Of a stretch of DNA of 64,000 nt, positions 1 through 64,000 are shown piece by piece. The notes beneath the pieces are model-generated. The model was not told the origin of the DNA. It did no database searches and was given only the letters and a program-made list of their open reading frames with translations. The position numbers and the translations under genes were made by a program. Every line of letters starts with the position of its first letter. The stretch's first letter is position 1. Origin of the DNA: Acidobacteriota bacterium (lineage in GTDB: Bacteria; Acidobacteriota; Terriglobia; Versatilivoradales; Versatilivoraceae); contig JAKEER010000513.1 of NCBI GenBank assembly GCA_022616615.1, positions 59,300-123,299 on the forward strand, given 5' to 3'.

Positions 1-360
1 GTGGCTGTTGAGCTTTTCCAATTCCCGTTCAAACTCAAGAAGGTCATTCAGCTTCAGATTGGGAACAGCTCTACGAACGGCAAGGCTTTCCAGGGCTTTT
101 CGTATCTCATAGATCTCTTCCACATCGTCCGCTGTGAACGCGACTACCTTCGCCCCTTGATTTTTCACACGGTTGACTAAGCCATCCCGCTCCAATGCAA
201 ACAAAACCTCTCGAATGGGAGTGCGGCTAACGTCGTGCGCAGATGCCAGGTCTTCTTCGACCAGCCTCGACCCAGGTGGATATTCGCCACTAATGATCTT
301 ACCGAGAATCTCCGCATACAAATGGGAGCGAAATTGTTCGATCTGGTGGTCCTCTTTCAC
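1..360 (-). CDS. GntR-family (FadR/FCD subfamily) transcriptional regulator, 3' end runs off window
   Basis: Manual translation from GTG at 360: MKEDHQIEQFRSHLYAEILGKIISGEYPPGSRLVEEDLASAHDVSRTPIREVLFALERDGLV...EEIYEIRKALE. GntR wHTH (VSRTPIRE) followed by the start of an FCD domain. Missing from the ORF track because it has no stop in the window. Confidence 0.93.
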   Translation of the reverse strand, partial: MKEDHQIEQFRSHLYAEILGKIISGEYPPGSRLVEEDLASAHDVSRTPIREVLFALERDGLVNRVKNQGAKVVAFTADDVEEIYEIRKALESLAVRRAVPNLKLNDLLEFERELEKLNSH

Positions 361-493
361 AGGTAGGAACTGTATACGATGCTAATCACACTGTCCAACA
401 AAAATTGTTGACAACCTTCTAATGCAAAGGATCAGAGCCTGCACTACCGTCTCCGTCTCTCAATAAGGACTTCCAGATTGTTGAGTTTCGTAG

Positions 494-537
494 TTGACAA
501 GAAATGTTCGAGGAGTACAATCAATAATTGTATACAA
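494..537 (+). promoter_or_regulatory. sigma70 promoter with GntR-type operator for the TPR operon
   Basis: TTGACA 494-499, 16-nt spacer, TACAAT 516-521, perfect palindrome TTGTATACAA 528-537. A further TTGTTGACAA lies at 405-414. Confidence 0.7.
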
Positions 538-693
538 ACAGGTAACAGGGATGGGGTTGCCAATGAGGTCAGGACAGGAGGCATTCGTGGCCTTGTTGAG
601 GTGCGACAAGAAAGTTTTGAAAGGTAAACCTATGTGATGATACTCCGGTAGATAGATGGTCACCATGGTGTAGATTCCAATTGGAGTGGGAGT

Positions 694-3600
694 ATGTCAA
701 AGCACCTGTGTTCCTCACTAGTGGGGTTGCTGTTTCTGACCATATGGGGTGGAGCACAGGTGTTTTTTGTTGCCATGGCGGAAGCGCCAGGCAAATTAGT
801 TTTAGCTCAGGAACACGAGCGCCAAGCCTACCTTCAACTCAAGGCCAAAAACCTTAGGGGCGCCATTCAGGAGTTCCGGTCGGCCCTGATGCTTAATCCT
901 GGTTCGTTGCCAGCCCATGTGGGGTTAGGTGTTGCCTTGCGCGAGACTGGCGACGTAATCGGTTCAATTTCCGAATTTCATATGGCCTTACAGTTGAACC
1001 CTAATGATTTCGAAGCTCATTACAATTTAGCTCTCACCTATGGCCAAAAAGGCGACTTGGAAAATTCGAAAGCCAAGCTCTTGCGAGCGCTCGAGATCAA
1101 GCCAGAGAGTGCTGAAGCTCATCATCACCTTGGGGTATTGCTAGCTGGCTGGCCGCAAAGAGAAGATTATCAAGCGGCTAGTGCGGAGTTTAAAAAGGCT
1201 ATTAAGTATAAGCCCAATTTTCCTGAAGCCCATAAGAACCTGGCTATTGCCTTGGCGGCTCTAGGGGATCGCGATGGCTCCCTGGCGGAGTTCAAGTCTG
1301 CTCTTGAACTGAATCCCAACTATCCGGAAGCGTACTATTCGATGGGTCTTGTGCTGAAGCAGAAGGGGGCATCGGATGAGGCCATCGAAGCCTTCCGTTT
1401 TGCATTGAAGCATAAGCGGGATTATGCCGAGGCCCGCCTCCAGCTCGGTCTTTTGCTGATGAGAAGGAAAGAGTTGGATCAGTCTATTGTGGAGCTTCGC
1501 AAGGCCACTGAGCTCAAACCTGATTTCCGGGAGGCCTACAACGTTCTAGGGCAGGCACTCGCCCTTAAGGGCGATGCCGAGGCCGCCAGGATTGAAATCC
1601 AAAAATCAGAGCTCCTGCGTCAGCATGCGGAGAGAGCGACCGAGGCCAGGCACCTGAGTAATGCCGGCGTGGAATTATTGCAGAAAATGCAATTGGAAGA
1701 AGCCGAGGCCAAGATGCGGAAGGCCGCGGAGCTAGATCCCGACTCTCCCATTGCCCGCTACAATCTTGGTCTCGTATTGGCTGCCAAAGGCGATTTCAAA
1801 ACGGCTATTCCTGAATTCCGCAAGGCGTCGAAGCATCAGCCTGAAAATCCAAAGATCTACCTCAACCTAGGGCGTGCCTTGGAACTGAATGGAGATTTGG
1901 AAGCGGCCATGGGTGAATATGAGCAGGCTCTTCGATTGCGGCCGGATTACAGAGAGGCTCGCAAAGCCCTGGAAGACATTTCGGCCAAGCAGAAAGAAGA
2001 GTCTCGCTCCAGACATCCCAAGCAGTCGAGTAAAAGGCATTTGGACGTGTTTCGAGAGGGCACTGAGAAGGAGCTTAAGACGGCTGAGATGCTGCGAAAG
2101 GCACAACTGGAGCGTGACAGAGCGCGGGTACATAACAATCAAGCTTTGGAGTTGTGGGAAAAGGGAGATATTGAAGGGTCTATTCGACAGTACCGGCACT
2201 CGCTCAGCAGGGATCCGACGGATGCTTTAGTCCACTACAACCTGGCCTTGGCGCTACAGCGGAAGCAGGATTTGGATGGAGCGCTGCTAGAGTTGCAAAT
2301 GGCCCTCCATCATAAGCCGAACTTTGCCGAAGCCCACAATGATCTTGGTTTACTGCTACAAGGAAAAGGCGAATTGCAGAGCGCTGTGGATCACTTCCGT
2401 TCGGCTCTTTCCTTGAAGCCTGATTTCGTCGAGGCCAATTACAATCTGGGAGCATCGCTCATGCAGCAGGACAATCATCAGGATGCCGAGATGGCCCTGC
2501 GCAATGCGCTAACTCTGAAGCCGAATTATGCCCAGGCTCACTATGCCTTGGCGCTCACCTTGGACGTAAAGGGGAGATCAGAAGAAGCGGAATCCGAGTT
2601 TCGACAGGCGCTAACGCTAAAGCCGAGTTTTGCTGAGGCACATTACGGTCTCGGCAAGTTGCTTCGTCGACTGAATCAGTATGACGCGGCTCTCCAAGAG
2701 TTGCAGGCAGCGGTGAGGCTTCGGCCCAACCACGCAGAGGCGCATGTTGAGTTGGCTCAGACGCTGGAACGAGTTGGCCGGCTGGAGGCGGCCGTGTTTG
2801 AATTTCGCGAGGCTGCCCGGCTCAATCCAAATTCCCCTGAAGTTCGCTATCTTCTTGGGAGAACCCTTAGAAAGGCAGGCGAAGAGGCATCAGCGGCGGC
2901 TGAATTTCGCGAGTCAGAGCGTCTTCGCCAACAATCACGAAACCGGATTGAAACTCTGAAGCACAAGGACCTGGGAATTGAGTATCTGCAGAAAGGCGAT
3001 TTCGAAAGAGCAATCCTGGAATTGCGGGATGCAGTCAAACTTGAGCCCAGGGATGCCGACGCTCACTATAATCTGGGATTGGGGTTAAGGCAGATTGGGA
3101 ATGCAGTGGACGCCAAAAATGCGTTTCAACTGGCCGTACGGCTCAAAGACGACTTTGCCGAGGCACACAACAATTTAGGAGTCGTCCTTGCCCAACAGGG
3201 GAACGTAGAAGAGGCAACACGAGAGTTTCAGAGAGCAGTCCAGCTGAAACCAAGCTATGCGGAAGCTCACCATAACTTAGGTGCCTTGCTTTCCGGAACA
3301 GGCGATCTTAAACGCGCCATTGTAGCGCTCCAAGAAGCCGTCAGCCTAAGACCCGTTTATGCTGAAGCCCATTTGAATCTAGGATTAGCCTATGGTCGGA
3401 GTGGGAATCTGGAAAACGCGATCGACCAGTTCCGACTGGCGGTGCAGCAGCAGCCTGACTACCTGGAAGCCCGTTTTAACTTGGGCCTCGCGCTGGCTGG
3501 AAGTTCTTCTTATGAGGCGGCTGCCTCTGAGTTGAAGAAGGTTCTTGCTGTGAAGCCGGATCATGGTGAAGCTCGATATTTCCTAGGTCGCGTGATGAGA

Positions 3601-3876
3601 GATCAGGGAGATGAGCCAAGTGCGATCAGGGAGCTGAAGGAAGCAGTTCGGATCATGCCTCATCACGTGGATTCTCACTTTTTGTTGGCGCTTGCGCTTG
3701 AGTCCTCAGGTGAGGGCGCGCGCGCACTCAGTCATCTTCGGCGCGTGTTGGAACTCAATCCCGATCATGTTGAAGCAGGGCAGGAACTCGAACGGCTTCT
3801 CAAAAAGTCTCCAGAGTCCTTAGGATCGGAGTCACAGCGGACTGCTACTCAGGCCAATCCCGAATCGGCGCCTTGA
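694..3876 (+). CDS. Large exported tetratricopeptide-repeat protein (1060 aa)
   Basis: Hydrophobic N-terminal signal, then more than 20 canonical TPR units (e.g. AEAHYNLG..L, A..L.P.YAEA). Confidence 0.92.
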   Translation: MSKHLCSSLVGLLFLTIWGGAQVFFVAMAEAPGKLVLAQEHERQAYLQLKAKNLRGAIQEFRSALMLNPGSLPAHVGLGVALRETGDVIGSISEFHMALQLNPNDFEAHYNLALTYGQKGDLENSKAKLLRALEIKPESAEAHHHLGVLLAGWPQREDYQAASAEFKKAIKYKPNFPEAHKNLAIALAALGDRDGSLAEFKSALELNPNYPEAYYSMGLVLKQKGASDEAIEAFRFALKHKRDYAEARLQLGLLLMRRKELDQSIVELRKATELKPDFREAYNVLGQALALKGDAEAARIEIQKSELLRQHAERATEARHLSNAGVELLQKMQLEEAEAKMRKAAELDPDSPIARYNLGLVLAAKGDFKTAIPEFRKASKHQPENPKIYLNLGRALELNGDLEAAMGEYEQALRLRPDYREARKALEDISAKQKEESRSRHPKQSSKRHLDVFREGTEKELKTAEMLRKAQLERDRARVHNNQALELWEKGDIEGSIRQYRHSLSRDPTDALVHYNLALALQRKQDLDGALLELQMALHHKPNFAEAHNDLGLLLQGKGELQSAVDHFRSALSLKPDFVEANYNLGASLMQQDNHQDAEMALRNALTLKPNYAQAHYALALTLDVKGRSEEAESEFRQALTLKPSFAEAHYGLGKLLRRLNQYDAALQELQAAVRLRPNHAEAHVELAQTLERVGRLEAAVFEFREAARLNPNSPEVRYLLGRTLRKAGEEASAAAEFRESERLRQQSRNRIETLKHKDLGIEYLQKGDFERAILELRDAVKLEPRDADAHYNLGLGLRQIGNAVDAKNAFQLAVRLKDDFAEAHNNLGVVLAQQGNVEEATREFQRAVQLKPSYAEAHHNLGALLSGTGDLKRAIVALQEAVSLRPVYAEAHLNLGLAYGRSGNLENAIDQFRLAVQQQPDYLEARFNLGLALAGSSSYEAAASELKKVLAVKPDHGEARYFLGRVMRDQGDEPSAIRELKEAVRIMPHHVDSHFLLALALESSGEGARALSHLRRVLELNPDHVEAGQELERLLKKSPESLGSESQRTATQANPESAP

Positions 3877-3882
3877 TTCTCA

Positions 3883-5820
3883 GTGGCATCCTCACCTTCA
3901 TCACTACTCGCCAAGGATCTGGTGGAGCATGCATCTGTGCCGCCAGGATCGTCAAGACATCGATTTCTGGTTTCTCTTCTGAATAGAACTCTGGTGCGAA
4001 CAGTAATTCCGAGTTTTCTGCTATTGGTCGGTGTTCTCGCCTTGACTGTGGGCGGTGCACGAGATTCTCGCTCCATCGAGGATCTGCGGAAAGCGGAGTC
4101 AGCTCTAAATCAGACGCGTCTGGATGAAGCTCTAACGCTTTGCCTCCAAGTCATCGAGAGGGATTCTAAGTATGCACCCGCTTATTACCTTCTAGGAACC
4201 ATTTACGAGCAACAGGGTTCCAAGGAGTCTGCAAAGCAAGCATTACTGAAGGCGCTCAAGCTCGATCCTGGGCATTTGGCTAGCCATCTTAAACTCGGTA
4301 CCATTCACCTCCAGGAAGGCGACTTCAGCTCGGCAGCCAAAGCTTTGCAGACAGCCGCTACGCTCGGCGATGCGTCAGGGGCAAGCCAATACGGCCTGGG
4401 GCTCATCTTAGTTTCGAAGTCGAAATATGCACAGGCACGCCCACTTCTGCTTGCGGCGGTCAGAACCGATCCCAAAAACGCAGAAAAACTCTTTGCGTTG
4501 ATAGCGGTTGAACTTCAGTTAAAGCAACGAACCAAGGCACGCACCCATTCCCTTCAGCTGGCAAGACTTCACTCAGGCAATCCTTGGGTCCTGTATCGGC
4601 TTGGTATTTTGTTCATACAGCATCAGATGCTTGATGACGCGCAGGCACAACTCGAAAGGGCAGCGACCTTGTTGTCAGGAACGACTGACCTGAAGGGCGT
4701 GCAGCTGTCGGACCTATACTTGCAGCTTGCCCAAATCCGATTGACGCGACAGGACAATTTTGCTGCGCTTCAATATCTGGAAAAGATCGACATTAGCAAA
4801 CTGAGTCCAGAGTTGCAGCCGGCAACACTGGACCTACAGGGCACTGCGCTCCTGGCCTTAGGAAGAGTGGCCGAAGCTCGATCAAAACATCAACAAGCCG
4901 CGCAATTTGACTCCTCTCAGAGCGAGCACTGGGAGCACTGGATTTGGACCGAATTGTTGACCGGTCGAACAACAAAAGCCAGCAGTCTAGCCGCTGAAGC
5001 GAAGAAAAAGTGGCCCCGGTCACTACCAATCCAGAAACTGGCGTCCTTGGTTGAGCGCGAACATTCTTCAGAACGAGCCCATGTGCCTTTCTCGGACGAA
5101 TGGCACGTGAAGGGGGAAGGGTTGGTTTGTTGTCCTTGTGCTGTGCCGTGTCCCTGCCGGTCTAATGGACCACCGACGGCGGGGCACTGCGAGAACGTGG
5201 GGACGTTCCGCATCGAAACAGGCCACTATGGGTCAGTAACCCTCGACGGTCTCACCTTCGCTTCAGCGGGCTGCACGATGGGCTCACAGGTGGCACCCTC
5301 CGTTCTCTATGTCAATCGAGAAACCAATGATGACCAGATCATCGCATTGGAACGTCTTTATCAGTCTTTTTTGCCGCTCCGACCCATCCTGTTTTCCGAG
5401 GTCAGGCGCAAAGAAATCTTGTTTGCAAAAGGAAATGACGGAAAAGCCTACGAAGTAACCATCCCGGGCAGTTTGGAAATCAAGATTTTGCGTCAAACAG
5501 ATGACCAAGGGCGACCTCTTTTTCAGACGGCAGCTGTAGATTACTTTTCAAACACTATTGAGTATGCCAAGAACGTCGTCTACAGGGTGTTCGATGAAGA
5601 GTTGCAACTTCGATGGGACTTCAGTCGCCGACAGGCCAACTTTAGGGTGTTCGATTTGCAGTCTAAAATGTACAAGCAAGGAATGATGCTGGTGCAATAC
5701 TCGGATGGATCCGGCTCATTTAACAAGAGACAGCAGGAACTGATTCAGGCTTGGAGGCTTCCAGTCTTGCACCCGGTGCCTCGATCCAGCAGACCAATCA
5801 ATCAGTCGCCAAGGCGCTGA
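3883..5820 (+). CDS. TPR protein fused to a C-terminal DUF1326-like Cys-rich domain
   Basis: N-terminal TM/signal segment and TPRs, then VKGEGLVCCPCAVPCPCRSNGPPTAGHCE...IETGHYGSVTLDGL, which matches the DUF1326 pattern. Confidence 0.8.
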   Translation: MASSPSSLLAKDLVEHASVPPGSSRHRFLVSLLNRTLVRTVIPSFLLLVGVLALTVGGARDSRSIEDLRKAESALNQTRLDEALTLCLQVIERDSKYAPAYYLLGTIYEQQGSKESAKQALLKALKLDPGHLASHLKLGTIHLQEGDFSSAAKALQTAATLGDASGASQYGLGLILVSKSKYAQARPLLLAAVRTDPKNAEKLFALIAVELQLKQRTKARTHSLQLARLHSGNPWVLYRLGILFIQHQMLDDAQAQLERAATLLSGTTDLKGVQLSDLYLQLAQIRLTRQDNFAALQYLEKIDISKLSPELQPATLDLQGTALLALGRVAEARSKHQQAAQFDSSQSEHWEHWIWTELLTGRTTKASSLAAEAKKKWPRSLPIQKLASLVEREHSSERAHVPFSDEWHVKGEGLVCCPCAVPCPCRSNGPPTAGHCENVGTFRIETGHYGSVTLDGLTFASAGCTMGSQVAPSVLYVNRETNDDQIIALERLYQSFLPLRPILFSEVRRKEILFAKGNDGKAYEVTIPGSLEIKILRQTDDQGRPLFQTAAVDYFSNTIEYAKNVVYRVFDEELQLRWDFSRRQANFRVFDLQSKMYKQGMMLVQYSDGSGSFNKRQQELIQAWRLPVLHPVPRSSRPINQSPRR

Positions 5821-5934
5821 GTGTTCCGAGCGGCTCAGCGCTTTGTCCACGACACGGGCTAGACCCTTCGTCAGAATGCTGTCGCGACGCGCATTATCTG
5901 AACGACTCACTTCGAAAATGGTAGCGGGTGCAGC

Positions 5935-7050
5935 ATGAACCAGTTTTGCAATGGACAGAATGCAAAGCTCATTGATCGGCGTGCTTTTTGCACGTCTTTA
6001 GCTATGTTGTCGGTTTGGCATCAGCCTGCTCTAAGAGCTTCAAGAATTCCGTCGTCTGTTCACCCGCAGATTGAGGAGTTCGATTTTGCAGCTCTTCGCG
6101 GGCCAGAGACTCCCAGAGGAGAGTTTTTTGTTCGAAATCATTTTGCCGTACCCAGCCTGAACCAGCGAAATTGGCGACTCAAAGTTACTGGCTGCGTCAA
6201 GATCCCGCTCGAGCTGGATTTTGCCGGTCTTGTGCGTGAAGGGAGCAAAACGATATCTGTGACGCTGGAATGCGCAGGCAATGCAGTTGGGGGAGGGGCG
6301 GTAAGCACCGCACGTTGGACGGGCGTTCCACTGGAGAGGCTGCTAAAGCGAGCTGGCTTGTGTTCGGGGGTTAAATGTGTGCGGCTGGTCGGTGCGGATC
6401 GCGGCGTCGAGGATCTAGGCAGAGCGCCAGTCTTCTATATGAGGAGTCTCCCGGTAGAAAAAGCCCTGCATCCGGACACTCTTCTTGCGTATCAAATGAA
6501 TGGTGACCAGCTCCCGGTGGAGCATGGCTTTCCGCTTCGGGCGGTCGTTCCGGGATGGTACGCCATGGATTCTGTAAAGTGGCTCGTTCATATCCAAGCT
6601 CTTGATCATGAAGATAAGAATATCTTCATGACTGAGCGTTATATTTCCACTCAATGGCGCAGCCTGGGCTCTGAACGGCAGCCCATAAACAAGATGCGAG
6701 TGAAATCCCAGATTGCGCGACCCCACGAAGGTGAACTCATTGAGAGAGGTCCATATATTATTCGTGGAGCGGCATGGGCTGGTGAGAACAGAGTTACTCA
6801 AGTGCAGGTCAGCGTCGACGAAGGCAAAGAGTGGCGTCCTGCCGAGCTGGAAGAAGAGGGTCGGGCATACAAATGGGTGCTTTGGAAATATCCTTGGTCA
6901 ACGCAAAGACCAGGTTCGCATGCTGTAATGGTGCGTGCGTTTGATGATAGGGGGAACGAACAGCCCTTGTCCCGGGATTCACATCGTCTTGATGGTTATG
7001 AGTTAAACTGGGTTCACTCTGTTCGTTGCAGAGTGAAACAAAGTCCGTGA
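5935..7050 (+). CDS. Sulfite oxidase-family molybdopterin oxidoreductase, Tat-exported
   Basis: Tat-like RRAFC, FFVRNH, Mo-ligand LECAGN, HGFPLRAVVPGWYAMDSVKW, C-terminal Mo-co dimerisation domain. Confidence 0.92.
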   Translation: MNQFCNGQNAKLIDRRAFCTSLAMLSVWHQPALRASRIPSSVHPQIEEFDFAALRGPETPRGEFFVRNHFAVPSLNQRNWRLKVTGCVKIPLELDFAGLVREGSKTISVTLECAGNAVGGGAVSTARWTGVPLERLLKRAGLCSGVKCVRLVGADRGVEDLGRAPVFYMRSLPVEKALHPDTLLAYQMNGDQLPVEHGFPLRAVVPGWYAMDSVKWLVHIQALDHEDKNIFMTERYISTQWRSLGSERQPINKMRVKSQIARPHEGELIERGPYIIRGAAWAGENRVTQVQVSVDEGKEWRPAELEEEGRAYKWVLWKYPWSTQRPGSHAVMVRAFDDRGNEQPLSRDSHRLDGYELNWVHSVRCRVKQSP

Positions 7051-7824
7051 TCACGGATTCCGCGTGCGTTATACAAGGGGTTTGGTGGACGGTTCTCAGG
7101 TCCACCAGCCGACTGTCACAGGTATCCGCTGGCTTGAAGAATCGGACCCAAGTAAAACCGGGCGGGTGAGGATAAGGTCTCAGGCTTGCCTTGATGAACG
7201 ACAGGCCGATTCAGCAATCTGGTTACGTATTTTCGGCGATCTCAGCATAAGTCTGGAACGTAAGATCTCAGGGGCTGTTCCTTCAAGCGTGCGCTGTATC
7301 GCTCGTTCCACCTGCTTACTATTAGGCCGTAACCTGCGTCAGTGTATTTGAAATGAAGCACTAAGCTAAGCAACTTTAAACCCGCATCGAACTGGAGCTA
7401 GTCGAGATACCCACTGCAGGGAATTTGGTACCGGTAAACCTAGAACCAAAAAACATTCCAGAGGCGGTGCCGTGACCTCATCATTCATCGAAGTCGAAAC
7501 CGCGCTTCGACGGGCTGGTGCCGGAGTTCGGCTGATGCGGTGCGGTGCGATCGCCGGTGGTTTTGGAGTCCGTATATAATCCCCGAAGTACAAAATCAAT
7601 TTGTATGCAATAGGGCAAAACCAGCAACCCTAAGAGGACATCGCGATGCTGCGATCCGATCTATGGCTACGGCACAGGGTCTGACTTGGCGCTCCGGCAA
7701 ATCTCATCTCAATCATTGCGTTCAGTTCTGTAATAAACTATGAAATAAAGCCTTACAAACACTCTAGAAGGTCGAACACGTTGGAGATAGATTTGCTGTT
7801 AGCCCCGACGGCATGATTTTCTCC

Positions 7825-7870
7825 TTGACAAGGGACACCGTTAATGTAGACTTCGCACAATTGTATACAA
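7825..7870 (+). promoter_or_regulatory. sigma70 promoter with GntR-type operator for the TonB receptor
   Basis: TTGACA 7825-7830, 16-nt spacer, TAGACT 7847-7852, TTGTATACAA 7861-7870. Same layout as 494-537. Confidence 0.7.
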
Positions 7871-7950
7871 ATTCTGAGTCGACGTTCAGTAGAGATAGCC
7901 GAAGGCACAGAACCCAGTCATCAGCCCGTGACACGAGAAAGGAGATTCTC

Positions 7951-10900
7951 ATGGTTCCGAATCTGACATTCAAGCGCATGTTGTTTCTCGCTGGAGCCTT
8001 GTTTGTTTTGCTGGTGTGTGTTCAGGAACCCAGCCAGGCGCAAGTGACCACTACAGCCACCTTGACCGGAACGGTTACGGATCCCCAGGACAAGGCAATG
8101 CCGCAAGCACAGATAGTGGCAAAGAACATGGGAACGGGTCTCGAGTATAAAGCAGCTACAAACACCCAAGGCGAATATCGACTTTTCAATCTTCCCCCCG
8201 GTCTGTACACCGTGTCGGCAATAGCCGAAGGGTTTAAGGTTGCGGTGGTGAACAATATCACTCTGACCGTCAACCAGTCTTCGACGCAAAACTTTACACC
8301 GGAGGTGGGCGAGGTTACTCAGACGGTAGAGGTTACTGGAGCTGCGCCTCTGCTGCAAACGGGCGGCGCCACCCTGGGTACTATCATTGACACTCGCAAG
8401 GTAGTGGACCTGCCGCTCAATGGGCGACAATTTACAGAGTTGTTGCTGCTTGTGCCAGGTGCGAGCCCTATCGATCAGAAACAAGATACGATTCCAGGCA
8501 TTGGAAGCACTAGAAGCCAGTTATCGGGTAACACGGTTATTCCCCCTATTAATGGCCGCCCATCTCGAGCCAACCTTTTTTATGTTGATGGGATTATCGA
8601 CACCGAAACTTTCTTTACCGGTTTTGCGGTCTCTCCCTCGGTGGACATTATTCAAGAATTCAACGTCGAAACCAACAATGACCAGGCATCGTCAGGCCTG
8701 GTGACGGGTGGTGTCGTGAACGCAGTCACCAAGTCGGGCACGTCACAGTTGCATGGCACCTTGTACGAGTTCAATCGAAATAAGGCAGTCGAGGCGAGAA
8801 ATTTTTTTGATCCAACTAACCGGCCGAATTTTAATCAAAACCAATTTGGAGGCACTGTGGGAGGTCCTGTCCCGCATCTGCACGACACGTGGTATTTTGG
8901 CGGATACGAGGGATTCCGCTTTGTCCGTGGCGGAAATTCTCAGACACGAGTCCCCTTTGCGGACGAGAGGAATGGGAACTTCGCTTCTTGGCTTGGGCCT
9001 CAAGAGGGCACTGACGCTCTCGGCCGGCCGGTTTTTAGATTTCAAATCTTTAACCCTTATACTGCGCGGCAGACGACGGCTGGTCAGGTTGATCCCCTGA
9101 CGCGTTTGGTGGCAACAAGGACCGGGTTTGTGCGCGAGCCTTTTGCCGGCAACATCGTTCCCAGGAATTTGTGGAATCCGATCGTGGCATACATGAGATG
9201 GCTTCCTGAGCCGAATCTGGCAGGGCAGCCTGGTACCGCTCTCCCTAACTTCATAAACACCCAGTCGGCAAGACTGGACCAGGATGCATTCAACATAAGA
9301 TTGGATCATCGATTCGGTCCGAGCGACATGGTCTACGGCAGATATCTCTCTAACAACTCGACAAGCTTTACTCCAGGCGCAATCCCCACAGGTCCCAGCG
9401 TTGGTGAACGAAACGTGCGAAACGTGGGGGTTCACTGGCTTCACAGCTTCTCTCCTACGTTGGTAATGGATCTTACGGCGGGCTTTCAGCAAGCGAGGAA
9501 TCCGGGATTCGTTCAGCAACCTGCGGATAAGGAACAGATGTTCAAGGACGTGGGTTTTGGCATGCCGGATGGAGCTTTTTTCCTGGGCGCTGGAGGCTTA
9601 ATGCCCCAAATGCCGAGTGTCGGAACTGGGTTCGGCTCGGTAGGATCTTCTTCGGGTTCCAACCTCGACCCAGAAAGGATAACTCAACTCTCGGGGGACA
9701 TAACTAAGAACGTCGGCCGGCATACGTTAAAGGGGGGCGGCATTTGGTTCCACAGCCGATCAAACGCTATTAACGGTTGTCCCGCTGTGAGTTTTAGCAA
9801 CTTACAGACAGGTGATCCGAGCAACATCGCCAATACCGGGTTGGCTTTTGCCTCCTTCTTGTTGGGTGATCCAAGCGGTGGGCGGATCTACGCCGGTGAC
9901 CAGGGAACCATCATGAGCATGGATATAGTGGGATTCTACGCACAGGATTCATTCCGAGTGACCCCCAAGCTTACGCTCAATTACGGACTACGCTGGGATC
10001 ACTCAACTCCTCCGGTGGAGAAAAAGGACCGGCTCGCCGGATTCGATTGGGACACGGGTTTATATGTCATCTCCGGCACCACTCCCCCACCGGATTGTGC
10101 CGTGACCAGGGCCGCGCCGTGCATTCCCGGCGGCGTGCTTCCGGCAAACGTCGTCATGGCCGGAAAGCGTGGTGATACAGATCCTGTTTATGACAACTGG
10201 CAACCGAGGTTGGGCTTGGCATATCAACTTAATGACCGAACCGTGGTTCGCCTGGGTACAGGAACCAATTTCGATAACTGGGCTTTCCTTCTGCAGAACG
10301 CACAGGATCTGCGAGGGAATTGGCCTTTTGGGCTCAATCGGGTTCCTCAACCGGATCTTAATCTAACGTTCTTTACAAATGACGCACAACACTTGGTTTC
10401 AGGAGCCGGCATAATTCCTCCGCCCACTCCGTTTATTGCTGGCAGTCGGGTTAACAGCTCCAAAGCCAAAAATGCCTATGTAACACGATGGAATCTCGAT
10501 GTTCAGCGGCAGGTCACAAATTCCCTCACGCTCGATGTTGCGTACGTAGGGAGCAGGGGGAGGCGAACCTATACGGGGTTTATACAAAACACTGCACTCA
10601 CCCCTGGGCCTGGCCTCCCTATAAGCACCCGGGTGCCATTCCCGCTGTTGAGGGTCGGTGCAAACGGCGGACGTACAATCGGCTACTCTTGGTATGACGC
10701 CCTCCAAGTCAAAGCGCAGCAGCATTTGAGCCGCGGACTGAGCTTTTTAGTGTCTTACACGTGGTCGAAGTCACTAGACACCGGCTGCTCGGGGTTCGCG
10801 GGGATTGAGGGATGCTCGATTTCGAATCCTTACAATATCCGTGGTGAAAAGTCAGTTTCGAGTTTTGACCTTCCGCATATGCTTGCGGTAAGTTGGCTGT

Positions 10901-11442
10901 GGGAAGTGCCTTTTGGCAAAGGGAGACAATTCCTCAATCAACGAGGCATCGCAAGCGCCTTGGCCGGCAACTGGCAGCTCAACGGCATTTTTCGAACTTT
11001 CGGCGGGCAACCGATCACGGTACAAGCGGGAGCGGACTTCGCCAATACTGGGAACGGTGGCTGGGAGCGGCCTGACCAGATCGGTAATCCAATTCCTGCA
11101 AACCAAGACCGGCTGAACTGGTTCAACCGCGCGGCTTTTGCGTTTCCCCCGGATTGTCGAGTTGTAGCAATCGCCGATTGCCGATTTGGGACCTTGGGGA
11201 GGAACACCCTCCGCGGACCTGGATTTGCCAATCTGGATTTCTCAGTGTTTCGCGATTTCCCGATTTCAGACCGACTTGGGAAGATTCAGTTCCGCGCTGA
11301 ATTTTTCAATCTAACCAATCACACCAATTTCACGATGGGCCCCTTTAATTCGACTCTAAATCTGAATTCGACTACATTTGGCCAGATTTTCAGTGCTGCC
11401 CCGTCGCGACAAATTCAGTTTGCGGGCAAATGGATCTTCTAG
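7951..11442 (+). CDS. Oar-like TonB-dependent receptor with carboxypeptidase-regulatory-like N-domain
   Basis: RBS AAGGAG before ATG 7951. Motifs LTGTVTDP, LPLNGRQF, TKSGT, NQNQFGG and the C-terminal FRAEFFNLTNH...RQIQFAGKWIF. Confidence 0.93.
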   Translation: MVPNLTFKRMLFLAGALFVLLVCVQEPSQAQVTTTATLTGTVTDPQDKAMPQAQIVAKNMGTGLEYKAATNTQGEYRLFNLPPGLYTVSAIAEGFKVAVVNNITLTVNQSSTQNFTPEVGEVTQTVEVTGAAPLLQTGGATLGTIIDTRKVVDLPLNGRQFTELLLLVPGASPIDQKQDTIPGIGSTRSQLSGNTVIPPINGRPSRANLFYVDGIIDTETFFTGFAVSPSVDIIQEFNVETNNDQASSGLVTGGVVNAVTKSGTSQLHGTLYEFNRNKAVEARNFFDPTNRPNFNQNQFGGTVGGPVPHLHDTWYFGGYEGFRFVRGGNSQTRVPFADERNGNFASWLGPQEGTDALGRPVFRFQIFNPYTARQTTAGQVDPLTRLVATRTGFVREPFAGNIVPRNLWNPIVAYMRWLPEPNLAGQPGTALPNFINTQSARLDQDAFNIRLDHRFGPSDMVYGRYLSNNSTSFTPGAIPTGPSVGERNVRNVGVHWLHSFSPTLVMDLTAGFQQARNPGFVQQPADKEQMFKDVGFGMPDGAFFLGAGGLMPQMPSVGTGFGSVGSSSGSNLDPERITQLSGDITKNVGRHTLKGGGIWFHSRSNAINGCPAVSFSNLQTGDPSNIANTGLAFASFLLGDPSGGRIYAGDQGTIMSMDIVGFYAQDSFRVTPKLTLNYGLRWDHSTPPVEKKDRLAGFDWDTGLYVISGTTPPPDCAVTRAAPCIPGGVLPANVVMAGKRGDTDPVYDNWQPRLGLAYQLNDRTVVRLGTGTNFDNWAFLLQNAQDLRGNWPFGLNRVPQPDLNLTFFTNDAQHLVSGAGIIPPPTPFIAGSRVNSSKAKNAYVTRWNLDVQRQVTNSLTLDVAYVGSRGRRTYTGFIQNTALTPGPGLPISTRVPFPLLRVGANGGRTIGYSWYDALQVKAQQHLSRGLSFLVSYTWSKSLDTGCSGFAGIEGCSISNPYNIRGEKSVSSFDLPHMLAVSWLWEVPFGKGRQFLNQRGIASALAGNWQLNGIFRTFGGQPITVQAGADFANTGNGGWERPDQIGNPIPANQDRLNWFNRAAFAFPPDCRVVAIADCRFGTLGRNTLRGPGFANLDFSVFRDFPISDRLGKIQFRAEFFNLTNHTNFTMGPFNSTLNLNSTTFGQIFSAAPSRQIQFAGKWIF

Positions 11443-11610
11443 ATCACTTGGGCAAGCAGGAAATAGATGCGGGCGGCCTGTTTGGTTGGACGGGAGTTCA
11501 AGCGGCGTGAGACCCTTACAGCACACGAAAGGTGCTGTAAGGGCTCTTAGGGTCCATAAGCTGCGTTTTTGGGCAGGGGAAGGGATTCTTGAACACATCG
11601 TGGGGATCAT

Positions 11611-12016
11611 GAGCTTCTACTCAAGACCCTATATTACACGACAAGCGATGCGGCCAATGTTGGTGTCGGGAGCCGCACGGATCGTATTTGCACCGGCCAG
11701 TTTGTGGAACGTACCAACGCAGACTGTTTCGACACCTAGTGTTTTGCGATACCACCCACGGGCAACATCTTTGGTAATTGCGCGGGGAATTACCTTCTCG
11801 GGCTCGGTGCAGCAGCCTTCAATATGTCGATAGCCGGAATTCCGGGAGACAGAACGAGTTCCCATCCAAGGGCGCGCACATGCCTTCAATGCGTTTAACC
11901 ACGTGAACCCCAGTCTTGACAGTAACCCTAACCCTGTGACCGGACCTACCTTCGGTCGTCTAACCGGGTTGAAACTTGCTCGTCTCCTCCAGCTTGGCGC
12001 TCGGCTCGAAATCTGA
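11611..12016 (+). pseudogene. Degenerate C-terminal fragment of another Oar-like TonB-dependent receptor
   Basis: Manual translation SDAANVGVGSRTDRICTG...FDT*CFAIPPTGNIFGNC..., then after a frameshift AFNAFNHVNP...TFGRLTGLKLARLLQLGARLEI*. Confidence 0.75.
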
Positions 12017-12372
12017 AGTGGTCTGCGATGGGGATCAGCCGCGGGACAGTGCTATTTGCTGGCCTGCCATGAGGCTGCCCTGCAGAATTGGAAGACCGTA
12101 AGAGTTGCTCCAAAGGCGCGCTCGACACCAAGCCTCTCAAGCAGGCCACGCTTGGGCGCGATCGTCTCTATTCACTGACCGACACAGCTCACAACAACAT
12201 CGTAGAGTGCCACTCGCAGCCCTTGACCTGTGCTGATAACCGAGTACGCGTTTTCGGCGACGGGTCGCCGAAAACTGGGTCGTTCGGGCAGCCGAAAACA
12301 AATAGCTTAGGTCAACATTAGAAACAATTCTTCCAAGTGTTGCCCCTAAGCGCCTAACGCGTAGGTGAACTG

Positions 12373-14860
12373 ATGAGCCTCTTTCTGGTTCTCTTTATTC
12401 TGACTCTGTTCTGTCCGTGCAGCTTAGCGGCGGCCCCTCTTGACAAAACGAGGTCTCTGCTCTATTTCGCTCAACCCGCCGGAGAGTGGGTAGACGGATT
12501 TCCTCTGGGCAACGGTCTTCTGGGCGCGATGGTCATGGGCGGGGTAGAGACCGATCGGATCGCCCAGAACCATAACCGGCTCTGGCGCCGCTCAGTGGAA
12601 CGTCGAAACATTGAGGTCGGCGCGAAGCTCCCGGAGTTTCGCCGGTTGTTTCTGGCGGGCCGTTTCGAGGAAGCGGGTCGCCTGATGGAAAAGGACATCA
12701 TGCCGACGGGCGGGAAAATGTATGCCTACGTCAACCCTTTTCAACCGCTGGGCGATGGTTGAATTTTTCGCACAAGGCCGAGGCGGTCGACTATCGGCGC
12801 CAGCTCGATATGGACAGCGGCGTCGCCGAAGTAAGCTATCGAATCGGACGGGTACGGTTCCGTCGCGAGTATTTTGTTGCGGCTCCGCAGGACAACGTCC
12901 TGGTGATCCGAGTCACGTCCGATCAACCGGGAACGATGTCCGGACAGGTCAGGCTGGACCGAACCGAGCGGGACGACATCGCGCCAACACACCCCCGCGT
13001 TCAATTTCCCGAATGCACGATCGTACGCCAGGCGGCCGGCAACCTCCTGACTATGTCAGGAACGTTTAATGAGGGATTCCCGTTCGCGGCGGTTGCCAGT
13101 GTTGCCAGCAATGGTGGCAAGGTCATGGCCGAGGGAAATGTCATTCGCATTAGGGATGCCAGCGAAGTCTTGATTGTGACCGCGATGGCCACGGGATATG
13201 AGTCAGCCGACCCGACTGAGTGGTCAAAAAAGCATTTGGCTGGCGTGCAGCTCGCCTTCGAAAAACTGCGCGAGAGGCACGTAACCGATCATCAGCGACT
13301 GTTTCGACGCGTATATTTGTCGCTCGAGGATCCCGAACCCGATCGCCCACGGTCCAACTCATCGAAACAACAATTCGAACGAAACGCGGCTCAGTTAGGT
13401 TGTTCGAGAAACTGTTCGACTTCGGTCGTTACTTGCTGATAAGCGGCTCGCGCCCCGGCGGGCTACCGATGAACCTACAAGGCATCTGGAAAGATCAGCT
13501 CCATCCGCCCTGGGACAGCGACTATCACATGGACCTGAACCTGGAATTGAACTACTGGCCGGCCGAAGTTTGTAATCTGGCGGAGCTGCATCAGCCCTTG
13601 TTTGATTGGGTCGAGGCCAGGATTCCCGACGCCAGGAGAGCGGCGCGCAATCTGTTCGGCTGTCGTGGCATCTTCTTTCCCCTTGTGGGTGACGCGACCG
13701 GGCTCACCAATCCGGACAACATTGCCTTCAGTTGGCCCGGCAACGCCGGATGGCTGGCGCAACATTTCTGGCGTCACTGGGAGTTCACCAGGAACCGGGA
13801 GTTTCTGAAGCGCCGCGCTTATCCCTTCTTGAAGGAAGTAGCTGTATTTTACCTCGACTATCTTTTTAAAGACTCCGGCGGGAAATACGTCATTCTTCCG
13901 TCCGCATCCCCCGAAAACGGCATCCAGGGGCGAAAGGGGTGGACTCACTTTACGACGATCTCCTCGACCATCGACCTGGAAATCGCCCGCGAAGTCTTCA
14001 CGCATCTGATCGCCGGCAGTCAGATGTTAAAACTGGACGGCGATCAGGTGACCCGCTGGCGAAAGGTATTGGAGAACCTGCCGGCTCCACGAGTAAACGA
14101 GGAAGGCCGGCTGCTGGAGTGGTCCGAGGACGTTGAGGCGGCCGACCCCGCACACCGGCACCTGTCGCCGCTCTATGGACTTTTTCCAGGCGATCGCATC
14201 ACCACTGCGGGTTCGCCGGAGCTGGTCAGCGCCGCCAGAAAATTGCTGGAGTATCGCCTCCAGTTTGGGTCGGGCTCAGCCAACGGCTGGTCCTATCCCT
14301 GGCGGACGGCGCTGTTTGCAAGACTGTTCGAGGGCGATAAGGCGCTGGCGCAGCTGGACGAGATGGCGCGATGCTGCGTGAATGACAACCTGCTGAGCCT
14401 GATCACGGACTGGCGCGGGCAGGGCCTGACGATCAACTGGTTTGGCCGGAAAAAAGTCTTCCAGGTCGAGGCCAATCTGGCGACCACGGCAGCTATAGCG
14501 GAAATGCTGTTGCAGAGCCAGGGAGGGCTGATTCGGATTCTGCCCGCTCTGCCCGCGCGTTGGCCCGCTGGCAAAGTGGCAGGCCTCATGGCGCGTGACG
14601 GATTTGTAATCGACGTTGATTGGAACGGCGGGCAGGCCCAGTAGGTCAAGATTCACTCGCGGCAGGGAAATCGATGCCGGATTAAGGCCAGTGGCTCTTC
14701 CGGAAGAATTTTGGTCATGCGGGACGGACGGCCCGTGCGGTTCCGCACAGAACCAGACGGAGTAATCGAGTTTGAGACGAAGGCCGGGCGAGATTACCGG
14801 TTGACGCTCTCTTCGCTCGAATCCAACCGAGGCTTGGGGCCGGAAAGGGCAAGACAATGA
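12373..14860 (+). pseudogene. GH95 alpha-L-fucosidase-like glycoside hydrolase, disrupted
   Basis: Motifs FPLGNGLLGAMVMGG, FQPLGD, FDFGRYLLISGSRPG, NLQGIW, WDSDYH, HRHLSPLYG, EMLLQS are split over three ORFs. Frameshifts at about 12757 and 13347, in-frame TAG at 14642-14644, and the frame continues to TGA at 14860. Confidence 0.88.
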
Positions 14861-14966
14861 GGCTTTGCTCCGGCCGAGCAGGGCATCAGGGTACGCCTTG
14901 CCTTACGGGCTGACAGTCAGAGTCGCTCTTGTTTGAGGCAGTAAGGAAATAACCGGAGGTATCTGG

Positions 14967-17492
14967 ATGGACCGAAGATTGTTTCTGCAGATCATGACCG
15001 GGGTAGTTGCTTCAGCGCGCAGCACCTATGCCGCGGACGAAACAATTCATCTAGGCAAGCGCGGTGTGGATGTCGATTATGCTTCCTACCTCAGCAAGCA
15101 CGACATTGTCTATGTGTCGCCGGCACTGGAGGGATATGAAGGATTCCCTATTGGCAACGGCGACCTGGGAGGAATGCTCTGGACACCCTCCGGTGGACTT
15201 ACCCTGACCCTCAACAAATGCGATGCCTGGGATGACCGTCCCGGTTTTGAGCCGGGAAACCAGACGGATCTGGTCTCGTGTGGCGCACTGAATATCGAGT
15301 CGCTTCCGGTATTCGATTGGATCTACCTCGAAGGCTATGAGGCAAGACTTTCGCTGTTTGAAGCTTGCTCCCGCATTCGCTCGAAGACCCCATTTGGAAC
15401 GACTGAGATTGAATCCTTCTGCTCGTCAAAAAGCAAAGTCTTCTGCTGCCATGTTCGGGACAGCTTGACTCAGGAGGTGGTACGCAAGATCAAACTGTCT
15501 CGCTGGCCGAGCCGTTCTTTGGATCTGTTGATCACCGCTCCGGGAACCTACAGTGGAGATGCTTCTCAGCGCCTTGCAGGGGTCACTTCCGGTTTTGAAG
15601 GCACCGGAATTTGGACCCAGATTCAGCTTAGCCAGATGTCTGTGGCTGTCTACTGCGAAGTGGATGGCTTTGAGCCAAAGATGTTTCGCGAGAGTGCCTT
15701 CCTTGCAGGAATTGAAAGCCCAGCCCAAAAGAAAGCCGACTACGTCACCTATGTTTCCATTGTCACTTCGGAGGAAGTGGCTAACCCTCTGGCGCAGGCG
15801 CGGACGAACGTGCAAGCCGCTCGACGTAAGGGTTACTCAAGCGTTCTAAGCGAACATAAGCAGGAATGGAGTGACTTCTGGCACCGCTCTTTCTTGCAGG
15901 TCTCGGAGGACTACTTTGAGAACCTCTGGTATTTCCACCTCTATCAACTGAACTCCTGTTCGCGCGGAAGGTATGCGCCATTGTTCAGCGGCGGATTGTG
16001 GTTGTGGAACAAGGATATCCGCCAGTGGGGGGGCCGCTACTACCACTGGAACGAACAGGGGGTTTACTGGCCGGTCCACGCAGCCAACCATGCTGAACTG
16101 GCTGAGCCCTACTACCGCACCTATTTCCCGATGATTGAGCCTGCCCGCGCGGCTGCCAAGATAGCCCTTGGGATTGATGGCGTTTTCTTTTCTGACATCG
16201 CCAACCGTAAAGGAGAGCAGCTGGTCAGCAGCTCATCGCTGAGTTGTAATCTCACACCCGGCATGCAGATCGCTCTCGATTTTTGGCGTCACTACGACTA
16301 CACGCGCCAGCAACCCTTTCTGGTGCAACAGGCCATTCCTTTTTTGGAAGAGAATATCCGCTTCTATCTGGGCATTCTCAAGCGAGACAGCGCCGGGAAG
16401 TACTATGTCCCTTCGAGTTGTGCTTATGAGACGCCTGGAGGTGGGGATGAGCGGAAACTGCGTAACGCGACTCCGGATATTGCCACGATCCGGGCGGGTT
16501 TCAAGGCCTATCTGAGCGGGATGCGTGTGCTGAACCGTGAAAATGACTTGGTTAAGTCTTGCGAGGATGTTCTTAAGCATCTCGCCCCGTTTGTGACCTA
16601 CCAGGATCCCGTACGTGGTGAGGTTTTCGGGCGCGGACTCTATCCCAGCGGGAAAGTGGCCACAGACCCCGTCTTTCGTCCTGACCAATCGCCGGTGTTC
16701 CCTTCCGGTGAAGTTGGCTTGAATGACCGAGGATCTAAACTTTTCGAGACTGCAGTTCGAACTTACCGGCCGGGAGAAAGAAAAGAAATCGGTATCTGGC
16801 CCGAGAGTGTTGTAGCTGCCCGATTGGGTCTGAAAGACGCTGCAGTCAAAGAACTCGCCGTAAGAGCGGATCAGCTTCAGATTTTTCCTCAAGGCTTTTT
16901 CACCGACATGGGTATGCGCACGCTTCAGTTTTATGCGCACAACAAGTCTGAAGGCGCCCCGGTTAGAGGCTGGGATGCGCGGCCTCGTCTTGGCGGCGTT
17001 TCTGCGGAGAAGCGCCCTGTCCCTGTTAAGTCCATCACTCAGCCCTTTCTGGAGAGCGCTGGAATTTTTGCGACCACCCTGAATGAGATGTTGTTGCAGA
17101 GTCACGACGGAAAGATTCGTGTCTTTCCAGCGGCGCCAGAGGACTGGACAGCTCGATTCACGCTTCGCGCCTCGGGCGCCTTCATGGTGACTTCCGAATC
17201 TGTCAAAGGGGACATCCGCTACATCCACATTCAGAGCCTCGTGGGTGGCGAATGTGTGGTGGTCAATCCGTGGTCGTCCGTGGCACGACTCCAGCACCTC
17301 GCTTCCGGAAAGGTAATCACAGAAGGGAGCTTGGCCGAGTTCCGTTTCAACACCGAGCCAAGTCAAATCTACCTTTTGGAACGGATCGAGAAGCCCATTC
17401 AGAGCTATGAGCGGGCTACGTTGAAAGCAACAGCCAACCAGGCGCCGAAGACCTTCGGCCGGGCAATTCTCGGCAAGATTAGAGATTTTTGA
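14967..17492 (+). CDS. Tat-exported GH95-like glycoside hydrolase
   Basis: MDRRLFL Tat signal, PIGNGDLGGMLW, WGGRYYHWNEQ, NEMLLQSHDGKIRVFPA, LRASGAFMV. Confidence 0.85.
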   Translation: MDRRLFLQIMTGVVASARSTYAADETIHLGKRGVDVDYASYLSKHDIVYVSPALEGYEGFPIGNGDLGGMLWTPSGGLTLTLNKCDAWDDRPGFEPGNQTDLVSCGALNIESLPVFDWIYLEGYEARLSLFEACSRIRSKTPFGTTEIESFCSSKSKVFCCHVRDSLTQEVVRKIKLSRWPSRSLDLLITAPGTYSGDASQRLAGVTSGFEGTGIWTQIQLSQMSVAVYCEVDGFEPKMFRESAFLAGIESPAQKKADYVTYVSIVTSEEVANPLAQARTNVQAARRKGYSSVLSEHKQEWSDFWHRSFLQVSEDYFENLWYFHLYQLNSCSRGRYAPLFSGGLWLWNKDIRQWGGRYYHWNEQGVYWPVHAANHAELAEPYYRTYFPMIEPARAAAKIALGIDGVFFSDIANRKGEQLVSSSSLSCNLTPGMQIALDFWRHYDYTRQQPFLVQQAIPFLEENIRFYLGILKRDSAGKYYVPSSCAYETPGGGDERKLRNATPDIATIRAGFKAYLSGMRVLNRENDLVKSCEDVLKHLAPFVTYQDPVRGEVFGRGLYPSGKVATDPVFRPDQSPVFPSGEVGLNDRGSKLFETAVRTYRPGERKEIGIWPESVVAARLGLKDAAVKELAVRADQLQIFPQGFFTDMGMRTLQFYAHNKSEGAPVRGWDARPRLGGVSAEKRPVPVKSITQPFLESAGIFATTLNEMLLQSHDGKIRVFPAAPEDWTARFTLRASGAFMVTSESVKGDIRYIHIQSLVGGECVVVNPWSSVARLQHLASGKVITEGSLAEFRFNTEPSQIYLLERIEKPIQSYERATLKATANQAPKTFGRAILGKIRDF

Positions 17493-17699
17493 AAATGGGG
17501 GAGTGTTTTGCGATTTCCGTTTGGCTATTGGCTGGCTCTGCCTTCACTGTGACTGCTGACTCAACAGAGGGCGAAGCTTCCGGCCGTTGAAGCCACGTGC
17601 GTTTTGGAAACCTGATTCCAGGTCCTGGCTGAATTGGCAAGCGGCGGGTAAGCTCAGGTTAAGGGAATGATAACGATGAGAAAGGATCTGACAAACCGG

Positions 17700-19795
17700 A
17701 TGAACCGACGCGAATTCTTGCAAAGCACGAGCATGCGGGCTGCGCTTCTTCCATTGCTTTGCATGTGACTTCCCGCCCAGAGAAGGCGGATTCGAGTGCC
17801 AGTACTCTCGTCTCATTCCGCATCGCCCCTCCTCAGTGGCTAACAGACCAGCGGTTTCAGGCTTTGCTGGCATTTTTTCGGAAGTATCCGAAGACGGCTG
17901 ACGAACTGGCCTTCTTCACGTCAGGGACACACGCGCCCTTGACGCCGCAAGAGAACCTGAAACGGGCCGATCGGCTCTCAAAACTCATGGCGCTTGTGCG
18001 ACGGGATGGTATGTCTGCCGGCATCAACATCCTGGCAACCATGGGGCATCATGAGGAGAACCTCGAGAGCTCGCTTGACGAGCCCTGGCAGCGCGTTGTC
18101 GATCCACAGGGTCGGGAATCTCGCGGTAGCTATTGCCCGGCTGGGGTGGAATTACTCGAATACACGAGGAAGGTGTACGCCGGGCTAGCCGAGGCTTCGC
18201 CCGATTTTATCTGGATTGACGACGATGTGCGTCTGGCCGGACATCTGCCGATCACCTACACATGCTTTTGCCAACCCTGCGTCCAGCGTTTTTCCAAGAA
18301 AGCGGGACGAAATCTTACCCGGGATTCGCTGGTGACCGCTTTCAGCTCCGGTTCTCTTGAAGAACGCTTGCTGTTGCGCGGTCAGTGGCTGCAGCACAAC
18401 CGAGAGACCATCAACAACCTCTTTGGCGTCATCGAGGAAACCGTTCATCGAGTGCACCCTAGGTTGCCTCTTGGTTTCATGACGGGTGACAGGTTCTACG
18501 AGGGTTATGATTTTGCAAACTGGGCCAAGACCCTGGCTGGCCCTCAGGCGAGCGTTGTGCGCTGGCGCCCGGGAGGCGGATTCTATTCGGATGAGTCGCT
18601 TCTGGGGCTCATTGAAAAGGCTCACGATATTGGCCGCCAGGTCTCGCGATTGCCAGCCCATGTGAAAGTCATCCAATCCGAGATTGAGAATTTTCCTTAT
18701 GACTTGCTTCGAAAAAGCGTTGAAACCACGGTGATCGAGGCGGCGGCTCATATGGCGGCGGGCACTACGGGTACGGCCTTCAATGTGCTCTCGCAACGAG
18801 ACAATCCTTTGGATGAGTACGAACCAATGCTGCATCGGATTCAGCGGGCGAAGGGCTTCTATCGAACGTTGCAGGCAGAACTGGGACGCACTCCTGTTAC
18901 CGGGATGTGGCCTGCCTGGAGTCGAGATACGTTCAGTGCGAACAATATCGACGGCCAGTGGCTTGAAAGGGGAGATGCCGTTGGAACTCTGCGCAAGAGT
19001 TACGTGCTCGGCGAAATCGGAATTCCCCTCTGTTACAGTCAAACAAGTGCCGTCGCCACCATCCTTGCCGGCCCTTCGGTGCTGGCATTCAAGACTCAGG
19101 AATTAAGACAGATCTTTGCGGGCGGGGTTCTGATGGATGTGTCGGCATGGAATGCGCTGGACCGTCTGGGTCTGGCTAGCTGGACAGGTGTGCAGCCAAG
19201 TCAAAGATACGAGCGGGACGCAATCGAGGTTCTTGCGAAACATTCCATCAATGGGAGATTTGGCGGATGGTCCCGTGACTGCCGGCAATCCTTCTACTGG
19301 CGCGAAGATGCTTACAATCTTGATCCTCAATCTGCGGGTGTTGCGGTGCTTGCGCAATTGACAGACTATTCAGGTCGAGACCTGGGACCATCGATGACAG
19401 CCTTCGAAAACGAGCTTGGTGGTCGAGTGGTTGTCATGGGTTACTTTCCCTGGACGCAGATGCACAGTCTTGCCAAGGCTACCCAGATCAAGGCAGTCAG
19501 CCAATGGCTCAGTCGCGACCGTTTGCCTGCTCTCGTTGAATCTTTCGCGAAGGTCCAGATCTGGGCTCGTGAAACCGGCCCTGGCCGCATAGCATGCGTC
19601 TTGCTTAATGCCTCTCTGGACCCCTTGGAAAAGTTGACCTTGCGCTTCAGAGAGACATTCAAAGAATTCGACTGGTTAACCATTGATGGGGAGGTGAGCC
19701 GGCTGCAGCCGGCACTCGCCGCGGATAGTCGCGGATTTTTCAGGACGCCTGGTTTGAAACCGTGGGGCATTTATCTTTTGAGAGCAAGGGCATGA
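17700..19795 (+). pseudogene. Glycoside-hydrolase-like TIM-barrel protein whose Tat signal is frameshifted out of frame
   Basis: ATG 17700 gives MNRREFLQSTSMRAALLPLLCM*. The main 678-aa frame (17759-19795) carries IWIDDD and a CFCQPC metal motif reminiscent of GH42-like enzymes. The shift could be a sequencing indel. Confidence 0.6.
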
Positions 19796-19879
19796 TGGCG
19801 CAAGCCTATCGCCCTCCGACTCGTTTTCGATTCTGCAAGGCACCGTTCAGATTTCTAAGCTACGAGGAAGGACTCCATT

Positions 19880-20899
19880 ATGGTTAGCCCATTTCCTAGT
19901 CCTGCCAAGAGCACCATGACTTTGCTCCGTGGCGTCTCGTTGCTTCTGTTGGGAACACTCTTCCCGGCTGGATCTGCAAGCAGCGCGAATCTGCACGGCA
20001 AAGAGCCCTCAAAATTTGTCAACAGGTTGGTAAAGAAGGGCAGGTTAAACTCTCCGCTTGTCGAAGTGACGCCATTCGTTTTCAAAGACCGTCTTTACCG
20101 TTTGGAGAACTGGCAGAAGCAATGGGAGTTTCCCGGCTCGCCTGAAGGCAGCCGCTTTCAAGAAGATCAGGTCCGAATCCGCGATGTCGAAAGAGACCAG
20201 CTTGTTTCCACGCCTCTGACTGGGCATGGTCTTGGGATGGCTTTTGTTTGGCAGAATCGGGTCTACGTTTTTGCTGGTAATTGGGGCAATGTGAAGAAGT
20301 GGAACATTACTGAGATCGAAATGGTTTCATCCCAAGATTTAGTTCACTGGAAGGAAGCGGTTGTCGTCTTGAAAGCCGAGCCACAGGAGAAGTTCTTCAA
20401 TGTCGCCGTATGCCGTGGTGAAGGACGATTCGTTCTTTTGGTGGAATCCAACGATCCTGCCTGGCCTCCCTTCACATTCAAGTATTTTGTGTCGGATGAC
20501 CTGCTCCGTTGGCAGCCTGTCCCAGACGCGATTTACGGCAGAGACAAGTACGTAGGAGGTCCTGCGCTCTACTATGAAGGAGGCTATTATTAGACTCTCT
20601 ATTTGCAAAGCCTGGGCAAGAAACGGTACGAAACGAGAGTGACGCGCTCCAAGGATCTCGTGCATTGGCAAGATGCACCTGAAGGAAGAGCTTTTCTGAC
20701 GTTCAATCTCAAACACAAGAATCTTCCTCTCCGTCCAGCAGATATTTCGGAAAGCAACGCGTCCGATGCGGAACTCTGCGAGTGGAAAGGAAAGACGTTG
20801 GTTTACTTCACGGGCAGCGATCAGGTCATCGGCGGAGACCTGCAATGGGCGGAATTTGACGGCACACCTCGGGAGTTGCTGGAACATTTCTATGAATAA
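19880..20899 (+). pseudogene. Five-bladed beta-propeller glycosidase-like protein (GH43/GH32-like fold) with in-frame amber stop
   Basis: Signal peptide and repeats SSQDLVHW, SDDLLRW, RSKDLVHW. TAG at 20591-20593 in GGYY*TLYL, with the frame continuing to TAA at 20899. Confidence 0.72.
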
Positions 20900-21568
20900 C
20901 CAGCAGCCACCGTTCCTGCCTCGCATTGTTATCGTATTCATCAGTAATCTGGAGATCCTCAGGCATGAAGCCGGATCTCTCCGCTGAGTTCACATTGACT
21001 CCAATTGACTCTTTTCTGCTCTCATACCAAACGGAATTCACCGAAATTCGCGATTAATCGTGTCGTAGGGGCTGGGTTGCTGGGCAGGAATTCGACAGCG
21101 GAGAGAACACCGTGGAGACAGAGATTACTTTCCGGCGAGTGGGACACTGAAATGGCCGATGATCGTGTTCTTCGCCAAAAACCCTTCCGACTCGATTTGA
21201 ATCCAGTTCGGGGTGGTCCTGCAATTCTCAGGTGGGTGGTCTGAGAAAGGGAAGGGAGTGCCTGCGAGCGGCAAGAAACTCTGGAGCTCGCTCGTCTGCC
21301 AGACCGCGAGATTCAAGGCCACTGTGGACTTTCCGCACGCTCCCTGAATTTCGCGAAAGCAAAGGCACGCGCATACAACCGCCTCTCGAGAGAGGTTGGC
21401 TGTTCGGAAGGAGCGACTCAGTCGGGACCCATTACCGTCCGTTGATGTGGAAATGGACCACCAAAAAGACTCAGCAATAACTCAGCAGAATGCGCCGCAT
21501 GGGAACGCAAGTGCCTGAAAAACAGGGTATATGCCGGATCATAAGTCGTTATTAATCTGTGTGCGTTG

Positions 21569-21616
21569 TGCCTTGGGCGCAGGCGGACGGAGGTTCAAAT
21601 CCTCACGCCCCGACCA
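21569..21616 (+). pseudogene. 3' remnant of tRNA-Pro(TGG), probable att site
   Basis: TGC-CT-TGG-GC-GCA anticodon arm followed by GGAGGTTCAAATCCTCACGCCCCGACCA (T-arm, acceptor strand, CCA). The 5' acceptor strand and D-arm are absent. Confidence 0.75.
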
Positions 21617-22513
21617 ACTCTGGGGACAGACGATTGGAGGGCAAACCCGGCTTCAGCGCGTCGGTTGATCCTGGTTGTTGCCGGGCGGGCTCAGCTGTCT
21701 TTTTGCCCCTCACTTATAAAGAGAGCTGCGGAAGGAAAAATGTTAATAGAAAAAAAGGGACGCTGCTGGCGCCATTGGACCGATGGAGTGCCTTTCCGCA
21801 AGGGTGGCCACGAAAGCGCGGTGAGGCTTGCGTGGTTTACTCATAAAACTACGCTAGCAATTTTCTTGATTACTTTACCGCCGTCAGCGGCGATGTGATC
21901 AAAAAACTGGTGGTACAAACACTTTGGCCTACCTCACTGACTACGATTGGTCATCTTCGAACTCATACCATCATTGGGCAACCTTCCCACCCTCGAGATC
22001 TGATGTTTTTTCGATTTCAATTCTTGTCGTTTTGAAGAACAACACTCGTATCCATCAAAGAGGCTTCGATTCCAACTTGTACCAGTCCGAAGGAACGTTG
22101 GGAAGTACTGAGTTGGCCACTCTAATCAGTTTCGTGCACAACGCCCTGCAGCTCCGAGCACGGAACCTCAGTACATCACTCCACAATGGAAACCAACGAT
22201 GGTTGCCCTTCATCGGTCTGATGCAAGGAGGTCGTTCTGATACTCGATGGAGTTTTTGGTAGGGACCGGTGAGCGCATCAGGTCCGAACGTACAGAGCCA
22301 AGTTCTACGGTTGTCGAGAGACCACATCTCTGGTCGTGCGAGTGGCGTACAGGTCGGAAGGCCAGAGCCCTCACCTGCTTCTTGGCGAAAACTGCTTTCG
22401 CTCGTCTGCTGTTGATCCGCTCTGCAGGCCCACGAAAAAGCGGTGTTGAAAGAAACCAGATGGTCGCTTAACCGCGTCCTTTCAGCTACTGCCGAACGAC
22501 ATTCATCCGCGGC

Positions 22514-22665
22514 TCAAGCGGCTGGGCGTTCATATCGGTGGTGAAGCCGCCGACCTTTCGGATGGCGACGATCCTTCCGGCCGGTTGCGTTGGCCGATTA
22601 CTGGAGCGTCCTTGTCGAGCGAAAGGTGAGTCCTCGAACCGTGATAGTAGTCGAGGTAGCAGTTA
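22514..22665 (-). mobile_element. Frameshifted C-terminal remnant of an IS481-like integrase-core transposase
   Basis: Reverse-strand translation YLDYYHGSRTHLSLDKDAP / RPTQPAGRIVAIRKVGG / LHHRYERPAA*. Confidence 0.75.
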
Positions 22666-22795
22666 GAAGTCGGTGGCGTGAATAACCCACTCCAAAGGTC
22701 TTCTTGTCGAGAAACGCGTCCACGGCCATCATCGCGCCGAGACTTCCGTTTCTCGCAAGCAGCTAAGACAACGCTGAGATTGTTCTCGAAGTGTA

Positions 22796-22848
22796 TTTCC
22801 TATAGAGAAACTATTATCTTGACACGAATCTAACCTCAAATCTAGTAT
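22796..22848 (+). promoter_or_regulatory. Promoter with shared 15-bp operator (copy 1)
   Basis: TTTCCTATAGAGAAA 22796-22810, 8 nt, TTGACA 22819-22824, TAGTAT 22843-22848. Confidence 0.65.
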
Positions 22849-22914
22849 TAGATTTCTTTGGGAGAATTGCTTAATCAACAAACCTGCGATCTCTCGAGAA
22901 CGGTCGAGGTGTCT

Positions 22915-25900
22915 ATGCGACTTTACGGAACCTTTGTAGCAACGGCCACAATGCTGACGATGTTGCCCGTCGGGGCCTCGGCGCGCGATGATTTGACGGC
23001 CGCTGCACGAGAGTTTTTTGAGACACGGATCCGCCCGGTCTTGGTTGGAGAATGCGCTAGCTGCCACAGCGGAGAGCGGCCGCAGGGTGGCCTGCGGCTC
23101 GACTATCGTGGTGGCTGGGAACGAGGGGGCAAGTCAGGCACGCCGATCGAGCGTGGTAATGTGGACAAGAGCTTGCTCATCAGACTAATTCGCCATGAAT
23201 CCCCAGGAATGCCCATGCCGCTCGGCGGCAAGAAACTGGCGCCGGAAGTGATCGCGGCATTTGAGGAATGGGTGCGAATGGGCGCGCCTGATCCGCGAGA
23301 TACCGCCGCTACAGCGCCCCCCCCGGAGCAGTCATGGGATTCGCTTTTAGGTGACCGGCGGCGGTGGTGGAGCCTGCAACCAGTGGTGCGCCCGGCGGTT
23401 CCTTCGGTCAAGCAATTCAGGTGGTCGAAGCGTGCGGTCGACCGGTTCATTCTGGCAAAGCTGGAAGCGAGAGGTCTTGTCCCCGCACCACGAACCGAAC
23501 GCGCCACGCTGCTGCGGCGTCTAAATTACGTTCTAACCGGTCTGCCACCCACCCCCGAAGAAGTGGACGCCTTCGTTCGCGACCGCAATCCAGCAGCGTA
23601 CTTGATGGCGGTGGACCGGCTGTTGGCTTCGCCCCACTTTGGCGAGCGCTGGGCGCGGCACTGGATGGACGTTATCGGCTACAGCGACACGTATGGCGTG
23701 GAGTGGGATATTCCGGTAAAGGGAGCCTGGCGTTTCCGCGACTACTTGATTCGTGCGTTTAACGCCGATGTCCCGTTCGATCAATTGGTGCGCGAACAGA
23801 TCGCTGGTGATCTCATCCCTCAGCCACGAATCGACCCCAAAGAACAGATCAACGAGTCGCTGATTGGACCGATGTTCTTTCAGATGGGCGAAAAATCCCA
23901 CAACGACAGCCTGCGTTTCAACGGAATCCACCAGCAGATGTTGAGCAGCAAAATCGACGTGTTTTCCAAGGCGTTTCAGGGAACGACCGTGGCGTGCTCG
24001 CGCTGCCATGACCACAAATTCGAGGCTATCTCGCAGCGGGACTACTATGCCTTGGCGGGCATTCTTATGAGTTCCCGTTGGGTTACCAATACGCTCGACA
24101 CACCACAGCGCAACCGGGAGGTGCTCGAACAACTTGTGGCCATCAAACCGAAGCTTCACCCGGTGCTGGCGGACTGGTGGTTTGAAGAAGCAGATCAGAT
24201 TCTCCGGTATTTGCTGGCCGGGCAGGCTTGCATCAACAGTGACACCGACGCTCAAAAACTTTCCGAAGGTCTGGACTCTGATCGTTTGGCCGCAACAAAA
24301 AAGGCGCTGACGGTCTCCGTCGGCGTGAAACCGCCGATAGAGGATGCCCTCTACCCGTGGTTTGAACTGCAGCAGGCGGCCAGCAACAGTAAGTCTCTGG
24401 AGAGTGTGTGGCGGGAACTTGCGGAAATGTATCTGCGAACCCGCGAGGAGCGGATCGCCGCCAACGCTCGTGACTACACCCTGATCGCCGACTTCCGCCA
24501 CGGGATTCCCGCCGGGTGGTCGGTGGACGGTGTTGGTCTGCGCCAAGGGCCCGTGTCTAACGGCGAACTGGCAGTGTCTATAGACGGTCCCTATGCGATA
24601 ACAAGACTGCTCTCTGCCGGTCTTGCCACAGATGGGATGTCGCCGCGGCTCAACGGCGCAGTCCGCACGCCGTACCTGAACCCGTCCGGCCCCCAGCGGG
24701 TGAGTCTGGAGTTGAGTGGGGGGGATTTCGCCACGCATCGCCAAGTTGTCGATAATGCCTTCCTCACCGAGCGGCAAGTGTATCTAACGAACAAGAGCTT
24801 TTATTGGGTGGAGCTGTCGATCTGGGAGGATAAACAAACCCGCGACGGGCTGACGCCGGACGAGAAAGCCGAAATGCGCATCTTCGCTGAAGTAGCAACG
24901 AAGGCGTCGAACCCTAACTTTCCACCACGCGTGGGTTTGGGCGGGAAACTCACTAAAGAACAGGAGCATGACGCGCGCAGTTGGTTCAGCATCGGTCGGG
25001 TGATGCTTCACGACAAAGCCGGTCCCCCGGCTGACGAACTTGCCCGTTTTGCGAACTTGTTCTCCGGCGGCACCCCCACCGACCTTTCCGCTGCTGCGAA
25101 CCGCTACGGCGACTGGCTCGCCACGGCGCTTACCGACTGGAGGCAAGGCCGCGCAGACGAAGAAGATGTCCGGCTCATCAATTGGATGCTCGATAGCGGC
25201 TTACTGCCTAATAAGATGGACGCGCGGCCCGCGGTGCGCGACTTGGTCGCCTCATACCGTAATGCTGAGAAGCAGTTGGCCGAACCGGAGACGGTGAATG
25301 GGATGGCGGACCTGGACGAGGGTCGGGACTACCGCCTAAACATTCGGGGTGTTTATGAAGATCTCGGTGAACGTGTGCCGCGCGGCTATCTGGAAGTTCT
25401 CACGGGTCGCCGTGATGGCCTTGGCACCAATGGAAGCGGCAGACTGCAATTGGCTGACTTGATCGCCAGTCCGAAAAACCCGCTAACAGCTCGAGTCTTT
25501 GTCAACCGCGTGTGGCATTGGGTATTCGGAACCGGCATTGTCGCCACACCCGATGATTTCGGACACTTAGGCGAACCGCCGTCACATCCGGAAATGCTCG
25601 ATTATCTCGCGGACTCGTTTGTGAAGAGAGGCTGGTCATTGAAGAAACTGGTTCGCATGCTCGTGACTAGCGAAACTTTCCAGCAGTCGGGGCAAATCAG
25701 CGTAGGAGGCCGAGCGGCTGACCCTCTCAATCGCCTTCTTCATCACTACCCACTTCGGCGTCTGGACGCAGAATCAGTGCAAGACTACCTGCTATGGGTT
25801 TCCACTCGGCTAAACCCTCGCCTGTTCGGCGATCCGATCAATCCTGCACGAACGAAGGAAGATCCGACTAAACGTTTGTTTTCCGGGCCGGTTGACGCTG

Positions 25901-26331
25901 ACGGTCGCCGGTCTATCTATGTGAAAATGACCATCATGGACCCACCCAAGTTTTTGGCAACATTCAACCAGCCAAGCCCGAAGATTCTCACCGGCAGGCG
26001 TGATGTCACCAACGTGCCTGCACAAGCGTTGGCTCTGTTGAATGACCCATTCGTTACCGCACAGGCCGAATACTGGGCGCGCCAACTTATCGTCTCACCG
26101 CACTCAACACCTGAAGAGCGGTTGACGGCCATGTTCCGGCGTGCGTTCGGGCGTGCTCCGAGCACATGGGAATTGACGCGCTGGACCAAGGCGGTCCGGG
26201 ACATGGCATTGGCTTATCGGGATAGTCCTGGATTGGCTCCCAAATCGGACGAAATCATGCAGTCACTACCGGTCTGGAAGAGTACGGCGCACGCAATCTT
26301 CAACACCAAGGAGTTCCTCTATGTCCGCTAA
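22915..26331 (+). CDS. Planctomycete-type cytochrome c / DUF1549 (PSCyt2) / DUF1553 (PSD1) protein
   Basis: FFETRIRPVL..CASCH, WSLQP, LLRRL..LTGLPPT, FGERWARHWMD, CSRCHDHKFE, NPLTARVFVNRVW, PSHPEMLDYLA, QALALLN. RBS GAGG before ATG 22915. Confidence 0.93.
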   Translation: MRLYGTFVATATMLTMLPVGASARDDLTAAAREFFETRIRPVLVGECASCHSGERPQGGLRLDYRGGWERGGKSGTPIERGNVDKSLLIRLIRHESPGMPMPLGGKKLAPEVIAAFEEWVRMGAPDPRDTAATAPPPEQSWDSLLGDRRRWWSLQPVVRPAVPSVKQFRWSKRAVDRFILAKLEARGLVPAPRTERATLLRRLNYVLTGLPPTPEEVDAFVRDRNPAAYLMAVDRLLASPHFGERWARHWMDVIGYSDTYGVEWDIPVKGAWRFRDYLIRAFNADVPFDQLVREQIAGDLIPQPRIDPKEQINESLIGPMFFQMGEKSHNDSLRFNGIHQQMLSSKIDVFSKAFQGTTVACSRCHDHKFEAISQRDYYALAGILMSSRWVTNTLDTPQRNREVLEQLVAIKPKLHPVLADWWFEEADQILRYLLAGQACINSDTDAQKLSEGLDSDRLAATKKALTVSVGVKPPIEDALYPWFELQQAASNSKSLESVWRELAEMYLRTREERIAANARDYTLIADFRHGIPAGWSVDGVGLRQGPVSNGELAVSIDGPYAITRLLSAGLATDGMSPRLNGAVRTPYLNPSGPQRVSLELSGGDFATHRQVVDNAFLTERQVYLTNKSFYWVELSIWEDKQTRDGLTPDEKAEMRIFAEVATKASNPNFPPRVGLGGKLTKEQEHDARSWFSIGRVMLHDKAGPPADELARFANLFSGGTPTDLSAAANRYGDWLATALTDWRQGRADEEDVRLINWMLDSGLLPNKMDARPAVRDLVASYRNAEKQLAEPETVNGMADLDEGRDYRLNIRGVYEDLGERVPRGYLEVLTGRRDGLGTNGSGRLQLADLIASPKNPLTARVFVNRVWHWVFGTGIVATPDDFGHLGEPPSHPEMLDYLADSFVKRGWSLKKLVRMLVTSETFQQSGQISVGGRAADPLNRLLHHYPLRRLDAESVQDYLLWVSTRLNPRLFGDPINPARTKEDPTKRLFSGPVDADGRRSIYVKMTIMDPPKFLATFNQPSPKILTGRRDVTNVPAQALALLNDPFVTAQAEYWARQLIVSPHSTPEERLTAMFRRAFGRAPSTWELTRWTKAVRDMALAYRDSPGLAPKSDEIMQSLPVWKSTAHAIFNTKEFLYVR

Positions 26332-27754
26332 AATTCCGTTTGCTTCTTTTCCGATGACGCGCCGCGAGTGGCTGCGCCAATCATCCAACGGATTTGGCAT
26401 GCTTGCTCTTTCCGCCCTGATGGCTGAACAGGCGCGCGGGGCGCACTCGGCCACCAAGGCGATTAGGCCGCACTTTCCTCCAAAAGCCAAGAGCGTGATC
26501 ATGTGCTTTATGGACGGGGGCCCCAGCCACGTGGACACTTTCGATCCGAAGCCACTCCTGAAAAAGCGTCAGGGCGAGAAGATCGGCCAGTCAGCGGTTT
26601 CGACCAAATCGCAATCTACACCGGACCGCGTCTGGCTGGGCAGCCCCTGGGAATTTCGTCAGCGCGGGCAAAGCGGTCTTTGGGTCAGCGATCTGCTACC
26701 GCACATTGCGAATGTCGCCGACGAGTTATGTGTGGTTCGATCTATTGTGGGACTACAGCCGGTGCACGCCCAGCAAAATTTGCTCTTTCATACCGGGCGG
26801 CCAACGGGTAGTGCACCTACTTTCGGTTCGTGGGTGTCCTATGGTCTCGGCAATCCGTCGGACAATCTTCCGAACTATATGCTTCTCTTCAGCGAATGGG
26901 TCCCCAACGGAGGCCTTGAGAACTTCTCAAGTGCGTTCTTGCCCGCAACCCACGCACCCACCGTTCTACGCACACAAGGTGTACCGATGGACAACATTGT
27001 TCCCTCTGATCCAGCCACGGTGCAGGAACAGAAGCTCGCTCTGCTCAGTGATCAGGATGCAGCCTTTGCACGGGCGACCGGCGACGATGCCATCGAGTCG
27101 GCCATTAAGAACTATGAAACAGCGTTTCGCCTTCAAGCGATGATTCCGGAACTGGCCGACGTGAGCGGAGAATCCGAGGCGACTCGCCGAATGTACGGCC
27201 TCGATGCGGACAATGATGCCAAGAAGGGTTATGGCCTCCAGTGCCTCCGTGCGCGGCGTCTAGTGGAGGCTGGCGTGCGATTTGTCGAGATCACCTGTCC
27301 GCTGACCCACCCGAACAACGGGCCGTGGGACCAGCATCAAAACCTGAAAAAGTATCATGAAGAGAACGCGATGATCATGGATCAGGGCGTCGCGGCTCTC
27401 ATCAAGGACCTGAAACAAAGGGGACTCCTGGACTCAACCGTCGTCTTGTGGGCAGGAGAAATGGGACGTACCCCCCACACCCCTAAAATTACCGAGACGG
27501 TTGGGCGCGACCACCACGTGAACGGCTACTCGATCTTCGTCGCGGGCGGCGGATTCAAGCGAGGCGTCACGTACGGGAGTACTGATGAGTTCGGAAACAG
27601 CGTGGCGGAACAGCCGGCTACAATTCACGACATTCATGCAACCATCCTGCACCAACTTGGCCTCGATCACCAACGGCTGACCTTTCGGTTCGGAGGCCGC
27701 GACATGAGCCTCACCGACGTTCACGGCCACCTGATCCACGAACTCCTGGCATAA
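26321..27754 (+). CDS. DUF1501 family protein
   Basis: TRREWL Tat-like signal, AKSVIMCFMDGGPSHVDTFDPKP, ARRLVEAGVRFVE, GEMGRTP, GRDHH. Confidence 0.93.
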   Translation: MSAKIPFASFPMTRREWLRQSSNGFGMLALSALMAEQARGAHSATKAIRPHFPPKAKSVIMCFMDGGPSHVDTFDPKPLLKKRQGEKIGQSAVSTKSQSTPDRVWLGSPWEFRQRGQSGLWVSDLLPHIANVADELCVVRSIVGLQPVHAQQNLLFHTGRPTGSAPTFGSWVSYGLGNPSDNLPNYMLLFSEWVPNGGLENFSSAFLPATHAPTVLRTQGVPMDNIVPSDPATVQEQKLALLSDQDAAFARATGDDAIESAIKNYETAFRLQAMIPELADVSGESEATRRMYGLDADNDAKKGYGLQCLRARRLVEAGVRFVEITCPLTHPNNGPWDQHQNLKKYHEENAMIMDQGVAALIKDLKQRGLLDSTVVLWAGEMGRTPHTPKITETVGRDHHVNGYSIFVAGGGFKRGVTYGSTDEFGNSVAEQPATIHDIHATILHQLGLDHQRLTFRFGGRDMSLTDVHGHLIHELLA

Positions 27755-27864
27755 GCCAAGTCTGTTGCTGGAGCCGTTTTACGATTGAGGAAACTGGGCC
27801 ACGCATCTATAAGTTATAAGTCAGCTTCTTTCTCTCAAGAGTTTGGAATCGTCGAGGCTACGGA

Positions 27865-28902
27865 ATGATCGTGCATTCTGAATTCGCAGAAGGAATCCTT
27901 TGGGTTCTGCTGAGTGCCTTCGGAAACGGTTCGTTTGGGCTGTTCCTTAAGTACAACCGCGATTGGAAGTGGGAACACATGTGGTTGATTTACTCTCTAT
28001 TAGCCATGGTCGTGATCCCATGGACGATGGGCTTCGCGACAGTCCCAGGTTTGCCTCAAATCCTCGGTTCAGTGCGCGATGCCGACCTCGCCCTTGTGTT
28101 TCTTTACGGCTTGGGATGGGGAGTGGGCGCAGTGCTCTATGGATTGGCGTTGAATATGGTGGGGCTAGCTCTCACTTATGCCATCGCGGGAGGACTCGCG
28201 ACGGCCTGCGGCTCTCTGTTGCCATTGGTCTTACTGCATCCTCTGGAATTGCTGACGATGCGGGGACTTATGATTATAGGTGGAGTCTCTCTCATTGTAA
28301 TCGGAGTGGGAATATCCTCCTGGGCAGCCCACCTGAAAGCGACAGCTTTCACACGAAAGTCTGGCGATGTCTTGGCGCTTTCGGAGCGGAGAAGTCTATT
28401 TTCCGGCATTCTCGTGGCCATCGCTGCAGGACTATTGACTTCCATGTTGAACCTTAGCTTCGCGTATGGAGCTCCTTTAGGAAAAATCGCGGTGAACCAC
28501 GGAACCCATCCGTTGTTTGCAGCAAACCTTATATGGATTGTGGCTTTACCCGCTGGCTTTCTTGCAAACGCTGCATATTGTGCTCATTTGATTCGCAAGG
28601 GACAGTCGTGGAGCCTCTTTTCCAGTCACTGGACCCCTTTTGGCCTCGCTCTTGGCATGGCGCTGCTGTGGTCAGCCGGATACATTTTCTATGGTTTTGC
28701 AGGCTCGAAACTTGGTGAACTAGCGGCTGTGGTGGGGTGGCCATTGATGTCGTCCCTGACGATCTTGACCGCGAACTTCTGGGGTGCAGTTTCCGGTGAA
28801 TGGGCTAGGAGCGGGACAAAACCCCGCCTCGTGATGAGTGGTGCTGTATTCTTGCTCTGTGTGGGAATGTTTATCGTTGGGGGGGCTGAATCTGGCAGGT
28901 GA
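27865..28902 (+). CDS. RhaT-family (L-rhamnose/H+ symporter-like, DMT superfamily) sugar transporter
   Basis: About 10 TM helices, NGSF..P-like WKWEHMW, GLGWGVG, NFWGAVSGEW. Confidence 0.85.
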   Translation: MIVHSEFAEGILWVLLSAFGNGSFGLFLKYNRDWKWEHMWLIYSLLAMVVIPWTMGFATVPGLPQILGSVRDADLALVFLYGLGWGVGAVLYGLALNMVGLALTYAIAGGLATACGSLLPLVLLHPLELLTMRGLMIIGGVSLIVIGVGISSWAAHLKATAFTRKSGDVLALSERRSLFSGILVAIAAGLLTSMLNLSFAYGAPLGKIAVNHGTHPLFAANLIWIVALPAGFLANAAYCAHLIRKGQSWSLFSSHWTPFGLALGMALLWSAGYIFYGFAGSKLGELAAVVGWPLMSSLTILTANFWGAVSGEWARSGTKPRLVMSGAVFLLCVGMFIVGGAESGR

Positions 28903-29104
28903 TTGTTTACACGCGTCTCGACCGCGTTTCGGGCCAGAAAGCATGAAGTGAACTGGCGTTGCCCAACTGTTTGGCAAGGCGAGTTCTGTCTTGCCGATGG
29001 CACGATGCTGGTGGACTTGTTTCGCACCATGTATGAGGTGCTCCGCCAGAGGAGCAGAACCAATGCCCTTAGTCGCGCGCCAGGTTCTATCTGAGGAGTT
29101 CTTT

Positions 29105-30076
29105 ATGAGATTGAATCGACCTGTTTCAGCTCTCTTCGGTCTGCTTGCCGTGTTGTGTGGTGTCCATACTGGGGGCACACCATCAGCAAAAGCTGTTCTG
29201 CCCCATCGCCTATTGCTCGTTGCCAGCGAGGGATTATATATAATGGAGCGAGACGGTTCCTGCTCCTGGTCCTACAACGTGCCTCGCATCAATGGGCGTA
29301 GCAACTTGGAGTTTGACGACCTTGTGTACGACGGGCAGGCGCTTTCGGACGGCCACTTCCTGTATGCTGCGCACCGATATGTCCGTGAAGTGGATCACGA
29401 TGGGAAGACTTTGTGGGAGTACCGGGTGACCGGCGCGCATGAGGTGAAATCTTTTGCGTTGGGACCGGATGGCACCGTGGCTGTGCCGCACAGTGGCGAA
29501 CAAGCCATCCTCGAACTGGAACGGGGCACCGGGCGTGAACTCAAACGCATTCCACTGCCGGCTGAAGGAAGCTATCATACTCGCTACAACCTGCTGCGTC
29601 TCACGCCGGAGGGTACATATCTCCTGGCGCTGGTCGCGGAAAAGCGTTGTGTGGAAGTGGACCGTTCCGGTAAGGTGCTGCGGTCATTCGCCGTTCCTGG
29701 TAGACCTACTGTGGCCCGAAGACTACCAGACGGCAGTACCGTGGTCAGCGGCGAGTTTGGCATCCGGCGTTTTGGAGCCGACGGAGCAAAGCAGTGGAGC
29801 TTTGACCAGGCTGATACGGCGGGGCAGTTCTTGCTGATGTGGCCGTACGGCACAATACCATTGGAAGGCGGACGGCTCATGGTGGTGAATTCCGATTGGC
29901 ACTACAAGGAAGCAGGCTCGAACCGCGTACCACTGTTCATCGTAGGCGAAGACAAGCGGGTCGAATGGAGTCTGGACGTCAAGGCGTTCGAGCCGTGGAA
30001 AAAGAGCGAGACGGAGCCCCGTTCTGGGCTAAAGGAACACCGCCTCATGGTTGTCCAGTTGCTCACCGACAAATGA
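29105..30076 (+). CDS. Exported beta-propeller protein of unknown function
   Basis: RBS GAGGAG before ATG 29105, signal peptide, blade repeats EVDHDGKTLWEY / EVDRSGKVLRSF / ARRLPDGSTVV. Confidence 0.75.
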   Translation: MRLNRPVSALFGLLAVLCGVHTGGTPSAKAVLPHRLLLVASEGLYIMERDGSCSWSYNVPRINGRSNLEFDDLVYDGQALSDGHFLYAAHRYVREVDHDGKTLWEYRVTGAHEVKSFALGPDGTVAVPHSGEQAILELERGTGRELKRIPLPAEGSYHTRYNLLRLTPEGTYLLALVAEKRCVEVDRSGKVLRSFAVPGRPTVARRLPDGSTVVSGEFGIRRFGADGAKQWSFDQADTAGQFLLMWPYGTIPLEGGRLMVVNSDWHYKEAGSNRVPLFIVGEDKRVEWSLDVKAFEPWKKSETEPRSGLKEHRLMVVQLLTDK

Positions 30077-30291
30077 CGAGGCTGAAGATCTCACGGAAAA
30101 GGAGTCGCTTGCGGGGCGCGACGATCTTTTCTTTCACTTCGTGCGGAATCCGTTGCTTGATGCTACCAACCGGCGATCCGGGCAGGCTAATGACCGACAT
30201 GAGGGTGGTCTGCACAGCGGCGCGTAAGAGCAAGTGACCGGCAGTAACTGACAATTCTTGCACGTCATCTTATTAACCAATCAAGTTGTTC

Positions 30292-31125
30292 CTAGAGGTT
30301 GACCTTGCCCGTCCTAAGTACCTGGCGGGCTCTCCTGACTACAGCTTCGTCCACCATCCTTCCGTCCAGGGTCAGCACGCCAGACCTGTTTGCCGAAAAG
30401 GCTGCGAGTACCTTTTGCGCATTGTCTATTTCAGCTTCAGTTGGCGAGAAGAGTTCGTTGAGTATCGGAACCTGCGCCGGATGAATCGCCAGCTTCCCTG
30501 TAAAACCCAGATTCCGGGCCGCTTGAGCTTCACCCTGTAGCTTTGTGCCGTCACTCCAATCCAAACAGGGCGAGTCAATCGCCTCTAACCCGAACGCCTT
30601 GCTGGCTGTGACAACAGTGGAGCGTGCGAAGAGCAGCTCAACGTCTCCTGGGGTTCGAGAGATCCCAACATCTGCACAATAATCCTCAGAACCAAATACG
30701 AGACTAGACATCCTGGAGCAACTAGAGGCGATTTGAGGAGCGTTTAGTATTCCGGCGGCGGATTCTATGAGGGCGAGAATCTTCATCTGACCCCCTGCGT
30801 CCTGGTGATCCAGAACTTCCGCCAAGACCATGGTTTCTTGTGCCGACTGACACTTGCTAAGAAGAATCCCATCCGCACGCAGGTTTCTAAGCGCCCTGCA
30901 ATCCTCTTGAAAGTCCTTGGTGTCGACCCGATTGAAGCGTACCAAGACCGTTGCCTGAAACTGCCAGTTTTCCGACATCAAGGATGTGGTCAGGGATCTG
31001 GCCACATCCTTGTCCGCAGGCAGCACAGAATCCTCCCAGTCAAAAATTAAACCGTCCGCTGGGATCTCAGCAGCCTTTAGAAGCTTCTTTCTGTCATTGC
31101 CAGGCACAAACAAAAGACTTCGCAA
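30292..31125 (-). CDS. CitE/HpcH-HpaI family CoA-ester lyase
   Basis: RSLLFVPG, DWEDSV, LIESAAG, FGSEDY, GFTGKLAIHPAQ, LDGRMVD. Confidence 0.92.
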   Translation of the reverse strand: MRSLLFVPGNDRKKLLKAAEIPADGLIFDWEDSVLPADKDVARSLTTSLMSENWQFQATVLVRFNRVDTKDFQEDCRALRNLRADGILLSKCQSAQETMVLAEVLDHQDAGGQMKILALIESAAGILNAPQIASSCSRMSSLVFGSEDYCADVGISRTPGDVELLFARSTVVTASKAFGLEAIDSPCLDWSDGTKLQGEAQAARNLGFTGKLAIHPAQVPILNELFSPTEAEIDNAQKVLAAFSANRSGVLTLDGRMVDEAVVRRARQVLRTGKVNL

Positions 31126-31338
31126 TGGTGTGTCACCTCAGCAATGATCCACGGCGGACAAAATGGCCACTGCACGGCAATTTGTTGTGAAGTTTCAAGT
31201 GCACCGTGTGTTTCTTAGCAGTAAAAAGAATGTATTGCAAGTAACATTTAAATCGTCTAGTATCACACCTGAATCTGTTAACGAAAGGCAGGCTTGCTAG
31301 TCTTCGGGGTTTGTTTCCTCGCGAAAGCAACAGAACTC

Positions 31339-32526
31339 ATGCCGGTTCCCGTCACCATTCCCAAGGCAACACTCTCTATGGAGGAGGGTATGATTGCCAG
31401 GTGGCTTAAGGCAGAGGGGCAATTAGTTGCCCAAGGAGATCCTCTTTTCGAGCTGGAAACCGACAAGGCAGTAGCTGAAGTGGAGTCTCCCGTCAACGGC
31501 ACTTTGTTGCGGATCATTATTCCTGAAGGATCCGTTAGGGTCGAGCAGATTGTTGCATGGGTTGGAGAACCTGGCGAGCCTATGGACGAAACGTCGACGG
31601 CACCAGTATCTGGAAAAATCGAGGAGGGAACAGAATCCACTTCAAAGCTGCCTGCTAGTCATCCTAGCGCGAGAGTAGCAAGGCTGCCCACGCCCGCAGC
31701 GCGTAGGCGAGCGAGAGAATTGGGCATCGTGCTCACAAAGATCACAGGAACAGGCCCTGAAGGAAGAATCACTGAAGGAGATGTCGAGAAGTTGCATCAA
31801 ATGCAGATTGGTGAGGCTTCGACACGCACCTCTCCAAAGCAGTTCCGACGCGGCGTTCTGATTCGCAAACTCACTGCATCATGGCAGAGTATCCCGCATA
31901 TTCACATTGCGCGACACATGGACGCGGGTGGCTTGATTTCAGCTAGGCCAGTCGCGAAGTCACGGTTTTCTCCCGATGTGTCCGTGACGGATTTGATCCT
32001 CTTTGTTCTTTCTAGAGTCCTTCCAAAATTCCCGCCGCTCATGACGGTATGGAAAGGTGAGGAACTCATCATACAAACTTCTCTCAACCTCGCCTTGGTG
32101 GTTGACACGGCGGCTGGAGTCGTGGCCCCGGTAATACACAATATTTGCGACCTCGACATCGGCCAGATTTGCTCGAGCAGGCAAGAGCTTGTGGACGCTG
32201 CACGTTTACATCGATTAAGAGTTGAGCAGATGGAGGATGGCTCATTTACGTTGACCAATCTTGGGATGCACGATGTGGATTACTTCGCACCTATCATCAA
32301 TTCGCCACAGAGCGCCATTTTGGCCGTCGGGCGAATCTCTGAAGAGCCGGTGGTTGTTGGCGGTAAAGTTGTGGCAGGCTGGCGAATGTGGGCTAACTTG
32401 GCACTAGATCACCGAGTCGCAGATGGAATGCTTGCGGCCCGTTTCCTGTCTGAGCTACAGGCCTCATTTGACGGGTTATCTCAAGTCTTAAGCCAGTCGA
32501 GTCACCCCGAAAAGATTCAGTCGTAA
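31339..32526 (+). CDS. 2-oxoacid/acetoin dehydrogenase E2 dihydrolipoamide acyltransferase
   Basis: Lipoyl domain ETDKA, PSBD (PAARRRARELGI..GTGPEGRIT), catalytic DHRVADG. Promoter TTGCAA-17-TAGTAT at 31235-31263. Confidence 0.92.
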   Translation: MPVPVTIPKATLSMEEGMIARWLKAEGQLVAQGDPLFELETDKAVAEVESPVNGTLLRIIIPEGSVRVEQIVAWVGEPGEPMDETSTAPVSGKIEEGTESTSKLPASHPSARVARLPTPAARRRARELGIVLTKITGTGPEGRITEGDVEKLHQMQIGEASTRTSPKQFRRGVLIRKLTASWQSIPHIHIARHMDAGGLISARPVAKSRFSPDVSVTDLILFVLSRVLPKFPPLMTVWKGEELIIQTSLNLALVVDTAAGVVAPVIHNICDLDIGQICSSRQELVDAARLHRLRVEQMEDGSFTLTNLGMHDVDYFAPIINSPQSAILAVGRISEEPVVVGGKVVAGWRMWANLALDHRVADGMLAARFLSELQASFDGLSQVLSQSSHPEKIQS

Positions 32527-32545
32527 CTCGCAATCGGAGATCTCA

Positions 32546-33706
32546 ATGACAACAACAATCAGAGATGTTTGTGCCATCCCTTTGGAAAAGAATCTGGATA
32601 AAGTCTTCAAAGGTGGCACCTATGCCATCACATCTCGCTACACCCTTGTCACCGAAGTTCATTTAGACAATGGGATCGTTGGGCAAACCTTTGGAGGAGA
32701 CGAAGAAAGGTATCAGAAGGAAGTCGTCAATCTGGTGAATGAAACCTTTCGAAAACTGTTGTTGGGGAAAGATGCTCTGAGTGTTGAGTTGCTCTGGGAG
32801 GCGATGTTTCACTGTGTGGCTCCCGATCTGGTCAATCGCGGGATTCACACCTTGGACCTCACGAACAAAGCCATCATCATGCAGGCAATTGCTGGAGTCG
32901 ACATCGCTTTGTGGGACGCGATCGGCAAGACGCAAGGGCTGCCACTCTACAAGATGCTTGGAGGATATCGAGAAAAGGTTCCTGTGATTGCGATAGGAGG
33001 ATACTACTGGGAAGGCAAGGATGAGAAAGACTTTCAAGAAGAACTGCTGTCTTACAAGCGGGCTGGACTTTATGGTATGAAACTCAAAGTTGGGCGTCTG
33101 TCCCCGAAAGAGGACGCTGATCGGGTTCGTTTTGCAAGATCCGTGGCCGGTGACGACTTCATCATTGCTTGCGACGCCAACCAGGCTTGGACGGTCGATC
33201 AAGCGATTACTTTCTGCAAGCAAGTTGAGGATTTGAATATCCGATGGTTCGAAGAACCTGTGGTGTGGTACGACCAATTGCGGGGCCTGTCCGAGGTGCG
33301 GCGCGTCGGCAAAATTCCAATCGTAGCAGGACAAGGGGAGATCTCCCGGTTTGGTTGTCGTGATCTCATCATGGCCGACGCGGTAGACATTCTTAATGTT
33401 GATGCTACGATCGCGGGTGGAATCACGGAGTGGCGCCGGATTGCCGGAATGGCCAGTATGACCAATGTGTCGATGGCTCACCATGAAGAACCGCAGGTTG
33501 CAGTGCACTTGCTCTCTTCGATTCCGCATGGCTTATACGTAGAAATCTTTCCAGATCCCAATAGAGATCCAATGTGGTTTGAATTGCCTGACAAGCATCC
33601 GGAGATCAAGAATGGCTGTATGCATGCGCCCAGGCAGCCGGGCATTGGCATTCCGCTGCGTGAGGAAGTTATTGAAAGGTATCGAGCGAACGGAGTAAGG
33701 GTTTGA
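32546..33706 (+). CDS. Mandelate racemase/muconate lactonising enzyme family protein (enolase superfamily)
   Basis: AGVDIALWD..GK, KLKVG, DANQAW, WFEEP, GQGE, GGITEW, HHEE. Confidence 0.92.
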   Translation: MTTTIRDVCAIPLEKNLDKVFKGGTYAITSRYTLVTEVHLDNGIVGQTFGGDEERYQKEVVNLVNETFRKLLLGKDALSVELLWEAMFHCVAPDLVNRGIHTLDLTNKAIIMQAIAGVDIALWDAIGKTQGLPLYKMLGGYREKVPVIAIGGYYWEGKDEKDFQEELLSYKRAGLYGMKLKVGRLSPKEDADRVRFARSVAGDDFIIACDANQAWTVDQAITFCKQVEDLNIRWFEEPVVWYDQLRGLSEVRRVGKIPIVAGQGEISRFGCRDLIMADAVDILNVDATIAGGITEWRRIAGMASMTNVSMAHHEEPQVAVHLLSSIPHGLYVEIFPDPNRDPMWFELPDKHPEIKNGCMHAPRQPGIGIPLREEVIERYRANGVRV

Positions 33707-33929
33707 GCAGGTCAGGCAATCGTGAAATTGCTCTTGGTATGAAAAATGTCTCGAAGCGTTTTCGCGGCGCCAAGTCAGTGCGGCGCGATGCTCTTCTGGA
33801 TGATGACCACTGTGGTTGATGGTCCTCGTGTGGCAACCGGCCTCTGGAAGTCTCACTTCCCCAGATGTGGCACTCTTGATCGTGAACCGTCGCAAAATCT
33901 GAGAAGAGTCTGAAAAGGAGCAACCCGCG

Positions 33930-34409
33930 ATGGCGTTCGGAAGATACTTTGAAGATTTTGAAGTCGGCCAGGTCTTCAAGCACTGGCCAGGCCGCACGAT
34001 CACCGAAACCGACGATACGTGGTTCAGCCTGCTGACGATGAACCAACATCCGCTTCATATCGACGCCCACTATGCAAAGCAGACCCAACATGGCCAGAGG
34101 CTAGTTGTAGGTACGCTGGTGTTCAGCTTGGTTGTAGGGATGAGTGTTGCGGACGTCAGCGGACATGCCATTGCCAATCTAGAGTACCAAGAGATCAAGC
34201 ATCTTGGCCCCGTCTTTCATGGAGACACCCTCTACGCCGAAAGTCGAGTGTTGAGCAAGACTGAATCGAAGTCCAAGCCAGACCGAGGCGTCGTCACGGT
34301 CGAAACATTCGGTGTTAATCAGAAACAAGAGAAGGTTTTGAGTCTGAGACGGAAGGTGCTCGTGCCAAAACGTCCACTGGATGAATCGCCGCGACACCAC
34401 GATGGGTGA
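33930..34409 (+). CDS. MaoC-family (R)-specific acyl-CoA dehydratase/hydratase
   Basis: YFEDFEVG, GRTITETD, TMNQHPLHID, PVFHGDTLYAES. Confidence 0.92.
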   Translation: MAFGRYFEDFEVGQVFKHWPGRTITETDDTWFSLLTMNQHPLHIDAHYAKQTQHGQRLVVGTLVFSLVVGMSVADVSGHAIANLEYQEIKHLGPVFHGDTLYAESRVLSKTESKSKPDRGVVTVETFGVNQKQEKVLSLRRKVLVPKRPLDESPRHHDG

Positions 34410-34415
34410 GGTCGT

Positions 34416-35618
34416 ATGACAAAGTCCCAAGCCTTACCTCTCGAAGGAGTCAGGATTCTTGCGTTCTCTCAATTCGGCGCTGGACCCTTTGCAACCCTCA
34501 ATCTTGCAGATTTGGGAGCAGAGGTGATCAAGATTGAGGATCCGAGCACAGGTGGCGAAGTATCGCGGTTTGTCCCTCCTCATCGAATTGAGGGAGACAG
34601 CTTGTACTTTCAGTCGTGGAACCGCAACAAGTTCAGCATCACGCTGAATCTTCGTAAGTCGCAAGGGCGAAAGGTGTTCCACGATCTAGTCCGGGTGTCA
34701 GATGTGGTCTTTAACAACTTGCGAGGCGATCAGCCTGCGAGGCTCGGGTTAACCTATGCCAGTTTGAGCGAATTGAATCCAAAGATTGTTTGTTGCTCTT
34801 TGAATGGCTTCGGGTCCAGCGGTCCAAGGTCAACCGACCCCGGCTACGACTATCTGATGCAAGCGTACACAGGGTATATGAGCATCACTGGGGACCCGGG
34901 CAGTCCTCCAGCAGCTTGTGGTGTGTCTTTCATCGATCATGCTGCAGGCTTTGCTGCGGCGCTCGGAATGATGGCGGCACTGTATTCTGTCCAGCGAACT
35001 GGTTTAGGACGTGACGTCGAAGTCAGTCTGCTGGATACGGCTTATTCGATGTTGACGTATCTAGCCATTTGGAATCTTAACCGTGGTTTTGAGCCCAAGA
35101 GATATGCAGGTTCGTCTCACCAGACTCTGGTTCCGGTTCAGACCTTTCGCACTCAGGACGGATTTATCACAATCTTCTGTGGAAAGGAGAAGTTCTGGGA
35201 GGAACTATGTGAGGCATTTGAAGATCCGAGCCTGGCTCAAGACGCTCGGTTTGCCTCGTTTGAGCTGCGTTTCCAGAATCGTAATGACGTCGTTCTTGCT
35301 GTTCAGAATCACTTTTTGAAAAAACCAACAGCCGAATGGCTTCGCATTCTCACTGGCAAGGTCCCCTGTGCTCCCGTGCAAAGCCTGTCTGAGGCCCTCT
35401 CAGATCCGGAGTTGAAGGAGCGAGGCACTGTTCTAGAAGTTGAGCATCCAGTATTTGGAACGGTCCGGGAAGTCAATACGCCTGTCCGACTTCCTACCTC
35501 TGAGAAAACCCATCGGCGTGCGCCGACGCTGGGTGAAGATACTGAAAGAATCCTCAAGGACTACCTTCACTGTTCTGACAATGAGATCGCAACACTAAAG
35601 CTCGAGGGAGCCATCTGA
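34416..35618 (+). CDS. CaiB/BaiF family III CoA transferase
   Basis: PLEGVRIL, AGPFA..LADLGAEVIKIE, NRNKFSITLNL, PGYDYLMQA, APTLGEDT. Confidence 0.93.
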   Translation: MTKSQALPLEGVRILAFSQFGAGPFATLNLADLGAEVIKIEDPSTGGEVSRFVPPHRIEGDSLYFQSWNRNKFSITLNLRKSQGRKVFHDLVRVSDVVFNNLRGDQPARLGLTYASLSELNPKIVCCSLNGFGSSGPRSTDPGYDYLMQAYTGYMSITGDPGSPPAACGVSFIDHAAGFAAALGMMAALYSVQRTGLGRDVEVSLLDTAYSMLTYLAIWNLNRGFEPKRYAGSSHQTLVPVQTFRTQDGFITIFCGKEKFWEELCEAFEDPSLAQDARFASFELRFQNRNDVVLAVQNHFLKKPTAEWLRILTGKVPCAPVQSLSEALSDPELKERGTVLEVEHPVFGTVREVNTPVRLPTSEKTHRRAPTLGEDTERILKDYLHCSDNEIATLKLEGAI

Positions 35619-35720
35619 GATGGCTGAGTTGCCGTTTTGCTGCGCAACGCCTGAGCGTAGAGTGGAGGAGTGCTACGGCGTCTCAGTCCAGTTGTTTGCT
35701 TCCCAGTCAGGAGGATCGTG

Positions 35721-36692
35721 ATGCCCACGATGACAATGAGTCAGGCTATTAATGAAGCCATCCGGGAGGAGATGCGCCTACAGGCCGAGCTCATTCTCCT
35801 GGGACAGGATATTGGAGCCTACGGAGGAACGTTCGGGGTCTACAAAGGGTTGTACGACGAATTCGGGCCAGAGCGAGTGCGAGACGGTCCGCTGTGCGAA
35901 TCGGCCACTGTAGGTTTCGGGATTGGCCTGGCAATAAGTGGTATGCGTTGTATCGTTGAACTCGAGTTTATGGATTTCACAACAGTTGCCATGGACCAGA
36001 TTGTAAACCAGGCGGCAAAGCTGCACTACTTCTTAGGCGGCCAAGTTACGGTACCTTTGGTGATTCGGACCCCCATTGTGAGCCGCATGGGCATGGGGCC
36101 GCAGCATTCGCAGAGTCTCGAAGCCTGGTTCATGCACGTGCCCGGTCTCAAGATCGCCATTCCATCAACCGCTCATGATGCCAAGGGCCTGATGAAAACA
36201 GCGCTGCGGGATCAAAATCCTGTGCTCTTCATCGAAAACGTGAAGCTCTACTCCACCAAGGATGAACTTCCCGAAGGAGAACACTTGATTCCGTTTGGCC
36301 AGGCTCGAATTCTGAGGGCGGGAAGGGATGTCACTTTGGTGGCGATCTCTGGAACAGTCCCCGACGCGCTGGCTGCGGCTTCGGAGTTAGACTCCCAAGG
36401 AATATCCGTAGAAGTTGTTGATCCGCGAACCTTGAATCCATTTGACACAAAATCGCTAGCAGACTCCCTGCGGAAAACCGGCCGCATGGTCATTGCTCAC
36501 GATGCATACCGGACGTGCGGTATTGCGGCGGAGATTTCACAACGAATGATGGAGGAAGCCTTCGACTATCTAAACGCACCGATTGTTCGAGTGACAGGGT
36601 TGGACGTACCGATTCCTTCAGGGCCGCTGCATCTTAGCGTCGTTCCAGACAAGAGCAGAATTATCAAAGCCATTCAGAACATGATGAGGTAA
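35721..36692 (+). CDS. 2-oxoacid/acetoin dehydrogenase E1 beta subunit
   Basis: GQDIGAYGGTF, EFGPERVRD, QHSQSLEAWFMHVPGLK, EVVDPRTL. Confidence 0.93.
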   Translation: MPTMTMSQAINEAIREEMRLQAELILLGQDIGAYGGTFGVYKGLYDEFGPERVRDGPLCESATVGFGIGLAISGMRCIVELEFMDFTTVAMDQIVNQAAKLHYFLGGQVTVPLVIRTPIVSRMGMGPQHSQSLEAWFMHVPGLKIAIPSTAHDAKGLMKTALRDQNPVLFIENVKLYSTKDELPEGEHLIPFGQARILRAGRDVTLVAISGTVPDALAAASELDSQGISVEVVDPRTLNPFDTKSLADSLRKTGRMVIAHDAYRTCGIAAEISQRMMEEAFDYLNAPIVRVTGLDVPIPSGPLHLSVVPDKSRIIKAIQNMMR

Positions 36693-36698
36693 GCCAGA

Positions 36699-36968
36699 AT
36701 GACCGCAGATCTTTCCGTCGACCAACTCCTAGTATTACTCTGTTAAGTCCCTGATCGCGTGGCGCATACATCGCGCTTTAGCGACATAAGCCGCATGGGC
36801 AAGATGCCCATGCCACGTGGCACGGGCGTCCCGCCCGTGAAGATTGGCTTCACGACTTAACAAAGTAATACCAGTGCGCTATCATCTCATGGTCATGATT
36901 CGCGCGTTCGAAGAGAGTGCCATTGATCTCTTTGCAAAGGGGCTGATCACGGGGTCCACCCATCCCTC
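36699..36968 (+). pseudogene. Truncated E1-alpha 5' fragment
   Basis: MTADLSVDQLL-[MITE]-RYHLMVMIRAFEESAIDLFAKGLITGSTHPS, a near copy of the start of 42361..43323. Confidence 0.9.
36732..36871. mobile_element. MITE (18-bp TIRs) carrying an internal REP doublet
   Basis: TIRs GTATTACTCTGTTAAGTC / GACTTAACAAAGTAATAC (1 mismatch). The empty site CTAG is visible in the paralogous copy at 42391-42394. REP pair at 36794-36839. Confidence 0.88.
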
Positions 36969-37022
36969 TTGTTCCAGCGGGTTGGAAGACAAAACTAATA
37001 ATCATTAAAAGGAGGACTTGTT

Positions 37023-37418
37023 ATGGTTACACTCGATGATGCGCGAAGGGTAATTGCCGCTTCCGAAAAGAAGGCAGTGGAAATTAGTCAACCTATGAAC
37101 ATAGCGGTGGCGGACGCTGGGGGGAATCTGGTCGCTCACGTGCGTATGGACGGCGCCTGGCTGGGCAGCATCGACATTTCCATTAAGAAGGCTTTTACCT
37201 CCCGGGCCTTCGATATCACTACCAAGGACCTGGCAACGCATAGCCAATCCGGCGGGCAATTTTTTGGGATTCATGCGTCCAACGATGGCCGGATCATGAT
37301 CTTTGCCGGTGGCATTCCCCTCAAGCGAGGCGGCAAGGTAGTGGGCGCCATCGGCGTGAGTGGCGGTTCGGGCGAACAAGACCATGCCGTGGCAGAGGCT
37401 GGGGCTGCAGCCTTCTAA
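37023..37418 (+). CDS. GlcG/HbpS-family heme-binding protein
   Basis: NIAVADAGGNL, RMDGA, KKAFTS, FAGGIPL, GAIGVSGG. RBS AGGAGG. Confidence 0.92.
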   Translation: MVTLDDARRVIAASEKKAVEISQPMNIAVADAGGNLVAHVRMDGAWLGSIDISIKKAFTSRAFDITTKDLATHSQSGGQFFGIHASNDGRIMIFAGGIPLKRGGKVVGAIGVSGGSGEQDHAVAEAGAAAF

Positions 37419-37458
37419 GCGGGAGTGATTTTCATCGCGCACGGCTCCCAGAAAGCCA

Positions 37459-37577
37459 TAGTAGTAAGCTGCGGAGGTTCGTGCTGTAGCTGGCCACGGT
37501 GAGGTCGGCCGGGGTCAACGACCGGTCAATGTCCCCGGCTACAACAAATGTTCGTGAACTTATGCAACTTAGTACTA
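37459..37577. mobile_element. Second, degenerate MITE-like element with internal REP doublet
   Basis: Imperfect TIRs TAGTAGTAAGCTGCGGAGGTTC and (revcomp) TAGTACTAAGTTGCATAAGTTC enclose TGTAGC...GCTACA REP-type hairpins at 37485-37543. Confidence 0.6.
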
Positions 37578-37830
37578 GCTGGTTGCTTTCTTGACGGGCA
37601 CTATCCAGTCCTTGCTTCAGACCCTGCGCATCCCAGCCCGCTGGTGGCAGTCGCCTTCCTCGCCGAGTTTCTCGGCGGGATCGCCGCCCCGGCGAGAGAT
37701 TCAAGAAATCAATTAGGAAAACCGCAACATTTGTGGGTCAACTGTAAACTCCTTTGATGGTCGCCTTCGGCCATCCCACTCACCATGCCATCGGGCCTAG
37801 GCGGTGGTGTCTGACTTTTCATGGAGGAAT

Positions 37831-39570
37831 ATGATAATGAGATTGATCACACTAATCCTGGTAGCACCGTTTGGGCTGCCGTCTTTAGTTCATGCAGACA
37901 GCGAGCTTCTCCGGCTCCAACAAGATGATAAACAGTGGGTGATGCCAGCGAAGAATTACGCAGGCACCCGCTACAGCTCACTGGATCAGATTACCACCGC
38001 AAACGTCAAGAATCTCAGGCCTGCCTGGACGTTCTCTACCGGGGTCTTGCGAGGTCATGAGGGTGCGCCTCTGGTGGTGGGCAGTACGATGTACGTCCAT
38101 ACCCCCTTCCCCAACACCGTGTATGCCCTTGACCTGGTGCGGGAGGGGGCTCCCATCAAGTGGAAATATGCTCCCAAGCAGGATCCAGAGGTAGTCCCGA
38201 TCGCATGCTGCGATACGGTCAACCGGGGGCTTGCCTATGCCGAGGGCAAGCTCTTTCTTGCCCAGCTGGACACACATCTGGTTGCTCTGGACGCCGCAAC
38301 GGGCAAGGAACTCTGGAAAGTTAAGCAGGGAGACCATAAGAACGGTCAGACTATCACCAGCGCTCCCCTGGTCATCAAGAACAAAGTGATTACCGGGATC
38401 AGCGGCGGTGAGTTCGGTGTCCGCGGGTTTTTGACGGCCAATGATATCAATACTGGCAAACAGATCTGGCGGATGTACAGCACAGGCCCTGAGGAAGAAG
38501 TCGGCTTTCCGGGATCCGTGGAGACATGGAAGGGCGAGGAATGGAAAAGAGGGGGCGGCACTACCTGGGGGTGGTACTCCTACGATCCCGCACTCGATCT
38601 TCTTTATTACGGCACTGGGAATCCTGGAAGCTGGAATCCCGATCAGCGGCCTGGCGATAACAAGTGGTCGATGACTATCTTTGCGCGGAATCCTGACACG
38701 GGAAAGGCGAAATGGGCCTACCAGAAAACCCCGCACGATGCTTGGGACTACGACGGGATCAATGAGAATGTCCTTGTCGATGTCAACATCCAAGGGAAAG
38801 TGAGAAAGGCCCTCGTTAACTTCGACCGCAATGGATTTGCCTATACGCTGGATCGCGAAACGGGTGAACTGCTCGGGGCCGAGCCCTTCGTACATGTCAC
38901 CTGGGCGAAGGGAATAGATATGAGAACGGGGAGGCCCATTGAAGTTCCGGAGAAGAGAACTTCCTCGACGAGGAACACCAAGAACATCTGTCCCTCCGCC
39001 ATGGGGGGAAAGAACCAGCAGCCTGTCGCATACTCCCCCAGAACCGGCCTCTTCTACGTACCCACCAACAACCTTTGCATGGACTATGAGGGAGTTGAAG
39101 TCAAATACCAGGCGGGTCAGCCGTTCGTTGGCGCGATCGTGGTGAGTTCTGCGGGGCCTGGTGGACACAGGGGTGAGTTCATTGCCTGGGATGCGAGCAC
39201 TAATAAGAAGATGTGGGGCATCAAGGAGGATTTGGCTGCCTGGGGAGGCGCACTCGCCACGGCCGGCGACGTCGTCTTCTACGGAACCATGGAAGGATGG
39301 CTGAAGGCGGTCGATGCCAAAAGCGGCGATGTCCTGTGGAAGTTTAAGACCCCTTCCGGCATCATCGGCAATCCGATGACCTATGTGGGCCCTGACGGCA
39401 AGCAATATGTCGCCATTCTCTCTGGTATCGGTGGATGGTCAGGCATCGGAATTGCCGGCGGAATTGGTCCAGAGGATCCTACGGCTGGGCTAGGAGCGAT
39501 CGGCGCTTTTAGTGACGTAGACAAATACAGTACCCTGGGTGGCGTATTGACAGTGTTCTCGCTCCCATGA
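37831..39570 (+). CDS. xoxF: Lanthanide-dependent PQQ methanol dehydrogenase XoxF
   Basis: Signal peptide, [11 protein letters not shown], vicinal [23 protein letters not shown], and WDYDGINE with the extra lanthanide-binding Asp (D-x-D). RBS GGAGG. Confidence 0.95.
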
Positions 39571-39692
39571 AGCGTGAGAGGGGAAAGATGCACGAAGAAA
39601 AAACCCTTGGATCCTGAAACTCAAAAAGTTCCTGACCTATCCTAATTCAATTTTCAGGTATCACGTTTCACGCATCACGTCTGGTTAGACTT

Positions 39693-40529
39693 ATGACCCA
39701 AAGACGACATGTGTGGATGCATGGATCGTTCCTTTTGGTGATTGGTATTCTCTGGACCGGCCGTGCCTGGGGAGAGGAGATGAAACAGTTTCGGGTGTGC
39801 GCCGATCCTGACAATCTCCCTTTTACCAACCGGCAGCTGGAAGGGTTTGAAAACAAACTCGCCGATCTGGTTGCCAAGGAAATGGAAACCTCTCCTTTCT
39901 ATATCTGGTGGGGGCAACGGATTGGCTTCATCAGGAACACCATGAAGGCAACCCTGAAGGAAGCCCGATGTGACGTCGTGATGGGCGTTCCCAAAGGATA
40001 CGATCTGGTTCGCTGGACCAAACCCTATTACCGCTCTTCCTATGTTTTTGTATATCGCAAAGACAAAGATCTTCAGGTCAAATCCCTGGATGATCCGATT
40101 CTCAGACGGCTCAAGATCGGCGTGCATTTGCTGGGCAACGACTATAGCAATCCGCCTGCCGTCCACGAGTTGGGGAGAAGGGGAATTGTGGATAATGTGG
40201 TCGGGTACAGCACCTTTTACTCCCAAGAGAATCCCCCCAGCAGGATCATCGAAGCTGTCGCCAATGGTGAGATTGAAGTGGCAATTGTCTGGGGACCGGT
40301 AGCGGGCTATTTTGTAAAGAAACAGAGTCTTCCGTTGGCGCTGGTGCCTGTCCCGTCGAGCGCAGGCGATCTGCCTCTTGGCTTCGATATCTGCATGGGG
40401 GTTAGACAGGGCGAAGAGAACTTGAAGACCCAATTAGAAGGGATACTCGACAGAAAGCAAGCTGAAATCAGAATGATCCTCGAGGACTATGGAGTGCCCC
40501 TTGTGGATGGCGAGAAGGATGCTCCGTGA
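39693..40529 (+). CDS. xoxJ: XoxJ/MxaJ-type periplasmic substrate-binding-fold protein
   Basis: RVCADPDNLPF, GFENKLADL, GFIRNT, CDVVMGVP, TKPYYRSSYVFV, WGPVAGY. Adjacent to xoxF. Confidence 0.9.
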   Translation: MTQRRHVWMHGSFLLVIGILWTGRAWGEEMKQFRVCADPDNLPFTNRQLEGFENKLADLVAKEMETSPFYIWWGQRIGFIRNTMKATLKEARCDVVMGVPKGYDLVRWTKPYYRSSYVFVYRKDKDLQVKSLDDPILRRLKIGVHLLGNDYSNPPAVHELGRRGIVDNVVGYSTFYSQENPPSRIIEAVANGEIEVAIVWGPVAGYFVKKQSLPLALVPVPSSAGDLPLGFDICMGVRQGEENLKTQLEGILDRKQAEIRMILEDYGVPLVDGEKDAP

Positions 40530-42052
40530 TGAGTAAGCCTGTCGGTTGTCGAGATCTCAAAAAACGGCGCCTAAGAGGAGGAGTGGGGGGAGTGGGGGTT
40601 GTCCTTGTGGCCTTTTTCTGGATACTCGGAGCCGTTGCTAACTTTCAGGGCTCTGGGGAAACCGCAGCTCAGGACTCTTCAGAGGTTTATAAACGCGTCT
40701 ACAATGGCTGGAAATGGTGGCATGTGTACTGTTACAGATGTCACGGAGCTGATGCGCTTGGCAGCACTTTGGCGCCCAACTTGAGTGATCCTTCCAGGAA
40801 AATAACCTCCCAGGAGTTTCTCTATACTACTCGAAACGGGGCACCTCAGAAAGGGATGCCAGCCTGGAATCAATTGCTCGATGATAACCAAATCACAGAC
40901 CTCTACACGTATGTCAGGGCAAGGACTGAGAGAGTGTTGCCTCCCGGGCGACCGGATGAGGTAGGCGCCAACGGTGGTCCATGGATCCCGCCAGAGGGTT
41001 GGCCCACAGCGCTCAGTCTTGCCGCCGTCCCGATCTCTCCTGAGAAAGCTCTGAAGACTACGGCCGTGCCGGCCTCTCCCGCGAAACCTTTGGAAGCGAT
41101 GTCAGCTCCGCGGGTATATGTGACCAATGAGGCCTCGGGCGACGTGACTGTAATTGATTCGGCTACCGACCGTGTGCTCACTACAATTCCTGTGGGGAAG
41201 CGCCCCAGAGGGATCCAGGTAAGCCCGGACGGAAAGAGTGTGTATGTTGCCTTGAGCGGCTCGCCCTTTGCCGGTCCAGACGTAAGGAAGGAAACCCTTG
41301 TCCCCGCGAACAAAAAAGCGGACGGGATAGGCGTCATTGACCCCATTAAAAACAAACTCATCGGAATTCTATCCGGAGGATCTGATCCAGAGCAATTTGT
41401 CGTCAGTCGTGACGGAACCAGGCTGTACGTTGCCAACGAAGACGCATCATCGGCTAGTGTGGTCGATGTGGCGAGTGGCAAAGTGGTTCGAGCCATTCCT
41501 GTGGGGAAAGAACCTGAAGGTGTCGCCTTGAGCCCCGACGGGAAGATCGTCTATGTGACGGCCGAGAACAGCCAAAGTGTATCTGTCATTGAGACCGAAA
41601 CGAACAAAGTTAGGGCGACCTTCAAGGTAGGGCCCGGACCTCGGGCGGCGGCTTTTGCGCCGGATGGCTCCCGCGCCTACGTCACATCCGAGATGGGCGC
41701 GACTGTTTCCGTTGTCGACACGGCTCAACATCGAGTGACTCACACCGTCAAACTGGAGGGTAACAACGTGAGACCGATGGGCGTTGCTGTTGCGCCCGAT
41801 GGAAAGAGAGTTTATGTCACGACTGGTCACAGTGGCAAAGTCTTAGTTATCGACACTTCCACCCATCGTGTCGTGGCTTCCTTTGAAGTCGGCAAACGCC
41901 CGTGGGGAATTGCCATCACACCGGACGGAAAAAGAATTTATACCGCCAACGGGCTATCGGATGATGTGTCTGTGGTTGATGCTGTAACGCATAGGGTGAT
42001 CGCCCGAATTAAGGTCGGAGAGCGACCGTGGGGCGTCGCGATTGCCCCATAA
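40526..42052 (+). CDS. XoxG-like cytochrome c fused to a YVTN beta-propeller
   Basis: N-terminal TM, YNGWKWWHVYCYRCHG heme motif, GMPAW axial Met, Pro/Ala linker, then seven YVTN-type blades (RVYVTNE, SPDGK..YV). Confidence 0.85.
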   Translation: MMSKPVGCRDLKKRRLRGGVGGVGVVLVAFFWILGAVANFQGSGETAAQDSSEVYKRVYNGWKWWHVYCYRCHGADALGSTLAPNLSDPSRKITSQEFLYTTRNGAPQKGMPAWNQLLDDNQITDLYTYVRARTERVLPPGRPDEVGANGGPWIPPEGWPTALSLAAVPISPEKALKTTAVPASPAKPLEAMSAPRVYVTNEASGDVTVIDSATDRVLTTIPVGKRPRGIQVSPDGKSVYVALSGSPFAGPDVRKETLVPANKKADGIGVIDPIKNKLIGILSGGSDPEQFVVSRDGTRLYVANEDASSASVVDVASGKVVRAIPVGKEPEGVALSPDGKIVYVTAENSQSVSVIETETNKVRATFKVGPGPRAAAFAPDGSRAYVTSEMGATVSVVDTAQHRVTHTVKLEGNNVRPMGVAVAPDGKRVYVTTGHSGKVLVIDTSTHRVVASFEVGKRPWGIAITPDGKRIYTANGLSDDVSVVDAVTHRVIARIKVGERPWGVAIAP

Positions 42053-42159
42053 GGGTATTGGAGCTTTAACAATAGAATTGATTCGTGTTTGCTCAGATAA
42101 TGTTTCGCTGTGGCTAGAAACCCTTATGGACAGAGGCTTAACAACGATTCAACCCACCA

Positions 42160-42488
42160 CACGACGCATACCGGACGTGCGGCATTGCCGCGGAGATTTC
42201 ACAACGAATGGTGGAGGAAGCCTTCGACTACCCAAACGCACCGATCGTTCGGGTTATAGGGCTGGACGTGCCCATTCCTTCAGGGCCGCTGCATTTCAGC
42301 GCAGTTCCAGACAAAAACAGAATTATCAAAGCCATTCAGGACATGATGAGGTAAGCCAGAATGACCACAGACCTTTCCGTCGACCAACTCCTAGCGCGCT
42401 ACCACCTCATGGTTATGATTCGCGCTTTCGAAGAAAGTGCCATTGATCTATTCGCGAAGGGGCTGATCACCGGGTCTACCCACCCCTC
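42160..42488 (+). repeat. Right copy of 329-bp direct repeat (orphan E1-beta 3' fragment 42160-42354 plus start of intact E1-alpha)
   Basis: HDAYRTCGIAAEISQRMVEEAFDYPNAPIVRVIGLDVPIPSGPLHFSAVPDKNRIIKAIQDMMR* duplicates the E1-beta C-terminus. Confidence 0.92.
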
Positions 42489-43323
42489 GATAGGACAGGA
42501 GGCGATCGCGGTTGGCGCCTGTCTGGTCCTGGAACCATCGGACAAGATTCTCGCTACCTATCGAGGCCACGGTGAAGCGATAGCAAAGGGCAGCGATCCG
42601 AAGATTCTAATGGCTGAGCTGCTAACGAGAACAACTGGATGCTGCAAGGGACGCGGCGGGTCCATGCACCTATGTGATATTCAGAACGGAGTCTTAGGAA
42701 CGAATGCCATCGTTGCTGCTCACATTCCAATAGCAGGTGGAGTGGCTCTCGCCAACATGCTGCGAAAGAACCAACAGGTTACTCTCTGCTTCTTTGGAGA
42801 CGGAGCTAGTTGCGAAGGGGAGTTTTTTGAGTCCCTGAACATGGCCGCCTTGTGGAAACTGCCATTAGTGTTCATCTGTGAAAACAACGGCTATGCTATC
42901 TCAGTTCCAACTAAGCTCTCCCAGTCGACACCTGACATTTCCGACAGAGCCAAAGGATTCGGCATTCCGGTTCAAATCGTAGATGGAAACGACATTTTGG
43001 AAGTCCACGCAGCGGCCAAAGAGGCTATAACCCACGCGCGGAGCGACAAGGGACCGTTCATGATCGAGTGCAAGACGGTCCGATGGGAACGGCACAGCGC
43101 CTTTTCAGCCGGCAAGTATGCAAATCCAGAGGAAGCTCAACGTTGGAAGAAGGTGGATCCGATACCGCGGCTGGCAAAGGAGTTGTTGAACAGTGGTGTC
43201 ACTCCTGAAGAGCTTCAGGCTCAAGAAGCCTCCGCTCGCAGAGTAATCCTTGAAGCGGTCGAGTTCGCAATGCAGTCTCCCTTGCCTTCCTCCGAGACCC
43301 TATACCAAGGAGTATTCGCCTAG
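42361..43323 (+). CDS. 2-oxoacid/acetoin dehydrogenase E1 alpha subunit (ThDP-dependent)
   Basis: GQEAIAVG, TYRGHG, GRGGSMH, ThDP motif FFGDGA...ENNGYA. Confidence 0.93.
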   Translation: MTTDLSVDQLLARYHLMVMIRAFEESAIDLFAKGLITGSTHPSIGQEAIAVGACLVLEPSDKILATYRGHGEAIAKGSDPKILMAELLTRTTGCCKGRGGSMHLCDIQNGVLGTNAIVAAHIPIAGGVALANMLRKNQQVTLCFFGDGASCEGEFFESLNMAALWKLPLVFICENNGYAISVPTKLSQSTPDISDRAKGFGIPVQIVDGNDILEVHAAAKEAITHARSDKGPFMIECKTVRWERHSAFSAGKYANPEEAQRWKKVDPIPRLAKELLNSGVTPEELQAQEASARRVILEAVEFAMQSPLPSSETLYQGVFA

Positions 43324-43577
43324 ACTAGCTAAGCTAGCTTAGCTAAGCTAGAGGACTGCCAGGCCCCAGGCGGTCGAACCTGTATCTTAAGAACGCATCG
43401 TGGCCCTGGGTGAACTCGTCTGGTTTCTGTAGACGATCTTACTACTCAGGATTCCGCCCTTCCTTTCGTAATGCAAAAGCAGCGCAGATACTGGTCCCGT
43501 ACTGATCACTGTCTGCGCGATCCTAGCCGGCATAGAACCAACCATTGCCTCTCAAGGAGGTTTTCAACGCGACAAGC

Positions 43578-44825
43578 ATGAACGAGCCCAATGAACGAAT
43601 CCGAGAGACTAGTTCGGTGATTGTGTCGGTATCTCATCGGCTGAGTGCTTGTCCGTCCACAGGCATTGACCGGGTATTGGCACTGTTGCTGGCAGTGCTG
43701 ATGGCTTATTGCGTACTTGGGGAGAAAGCTCTGTCCAAAGCACAGGAGAAGTTGCCGAAGAAGCCCAGGATTCTGTCTCGGACCAAAGTCTTCATCCACC
43801 CAGCCTCCGATATCAAAGACCCTGCCAACAGGAACGGTTTCAACCACGCTCCGAGTGTGACCCTTCTGCCGGACGGTCGCTTATTAGCAGTTTGGTTTTC
43901 CGGACCCTTCGAGGGATCATTGCGTCAATCGCTGATGGGATCCTATTCCTCCGATCACGGCTTCACATGGACAGCAGCACGAGTCGTGCAAGACTTCGGC
44001 GGCGGTTCTGATTTTGACCCGGCGTTCATCAGGAGCGGCAGCCGGAGCTTTCTTTTCTTCTCGGCGGGCATCAAGAAAGTCGCTGCCTGGGAGGAGATCC
44101 TCTATAAGCAGGTTAGTCCAAATGCCGAGGTAGGGGACAGCTCCATGAAAGTCTACAGCCGTTATACCGATGACTCGGGTCGAAACTGGTCCGATGCAGT
44201 AGTTGTTTATGGTGAGACGTCACACACCAGTCGAAGTAATGGCATCGAGCTCTCGACGGGTGAACTTCTTCTGCCAGTGCACCGACTTGGAACCAAGGCG
44301 GGCGGCGTGTTGAAGTCAGTCGATAAAGGTAGGACCTGGAAGCGTTTTGGCGTGATCGCGACACCCGCAGGCCAAGGAGGAGAGCCCTCAGTTGTGGAGT
44401 TGAAATCAGGGCGGATCATGATGGTGCTGCGCACGACGGACGGCTACCTTTGGCGTGCGTTTTCAGGGGACAAGGGAAAAACCTGGATGCTTCCAGAGAA
44501 CACCGGCATGCGAGCGGGAGCGACCTCACATAGTCTTTTCAGGATGAAGGATGGGAGACTGGTTCTAACGCACAATCCTTCGACTCCGCCTCTGCGAACA
44601 CCTCTGACACTGAGGCTATCTTCGGATGATGGGAACTCGTGGGGTGAGCCGGTAACGTTGGCTGAGGTCGCCCTTCCGATTACGGGCCGCACTCACCAAG
44701 TCGCCTATCCCTCGCTTGCGGAATTGCCAGGCAAGATGTTGGTTGTGGTCTGGACCGAAATCTTCAGTCCTGATGAAGATCATGCCTATGGTGACATCCA
44801 TTCAGCCCGACTTCAGGTTAACTGA
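43578..44825 (+). CDS. Sialidase-like BNR/Asp-box (BNR_2) protein
   Basis: Asp boxes SSDHGFTW, TDDSGRNW, SVDKGRTW, SGDKGKTW, SSDDGNSW, plus AYP. Start codon uncertain. Confidence 0.85.
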   Translation: MNEPNERIRETSSVIVSVSHRLSACPSTGIDRVLALLLAVLMAYCVLGEKALSKAQEKLPKKPRILSRTKVFIHPASDIKDPANRNGFNHAPSVTLLPDGRLLAVWFSGPFEGSLRQSLMGSYSSDHGFTWTAARVVQDFGGGSDFDPAFIRSGSRSFLFFSAGIKKVAAWEEILYKQVSPNAEVGDSSMKVYSRYTDDSGRNWSDAVVVYGETSHTSRSNGIELSTGELLLPVHRLGTKAGGVLKSVDKGRTWKRFGVIATPAGQGGEPSVVELKSGRIMMVLRTTDGYLWRAFSGDKGKTWMLPENTGMRAGATSHSLFRMKDGRLVLTHNPSTPPLRTPLTLRLSSDDGNSWGEPVTLAEVALPITGRTHQVAYPSLAELPGKMLVVVWTEIFSPDEDHAYGDIHSARLQVN

Positions 44826-45804
44826 CCGATGGTGCATTAAAGGATGTCACTCATCCACTCATCCTGCTGTGGTCTCGTTTGTGTGGGGTATGCTTGGCGG
44901 TCTCATAGCTCTCGTTCTTTTGGGCCAAGATAGGGGGTTTGGACGGTTTCCAGGGAGCGCTGCCGAATCCGCAAGCTACTTTTCGCCTAAGTCATGGACC
45001 AAGAAATCACTTGGTACTGGATCGTCATTGATGTCGATCAATTCCTTGCAAGGCATGGTCGTGCAACCTCAGAACATGTCGGACAGTCCGGGTAGGGTTT
45101 CTGGGAGGACTACCACTCAAAAGACTGGTCACCGTCCCTTGGACGTTGACAGGAACAATGGCATTGGAACCAGTGATGAGCGGCAATTAGTCCGGATCAG
45201 TCGCATCAGCTCTGCAGGGCGTGGGTTCTCTTCGATTGCGCTTGCATTCAGCTTCGGCGACATGCCGACGGCGTGCGTTTTACCTGGAATACCGTGCCGC
45301 TGATGGAATTCCCACTTTGGCGAAGAGCCGATCGATACGGGGCTTTGGCGGGTTTTCTTAAAGCTATGACAGCCGTTTTGGAGCTCAAGGTTTACTCGAA
45401 CGGTCGGGCGATGCGGGCCTGTCACACACCATTGCCCTCGTCATTATCTACCGGTCTGCTCGCTGGAATCGTCGCCAGTTATCTAACCTGCACCGAACCA
45501 GAAGAACAGTTGAATCGGATTCGTGCTCACGACTGAGAAATATGACGATGTAGCGTACCTTTTGAGTCTTTTCTATACGAGGGTGACGGGCAATTCCGCC
45601 CTTTTCAGGGCTAGTCAATTATCGAAGATCGATGGGTTGTCCGGAGGTGGCGGTAGGAGACCCAAACATAACCCTAAGCGGGAGCCCTCCTTCTCATCCT
45701 ACTAATGGACGAAATCGAGGGCTCATTATAAAGGTTGGCAGAAATCGCAATCGATCTGGTTGGATAGCGGCGGATCCTCGGCTTCCCGTCCGGATTTCTG
45801 AAGT

Positions 45805-47130
45805 TTAGAGCACTTCCGCCACGGGCTCGCCCGTGTGGTCTTCTACCGAGTTAGCGATTTTAACCGGTCGGCCGATGGGGTGCATGTACTCTTTGTGCCA
45901 GTCGATCCCAAAGGCTTTGTAAACCGTGGCGAACAAGTCGCCAATGGTCACTCGTCGCCCATCGACCAGGTAGCCCCCCTTTTCATCGCTGGCTCCAACC
46001 ACTTGGCCTCCGCGAATCCCGCCTCCTCCGAGAGCGATCGACCAGCAGGGAGACCAGTGATCGCGCCCACCGTCCGGGTTGTGATAAGGAGTGCGGCCGA
46101 ATTCTCCCATGACCAGCACGAGGGTGGACTTCAGAAGGCCTCGTTGCTCTAGATCCTCGAGCAGTGCACATAGAGCCTGGTCCAGCAGCGGTACCAGCCG
46201 ATCCCTGTGCAGTCGGTCATTATTGGCGTGCGTGTCCCAGGCGTTGCCTCCAAAACCGGATGCCGTCACAAAGCGGCTGCCCGCTTCGACGAGGCGGCGG
46301 GCCAGCAAAACACTCTGCCCGAATCCATGCCGTCCGTAGGTGTCTTTGGTCTTGTCCGATTCTTTGGAAAGATCGAACGCTTCGCGGACCACCGGAGACA
46401 AAATCATGTTTTGTGCCTGCTGAACGAAGGGATCTCCTCCTCCATGCTCGGCGATTTTGGATTTCGCGCGGTACTGTTGGTCAACGAAATTCAAGAGAGA
46501 GCGGCGGTCTTCCAGTCGCTCCATGGTCATCCCCTTGGGCAAACTCAGGTCCGGAAGCTTGAAATCCTTAGCGCTTGGATCGGGCACGACCAAGGGGTCG
46601 TATTCAGGTCCTAGAAAGGCTGCCTTGCCAAACTTCCGGTCGTTGGTCAACACATAAGGTGGTACGGCATTGCGCGGACCCATCTCCTTGGCAATGACGG
46701 ATGCGAAGCTGGGAAACTCCATGGCCGGATTGGGTCGATGGCCGGTGAAAGCGTAGTTAATGGCCTGAGGATGCATATTTTCCTCTGTGAACATCGTCCG
46801 GATGATCGACAGCTTGTCCATTTTCTTGGACACCCGGGGTAGCAACTCCGAAACCTGAATGCCGGCAACATTAGTGGAAATGGGCCTGAACGGACTGTTG
46901 GGCTTCGGATCCCAAGTATCCATCTGACTGGGACCACCCTCCAGCCAGAGCAGGATGCAGGCCTGCGCTTTAGCCTTCGACGCGGTAGCCCCCGGCACAG
47001 CCGCCATTAGATCACTGGCACGCAGGTACTGGTCCAAGCTGATTCCCAATAGACTCAAGGAGCCAACGCGCAGAAAATCACGTCGTCGCAAGCCTTCCTC
47101 GCTACAGGTCAGACATCCAACTTTCTTCAT
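45805..47130 (-). CDS. DUF1501 family protein
   Basis: RRRDFLRVG, ACILLWLEGGPSQMDTWDPKP, LLARRLVEAGSRFV, GEFGRTP, GRDHW. Confidence 0.93.
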   Translation of the reverse strand: MKKVGCLTCSEEGLRRRDFLRVGSLSLLGISLDQYLRASDLMAAVPGATASKAKAQACILLWLEGGPSQMDTWDPKPNSPFRPISTNVAGIQVSELLPRVSKKMDKLSIIRTMFTEENMHPQAINYAFTGHRPNPAMEFPSFASVIAKEMGPRNAVPPYVLTNDRKFGKAAFLGPEYDPLVVPDPSAKDFKLPDLSLPKGMTMERLEDRRSLLNFVDQQYRAKSKIAEHGGGDPFVQQAQNMILSPVVREAFDLSKESDKTKDTYGRHGFGQSVLLARRLVEAGSRFVTASGFGGNAWDTHANNDRLHRDRLVPLLDQALCALLEDLEQRGLLKSTLVLVMGEFGRTPYHNPDGGRDHWSPCWSIALGGGGIRGGQVVGASDEKGGYLVDGRRVTIGDLFATVYKAFGIDWHKEYMHPIGRPVKIANSVEDHTGEPVAEVL

Positions 47131-47164
47131 GATTCCATCCTCCTGATCAGAGGGGTCTACGTTT

Positions 47165-49825
47165 TCAGCTGGTCAAAAATTCCTGGGAATTCAGGAGCGC
47201 CCAGAGCAGATCTTCCACCACTTGTCGGCGCGATTTCCCCTTATTCTCGTCGGCCAGCAGGGCCGACTCCAATCCCGTCATTTCTTCCTTCGACGGCAAT
47301 CGTGAAACCGCCGCCAGATAGAATTCTTCAATAATCTGCCGATTCGAGGCGCCACTCTTGAGCAGTCGGCCGATGCGACCTCCCTCCCTGGTGAGCTTCT
47401 CCGTAAAGGTAACTCCGACCAATCGGTGTAGCGCCTGCCGAAGATTGGGTTCTGCGTTGCGGTCAGGCAACTGCTCGCGCGTAGGCCGCCCGTAAATGTC
47501 CAGAAACTGAGAAGCATACAGATCCGGCGCCTTCAAATTAATGGCCCGCGTTCCTGCGGGTGCCTGCCCTCCGCCAGACTGAAAGATTTCGGGGATTTCG
47601 GTCACCTGAGAAATAGCGTCCAGGAGAATTTCCGCATCGAGCTGGCGAGGCCTCCTACGAGAAAAATTGCTCCGGTCCTCTGCGTTGGTCTCATTGGGCA
47701 CACTGGAAAGCTGGTACGTGCGCGAGTGCACGATCCGTCGAATCAGCTGTTTCAAATCATATCTCTGCCTTTGGAAGTCTTGCGCCAGGACTTTCAACAA
47801 CTCGGGGTGAGTCGGCGGATTCGTGGAACGAAAATCATCCACCGGGTCGACGATCCCTCTCCCAAAAAAATAGCTCCACATGCGGTTGACCGCCGTCTCG
47901 GCAAACTCCGGCTGGGCGGTCATCCATTGACCCAAAGCAAGGCGAGGATCCTTGCGTTGTGAGACAGGCAATACCGTCCCGTCGAGAAATGTTGGCTCGA
48001 CTTCCTTCTTGGTGCGCGGATGGACGATTTTCCCCATATCTGCGAGTCGCCAGAATCCATTGCGATCGTCCGCCACGATGAAGTCTCCATCATTAGCCAC
48101 GTTCAGGAACCAGAAAAAGGTCAGCCGTCGGAAGAAAGCTGTCATGCCCCAGAACTGGTCCTGTGACCAGTTCTCGAAGGGATGATTGTGACACTGAGCA
48201 CAATCTATCCGCCTGCCCAGAAACACTCGCACCTCTTCAGCCGCTGCATCCGGCGGCAAACGTGGCAGCAGCGCTTCCTGCATGTAATGCTTGGCCGCCG
48301 CGTCATAGCCCTGGGCCGCGATTCGCTCGCGGGCAATCTGATCATAAGGCTTGTTCTCCGCAATATTTCTATTCAACCACTCCCAATAGAACTGGCTGTC
48401 TTTGGTGCTTCCATTGGTTTGCGAGGCTATCCGAAAAAGGTCGGCAAAACGGAAGGTCCAGTAGTCCACATACTGGGGAGACGACAGCAGCTTCTCCAGC
48501 AGCTTCTCTCGCTTGTTGGGTTCCTGGTCGGCCAGAAACTCGCCTACTCGGCTTGCGGGCGGCAACAGGCCCGTCACATCCAGGCAAACTCGCCTCAAAA
48601 ACTCTGCGTCGCTCGCAAGCTCGGAAGGCAATACTTGAAACCTACGCAGCTTGGCAAAGATAATCTCATCAATGAAGTTCTTGGTCTCAATTTTCGGGTA
48701 ATTGACAATGCGTTCCGAGATGACGCCGAAGCTGGCACTCACATTGTATCCGGGAGCTCGGATCAGTACGGCCGTCTCACCTGTTTTAACAGCCTCCACC
48801 AAACCCTCCGATGAGACCTTCACGACTTCCGGATTGTTCGAAACATACAGCACCTGGTCGGTGATATCTTCCCAACGTCCGTTGGACAGATGCGCCGTGA
48901 CTAGCAACTGTCGGCGTCCGGCAGAATCGAGAACCGTCTCCCGCGGCCACACCTCCACCCGCTCGATGCGTTCGGCTCCCTCGTTTTCCTCTCCATAGGG
49001 TGCCCCACTGAGAATCCACGCCATCAACGTTTGATACTCCGTCGAGCCAACCCCAAATCGCTCGCCCCCTCCGTGTGGCACACTGAAGGTAGGCTTTAGC
49101 AAGAGCAAGCTCTTTTGCGGCTCCTTCAAATCGATTCGTGGAATCTTCGGTCCGGAAGACTCAGTCGCGAAGACGTGGTACGTCCCTCCTTCCGAGATCC
49201 ATTGGTAGTCCTCGCGCGGGTACACGCCATTAAGGGAGAGCTTGAATCCGCCACTTCCCTTGACACCGCCGTGGCAGTTACTTCCATTGCAGCCCCGCCT
49301 GGTAAAGATCGTCTCGACTTCACGGCGGAAGGTTGGCTGCCTTTCCTTCGCAGCATCCTCAACATGGATCGTTGTTTCAGCGCGGTACCCTTCCAGTTCC
49401 GCATTCAAAATCGTTGTGCCATTGGCCCGGGCCGTAACTCGACTTCCTGCGATCTGCGCCACTTGAGGATTTGCCAAAGAGATACGGCTCGCGGCCGTCA
49501 CATCTTGTTCCATACTATCGGAATACTTCCCGATGACCACAAAGCGCTGCGCACCACGTGCCCCCCACAGCGTCACCTTTTCCGGAACCAGCCGCAAAGA
49601 CAGCAAGGAACCTGCTCTGTCATTTCCAGTCGCAGCGGAGCTCAGAGAAGCGGCCTGTTGCGATTTGTCACCATCGACTCTTCCGCGACCTCCTGTCGCC
49701 TGACCGACAGCCAAACACAGAAGGTCGAAACTCAACACCCCGGTGACAGCTAATCCGAATATGCAAAGCATGTGACATACGGATTTCACTACGCCTGCTT
49801 CAGTCACTAGAGTTCTTGGGTCCAT
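47165..49825 (-). CDS. DUF1549/DUF1553 protein with Ig-like (Big_2) domains
   Basis: GCNGSNCHG, GGFKLSL, FLRRVCLDVTGLLP, CAQCHNHPFE, VNRMWSYFFGRGIVDPVDD, LWALLNSQEF. Confidence 0.92.
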   Translation of the reverse strand: MDPRTLVTEAGVVKSVCHMLCIFGLAVTGVLSFDLLCLAVGQATGGRGRVDGDKSQQAASLSSAATGNDRAGSLLSLRLVPEKVTLWGARGAQRFVVIGKYSDSMEQDVTAASRISLANPQVAQIAGSRVTARANGTTILNAELEGYRAETTIHVEDAAKERQPTFRREVETIFTRRGCNGSNCHGGVKGSGGFKLSLNGVYPREDYQWISEGGTYHVFATESSGPKIPRIDLKEPQKSLLLLKPTFSVPHGGGERFGVGSTEYQTLMAWILSGAPYGEENEGAERIERVEVWPRETVLDSAGRRQLLVTAHLSNGRWEDITDQVLYVSNNPEVVKVSSEGLVEAVKTGETAVLIRAPGYNVSASFGVISERIVNYPKIETKNFIDEIIFAKLRRFQVLPSELASDAEFLRRVCLDVTGLLPPASRVGEFLADQEPNKREKLLEKLLSSPQYVDYWTFRFADLFRIASQTNGSTKDSQFYWEWLNRNIAENKPYDQIARERIAAQGYDAAAKHYMQEALLPRLPPDAAAEEVRVFLGRRIDCAQCHNHPFENWSQDQFWGMTAFFRRLTFFWFLNVANDGDFIVADDRNGFWRLADMGKIVHPRTKKEVEPTFLDGTVLPVSQRKDPRLALGQWMTAQPEFAETAVNRMWSYFFGRGIVDPVDDFRSTNPPTHPELLKVLAQDFQRQRYDLKQLIRRIVHSRTYQLSSVPNETNAEDRSNFSRRRPRQLDAEILLDAISQVTEIPEIFQSGGGQAPAGTRAINLKAPDLYASQFLDIYGRPTREQLPDRNAEPNLRQALHRLVGVTFTEKLTREGGRIGRLLKSGASNRQIIEEFYLAAVSRLPSKEEMTGLESALLADENKGKSRRQVVEDLLWALLNSQEFLTS

Positions 49826-49868
49826 GGGCCTTTGACTCCCGATCAAACGAACAGCTTAGTCTGGCGTT

Positions 49869-51860
49869 TCAGCTCTCATCTCCCGAAGGCTTATTGGCGC
49901 GGTCTTCCTTTACCTCATGGCTGGCCGGTTCGTCCGGTTTCACGACCATCATAGGAAACTCCTGTACGGGCAACGCAGCACCGAGTATCCCGCCGACCAC
50001 CGGCTTGGCCGTAAGCCGCACCATGTGCGGAACGCGGGTGACAGGCGCATCCGGGGCCGCGACAAACAAGACGGTAACCTCCTGCTGAGCAGGGCGGTAC
50101 AGCTCCTTTTTACCTTCATCTAGGATGGCTGGTCTTTCCGGCTGGATCCCGGTAGCGGGGAACACTGCGACCCCAGGCGGTAGGCCTTCGAAATTGAGAG
50201 CGATCTCGCCATTGAAGCCTTCCTCCTGCTCGGTCAAAACGACGATCTTCTTGACTCCCCCAGCCACGAGATTGAGATGCTGCACCTCCGGCCCGTCCGT
50301 AATCGATCCGTCAAAGGTCCGCGCAAAAGAGGAAGCCACATCGATTCTCCCAACATGGGGAATTTGCGGTCGGACCGAGATGCGATAGCGAAAGTCGGGG
50401 CCACCATTTCGAGAGGTCACGTCCTCAACCTCTAACCGATATTCCCCACCGTGTTCAAAGTTGAAAATGACCTTGGAACGAATGACATTTGCCTTATACT
50501 CCCCACTCCCATAGGCGTAAACGTAAACATTGTTAAAAACTTCCTGATCGGATTCATCGAAAACTCCCACCCGCGGCGTAAAGAACGGGCCCGGCCTCTG
50601 CGGCGTCTGAATCTCGAAAGCCAGCCGCGTCCCATTTTTGACTTGGAACCTGAGCTTATCCACGTCCCCCGGCTGCTCAATCGTTCCCTCAATAAGGGCG
50701 GGGACTGCGATTTTCGGGACTTGTTTTGCTTCCCCCACCTCGTCATGCGACACCAATACCATTTCGGCGGTTGATTCTGCGGCAAGACCTTTGCCCTTTC
50801 CAGGTCCATTGCTTGTGGTTGTGGGGCCTTCACCGGTCGAGGCGACTCCCTGCGCCTCACGCCTCTCCGAGGGCTTCTCCAGCGGAACCACGACGGTCCT
50901 TGCCCTGAGTGCCTTCAGCCGATCGAGACCCAATTCGCGCGCGAAGTCACGTTCCTCCCAAGGTCCCTCAACTGGATGGGCCAGCGTGGCAGCCGCCAAA
51001 GAAAAATTACGCTGGGTGGCCGGCACAACCCGCAGTTGATAAGAGCAATCCGCACTGCCCTGTCCGAGAAAGGCGCCCACTTGAATGAGGAAGCGCCCCT
51101 TGCGCTCAAAACGGTATGTGAGACTAGGGTTCAGCTTCTTGGAGGCTCGGTTCGGCTCGTCGTTAAAGGCCAGCCGCCTGAGATCCAGCGAGCTAAACCA
51201 AGTTCCAGACGGTTCCCAGAGGGACAGCTGTGGATCAAAGCCACTCACATTGAGAATCTCAAAAAAAAGTTCCTGACCCTGCTGCGCCTCAAAGAAATAG
51301 GTGTCCACTTCTCCAGGCTTCCCGATTTTTCCACTGACCGCGACCGGGCCGGCCGGCAGACGCCGTGCCGCTAACGCCGCATCCTCCGGCAGGTCCTTTT
51401 CGAAGGTAAGCGGCTCCTCATGAACGACAAAAGATGAGGTATTGGAAACACCCCCCGGGGAAACGACTCGCAAGGAGTGACTCCCAATGCGAGCGTCCGC
51501 AGCCACTGCCAGTTCTACCACGGCACGGGACACGGTTCCTGCATTTACTGCCTCGCTACGCCTTGCCGGCTTAATGTCCTCGTCCCCGATCGGCTCAATT
51601 GTCTTGACTTCAGCTGTAATCGATGAGCAATCGACCAAGATGGCATAAGCCTCTTCGAGGCTGCGCCCCCGAACCTCAACCTGTAAACGTGCGCCGCGCG
51701 CCGCACCCAAGGGAGACAGAGAAAGGATTTGCGGTTCTGGCCTCGCCGTTGGTGCGGCCCGACCTGCTCCCGTCGATTCATTCTCGGCTGCAACCAACCG
51801 GTCGACAGCCATGAATACCGATGAGTAAAATACGAACGCCAACATCCAATGCAGCTTCAT
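49869..51860 (-). CDS. Pre-peptidase C-terminal (PPC) domain protein of the DUF1501/DUF1553 module
   Basis: PLGAARG...GRSL, GGVSN, G.I.KPGEVDTY.F, GDVDKLRF, GGPDFRYRI. Confidence 0.8.
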   Translation of the reverse strand: MKLHWMLAFVFYSSVFMAVDRLVAAENESTGAGRAAPTARPEPQILSLSPLGAARGARLQVEVRGRSLEEAYAILVDCSSITAEVKTIEPIGDEDIKPARRSEAVNAGTVSRAVVELAVAADARIGSHSLRVVSPGGVSNTSSFVVHEEPLTFEKDLPEDAALAARRLPAGPVAVSGKIGKPGEVDTYFFEAQQGQELFFEILNVSGFDPQLSLWEPSGTWFSSLDLRRLAFNDEPNRASKKLNPSLTYRFERKGRFLIQVGAFLGQGSADCSYQLRVVPATQRNFSLAAATLAHPVEGPWEERDFARELGLDRLKALRARTVVVPLEKPSERREAQGVASTGEGPTTTSNGPGKGKGLAAESTAEMVLVSHDEVGEAKQVPKIAVPALIEGTIEQPGDVDKLRFQVKNGTRLAFEIQTPQRPGPFFTPRVGVFDESDQEVFNNVYVYAYGSGEYKANVIRSKVIFNFEHGGEYRLEVEDVTSRNGGPDFRYRISVRPQIPHVGRIDVASSFARTFDGSITDGPEVQHLNLVAGGVKKIVVLTEQEEGFNGEIALNFEGLPPGVAVFPATGIQPERPAILDEGKKELYRPAQQEVTVLFVAAPDAPVTRVPHMVRLTAKPVVGGILGAALPVQEFPMMVVKPDEPASHEVKEDRANKPSGDES

Positions 51861-51928
51861 AGGCGCGCATCCCAAATATTCGCCCACACCCCGGAGAATC
51901 AATCACTTAATGGAAGGCCCGAGAGGTT

Positions 51929-52028
51929 GCTAGTCAGAGCCAAATGATTTCCTTTTGGTCTCGTGTGCATGCCAAACCTTACTTCGATGAAATGATTCTT
52001 GTCAAGAAAAGATATTCCTTATAAGAGA
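51929..52028 (-). promoter_or_regulatory. Leftward promoter with shared operator (copy 2) and conserved leader
   Basis: Reverse complement reads TCTCTTATAAGGAAT, 8 nt, TTGACA, 18 nt, TAAGGT. Inverted near-copy of 52392-52492. Confidence 0.7.
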
Positions 52029-52391
52029 CGAGTCTAGTCGATTCCTGACGCACGGTTTTCCCCAGTTCGAAATCTCCACTGCGGTGCAGAGTGCAAAGAT
52101 TCGACATGGCTTGGGCACCCGGATCAGACCAAGGCCAAACGTCTTCCTGTGGAGATCAGAGCAATGTCTAAAAGCGCATCAGGATAGCCCCTCGTCTTGC
52201 GATGCAAGGCAAGTCATAACGTCCACTGGTTATTCTCCTGAAGCCCAGTATCTTCTCGAAGAATTCTGGCGGCGTGCCGTCCCAGCTTTTCCGTCAGTGC
52301 GGCTCACAAGGGCGAAACTACCAATATGTTGGCGACGCGGGCTTGTTCGACCCAGAGGTCTCAGAAGAGCTTTGTCCTCTTAACTGATGGA

Positions 52392-52492
52392 TTACTTATA
52401 GTGAACATTTTTTCTTGACAAGAATCATTTTTCGAAATAGGTTTTTGCCATCCACACGGGACCAAAAGCAAATCACCTGATTCTCCGACTAG
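52392..52492 (+). promoter_or_regulatory. Rightward promoter with shared operator (copy 3) and conserved leader
   Basis: TTACTTATAGTGAAC 52392-52406, 8 nt, TTGACA 52415-52420, 17 nt, TAGGTT 52438-52443. Confidence 0.7.
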
Positions 52493-52577
52493 GATTCAAC
52501 ACTGTACGAATTGTGATGAACTTAGAAGCTGCTGAATGGTCTCCTCTGAAGCATCTTGAAAACTCAAGGAGGGAACT

Positions 52578-55500
52578 GTGAAGAAAACCAAAATCGTATG
52601 GTTGATTGTGGTCGCTTTAGTCTCTTTCTGTTTGAAACAACGTGTCGAGGCACAAGTGATCACTGGAACAATCGTCGGAACTGTTTTCGACCCTTCTTCA
52701 GCTGCGCTTCCGGGGGTTGAAGTGACCGTGACCAGTACTGAAACTGGCCTGTCCCGCACTGTACTGACGAATAGTACCGGAGAATACGTTGCTCCATCGT
52801 TGCCTCCTGGAACCTACAATATTGCGGCGGTCCTCAAGGGATTCAAGAAGGGAATTGTCCAGGATGCTAGATTGCGAGTTGACCAGACACTCCGGAAAGA
52901 CATGGGTTTTGGAACTCGGGGAAGTGTCGCAGGAGGTCACGGTCCAGGCGGAAGTGCTGGCACTGGGAACCGAAAATCCTGCAATTGGGGAAGTCATATC
53001 GGATGAGCAAATTGTTGAATTGCCCTTGAATGGGCGCAGCTTCGTTCAGCTAGCAAATCTCTCAGCGGGAATTACCTCTCCAGGAAACGCCCAAGGCAAA
53101 ACCAACGTGAGCGTGTTTGGCAGGTCTACCTCCTCCATTAGCATCTCTGGACAGAGAGAATTCTCGACTGACTATAGGTTCGACGGCATTCCGGCCAAGG
53201 ATCGCATCTACGGGCCAGTCGGAATGCAGTTCGATGTGGACGCTATCTCCGAATTCAAAGTCCAGCGGGGGTACGCGTCCTCGGATATTGGCCTTTCGGG
53301 GCGGATCGATGTGATCACTAAATCAGGAACGAACGACTTTCACGGATCAGCCTGGGAATTCTTGCGGAACGAGAAGCTCGATGCTCGCAACACGTTTGCA
53401 AATGCAAAGCTTCCTTTGCGTCAGAACCAGTTTGGCGCGGCCGCTGGTGGTCCTCTTATTAAGAACAAGTTGTTCTATTTCGGGGATTATGAAGGATTGA
53501 GAATCCGCAGCTCTTCCCCTAGCCTGGGAAGAATCCCGACTGTCGAGAACCTGCAAGGCAACTTTGCTGGGGGCCCTCCAGTTGTAGATCCAGCCGCACG
53601 TCAACCATTTCCTGGGAACATCATACCATCCAATCGCATCTCAACATTCGCCGCGCAGTATAACAAGTTCATTCCACAGCCAAACGCCAGCGGAGCTATC
53701 AACCGCGTGATTTCAACTCGAACGATTCAAGACGAAGACAAATACAACGGTCGAGTCGACTACACGATATCCAGCAGCGACACCGTTTTTGGCAGATACA
53801 CTCACGTCAATTCACGGGTGACTAGAGAGGGCTTTATTCCCCTTACAGGAATTGACTCGCCGTTATCAGCACGAAACGCAGTCGCAGGCTGGACCCATTT
53901 TTTCGCGCCAAACATGCTGAACAGCTTCAGATTTGGCCTGAATCGAGTCGATAACAATCCTTTCATTCCGGAGGGGGCTAAAGAGAATCCGTCATTCAAG
54001 CAAATGTTTGGATTGCAAAACCTTAACGAACTGCCCGAATGCAATGGGCTACCTGGAGTGAACATGGCAGGGTATAACGGTCTAGGCGCCGGTACCCTTT
54101 GTCTTTCTGAGCATACAAATGATCTTCATTTCATCGATGACTTCTCCTACACCAGAGGGCGGCATCGCTTAAGTACTGGTTTTGAAATCATTCGTGTCCG
54201 CATGCGCCAAATCATTGGCCTCGGGAACGTAGGAAGCTTTGCCTTCTCGGGGCAGTACACGGGAAACCCAGTAGCTGACTATCTTTTGGGAAATCCCAAT
54301 TCAGCCTCCGGCCAAAACTTCACCAAGATCCCCTACCGTAAAGGAATTTGGCCAAGCTTCTACATCAACGATAACGTTCGTCTGACTTCAAAGTTGAATC
54401 TGACCGTCGGTCTTCGCTACGAATACATTCAACCCTTGGCCGACAAAGAGCGTTCTCTCGTCTCATTTGATCCCACAGTTCCTGGTGGCGGATACCTGTT
54501 CGAGGAGGGTTCAGGATTGGGTGATATTGGACGGCTGGTGAATCCGGGCCTTCTCCCCCCAGACAAAAACAACTGGGCTCCTCGATTTGGTCTCGCCTAC
54601 TCGCCCGGCAAAGACGTGGCGCTTCGTGCGAGCTATGGAATTTTCTATCAGGAGCCGATTGGGAATAACCTAAACGCTCAGCAAAATGGACCACCTTATC
54701 GAGCCCAAGTTACCCTTCTCGGTGAGCTGAATAATCCGACGATTAACTTAGGCAAGGACTTGATCTTTCCACTTTTGCGGCCTCCATATCGAGGACCAAG
54801 CGTGGGCGTGTTCGGCCTCGATTTTACCTACCGGACTCCTTATCTCCAGAGTTGGACACTAAGCATTCAGAAGACCCTTCCTGCAGGTCTGCTTGCCGAA
54901 GGGGCGTATGTGGGCTCAAAAGGAACAAAGCTAGACAAATGGGTAGATCTTAATATCGCGGCGACGCCCCCGCCTCCTGGATTTACGGGAACACTGCAGA
55001 GTCGTCGCGCTTTTCCGGACTTTGGGACCGTCCTCTTTATCGCCGGCAGTGCCAAGTCCAACTACCACGGCCTCCAACTCACGCTCAAGAAAAGTTGGGG
55101 TGGGGGACTATCGTTTCTTACAAATTACACATTCAGTAAGTCCTTGGACACTGACTCGTGGGATGGAGTAAGAAGTTATATCCTAAGCGATCCAGGCAAA
55201 GCTCGCAGTTCCTTCGATCAGCGACAACGTTTCACGCTGAGCTGGGTCTATCAACTGCCAGTGCGTACCCTTGATAACAAGGTGGCCCGAACCTTGATTG
55301 CGGGGTGGCAGATAACGGGCATCACTCTCTTGCAGTCGGGATTTCCTTTCGCGCCCGTGACAGCCGTAGACTATTCAAACAGGCTTTTGACCTACGCACC
55401 AAGAATCCCAATTCGAACCTGTAATGGGAATTTGCCCGCGGATGAGCGTAAGCCCGAAAGATGGATTGAAACAAGCTGCTTTTCTTTACCCGCGCAAAAC

Positions 55501-55746
55501 ACGCTCGGTAACTCAGGCCTGAATATTCTTGAGACTGACGGAGTCATTAATCAGGACTTTGGATTGATGAAGAATTTTCAGTTAGCAGAACGGCTAAGAA
55601 TGCAGTTTCGTTTCGAAGCTTTTAATCTGCTCAACCATGCAAATTATCGGGCACCCATCAACTCTCTGGAGAATCCCTCATTCGGTAGGGTATTGGGTGC
55701 CCTTCCTTCCCGAAATCTGCAGTTTGGTCTCAAGTTCAATTGGTGA
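52578..55746 (+). pseudogene. Oar-like TonB-dependent receptor with a +1 frameshift at about 52905 (real lesion or sequencing indel)
   Basis: ORF 52578 (signal peptide, ITGTIVGTVFDP) joins ORF 52789 if one G is removed from ATGGGTTTTG, giving RKDMVLELGEV, colinear with the paralog at 59249. Confidence 0.85.
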
Positions 55747-56033
55747 AAGAGCAGACAAAACTTTGGAGCAGGCTTGAGTGCAGAATCCTGGAGGACTCAG
55801 AAGGAATGGTTATGGCAATTAAGGGTGTGCACCAGCTTTGACTCTGAGGGCCAACAATGGCTCAGAAGTTTTCATTGCCAACGGCAAGGGCACCCGCGCT
55901 GAAAGATCCCACGAGTGACGGGTTTTGGGGTGATCGAGATAGGAGACCGCGCCCGAGAAACAGAGATACTTTATGTTACTGGTTCCTGACGACGTTCAGC
56001 GGAAGGGTTACCTGAACTGCGGTGCTCGTGAGC

Positions 56034-56594
56034 TCAGGGCTGAGAAAATACGACGATGTACCGGGCCTGTTGAGTCTTTTGTATTCGAGGGCCATGGGGG
56101 ATCCGGGCGTCAAAATAGAGCGAGTCCCCCTCCCTAACAGAGTAAGTCTTGTCACCAACCACATACTCCATCTCTCCTTCCAACATGTAGACGAATTGCT
56201 CGCCACGATGGTCCTGAAGGGTAAACTTAAAGGTCTTACCGTCGAGAGCGACAATCATCGGTTGCATGTCTCGTCGTCTTCGTCCTGGAGCGAGAAGTTC
56301 GTATTGGTAGTTCATGGCGCTGCGACGGCCTGTGGTGTTCTGACGTTTGTTCCTCGGAAAGAAAACCGTTCCCGCGTCTTCTTCGGAACCGAAGAATTCG
56401 CTAATCGGTACATCGAACGCCTCGGCAAGTTTGGCAAGCGTCGCTATCGATGGGGACACAAGAGCGTTTTCAATTTTCGACAACATTCCTCGGCTAAATC
56501 CAGCCAACTCACTCACTTGATGCAAAGTCATACTTCGCGATGCCCGCAAGGCCTTGATCCGTCGGGCAAGCTTGTGTTCCGTAACTTCAGTCAT
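56034..56594 (-). CDS. XRE-family HTH plus cupin transcriptional regulator
   Basis: IKALR...TL..VSELAGFSRGMLSKIEN..SPSIATL HTH; cupin HRGEQFVYMLEG...GDSLYFDARIPH. Confidence 0.93.
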   Translation of the reverse strand: MTEVTEHKLARRIKALRASRSMTLHQVSELAGFSRGMLSKIENALVSPSIATLAKLAEAFDVPISEFFGSEEDAGTVFFPRNKRQNTTGRRSAMNYQYELLAPGRRRRDMQPMIVALDGKTFKFTLQDHRGEQFVYMLEGEMEYVVGDKTYSVREGDSLYFDARIPHGPRIQKTQQARYIVVFSQP

Positions 56595-56969
56595 CGACAG
56601 CTCTCCTTCCTTCTAACTGAATTAAGTTGAATAATAGTTAACCTGGATCATGTTCGTCAAATTCTACATTCAACAAAGCCGCCACACAAAAATTACAACC
56701 GGTTCGTCAGTTCGATAGAGTGGTCTGACGAACTGGCAGGGTGCAAGGCTCAGATCAGTAATCGTCTAGTTAGTTTAGTTAGTTTCTGTCGCGAAACGGG
56801 TGAAAACGGCTCTGTGAGGCTGGCGGGAGCCTCGGCAGGTTGCGATTATCACAGTCGGCCCGCCTGAAAGCCAGAGCCAGCCGGGCGAGAGGTGTGAGAG
56901 CAGGTCGCATGGCGTTGCCAACAGACACGTCGGCACAGTGCGGAGCAACGACGGTTTCAAGACTGGAGA

Positions 56970-58391
56970 TTATGCGGCGGCGGGACGTGGCGGTTTGCGT
57001 TTGGCACGCAACAGTGCCGCAATGCGCAGGAGATTGTTGGCCAGGACAGCAGCGCCAACGAAAAGCTCGAAGCGTTGTCGACCTTCAGCCAGGCAGCGCT
57101 TCATGCCGCGTCCCCGGAACAACACCGAGATACGGCCCTCGATGCCGGCGCGGAAGCGCTGGCCTTTTTTGAAGGCGGGGCTTTTCTCGATCGTTTCGCG
57201 TTGGGGAGTTTTCTTTCCCCCTCGCTGGGGGATGGAGATGACGGCGACGCCAGCCTGCTGACAGGCGGTGAGATTGTTGGGGCTGTAAAACCCGCGGTCG
57301 GCACCATAGAGTTCTGGGGCCTGGCCAAAGGTTTGCTGATGGCTCTGGAGCGAGGGTTCGACGTGGTGTTCGTCGGCCGGGTTTCCATCCAGTACGCGGT
57401 ACTGAGTGATCAAGCCGCGGGCGCTTTCGGCCAGAAACACCTTGTGGCCGAACTCGATGGGCTTTTGAGTCTTGCCCCGTTTGATCAGGTCGGTGTGGCT
57501 TTCAAAGATGGAGTAGATTTTCTGATCGCTGGGGACTTGTTCGCCTTCCAGCACGCGGCGGCGGGTCTGATCCAGGACGCGGTCGCCCAGTTGACAGTAA
57601 TGCTCGATCTCTTTCCGGAGCGCCTGGATGGCGAGGTCGTCGGTGAGAGACTTGCCACGGGCGTTTTGAGTTTGGGTGAGGACGCGGCGGGCATTGCTGA
57701 CGACGCGTTGGCTGACACGCAGGAGGCGGCGGTATTGGGGGACCAGCTGGGATTGCCGCTGCTGGGCGCTCATCCGTTGGATCTGCTGCATGCGGCGGCG
57801 GGCCGAGCGGCAGTGATTGGTAAAGCCCCGAACGCCCCGGGGCAGCAGTGTATCGAGACGCCCGACCAGGCGGCTGAGGACGCGCACCGTGTCCCAGAGC
57901 AAGGTGCTGTCGGTGGGGTGATGGATGTCGGCTTCCACCACGGTGGTGTCGGTGCGCAGTTTCTTGCCGTCCTCCAGCCCGAGAGCGACCGCCGCCTCGA
58001 CCACTAGCTGATTGACGACTTCCAGAGTGGCTGGGGTGAGCCGGACGAAGGCGCGGTGGAAGGCATCGTGTTTGGGGACGGGGCGGCTGAAGAACTGGGT
58101 GAACTGCCGCAAGGTGTAGCCATCGGCGATGCGTTCACGCAGTTCGCGATAGTCCCAGTTCTTGACACGCATCAGGGTCAGGGAGCGCAGCACTTGCGCG
58201 GCGTCGAGTCCGTTGCGGCCGGTGGCGGGGTTTTTCAGCCCGCGCTGGAGGTCCCGGCGCACGTGCTCGACCAGGGTCTGGTGTTGATCGATGAAGTCGG
58301 AGATCTGCTGGAGGAGGGGGTCGAGGGTGATGTTCTGGGCGCGGAACTCGAGATCGGCGAAGCTCCATTGGTGGGTAGTGGCTCGGGCCAT
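56970..58391 (-). CDS. DDE transposase (ISNCY family-like)
   Basis: RTDTTVVEADIHHPTDS, KIYSIFESHT..IKRGK..EFGHK, GADRGF, FRAGIEGRIS. Confidence 0.92.
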   Translation of the reverse strand: MARATTHQWSFADLEFRAQNITLDPLLQQISDFIDQHQTLVEHVRRDLQRGLKNPATGRNGLDAAQVLRSLTLMRVKNWDYRELRERIADGYTLRQFTQFFSRPVPKHDAFHRAFVRLTPATLEVVNQLVVEAAVALGLEDGKKLRTDTTVVEADIHHPTDSTLLWDTVRVLSRLVGRLDTLLPRGVRGFTNHCRSARRRMQQIQRMSAQQRQSQLVPQYRRLLRVSQRVVSNARRVLTQTQNARGKSLTDDLAIQALRKEIEHYCQLGDRVLDQTRRRVLEGEQVPSDQKIYSIFESHTDLIKRGKTQKPIEFGHKVFLAESARGLITQYRVLDGNPADEHHVEPSLQSHQQTFGQAPELYGADRGFYSPNNLTACQQAGVAVISIPQRGGKKTPQRETIEKSPAFKKGQRFRAGIEGRISVLFRGRGMKRCLAEGRQRFELFVGAAVLANNLLRIAALLRAKRKPPRPAAA

Positions 58392-58490
58392 GGAAGAATC
58401 TCCGGAGGCGTTGTTTTGAGTATTCCGAGAGCATTATAGAGCTATCGGAAACAGTTGACAACCGGAAACTGAGGCCCTACGCTGAGGCGC

Positions 58491-58883
58491 ATGAACCGAC
58501 GACCGTCATCGCTGGAGGCCCGGATTGAAACCGTCAAACAGGCGATCATCCGCCTGGGAGACCTGCGCCCGGGCAAACTCTCGCAGCAATACAATGTCTG
58601 TGGCAAAGCGGACTGTCGTTGCAAGGCCGATCCACCGCAAAAACATGGCCCGTACTACCAGCTCAGCTTCACCCGCAGCGGCAAGAGCTCGACTCAATTT
58701 GTGCGGCAAGAAGACCTAGCCGTGGTGCGGCAGCAGTTAAAAAATTACCAGCGCTTGCGGGAATTGATCGACCGCTGGATCACGTTGGGGATGGAACTGT
58801 CGCGTCTGAAACTGCCGTCAGCCCGACTGGGTGGCGTTTCCCGGAAACCTCCGCGTGCCCAACGCGTCGCGAAGCGTCGTTAG
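58491..58883 (+). CDS. DUF6788-like zinc-ribbon IS accessory protein
   Basis: RPGKLSQQYNVCGKADCRC...KHGPYYQLS, located inside the IS. Confidence 0.8.
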   Translation: MNRRPSSLEARIETVKQAIIRLGDLRPGKLSQQYNVCGKADCRCKADPPQKHGPYYQLSFTRSGKSSTQFVRQEDLAVVRQQLKNYQRLRELIDRWITLGMELSRLKLPSARLGGVSRKPPRAQRVAKRR

Positions 58884-59081
58884 AAGGCGTCGATTTCAGA
58901 GACCTACAAAACTCTAAGAACCAGTCCCAGCAAGGGCTTCCGAGTTTCGCGACAGAAACTAGTTAAATGAAGAGATGAGAATTGATCGACTAGTGAAGGT
59001 GAGGGCGACTTGGAGCATGAACACGTACGGTCAGAATCTCTTATTTCCGCGCCGGCTAGAATTTTAGCGACCGGCAGAATA

Positions 59082-59133
59082 TTTCTTATAATGAAAAATT
59101 TTTCTTGACAAGCATCAAACCAAAAACTATTGT
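59082..59133 (+). promoter_or_regulatory. Promoter with shared operator (copy 4)
   Basis: TTTCTTATAATGAAA 59082-59096, 8 nt, TTGACA 59105-59110, 17 nt, TATTGT 59128-59133. Confidence 0.7.
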
Positions 59134-59248
59134 AAGTCAAGAGTGATCAACAAAACAACTGTCATTATCCAACAATCCAACACCTGGACTTGGCGAAGCC
59201 GTGGTGCCGGTGACGCTTTTGATCCCAAAAATCAGGTTAGGAGGGGAA

Positions 59249-62200
59249 GTGAAAAAGTCAAATAGGGTACTGAGTGTGGCGCTGATGTTTCTCTGCTTTT
59301 TCCTAGTTGAAGTGGCGTTTGGGCAGGTAACGACAGGAACGATCGTGGGAACTCTCTTTGACCCATCGGCGGCTGCGTTGCCTGGAGTAGGAGTGACGGT
59401 TACGAACGTGGGAACCGGTGCCACAAGAGTGCTAACCACGACTGAGCTGGGGGAGTACACGGCTCCTTTGCTTCCACCCGGAATCTACAGGATTACGGCA
59501 GAGTTAAAGGGGTTCAAGAAGGCAACGGTGGAAGACCTCAGGCTCAGGGTAGATCAAGAGCTCCGGCGAAACATCACCATGGAAATCGGTGAGATAACCC
59601 AGGAATTGACTGTAAAGGCTGAAAGTGTGGCCGTCGGGACCGAAAATCCTGTACTGGGAGAGGTGATTTCTGATGAGCAGATCGTGGATCTGCCTCTAAA
59701 TGGAAGGAGTTTTATCCAGTTGGCCGCCCTCTCGGCCGGAATAACATCTCCAGGAACCGCTCAGGGTGAAAGCGCCACCACCGCCTTCGCTCAAAGGAGT
59801 AGTGTAGCAGTCAGTATTTCAGGCCAACGCGAAAATACAACTGACTATCGCTTTGACGGAATCCCTAGTAAAGATCGAGTTATTGGTCCGGTTGGTATGC
59901 AGCCAGATGTGGATTCTATCGCCGAGTTTAAGATCCAGCGAGGCTATGCTTCGGCAGATGTCGCGACGTTCGGAAGGATCAATGTGGTGACTAAATCAGG
60001 GACCAATAATTTTCATGGTTCCGCCTGGGAGTTCCTCAGGAATGATAAATTTGACGCTCGCAACAGTTTTGCCTCTCGAAAATTGCCCTTCCGACAAAAC
60101 CAATTTGGTGTTGCAGCCGGTGGCAGCATCATCAAGAATAAGCTTTTCTATTTCGGAGATTATGAAGGACTGCGAATTCGACGCACCTCCCCGGGGCTTG
60201 GCCGGGTGCCGATCCCGGAAAACTTACGAGGTAACTTTGCCGGTGCGGCCCCTATCATTGATCCGTTGACTGGCCAACCTTTTTCGGGAAACATCATCCC
60301 TACTGCACGAATTTCAAAATTTGCTCAAACTTACAATCAATTCATTCCAGCACCCAATGCCGCTGGAACGGCGAACCGGGCTATCGGAGTCAGATTTCTC
60401 CAAGATGACAATAAGTACAATATCAGGATTGACTATGCTCACTCGCAGAGTGACACGCTGTTTGGCAGGTACACCCATAATAATTCAGAGCAATTGAGCG
60501 AAGGTCTTGCGCCATTTAGCGGAAACCAAGCCCCCATTAGGGGCCGAAACGCTGTGTTGAGCTGGACCCACATTTTCAGCCCCAATCTTTTGAATAGCTT
60601 CAAGGTCGGGCTGAACCGAGTGCTGAATTTCCCCTACTTGCCCCAAGGGGCAGAAACGAATCAATCGTTTCGGACCCTATTTGGTTTTCAGAGCGTTAAC
60701 GAACTCCCCCAGTGCAACGCGCTAGCCAACGTGGGGATGGCGGGATATAACACCTTTGGTGGCGGGTCGCTTTGCATAGTCTGGACGACCAACGACTATC
60801 ATTTCGCTAACAACTTATCTTATACGCGAGGTCGGCACCGCATGAGCACGGGTTTTGAAATTGTCCGGACCTACGTGCGTCATGTGACTGGTGTATGGGG
60901 ACAAGGAGTCTTTAGCTTCACGGGGCAGTATACTGGGAACCCAGTGGCAGACTATCTCTTAGGGATTCCGTTTTCAGCGACCGGTCAGGACTATGCACGC
61001 ATTCCAGATCGGAGGGCCATTTGGCCCAGCTTCTACTTCAACGATGACATCCACGTAACCAAAAGCTTCAACTTGACCCTGGGCCTGCGCTACGACTACT
61101 TTCAGCCTTTGGCTGAGGACAATCACAAGCTGGTCTCCTTCGACCCCTTCGTCCAGGGTGGGGGATTTCTGTACGAGCCCGGATCCGGCCTGGACAGCAT
61201 CGGTCGCATTGGCAGTAAGGGGCTATTTGTCCCAGACAAAAACAACTTTGCTCCCCGGCTTGGCATAGCCTGGAGTCCTAAGGAAAACTTGGCGATTCGT
61301 TCCAGCTATGGCATCTTTTATCAAGAAATCGGTGGCAACCGCTTGAATACCACGCTAACGGGACCTCCCTTCGTCCTAACTACCTCGCTTTTCGGCGAGG
61401 CTACTCGACCAACCGTGAATCTCGATCGTGATGTGATTTTCCCAAGGCAGTCCCCTCCCTTCCGAGGACCTGGTGTGTCTTCATTTGGCTTTAATCCGAA
61501 TGTTCGAAACGCCTACCTTCAAGCATGGACAATGAGCGTCCAACAGACCTTTTCCAATAACTTCTTTGCAGAGGCCGCGTATATTGGTTCAAAAGGAACC
61601 AAACTGGACAAGCTCGAAGACCTCAATATCCCTGGTACTCCTCCCCCTCCGGGCTTTACGGGCAGCCTGCAAAGCCGCCGACCCTTTCCGGACTTCGGAT
61701 TTGTACTCTACGCGGACAATGACGCCAACTCCAATTATCACGCTCTGCAGTTGACCTTGAAAAAAACGTCGAGCCGCGGGCTGTCTTTCCTTACGAATTA
61801 CACCTTTAGCAAGTCTTTGGACGGGGACTCGTTTGACAACAAAGGTACTAGGAACTACATACCGGGCCAACCGGATAAGGCCCGAAGTGTCTTTGACCAG
61901 CGTCATCGTTTCTCTTTGAGTTGGGTTTACAACCTGCCAGCTCCTAGACCGAGCAACGTCGCGGCCAGCTTGCTGCTGGAAGGGTGGCAGATTTCCGGAA
62001 TTACCACACTGCAATCAGGATTTCCGTTCCACCCGACAACATCGAGGGATTATTCGAATAGACTCACCACTTTTACGAATCTCCCCAACCGTATTTGTGA
62101 TGGCAATCTCCCGTCGAGTCAGCGGAAGCCCGAGAAATGGTTCGATACTAGTTGCTTTGTCCCTCCTACACTTAATACGCTTGGCAACTCCGGGTTCCAT

Positions 62201-62422
62201 ATCCTGGACACTGACGGTGTCGTCAATCAGGATCTGGGCCTGATTAAGAACTTTGCGGTTCACGAGTCGCTTAAGGTGCAGTTCCGCGCAGAGTTCTTCA
62301 ACCTGTTTAATCATCCAAATTTTGGTCGACCTAATAGCGGAGTGGAGTCCGCTTTGTTTGGCCGGGTATTGAGCACTCTGCCTGCCCGGATCATGCAATT
62401 TGGGTTAAAGTTCTACTGGTAG
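59249..62422 (+). CDS. Oar-like TonB-dependent receptor
   Basis: GTG 59249 after GGAGGGG. Motifs LPLNGRSF, TKSGTN.FHGS, RQNQFG, DKNNFAPR, FRAEFFNLFNH, QFGLKFYW. Confidence 0.93.
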   Translation: MKKSNRVLSVALMFLCFFLVEVAFGQVTTGTIVGTLFDPSAAALPGVGVTVTNVGTGATRVLTTTELGEYTAPLLPPGIYRITAELKGFKKATVEDLRLRVDQELRRNITMEIGEITQELTVKAESVAVGTENPVLGEVISDEQIVDLPLNGRSFIQLAALSAGITSPGTAQGESATTAFAQRSSVAVSISGQRENTTDYRFDGIPSKDRVIGPVGMQPDVDSIAEFKIQRGYASADVATFGRINVVTKSGTNNFHGSAWEFLRNDKFDARNSFASRKLPFRQNQFGVAAGGSIIKNKLFYFGDYEGLRIRRTSPGLGRVPIPENLRGNFAGAAPIIDPLTGQPFSGNIIPTARISKFAQTYNQFIPAPNAAGTANRAIGVRFLQDDNKYNIRIDYAHSQSDTLFGRYTHNNSEQLSEGLAPFSGNQAPIRGRNAVLSWTHIFSPNLLNSFKVGLNRVLNFPYLPQGAETNQSFRTLFGFQSVNELPQCNALANVGMAGYNTFGGGSLCIVWTTNDYHFANNLSYTRGRHRMSTGFEIVRTYVRHVTGVWGQGVFSFTGQYTGNPVADYLLGIPFSATGQDYARIPDRRAIWPSFYFNDDIHVTKSFNLTLGLRYDYFQPLAEDNHKLVSFDPFVQGGGFLYEPGSGLDSIGRIGSKGLFVPDKNNFAPRLGIAWSPKENLAIRSSYGIFYQEIGGNRLNTTLTGPPFVLTTSLFGEATRPTVNLDRDVIFPRQSPPFRGPGVSSFGFNPNVRNAYLQAWTMSVQQTFSNNFFAEAAYIGSKGTKLDKLEDLNIPGTPPPPGFTGSLQSRRPFPDFGFVLYADNDANSNYHALQLTLKKTSSRGLSFLTNYTFSKSLDGDSFDNKGTRNYIPGQPDKARSVFDQRHRFSLSWVYNLPAPRPSNVAASLLLEGWQISGITTLQSGFPFHPTTSRDYSNRLTTFTNLPNRICDGNLPSSQRKPEKWFDTSCFVPPTLNTLGNSGFHILDTDGVVNQDLGLIKNFAVHESLKVQFRAEFFNLFNHPNFGRPNSGVESALFGRVLSTLPARIMQFGLKFYW

Positions 62423-62624
62423 ATTGAATTAGTTTTCGTGGTCCTGGATCGAACCCTGCTGTTGATTTGAGAAGGCTTGGCATCTGTAGAGATGTTGTTA
62501 GAACGAATCATCAGAAGAGTGGGATGAGAAGATCGCGACGCTATAAGAAGCATGTGGAACTCTTGCTTGACAAGGAATAAGATTGTGAGTTGGTGGGAAA
62601 GATCAAGAAAAGGGTAGGTGTAGA

Positions 62625-64000
62625 ATGCTGGCGAGAATCAACTGGTACTGCTTACGCTTCACAGTTGTTGTACTGTTTGCTGGGGGCTTGCTGCAGGGCA
62701 GTGTCCCGGCTGCTGATGTCACGTTCAACAAAGATATCGTCCGAATCCTCCAAAGCCGTTGTCAGGCCTGCCATCGGCCAGGAGAAATTGGACCGATGCC
62801 ATTGCTCACCTATCGCCAAGTGCGTCCGTGGGCAAAGGCTATCAGAGAGGTAGTGCTTACTAGGCGTATGCCCCCATGGTTTGCAGCACCTGAGCATGGG
62901 AAATTTGTGAATGACACATCTCTCTCCAAGGGTGAGATTGATAAACTTGCCACTTGGGTCAGCTCCGGAGCGCCAGAGGGAGACCCGAGCGACCTTCCCC
63001 CCGAAAAGGTATTTACGCACGGTTGGAACCTTGGCGTCCCGGATGTCGTTTTCGAGCTGCCTCAATACACAGTTCCAGCCTCAGGAGTCATTGAATATAC
63101 CTCGTTCGTGATCCCAACTGGCTTCACCGAAGACAAGTGGGTTGAGCAATTGGAGTTGCGTCCCGGCGACCGCTCAGTCGTACATCACGCAGGTGTCACG
63201 ATACGGGAAGTCGGTGACAGTTGGCTACGACAGGCGCCTATTGGGCAACCTTTTACAAAAACGGCATCGGAGGGCAAGAAAGCCAGAGATACCAGCGATA
63301 AAGCCAAAGAGCCCAGCGACGCACATTTCGGTCCAGAACTACTCATGGTCTATTTGCCGGGCGGCACAACCGAGCCGCCGGGTCCTGGGCGGGCTAAGCT
63401 CATTAAGGCTGGCTCGGATCTTATTTTCACGATTCACTACACGCCGAATGGGAAGCCCACTATAGATCGCACACGTTTGGGCTTGACTTTCGCCAAGGAA
63501 CCACCCGCTGAGCGAGTGGTTACGTTTGCGGCAGTCAATCAAAAGTTGGCAATTCCGCCTGGTGATCCGAATTATCGTTTGGATACCCGCGCGATCCTTA
63601 GGGAACCGGCGAAGTTGATCGGCTTCTTCCCCCATATGCACCTTCGTGGGAAGGCGTTTGAATATCGCGTGGTCTCTCCAAGAGGCGAGTCGACAACTGT
63701 CTTGAAAGTACCCCGCTACGACTTCAACTGGCAGCTGTACTATAAGCTAGAAGAGCCTTTGCTGCTCGAGGCCGGAAGCCGCTTGGAAGCGACAGCATGG
63801 TATGACAACTCTCCGAACAACCCATTCAACCCCGATCCGAAGGTGGAAGTACGTTGGGGAGCCCAGACCTGGGATGAAATGATGGGGGCTGGTTTCGACT
63901 TGGCGATTAAGACACACCAAGATCCAACGTCGTTGTTCACCCGGAAAACAAAATACATTATCGAGCCTGAGGACGACGAACTGCAATGCCTTTCGGGAAG
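62625..64000 (+). CDS. Exported cytochrome c plus copper type II (PHM/DBH-like) monooxygenase protein, runs off window
   Basis: Manual translation from ATG 62625: VTFNKDIVRILQSRCQACHRPG, MPPW, VVHH, FPHMHLRGK, YDFNWQ, WDEMM. No stop before 64000. Confidence 0.88.
   Translation, partial: MLARINWYCLRFTVVVLFAGGLLQGSVPAADVTFNKDIVRILQSRCQACHRPGEIGPMPLLTYRQVRPWAKAIREVVLTRRMPPWFAAPEHGKFVNDTSLSKGEIDKLATWVSSGAPEGDPSDLPPEKVFTHGWNLGVPDVVFELPQYTVPASGVIEYTSFVIPTGFTEDKWVEQLELRPGDRSVVHHAGVTIREVGDSWLRQAPIGQPFTKTASEGKKARDTSDKAKEPSDAHFGPELLMVYLPGGTTEPPGPGRAKLIKAGSDLIFTIHYTPNGKPTIDRTRLGLTFAKEPPAERVVTFAAVNQKLAIPPGDPNYRLDTRAILREPAKLIGFFPHMHLRGKAFEYRVVSPRGESTTVLKVPRYDFNWQLYYKLEEPLLLEAGSRLEATAWYDNSPNNPFNPDPKVEVRWGAQTWDEMMGAGFDLAIKTHQDPTSLFTRKTKYIIEPEDDELQCLSG

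What the first reader, a model, noticed from the sequence alone, without database searches (positions are those of the whole stretch)
22796..59133. Hidden regulon: one 15-bp operator exactly 8 nt upstream of TTGACA at four promoters, coupling DUF1549/DUF1553/DUF1501 operons to TonB receptors
Seen: TTTCCTATAGAGAAA (22796), TCTCTTATAAGGAAT (minus strand, 52014-52028), TTACTTATAGTGAAC (52392) and TTTCTTATAATGAAA (59082). The consensus is approximately TTTCYTATARNGAAA, a pseudo-palindrome, and each copy is followed after 8 nt by TTGACA in a TCTTGACA.G.ATC context and a plausible -10. The targets are both cytochrome/DUF1553-DUF1501 operons and both right-hand TonB receptors. Without the IS, the XRE-cupin gene is divergent from copy 4 at about 300 bp. 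Inference: an XRE-cupin-controlled import plus periplasmic processing system that gives the functionally unknown DUF1501/DUF1553 modules a ligand-responsive context. A weaker match at 31211-31225 precedes the E2 operon.
Basis: partly seen in the sequence, partly recalled or inferred. Interest (0 to 1): 0.78.

Follow-up and report, generated by a model that had tools for sequence, protein, structure and literature searches.

The report
Acidobacterial XRE-cupin operator regulon
A specific 35-bp control sequence sits on about ten promoters of nutrient-uptake and unknown-function periplasmic genes in an uncultured soil/sediment acidobacterium, and it most likely is the binding site of a neighbouring small-molecule-sensing repressor.

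Summary
All four 15-mers lie exactly 8 nt before TTGACA (4 matches; shuffles give a mean of 0.01).

A whole-genome scan shows the motif is not a generic UP element. It marks only 8-11 promoters on three contigs, with a clean score gap.

The element is larger than reported. It is a 15-bp site A (TTTCYTATARNGAAA), then 4 nt, then a 15-bp palindromic site B (TTTCTTGACAAGAAT) that contains the -35. The T-run and C before TTGACA are generic promoter context in this genome. Site A and the GAA after TTGACA are not.

Targets are four TonB receptors, three PSCyt/PSD1-DUF1501 pairs, both RhaT genes and catabolic operons.

The XRE-cupin link is supported but not shown. The only close orthologues found (86% and 79% identity) each lie divergent to the same composite site in front of a TonB receptor. 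IS-free alleles restore that layout here.

Against this, the weaker E2-operon site belongs to a second site class. That class also occurs in a same-genus genome where no XRE-cupin was found.

Most likely mechanism: ligand-released repression by promoter occlusion. This is a new member of a known kind, of moderate interest.

The parts
22796..22829 (+). Composite site s1. Site A is 22796-22810, the spacer 22811-22814 and site B 22815-22829 (TATCTTGACACGAAT). The -35 TTGACA is at 22819-22824 and the -10-like TAGTAT at 22843-22848.
22858..30076 (+). Unit driven by s1: PSCyt1/PSCyt2/PSD1 (22858-26331, CxxCH), DUF1501 (26321-27754, Tat-like TRREWL), RhaT-family symporter (27865-28902) and a Mala_s_1-like beta-propeller (28991-30076).
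31211..31263 (+). Class II composite site s11. A' is TTTCTTAGCAGTAAA (31211-31225) and B' is ATGTATTGCAAGTAAC (31230-31245). The -35 TTGCAA is at 31235-31240 and TAGTAT at 31258-31263. It precedes the E2/MR_MLE/MaoC/CoA-transferase/E1 operon (31294 onward) and is divergent from the HpcH/CitE-like gene (30292-31125, -). Whether it belongs to the XRE-cupin regulon is uncertain.
51995..52028 (-). Composite site s2, read on the minus strand: TCTCTTATAAGGAAT atct TTTCTTGACAAGAAT. The -35 is at 52005-52000 and the -10-like TAAGGT at 51981-51976.
45805..51902 (-). Unit driven by s2: an unknown 677-aa protein (49869-51902), Big_2-PSCyt2-PSD1 (47165-49846) and DUF1501 (45805-47130, Tat-like RRRDFL).
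52392..52425 (+). Composite site s3: TTACTTATAGTGAAC attt TTTCTTGACAAGAAT. The -35 is at 52415-52420 and the -10-like TAGGTT at 52438-52443. Together with s2 it forms an inverted duplication of about 95 nt that includes the early leader (51936-52025 against 52395-52484).
52789..55746 (+). TonB-dependent receptor (OMP_b-brl_4) driven by s3.
56034..56594 (-). XRE-cupin transcription factor (HTH_3 + Cupin_2, 186 aa), the candidate regulator. Its own promoter-like site is at 56660-56631 (TTGACG-18-TATTAT) and carries no motif.
56766..58958 (.). IS insertion of 2193 bp between the XRE-cupin gene and s4. It carries a DDE transposase (56970-58391, -) and a DUF6788 ORF (58491-58883, +). Its inverted repeats are at 56774-56797 and 58944-58967. 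The 7-bp target duplication is CTAGTTA.
59082..59115 (+). Composite site s4: TTTCTTATAATGAAA aatt TTTCTTGACAAGCAT. The -35 is at 59105-59110 and the -10 TATTGT at 59128-59133.
59201..63998 (+). Unit driven by s4: a TonB-dependent receptor (59201-62422, CarboxypepD_reg + OMP_b-brl_4) and the next ORF (62625 to the window end, with weak Cu2_monoox_C and cytochrome c matches).

Best explanation
The four sites are part of a real regulon in an uncultured Acidobacteriota genome.

Each site is a composite operator-promoter of about 35 bp:
- a 15-bp pseudo-palindrome, site A (TTTCYTATARNGAAA)
- 4 nt of spacer
- a 15-bp palindrome, site B (TTTCTTGACAAGAAT), whose centre is the sigma-70-type -35 hexamer

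The centres of A and B lie 19 bp apart.

The most likely mechanism has three steps. The neighbouring XRE-cupin protein binds A and B as dimers, probably cooperatively. It thereby occludes the -35 and keeps the units off. A small molecule bound by the cupin domain then releases it.

The released units form one route:
- outer-membrane TonB receptors
- Tat/Sec-exported PSCyt/PSD1-DUF1501 pairs in the periplasm
- RhaT-type inner-membrane symporters
- cytoplasmic catabolic enzymes

**Shown here:** the motif, its architecture, its genome-wide specificity, its targets and its conserved position next to XRE-cupin orthologues.

**Inferred:** binding by this protein, repression rather than activation, the ligand and co-expression.
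For: **Specificity**
- A whole-genome match count against the 35-mer consensus, over 9.58 Mb and both strands, gives 8 sites at 29 or more of 35. No site scores 28. Three score 27, and the background tail starts at 24-26.
- Among 3957 TTGACA sites, site A at the 8-nt offset has 0 mismatches at 2 sites and 2 mismatches at 5. The next values are 4 or more, and the mode is 10-11.

**Site B**
- GAA at +7..+9 after TTGACA occurs in 6 of 10 regulon sites. It occurs in 4 of 50 generic promoter-like sites (Fisher p = 7e-4).
- B is a perfect 13-bp palindrome in s2 and s3.

**Not inherited by duplication**
- Apart from the s2/s3 pair, the promoter modules share only the block.
- The three DUF1501 proteins are 29-41% identical to each other. 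Their closer paralogues, on contigs C80 and C319, lack the motif.
- About 44 DUF1501 loci, about 41 PSCyt loci and about 181 receptor-like loci exist in the genome. The motif marks 3, 3 and 4 of them, plus 2 of 2 RhaT genes.

**One site A serves two divergent promoters** on contig C86.

**Link to the transcription factor**
- Of 41 relatives, only G000 (8 hits) and G007 (one hit at 1 mismatch) carry clear composite sites. Three other genomes have one 3-mismatch hit each. The reversed-pattern control gives 13 hits in all.
- G007 holds the only genomic orthologue at 86% identity.
- The G007 site lies 210 bp divergent from that gene, before a TonB receptor.
- A metagenome contig with a 79% orthologue has GTTCTTGACAAGCAT, preceded by half of site A. 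It lies about 415 bp divergent from the gene, again before a receptor.
- IS-free contigs in two runs from two studies put the gene about 294 bp from s4.
- A generalised B palindrome lies within 700 nt of the gene in 5 of 7 acidobacterial homologue loci. It does so in 4 of 100 control loci. This pattern was defined post hoc.

**Family behaviour.** In Pseudomonas, every XRE-cupin factor studied binds an intergenic region next to its own gene. All bind palindromes as dimers and all are inhibitors, with 1-12 sites each (PMC7901475, passages read).

**Export signals.** Tat-like RR motifs are present in all three DUF1501 proteins, and CxxCH is present in PSCyt_s1. I read these by eye.
Against: - **No binding or expression data.** No RNA run holds the locus.
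- **The G001 exception.** G001 is a same-genus genome, 97% complete, in 620 contigs.
  - It carries the class II composite before a Mala_s_1-like gene. It also carries a B'-B' arrangement before the orthologous PSCyt/DUF1501 operon.
  - No XRE-cupin was found there with the protein query at E<=1e-10 or with a profile at E<=1e-3.
  - No regulator gene was seen on that contig.
- **Half-site spacing varies.** The half-site spacing differs between A, B and B'. That is awkward for one rigid dimer.
- **Few independent instances.** Only two close orthologues exist outside G000, and they are kin.
- **Weak -10 hexamers.** The -10 hexamers of s2 and s3 match TATAAT at only 3 of 6 positions and fail the tool's threshold. 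That could instead point to activation.
- **Bin quality.** The genome is a metagenome bin with 8% estimated contamination and 918 contigs. It is therefore assumed, not shown, that C781, C86 and C11 share one cell.
Confidence: 0.6

Rival explanations
1. The composite sites are a real regulon motif, but a different, unlinked transcription factor binds them. That factor would be present in G000, G007 and G001. The XRE-cupin/receptor pair would then be just one of its targets.
For: - Class II sites (A'+B') and a B'-B' promoter occur in G001, where no XRE-cupin was found.
- The hybrid site on C11 joins a class I site A to a B'-like element. That suggests one protein reads both classes.
Against: - Class I composites were found only in genomes or contigs that carry a close XRE-cupin orthologue. 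In 3 of 3 such cases they lie directly beside that gene.
- No other regulator gene was seen among the ORFs I scanned against Pfam in the window (ORFs of 100 aa or more, not every one scanned), or on contigs C86, C11 and G001:C30.
- G001 is fragmented, so the gene could be unassembled or recently lost.
Confidence: 0.2
2. The XRE-cupin binds site A only, centred near -52. It activates promoters with weak -10 hexamers. The conserved bases around TTGACA would then be promoter elements, not a second operator.
For: - The -10 hexamers are poor at s2 and s3.
- The left half of B (TTTTTC) is generic promoter context.
- Site A lies upstream of the -35, where class I activators sit. This last point is general knowledge.
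Against: - All XRE-cupin factors characterised so far are inhibitors (PMC7901475).
- The right half of B (GAA at +7..+9) is regulon-specific and mirrors the right half of A.
- In G010, G035 and G365 the palindrome next to the homologous gene overlaps TTGACA itself.
Confidence: 0.12
3. The shared block reflects descent: a promoter cassette copied along with duplicated genes or as a small mobile element. Selection for a binding site would not be needed.
For: - s2 and s3 are an inverted duplication of about 95 nt that includes the leader.
- Receptors s3, s4 and s6 are 58-62% identical paralogues.
Against: - Outside s2/s3, no similarity extends beyond the block.
- The block precedes unrelated gene families: PSCyt, RhaT, an FAD oxidoreductase, MlrC and TonB receptors.
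- It precedes non-orthologous receptors in G007 and L150, which are 25-31% identical to those here.
Confidence: 0.04
4. The motif is only a generic AT-rich UP element or promoter context of this lineage.
For: The T-run and C before TTGACA, and an A at -9, are common at other promoter-like sites. C at -1 occurs in 62%, and T at -6..-2 in 52-58%, of 48 sites.
Against: - Site A is absent from the other TTGACA sites.
- The composite is absent from 36 of 39 other relatives. The three remaining hits are at control level.
Confidence: 0.02

Closest known systems
XRE-cupin local repressors of Pseudomonas (ErfA, PsdR, PauR, PA0535 and others; PMC7901475)
   Same: - HTH_3 plus Cupin_2 architecture.
- The gene lies next to a target promoter.
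- Palindromic sites.
- Targets are uptake and catabolic genes.
- A regulon of about 10 sites matches the PauR-sized end of the reported range (1-12 sites).
   Different: - A different phylum (Acidobacteriota).
- The targets are TonB receptors and PSCyt/PSD1-DUF1501 modules.
- The operator is a fixed tandem of two sites fused to the -35.
- Nothing here has been tested at the bench.
E. coli PuuR (NCBIfam NF007408)
   Same: It is the best-scoring named family. The match runs end to end (residues 9-180) and the domain order is the same.
   Different: - The score is 66.3 bits against a cut-off of 211, so this protein is not a PuuR equivalent.
- The target genes are unrelated to putrescine use, apart from one class III aminotransferase.
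- I could not read the PuuR operator paper, which is not held.
Phage-type Cro/CI operators with repressor dimers on adjacent sites that overlap a promoter (general knowledge, recalled)
   Same: Same HTH class. Two neighbouring pseudo-palindromic sites, one of which overlaps the -35.
   Different: The protein carries a cupin ligand domain and lacks the phage-repressor type of oligomerisation domain. It controls a chromosomal metabolic regulon.
PSCyt/PSD1-DUF1501 modules of Planctomycetes and Verrucomicrobia (PMC3542564, PMC5615132)
   Same: - The same gene pair, with a Tat-type signal on DUF1501.
- A cytochrome c motif on the partner.
- Big_2 or carbohydrate-binding add-ons.
- Function unknown, with a carbohydrate role suspected.
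   Different: Here three of about 44 pairs share one operator with TonB receptors and sugar symporters. The passages I read in those two papers do not report such a regulatory context.

Membership tests
XRE-cupin transcription factor family | N-terminal Cro/C1-type HTH (HTH_3) | tested here: met
   PF01381, E = 1.2e-13, residues 13-67
XRE-cupin transcription factor family | C-terminal cupin sensor domain | tested here: met
   PF07883, E = 7.1e-16, residues 116-183. The closest solved chain is 1y9q, E = 2.6e-11, over residues 6-170.
XRE-cupin transcription factor family | Binds a palindromic site in an intergenic region next to its own gene | tested here: inconclusive
   A palindromic composite site lies next to the gene in G000 (IS-free allele), G007 and L150. 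Binding itself cannot be tested with these tools.
XRE-cupin transcription factor family | Acts as an inhibitor that is released by a metabolite | not testable with these tools
   Site B overlaps the -35, which fits occlusion. No expression or ligand data exist.
PuuR equivalog (NCBIfam NF007408) | Score at or above the curated cut-off | tested here: not met
   66.3 bits against a cut-off of 211
Sigma-70-type promoter | -35 TTGACA and a -10 TAnnnT at 16-18 nt | tested here: inconclusive
   All four sites have TTGACA and a TAnnnT at 17-18 nt. Of the three sites inside the scanned stretch, only s4 passes the tool's 9-of-12 rule. No transcription start data exist.
Generic UP element / lineage promoter context | Found at most TTGACA promoters of the genome | tested here: not met
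   Site A with 2 or fewer mismatches occurs at 7 of 3957 TTGACA sites. None of the 48 generic promoter-like sites has fewer than 5 mismatches. Only the T-run and C next to the -35 are generic.
Mobile promoter cassette / MITE | Extended homology and many copies | tested here: not met
   blastn-short of eleven 200-nt modules against the genome finds only the s2/s3 pair.

The most novel reading that the evidence does not exclude
A single ligand-sensing XRE-cupin repressor may run a polysaccharide-utilisation-like system in Acidobacteriota.

In this reading, TonB receptors import a glycan-derived oligosaccharide, perhaps rich in 6-deoxy sugars or sugar acids. Tat-exported DUF1501 enzymes and their PSCyt/PSD1 cytochrome partners process it oxidatively in the periplasm. 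RhaT symporters then pass the product to cytoplasmic dehydratase, aldolase and CoA-transferase routes.

This would be the first regulatory and substrate handle on the PSCyt/DUF1501 modules. These occur in dozens of copies per genome in Planctomycetes, Verrucomicrobia and Acidobacteriota.

A further possibility is that the regulon grew from one receptor promoter (as in G007) to about ten promoters here, by spread of a fused operator-promoter.
Probability: 0.25. Interest if true: 0.7.

Novelty: new member of a known kind. Interest (0 to 1): 0.5.

Why it matters
- **PSCyt/PSD1-DUF1501 modules.** These pairs are abundant and conserved, yet their function is unknown (PMC3542564 and PMC5615132, passages read). 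A shared operator ties three of them to TonB receptors, sugar symporters and catabolic operons. That gives a concrete starting point: one regulator to express, one set of 35-bp probes, and one ligand to look for.
- **Operator-promoter fusion.** The locus shows an operator fused to the -35. It also shows apparent regulon growth between two related genomes.
- **Literature.** Two full-text searches for DUF1501, DUF1553, DUF1549, PSCyt and PSD1 were run. In the two relevant papers they returned, whose passages I read, I saw no regulatory motif for these modules. A search combining Acidobacteria, cupin, TonB-dependent, regulon and XRE returned no paper. These searches cover only the held open-access library.

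Tried and rejected
- **Expression.** No RNA holder is listed for window 50500-60400. Transcription starts and co-expression could not be examined.
- **PuuR operator.** I recalled that E. coli PuuR has a published 15-bp operator.
  - The paper (Nemoto 2012) is not held.
  - A biosensor paper I checked does not give the operator.
  - A full-text search for the recalled string found no occurrence.
  - No comparison with PuuR's site is therefore made.
- **Rfam.** There are no matches at gathering score anywhere in the window, so no known leader RNA explains the long 5' regions.
- **IS copies.** None other is present in the assembly.
- **Distant XRE-cupin homologues.** 158 loci at 34-42% identity, mostly from other phyla, reach a best composite score of 26 or less. 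They served only as controls.
- **Marginal sites I do not count:**
  - C86:636(-), before a GH67N-like gene
  - C11:2721/2702(-), an A-like pair without a -35, in the MlrC leader
  - C808:99(-)
  - isolated A-like 15-mers with 1 mismatch on six other contigs, which are compatible with chance
- **Pathway assignment.** An L-fucose/L-rhamnose pathway is not secure. The MR_MLE enzyme scores below every equivalog cut-off. The HpcH-type gene looks RipC/CitE-like, at 215 bits against a cut-off of 375.

Full report
**1. Observation**

All four 15-mers are at the stated coordinates, and each is followed after exactly 8 nt by TTGACA. The composite pattern, with up to 3 mismatches, occurs 4 times in the window. 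In 100 dinucleotide-preserving shuffles the mean is 0.01 and the largest value is 1.

- a PSCyt1/PSCyt2/PSD1 gene plus DUF1501, followed by RhaT, after the site at 22796
- an unknown 677-aa protein, Big_2-PSCyt2-PSD1 and DUF1501 on the minus strand, after the site at 52028
- TonB-type receptors after the sites at 52392 and 59082

The third receptor in the window (7813-11442) has no site in the genome scan.

**2. Not a generic UP element**

The window lies on contig C781 of a 9.58-Mb metagenome bin. The bin has 918 contigs, 56% G+C and 8% estimated contamination.

I scored every position of the genome against the 35-nt consensus. Eight sites score 29-34 of 35, none scores 28, three score 27, and the background tail starts at 24-26.

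Among 3957 TTGACA sites, site A at the 8-nt offset has 0 mismatches twice and 2 mismatches five times. After that the lowest value is 4, and the mode is 10-11.

One part of the block is generic. I examined 48 other AT-rich TTGACA sites that have a TAnnnT at 16-18 nt. In these, C at -1 occurs in 62%, T at -6..-2 in 52-58%, and A at -9 in 62%.

**3. Anatomy**

The in-register alignment gives this consensus: TTTCtTATAg.GAAa aTtT TTTCTTGACAaGAAT C.

The second 15-mer, site B, is a palindrome centred on the A of TTGACA. It is a perfect 13-mer, TTCTTGACAAGAA, in s2 and s3. It shares TTTC-N7-GAA with site A. The two centres lie 19 bp apart.

The left half of B coincides with generic promoter context, but its right half does not. 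GAA at +7..+9 occurs in 6 of 10 regulon sites and in 4 of 50 generic promoter-like sites (Fisher p = 7e-4). That set of 10 includes one marginal site on C808.

On contig C86 a single site A is flanked by two divergent B/-35 elements. This fits a symmetric protein bound at A.

TAnnnT hexamers follow each TTGACA at 17-18 nt. Even so, only s4 passes the tool's promoter rule within 51500-59400.

**4. Regulon content**

Class I sites (A+B):

| Site | Location | Genes that follow |
|---|---|---|
| s1 | window 22796 | PSCyt, DUF1501, RhaT, beta-propeller |
| s2 | window 52028 (-) | unknown 677 aa, Big_2-PSCyt2-PSD1, DUF1501 |
| s3 | window 52392 | TonB receptor |
| s4 | window 59082 | TonB receptor and next gene |
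| s5 | C781:135699 | RhaT, glyoxalase, MlrC/M81, class III aminotransferase, alcohol dehydrogenase |
| s6 | C781:135379 (-) | TonB receptor, F5/8-type-C protein |
| s7 | C86:13446 (-) | PSCyt, DUF1501 |
| s8 | C86:13431 | FAD oxidoreductase and following genes |
| s9 | C86:2125 | TonB receptor |

A hybrid site, s10, lies at C11:3190(-) before an MlrC paralogue.

The motif marks only a subset of each gene family. tblastn finds about 44 DUF1501 loci, about 41 PSCyt loci, about 181 receptor-like loci and 2 RhaT loci. The motif marks 3, 3, 4 and 2 of these respectively.

The three DUF1501 proteins are only 29-41% identical to each other. Their closer paralogues elsewhere lack the site.

Apart from an inverted duplication of about 95 nt that joins s2 and s3, the modules share nothing beyond the block. 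The conservation therefore reflects constraint rather than copying.

All three DUF1501 proteins carry Tat-like RR motifs, and PSCyt_s1 has CxxCH. I read these by eye. This fits a periplasmic location.

**5. Which protein binds?**

The window encodes one XRE-cupin protein (HTH_3 + Cupin_2) at 56034-56594 on the minus strand. It is the only full-length copy in the genome.

An IS separates it from s4. It has inverted repeats and no other copy in the assembly. In two runs from two studies, contigs join 56765 to 58959. They skip 2193 bp and share 7 letters, the target duplication CTAGTTA.

Orthologues are rare:
- 7 of 401 genomes of the class match at E<=1e-35.
- G007 is the only genome with an orthologue above 60% identity and an intact frame (86%). 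One search names its record as an Acidobacteriota MAG.
- One metagenome contig, L150, carries a 79% orthologue.

A pattern scan of 41 relatives gives 8 hits in G000 and one 1-mismatch hit in G007. Four hits have 3 mismatches: one more in G007 and one each in three other genomes. The reversed-pattern control gives 13 hits.

The G007 site reads TTTCTTATAGCTAAA atat TTTCTTGACAAGAAT. It lies 210 bp divergent from the orthologue, before a TonB receptor. The catabolic genes beside the factor are syntenic with the window.

L150 has GTTCTTGACAAGCAT preceded by a half-conserved site A. It lies about 415 bp divergent from the orthologue, again before a receptor. Those two receptors are only 25-31% identical to the ones here.

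More distant acidobacterial homologues (43-47% identity) also have a palindrome over a TTGACA next to the gene:
- G010: TGTCTTGACAAGAAA
- G035: TTGCTTGACACGCAA
- G365: TGTATTGACAAGCAA

A generalised pattern is found at 5 of 7 such loci and at 4 of 100 control loci. I defined that pattern after seeing the loci.

The recognition-helix region is SRGMLSKIENA in the close orthologues and SKSFLSKVER-like in the distant ones.

This matches what is known of the family. The Pseudomonas XRE-cupin factors are inhibitors. All bind an intergenic region beside their own gene, use palindromes as dimers, and have 1-12 sites (PMC7901475, passages read).

**6. Counter-evidence: a second site class**

It reads TTTCTTAGCAGTAAA aaga ATGTATTGCAAGTAAC, then 12 nt, then TAGTAT. 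Its -35 is TTGCAA.

Near-identical composites occur in two other places:
- before the orthologous E2 operon of G007, 6.3 kb from its XRE-cupin gene
- in G001, before a Mala_s_1-like gene

G001 also has a B'-B' arrangement before the orthologue of the s1 operon. Its PSCyt is 59-61% identical and its DUF1501 73-74% identical.

G001 is a same-genus genome, 97% complete, in 620 contigs. It yielded no XRE-cupin with the protein query or with a profile. No regulator gene is visible on that contig.

Two features still tie the classes together. The distance from A to CAAG is 12 nt in both, and s10 is a hybrid of the two.

There are two possible readings. Either the XRE-cupin reads both classes and G001 has lost it or lacks it in the assembly, or class II has its own factor. 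I cannot decide between these, so I leave s11 as an uncertain member.

**7. Mechanism and ligand**

A site that covers the -35, a second site one and a half to two helical turns upstream, and the family precedent all favour repression by promoter occlusion with ligand-induced release (confidence 0.6). Activation from site A alone remains possible (0.12).

The ligand is unknown. The gene content suggests a glycan-derived sugar or sugar acid:
- RhaT-family symporters
- an acid-sugar dehydratase of the MR_MLE type
- GH95 genes nearby
- F5/8-type-C and Big_2 domains
- a RipC/CitE-like lyase together with a CoA-transferase and a MaoC hydratase

All the enzyme matches are below equivalog cut-offs.

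**8. Comparison and novelty**

The protein meets the architectural definition of an XRE-cupin factor. It is not a PuuR equivalent, scoring 66 bits against a cut-off of 211.

The system is a new member of a known kind. Three things are new:
- the phylum
- the fused operator-promoter
- the link between PSCyt/PSD1-DUF1501 modules and TonB receptors under one motif

The function of those modules was still open in the passages I read (PMC3542564 and PMC5615132). Full-text searches returned no paper on such a regulon. They cover only the held library. Supplements of the Pseudomonas paper (Fig. S1, binding motifs) were not seen.

**9. Caveats**

- All of the evidence is computational.
- The comparative support rests on two close relatives, which are kin.
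- Several patterns were defined after inspecting the data.
- The three contigs are assumed to come from one organism.

Noticed in passing
window 56766-58958: A 2193-bp IS (DDE transposase plus a DUF6788 ORF, 24-nt inverted repeats, 7-bp target duplication CTAGTTA) is polymorphic. Contigs in two runs from two studies carry the empty site. Depth inside the IS is several-fold higher than in its flanks, so other copies exist in those samples.
   Followed up: yes
L001:1853-2071 (C781:125152-125370): A remnant of a second XRE-cupin gene. It keeps the first ~51 codons (49% identity) and a 132-nt stretch that is 87% identical to the 5' region of the window's gene. It runs into an ORF with a weak Haem_bd match.
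   Followed up: partly
window 51936-52025 and 52395-52484: The two divergent promoters s2 and s3 are an inverted duplication of about 95 nt. It includes about 40 nt of transcribed leader at 80% identity. No Rfam family matches.
   Followed up: partly
L004:13412-13465 (C86): One site A lies between two divergent B/-35 elements. It serves a PSCyt/DUF1501 operon on one side and an FAD-oxidoreductase operon on the other.
   Followed up: partly
whole genome (G000): Promoter-like TTGACA sites in this genome share a context of A at -9, a T-run at -6..-2 and C at -1. This may be a lineage-typical extended -35 or proximal UP feature.
   Followed up: partly
window 12373-14644: A GH95-family gene is split over three overlapping ORFs (12373-12762, 12759-13439, 13220-14644). 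It is either frameshifted or affected by assembly errors. A second GH95-like gene follows at 14967-17492.
   Followed up: no
window 30292-35618: An HpcH/CitE-like lyase (best match RipC, 215 bits, below its cut-off of 375), a MaoC hydratase and a family III CoA-transferase lie together. They resemble an itaconate or C5-dicarboxylate CoA route. They sit beside 2-oxoacid dehydrogenase E1/E2 genes.
   Followed up: no
G001:C30 (L240, L254): A same-genus genome holds the s1-like and s2-like PSCyt/DUF1501 operons in tandem. They are under TTGCAAG-type promoters. No XRE-cupin gene was found in that genome.
   Followed up: partly
L002:2688-2721 (C11): Two A-like palindromes 4 nt apart, without a -35, lie about 470 nt downstream of site s10 and about 115 nt before the MlrC start codon. 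They may be an auxiliary operator.
   Followed up: no
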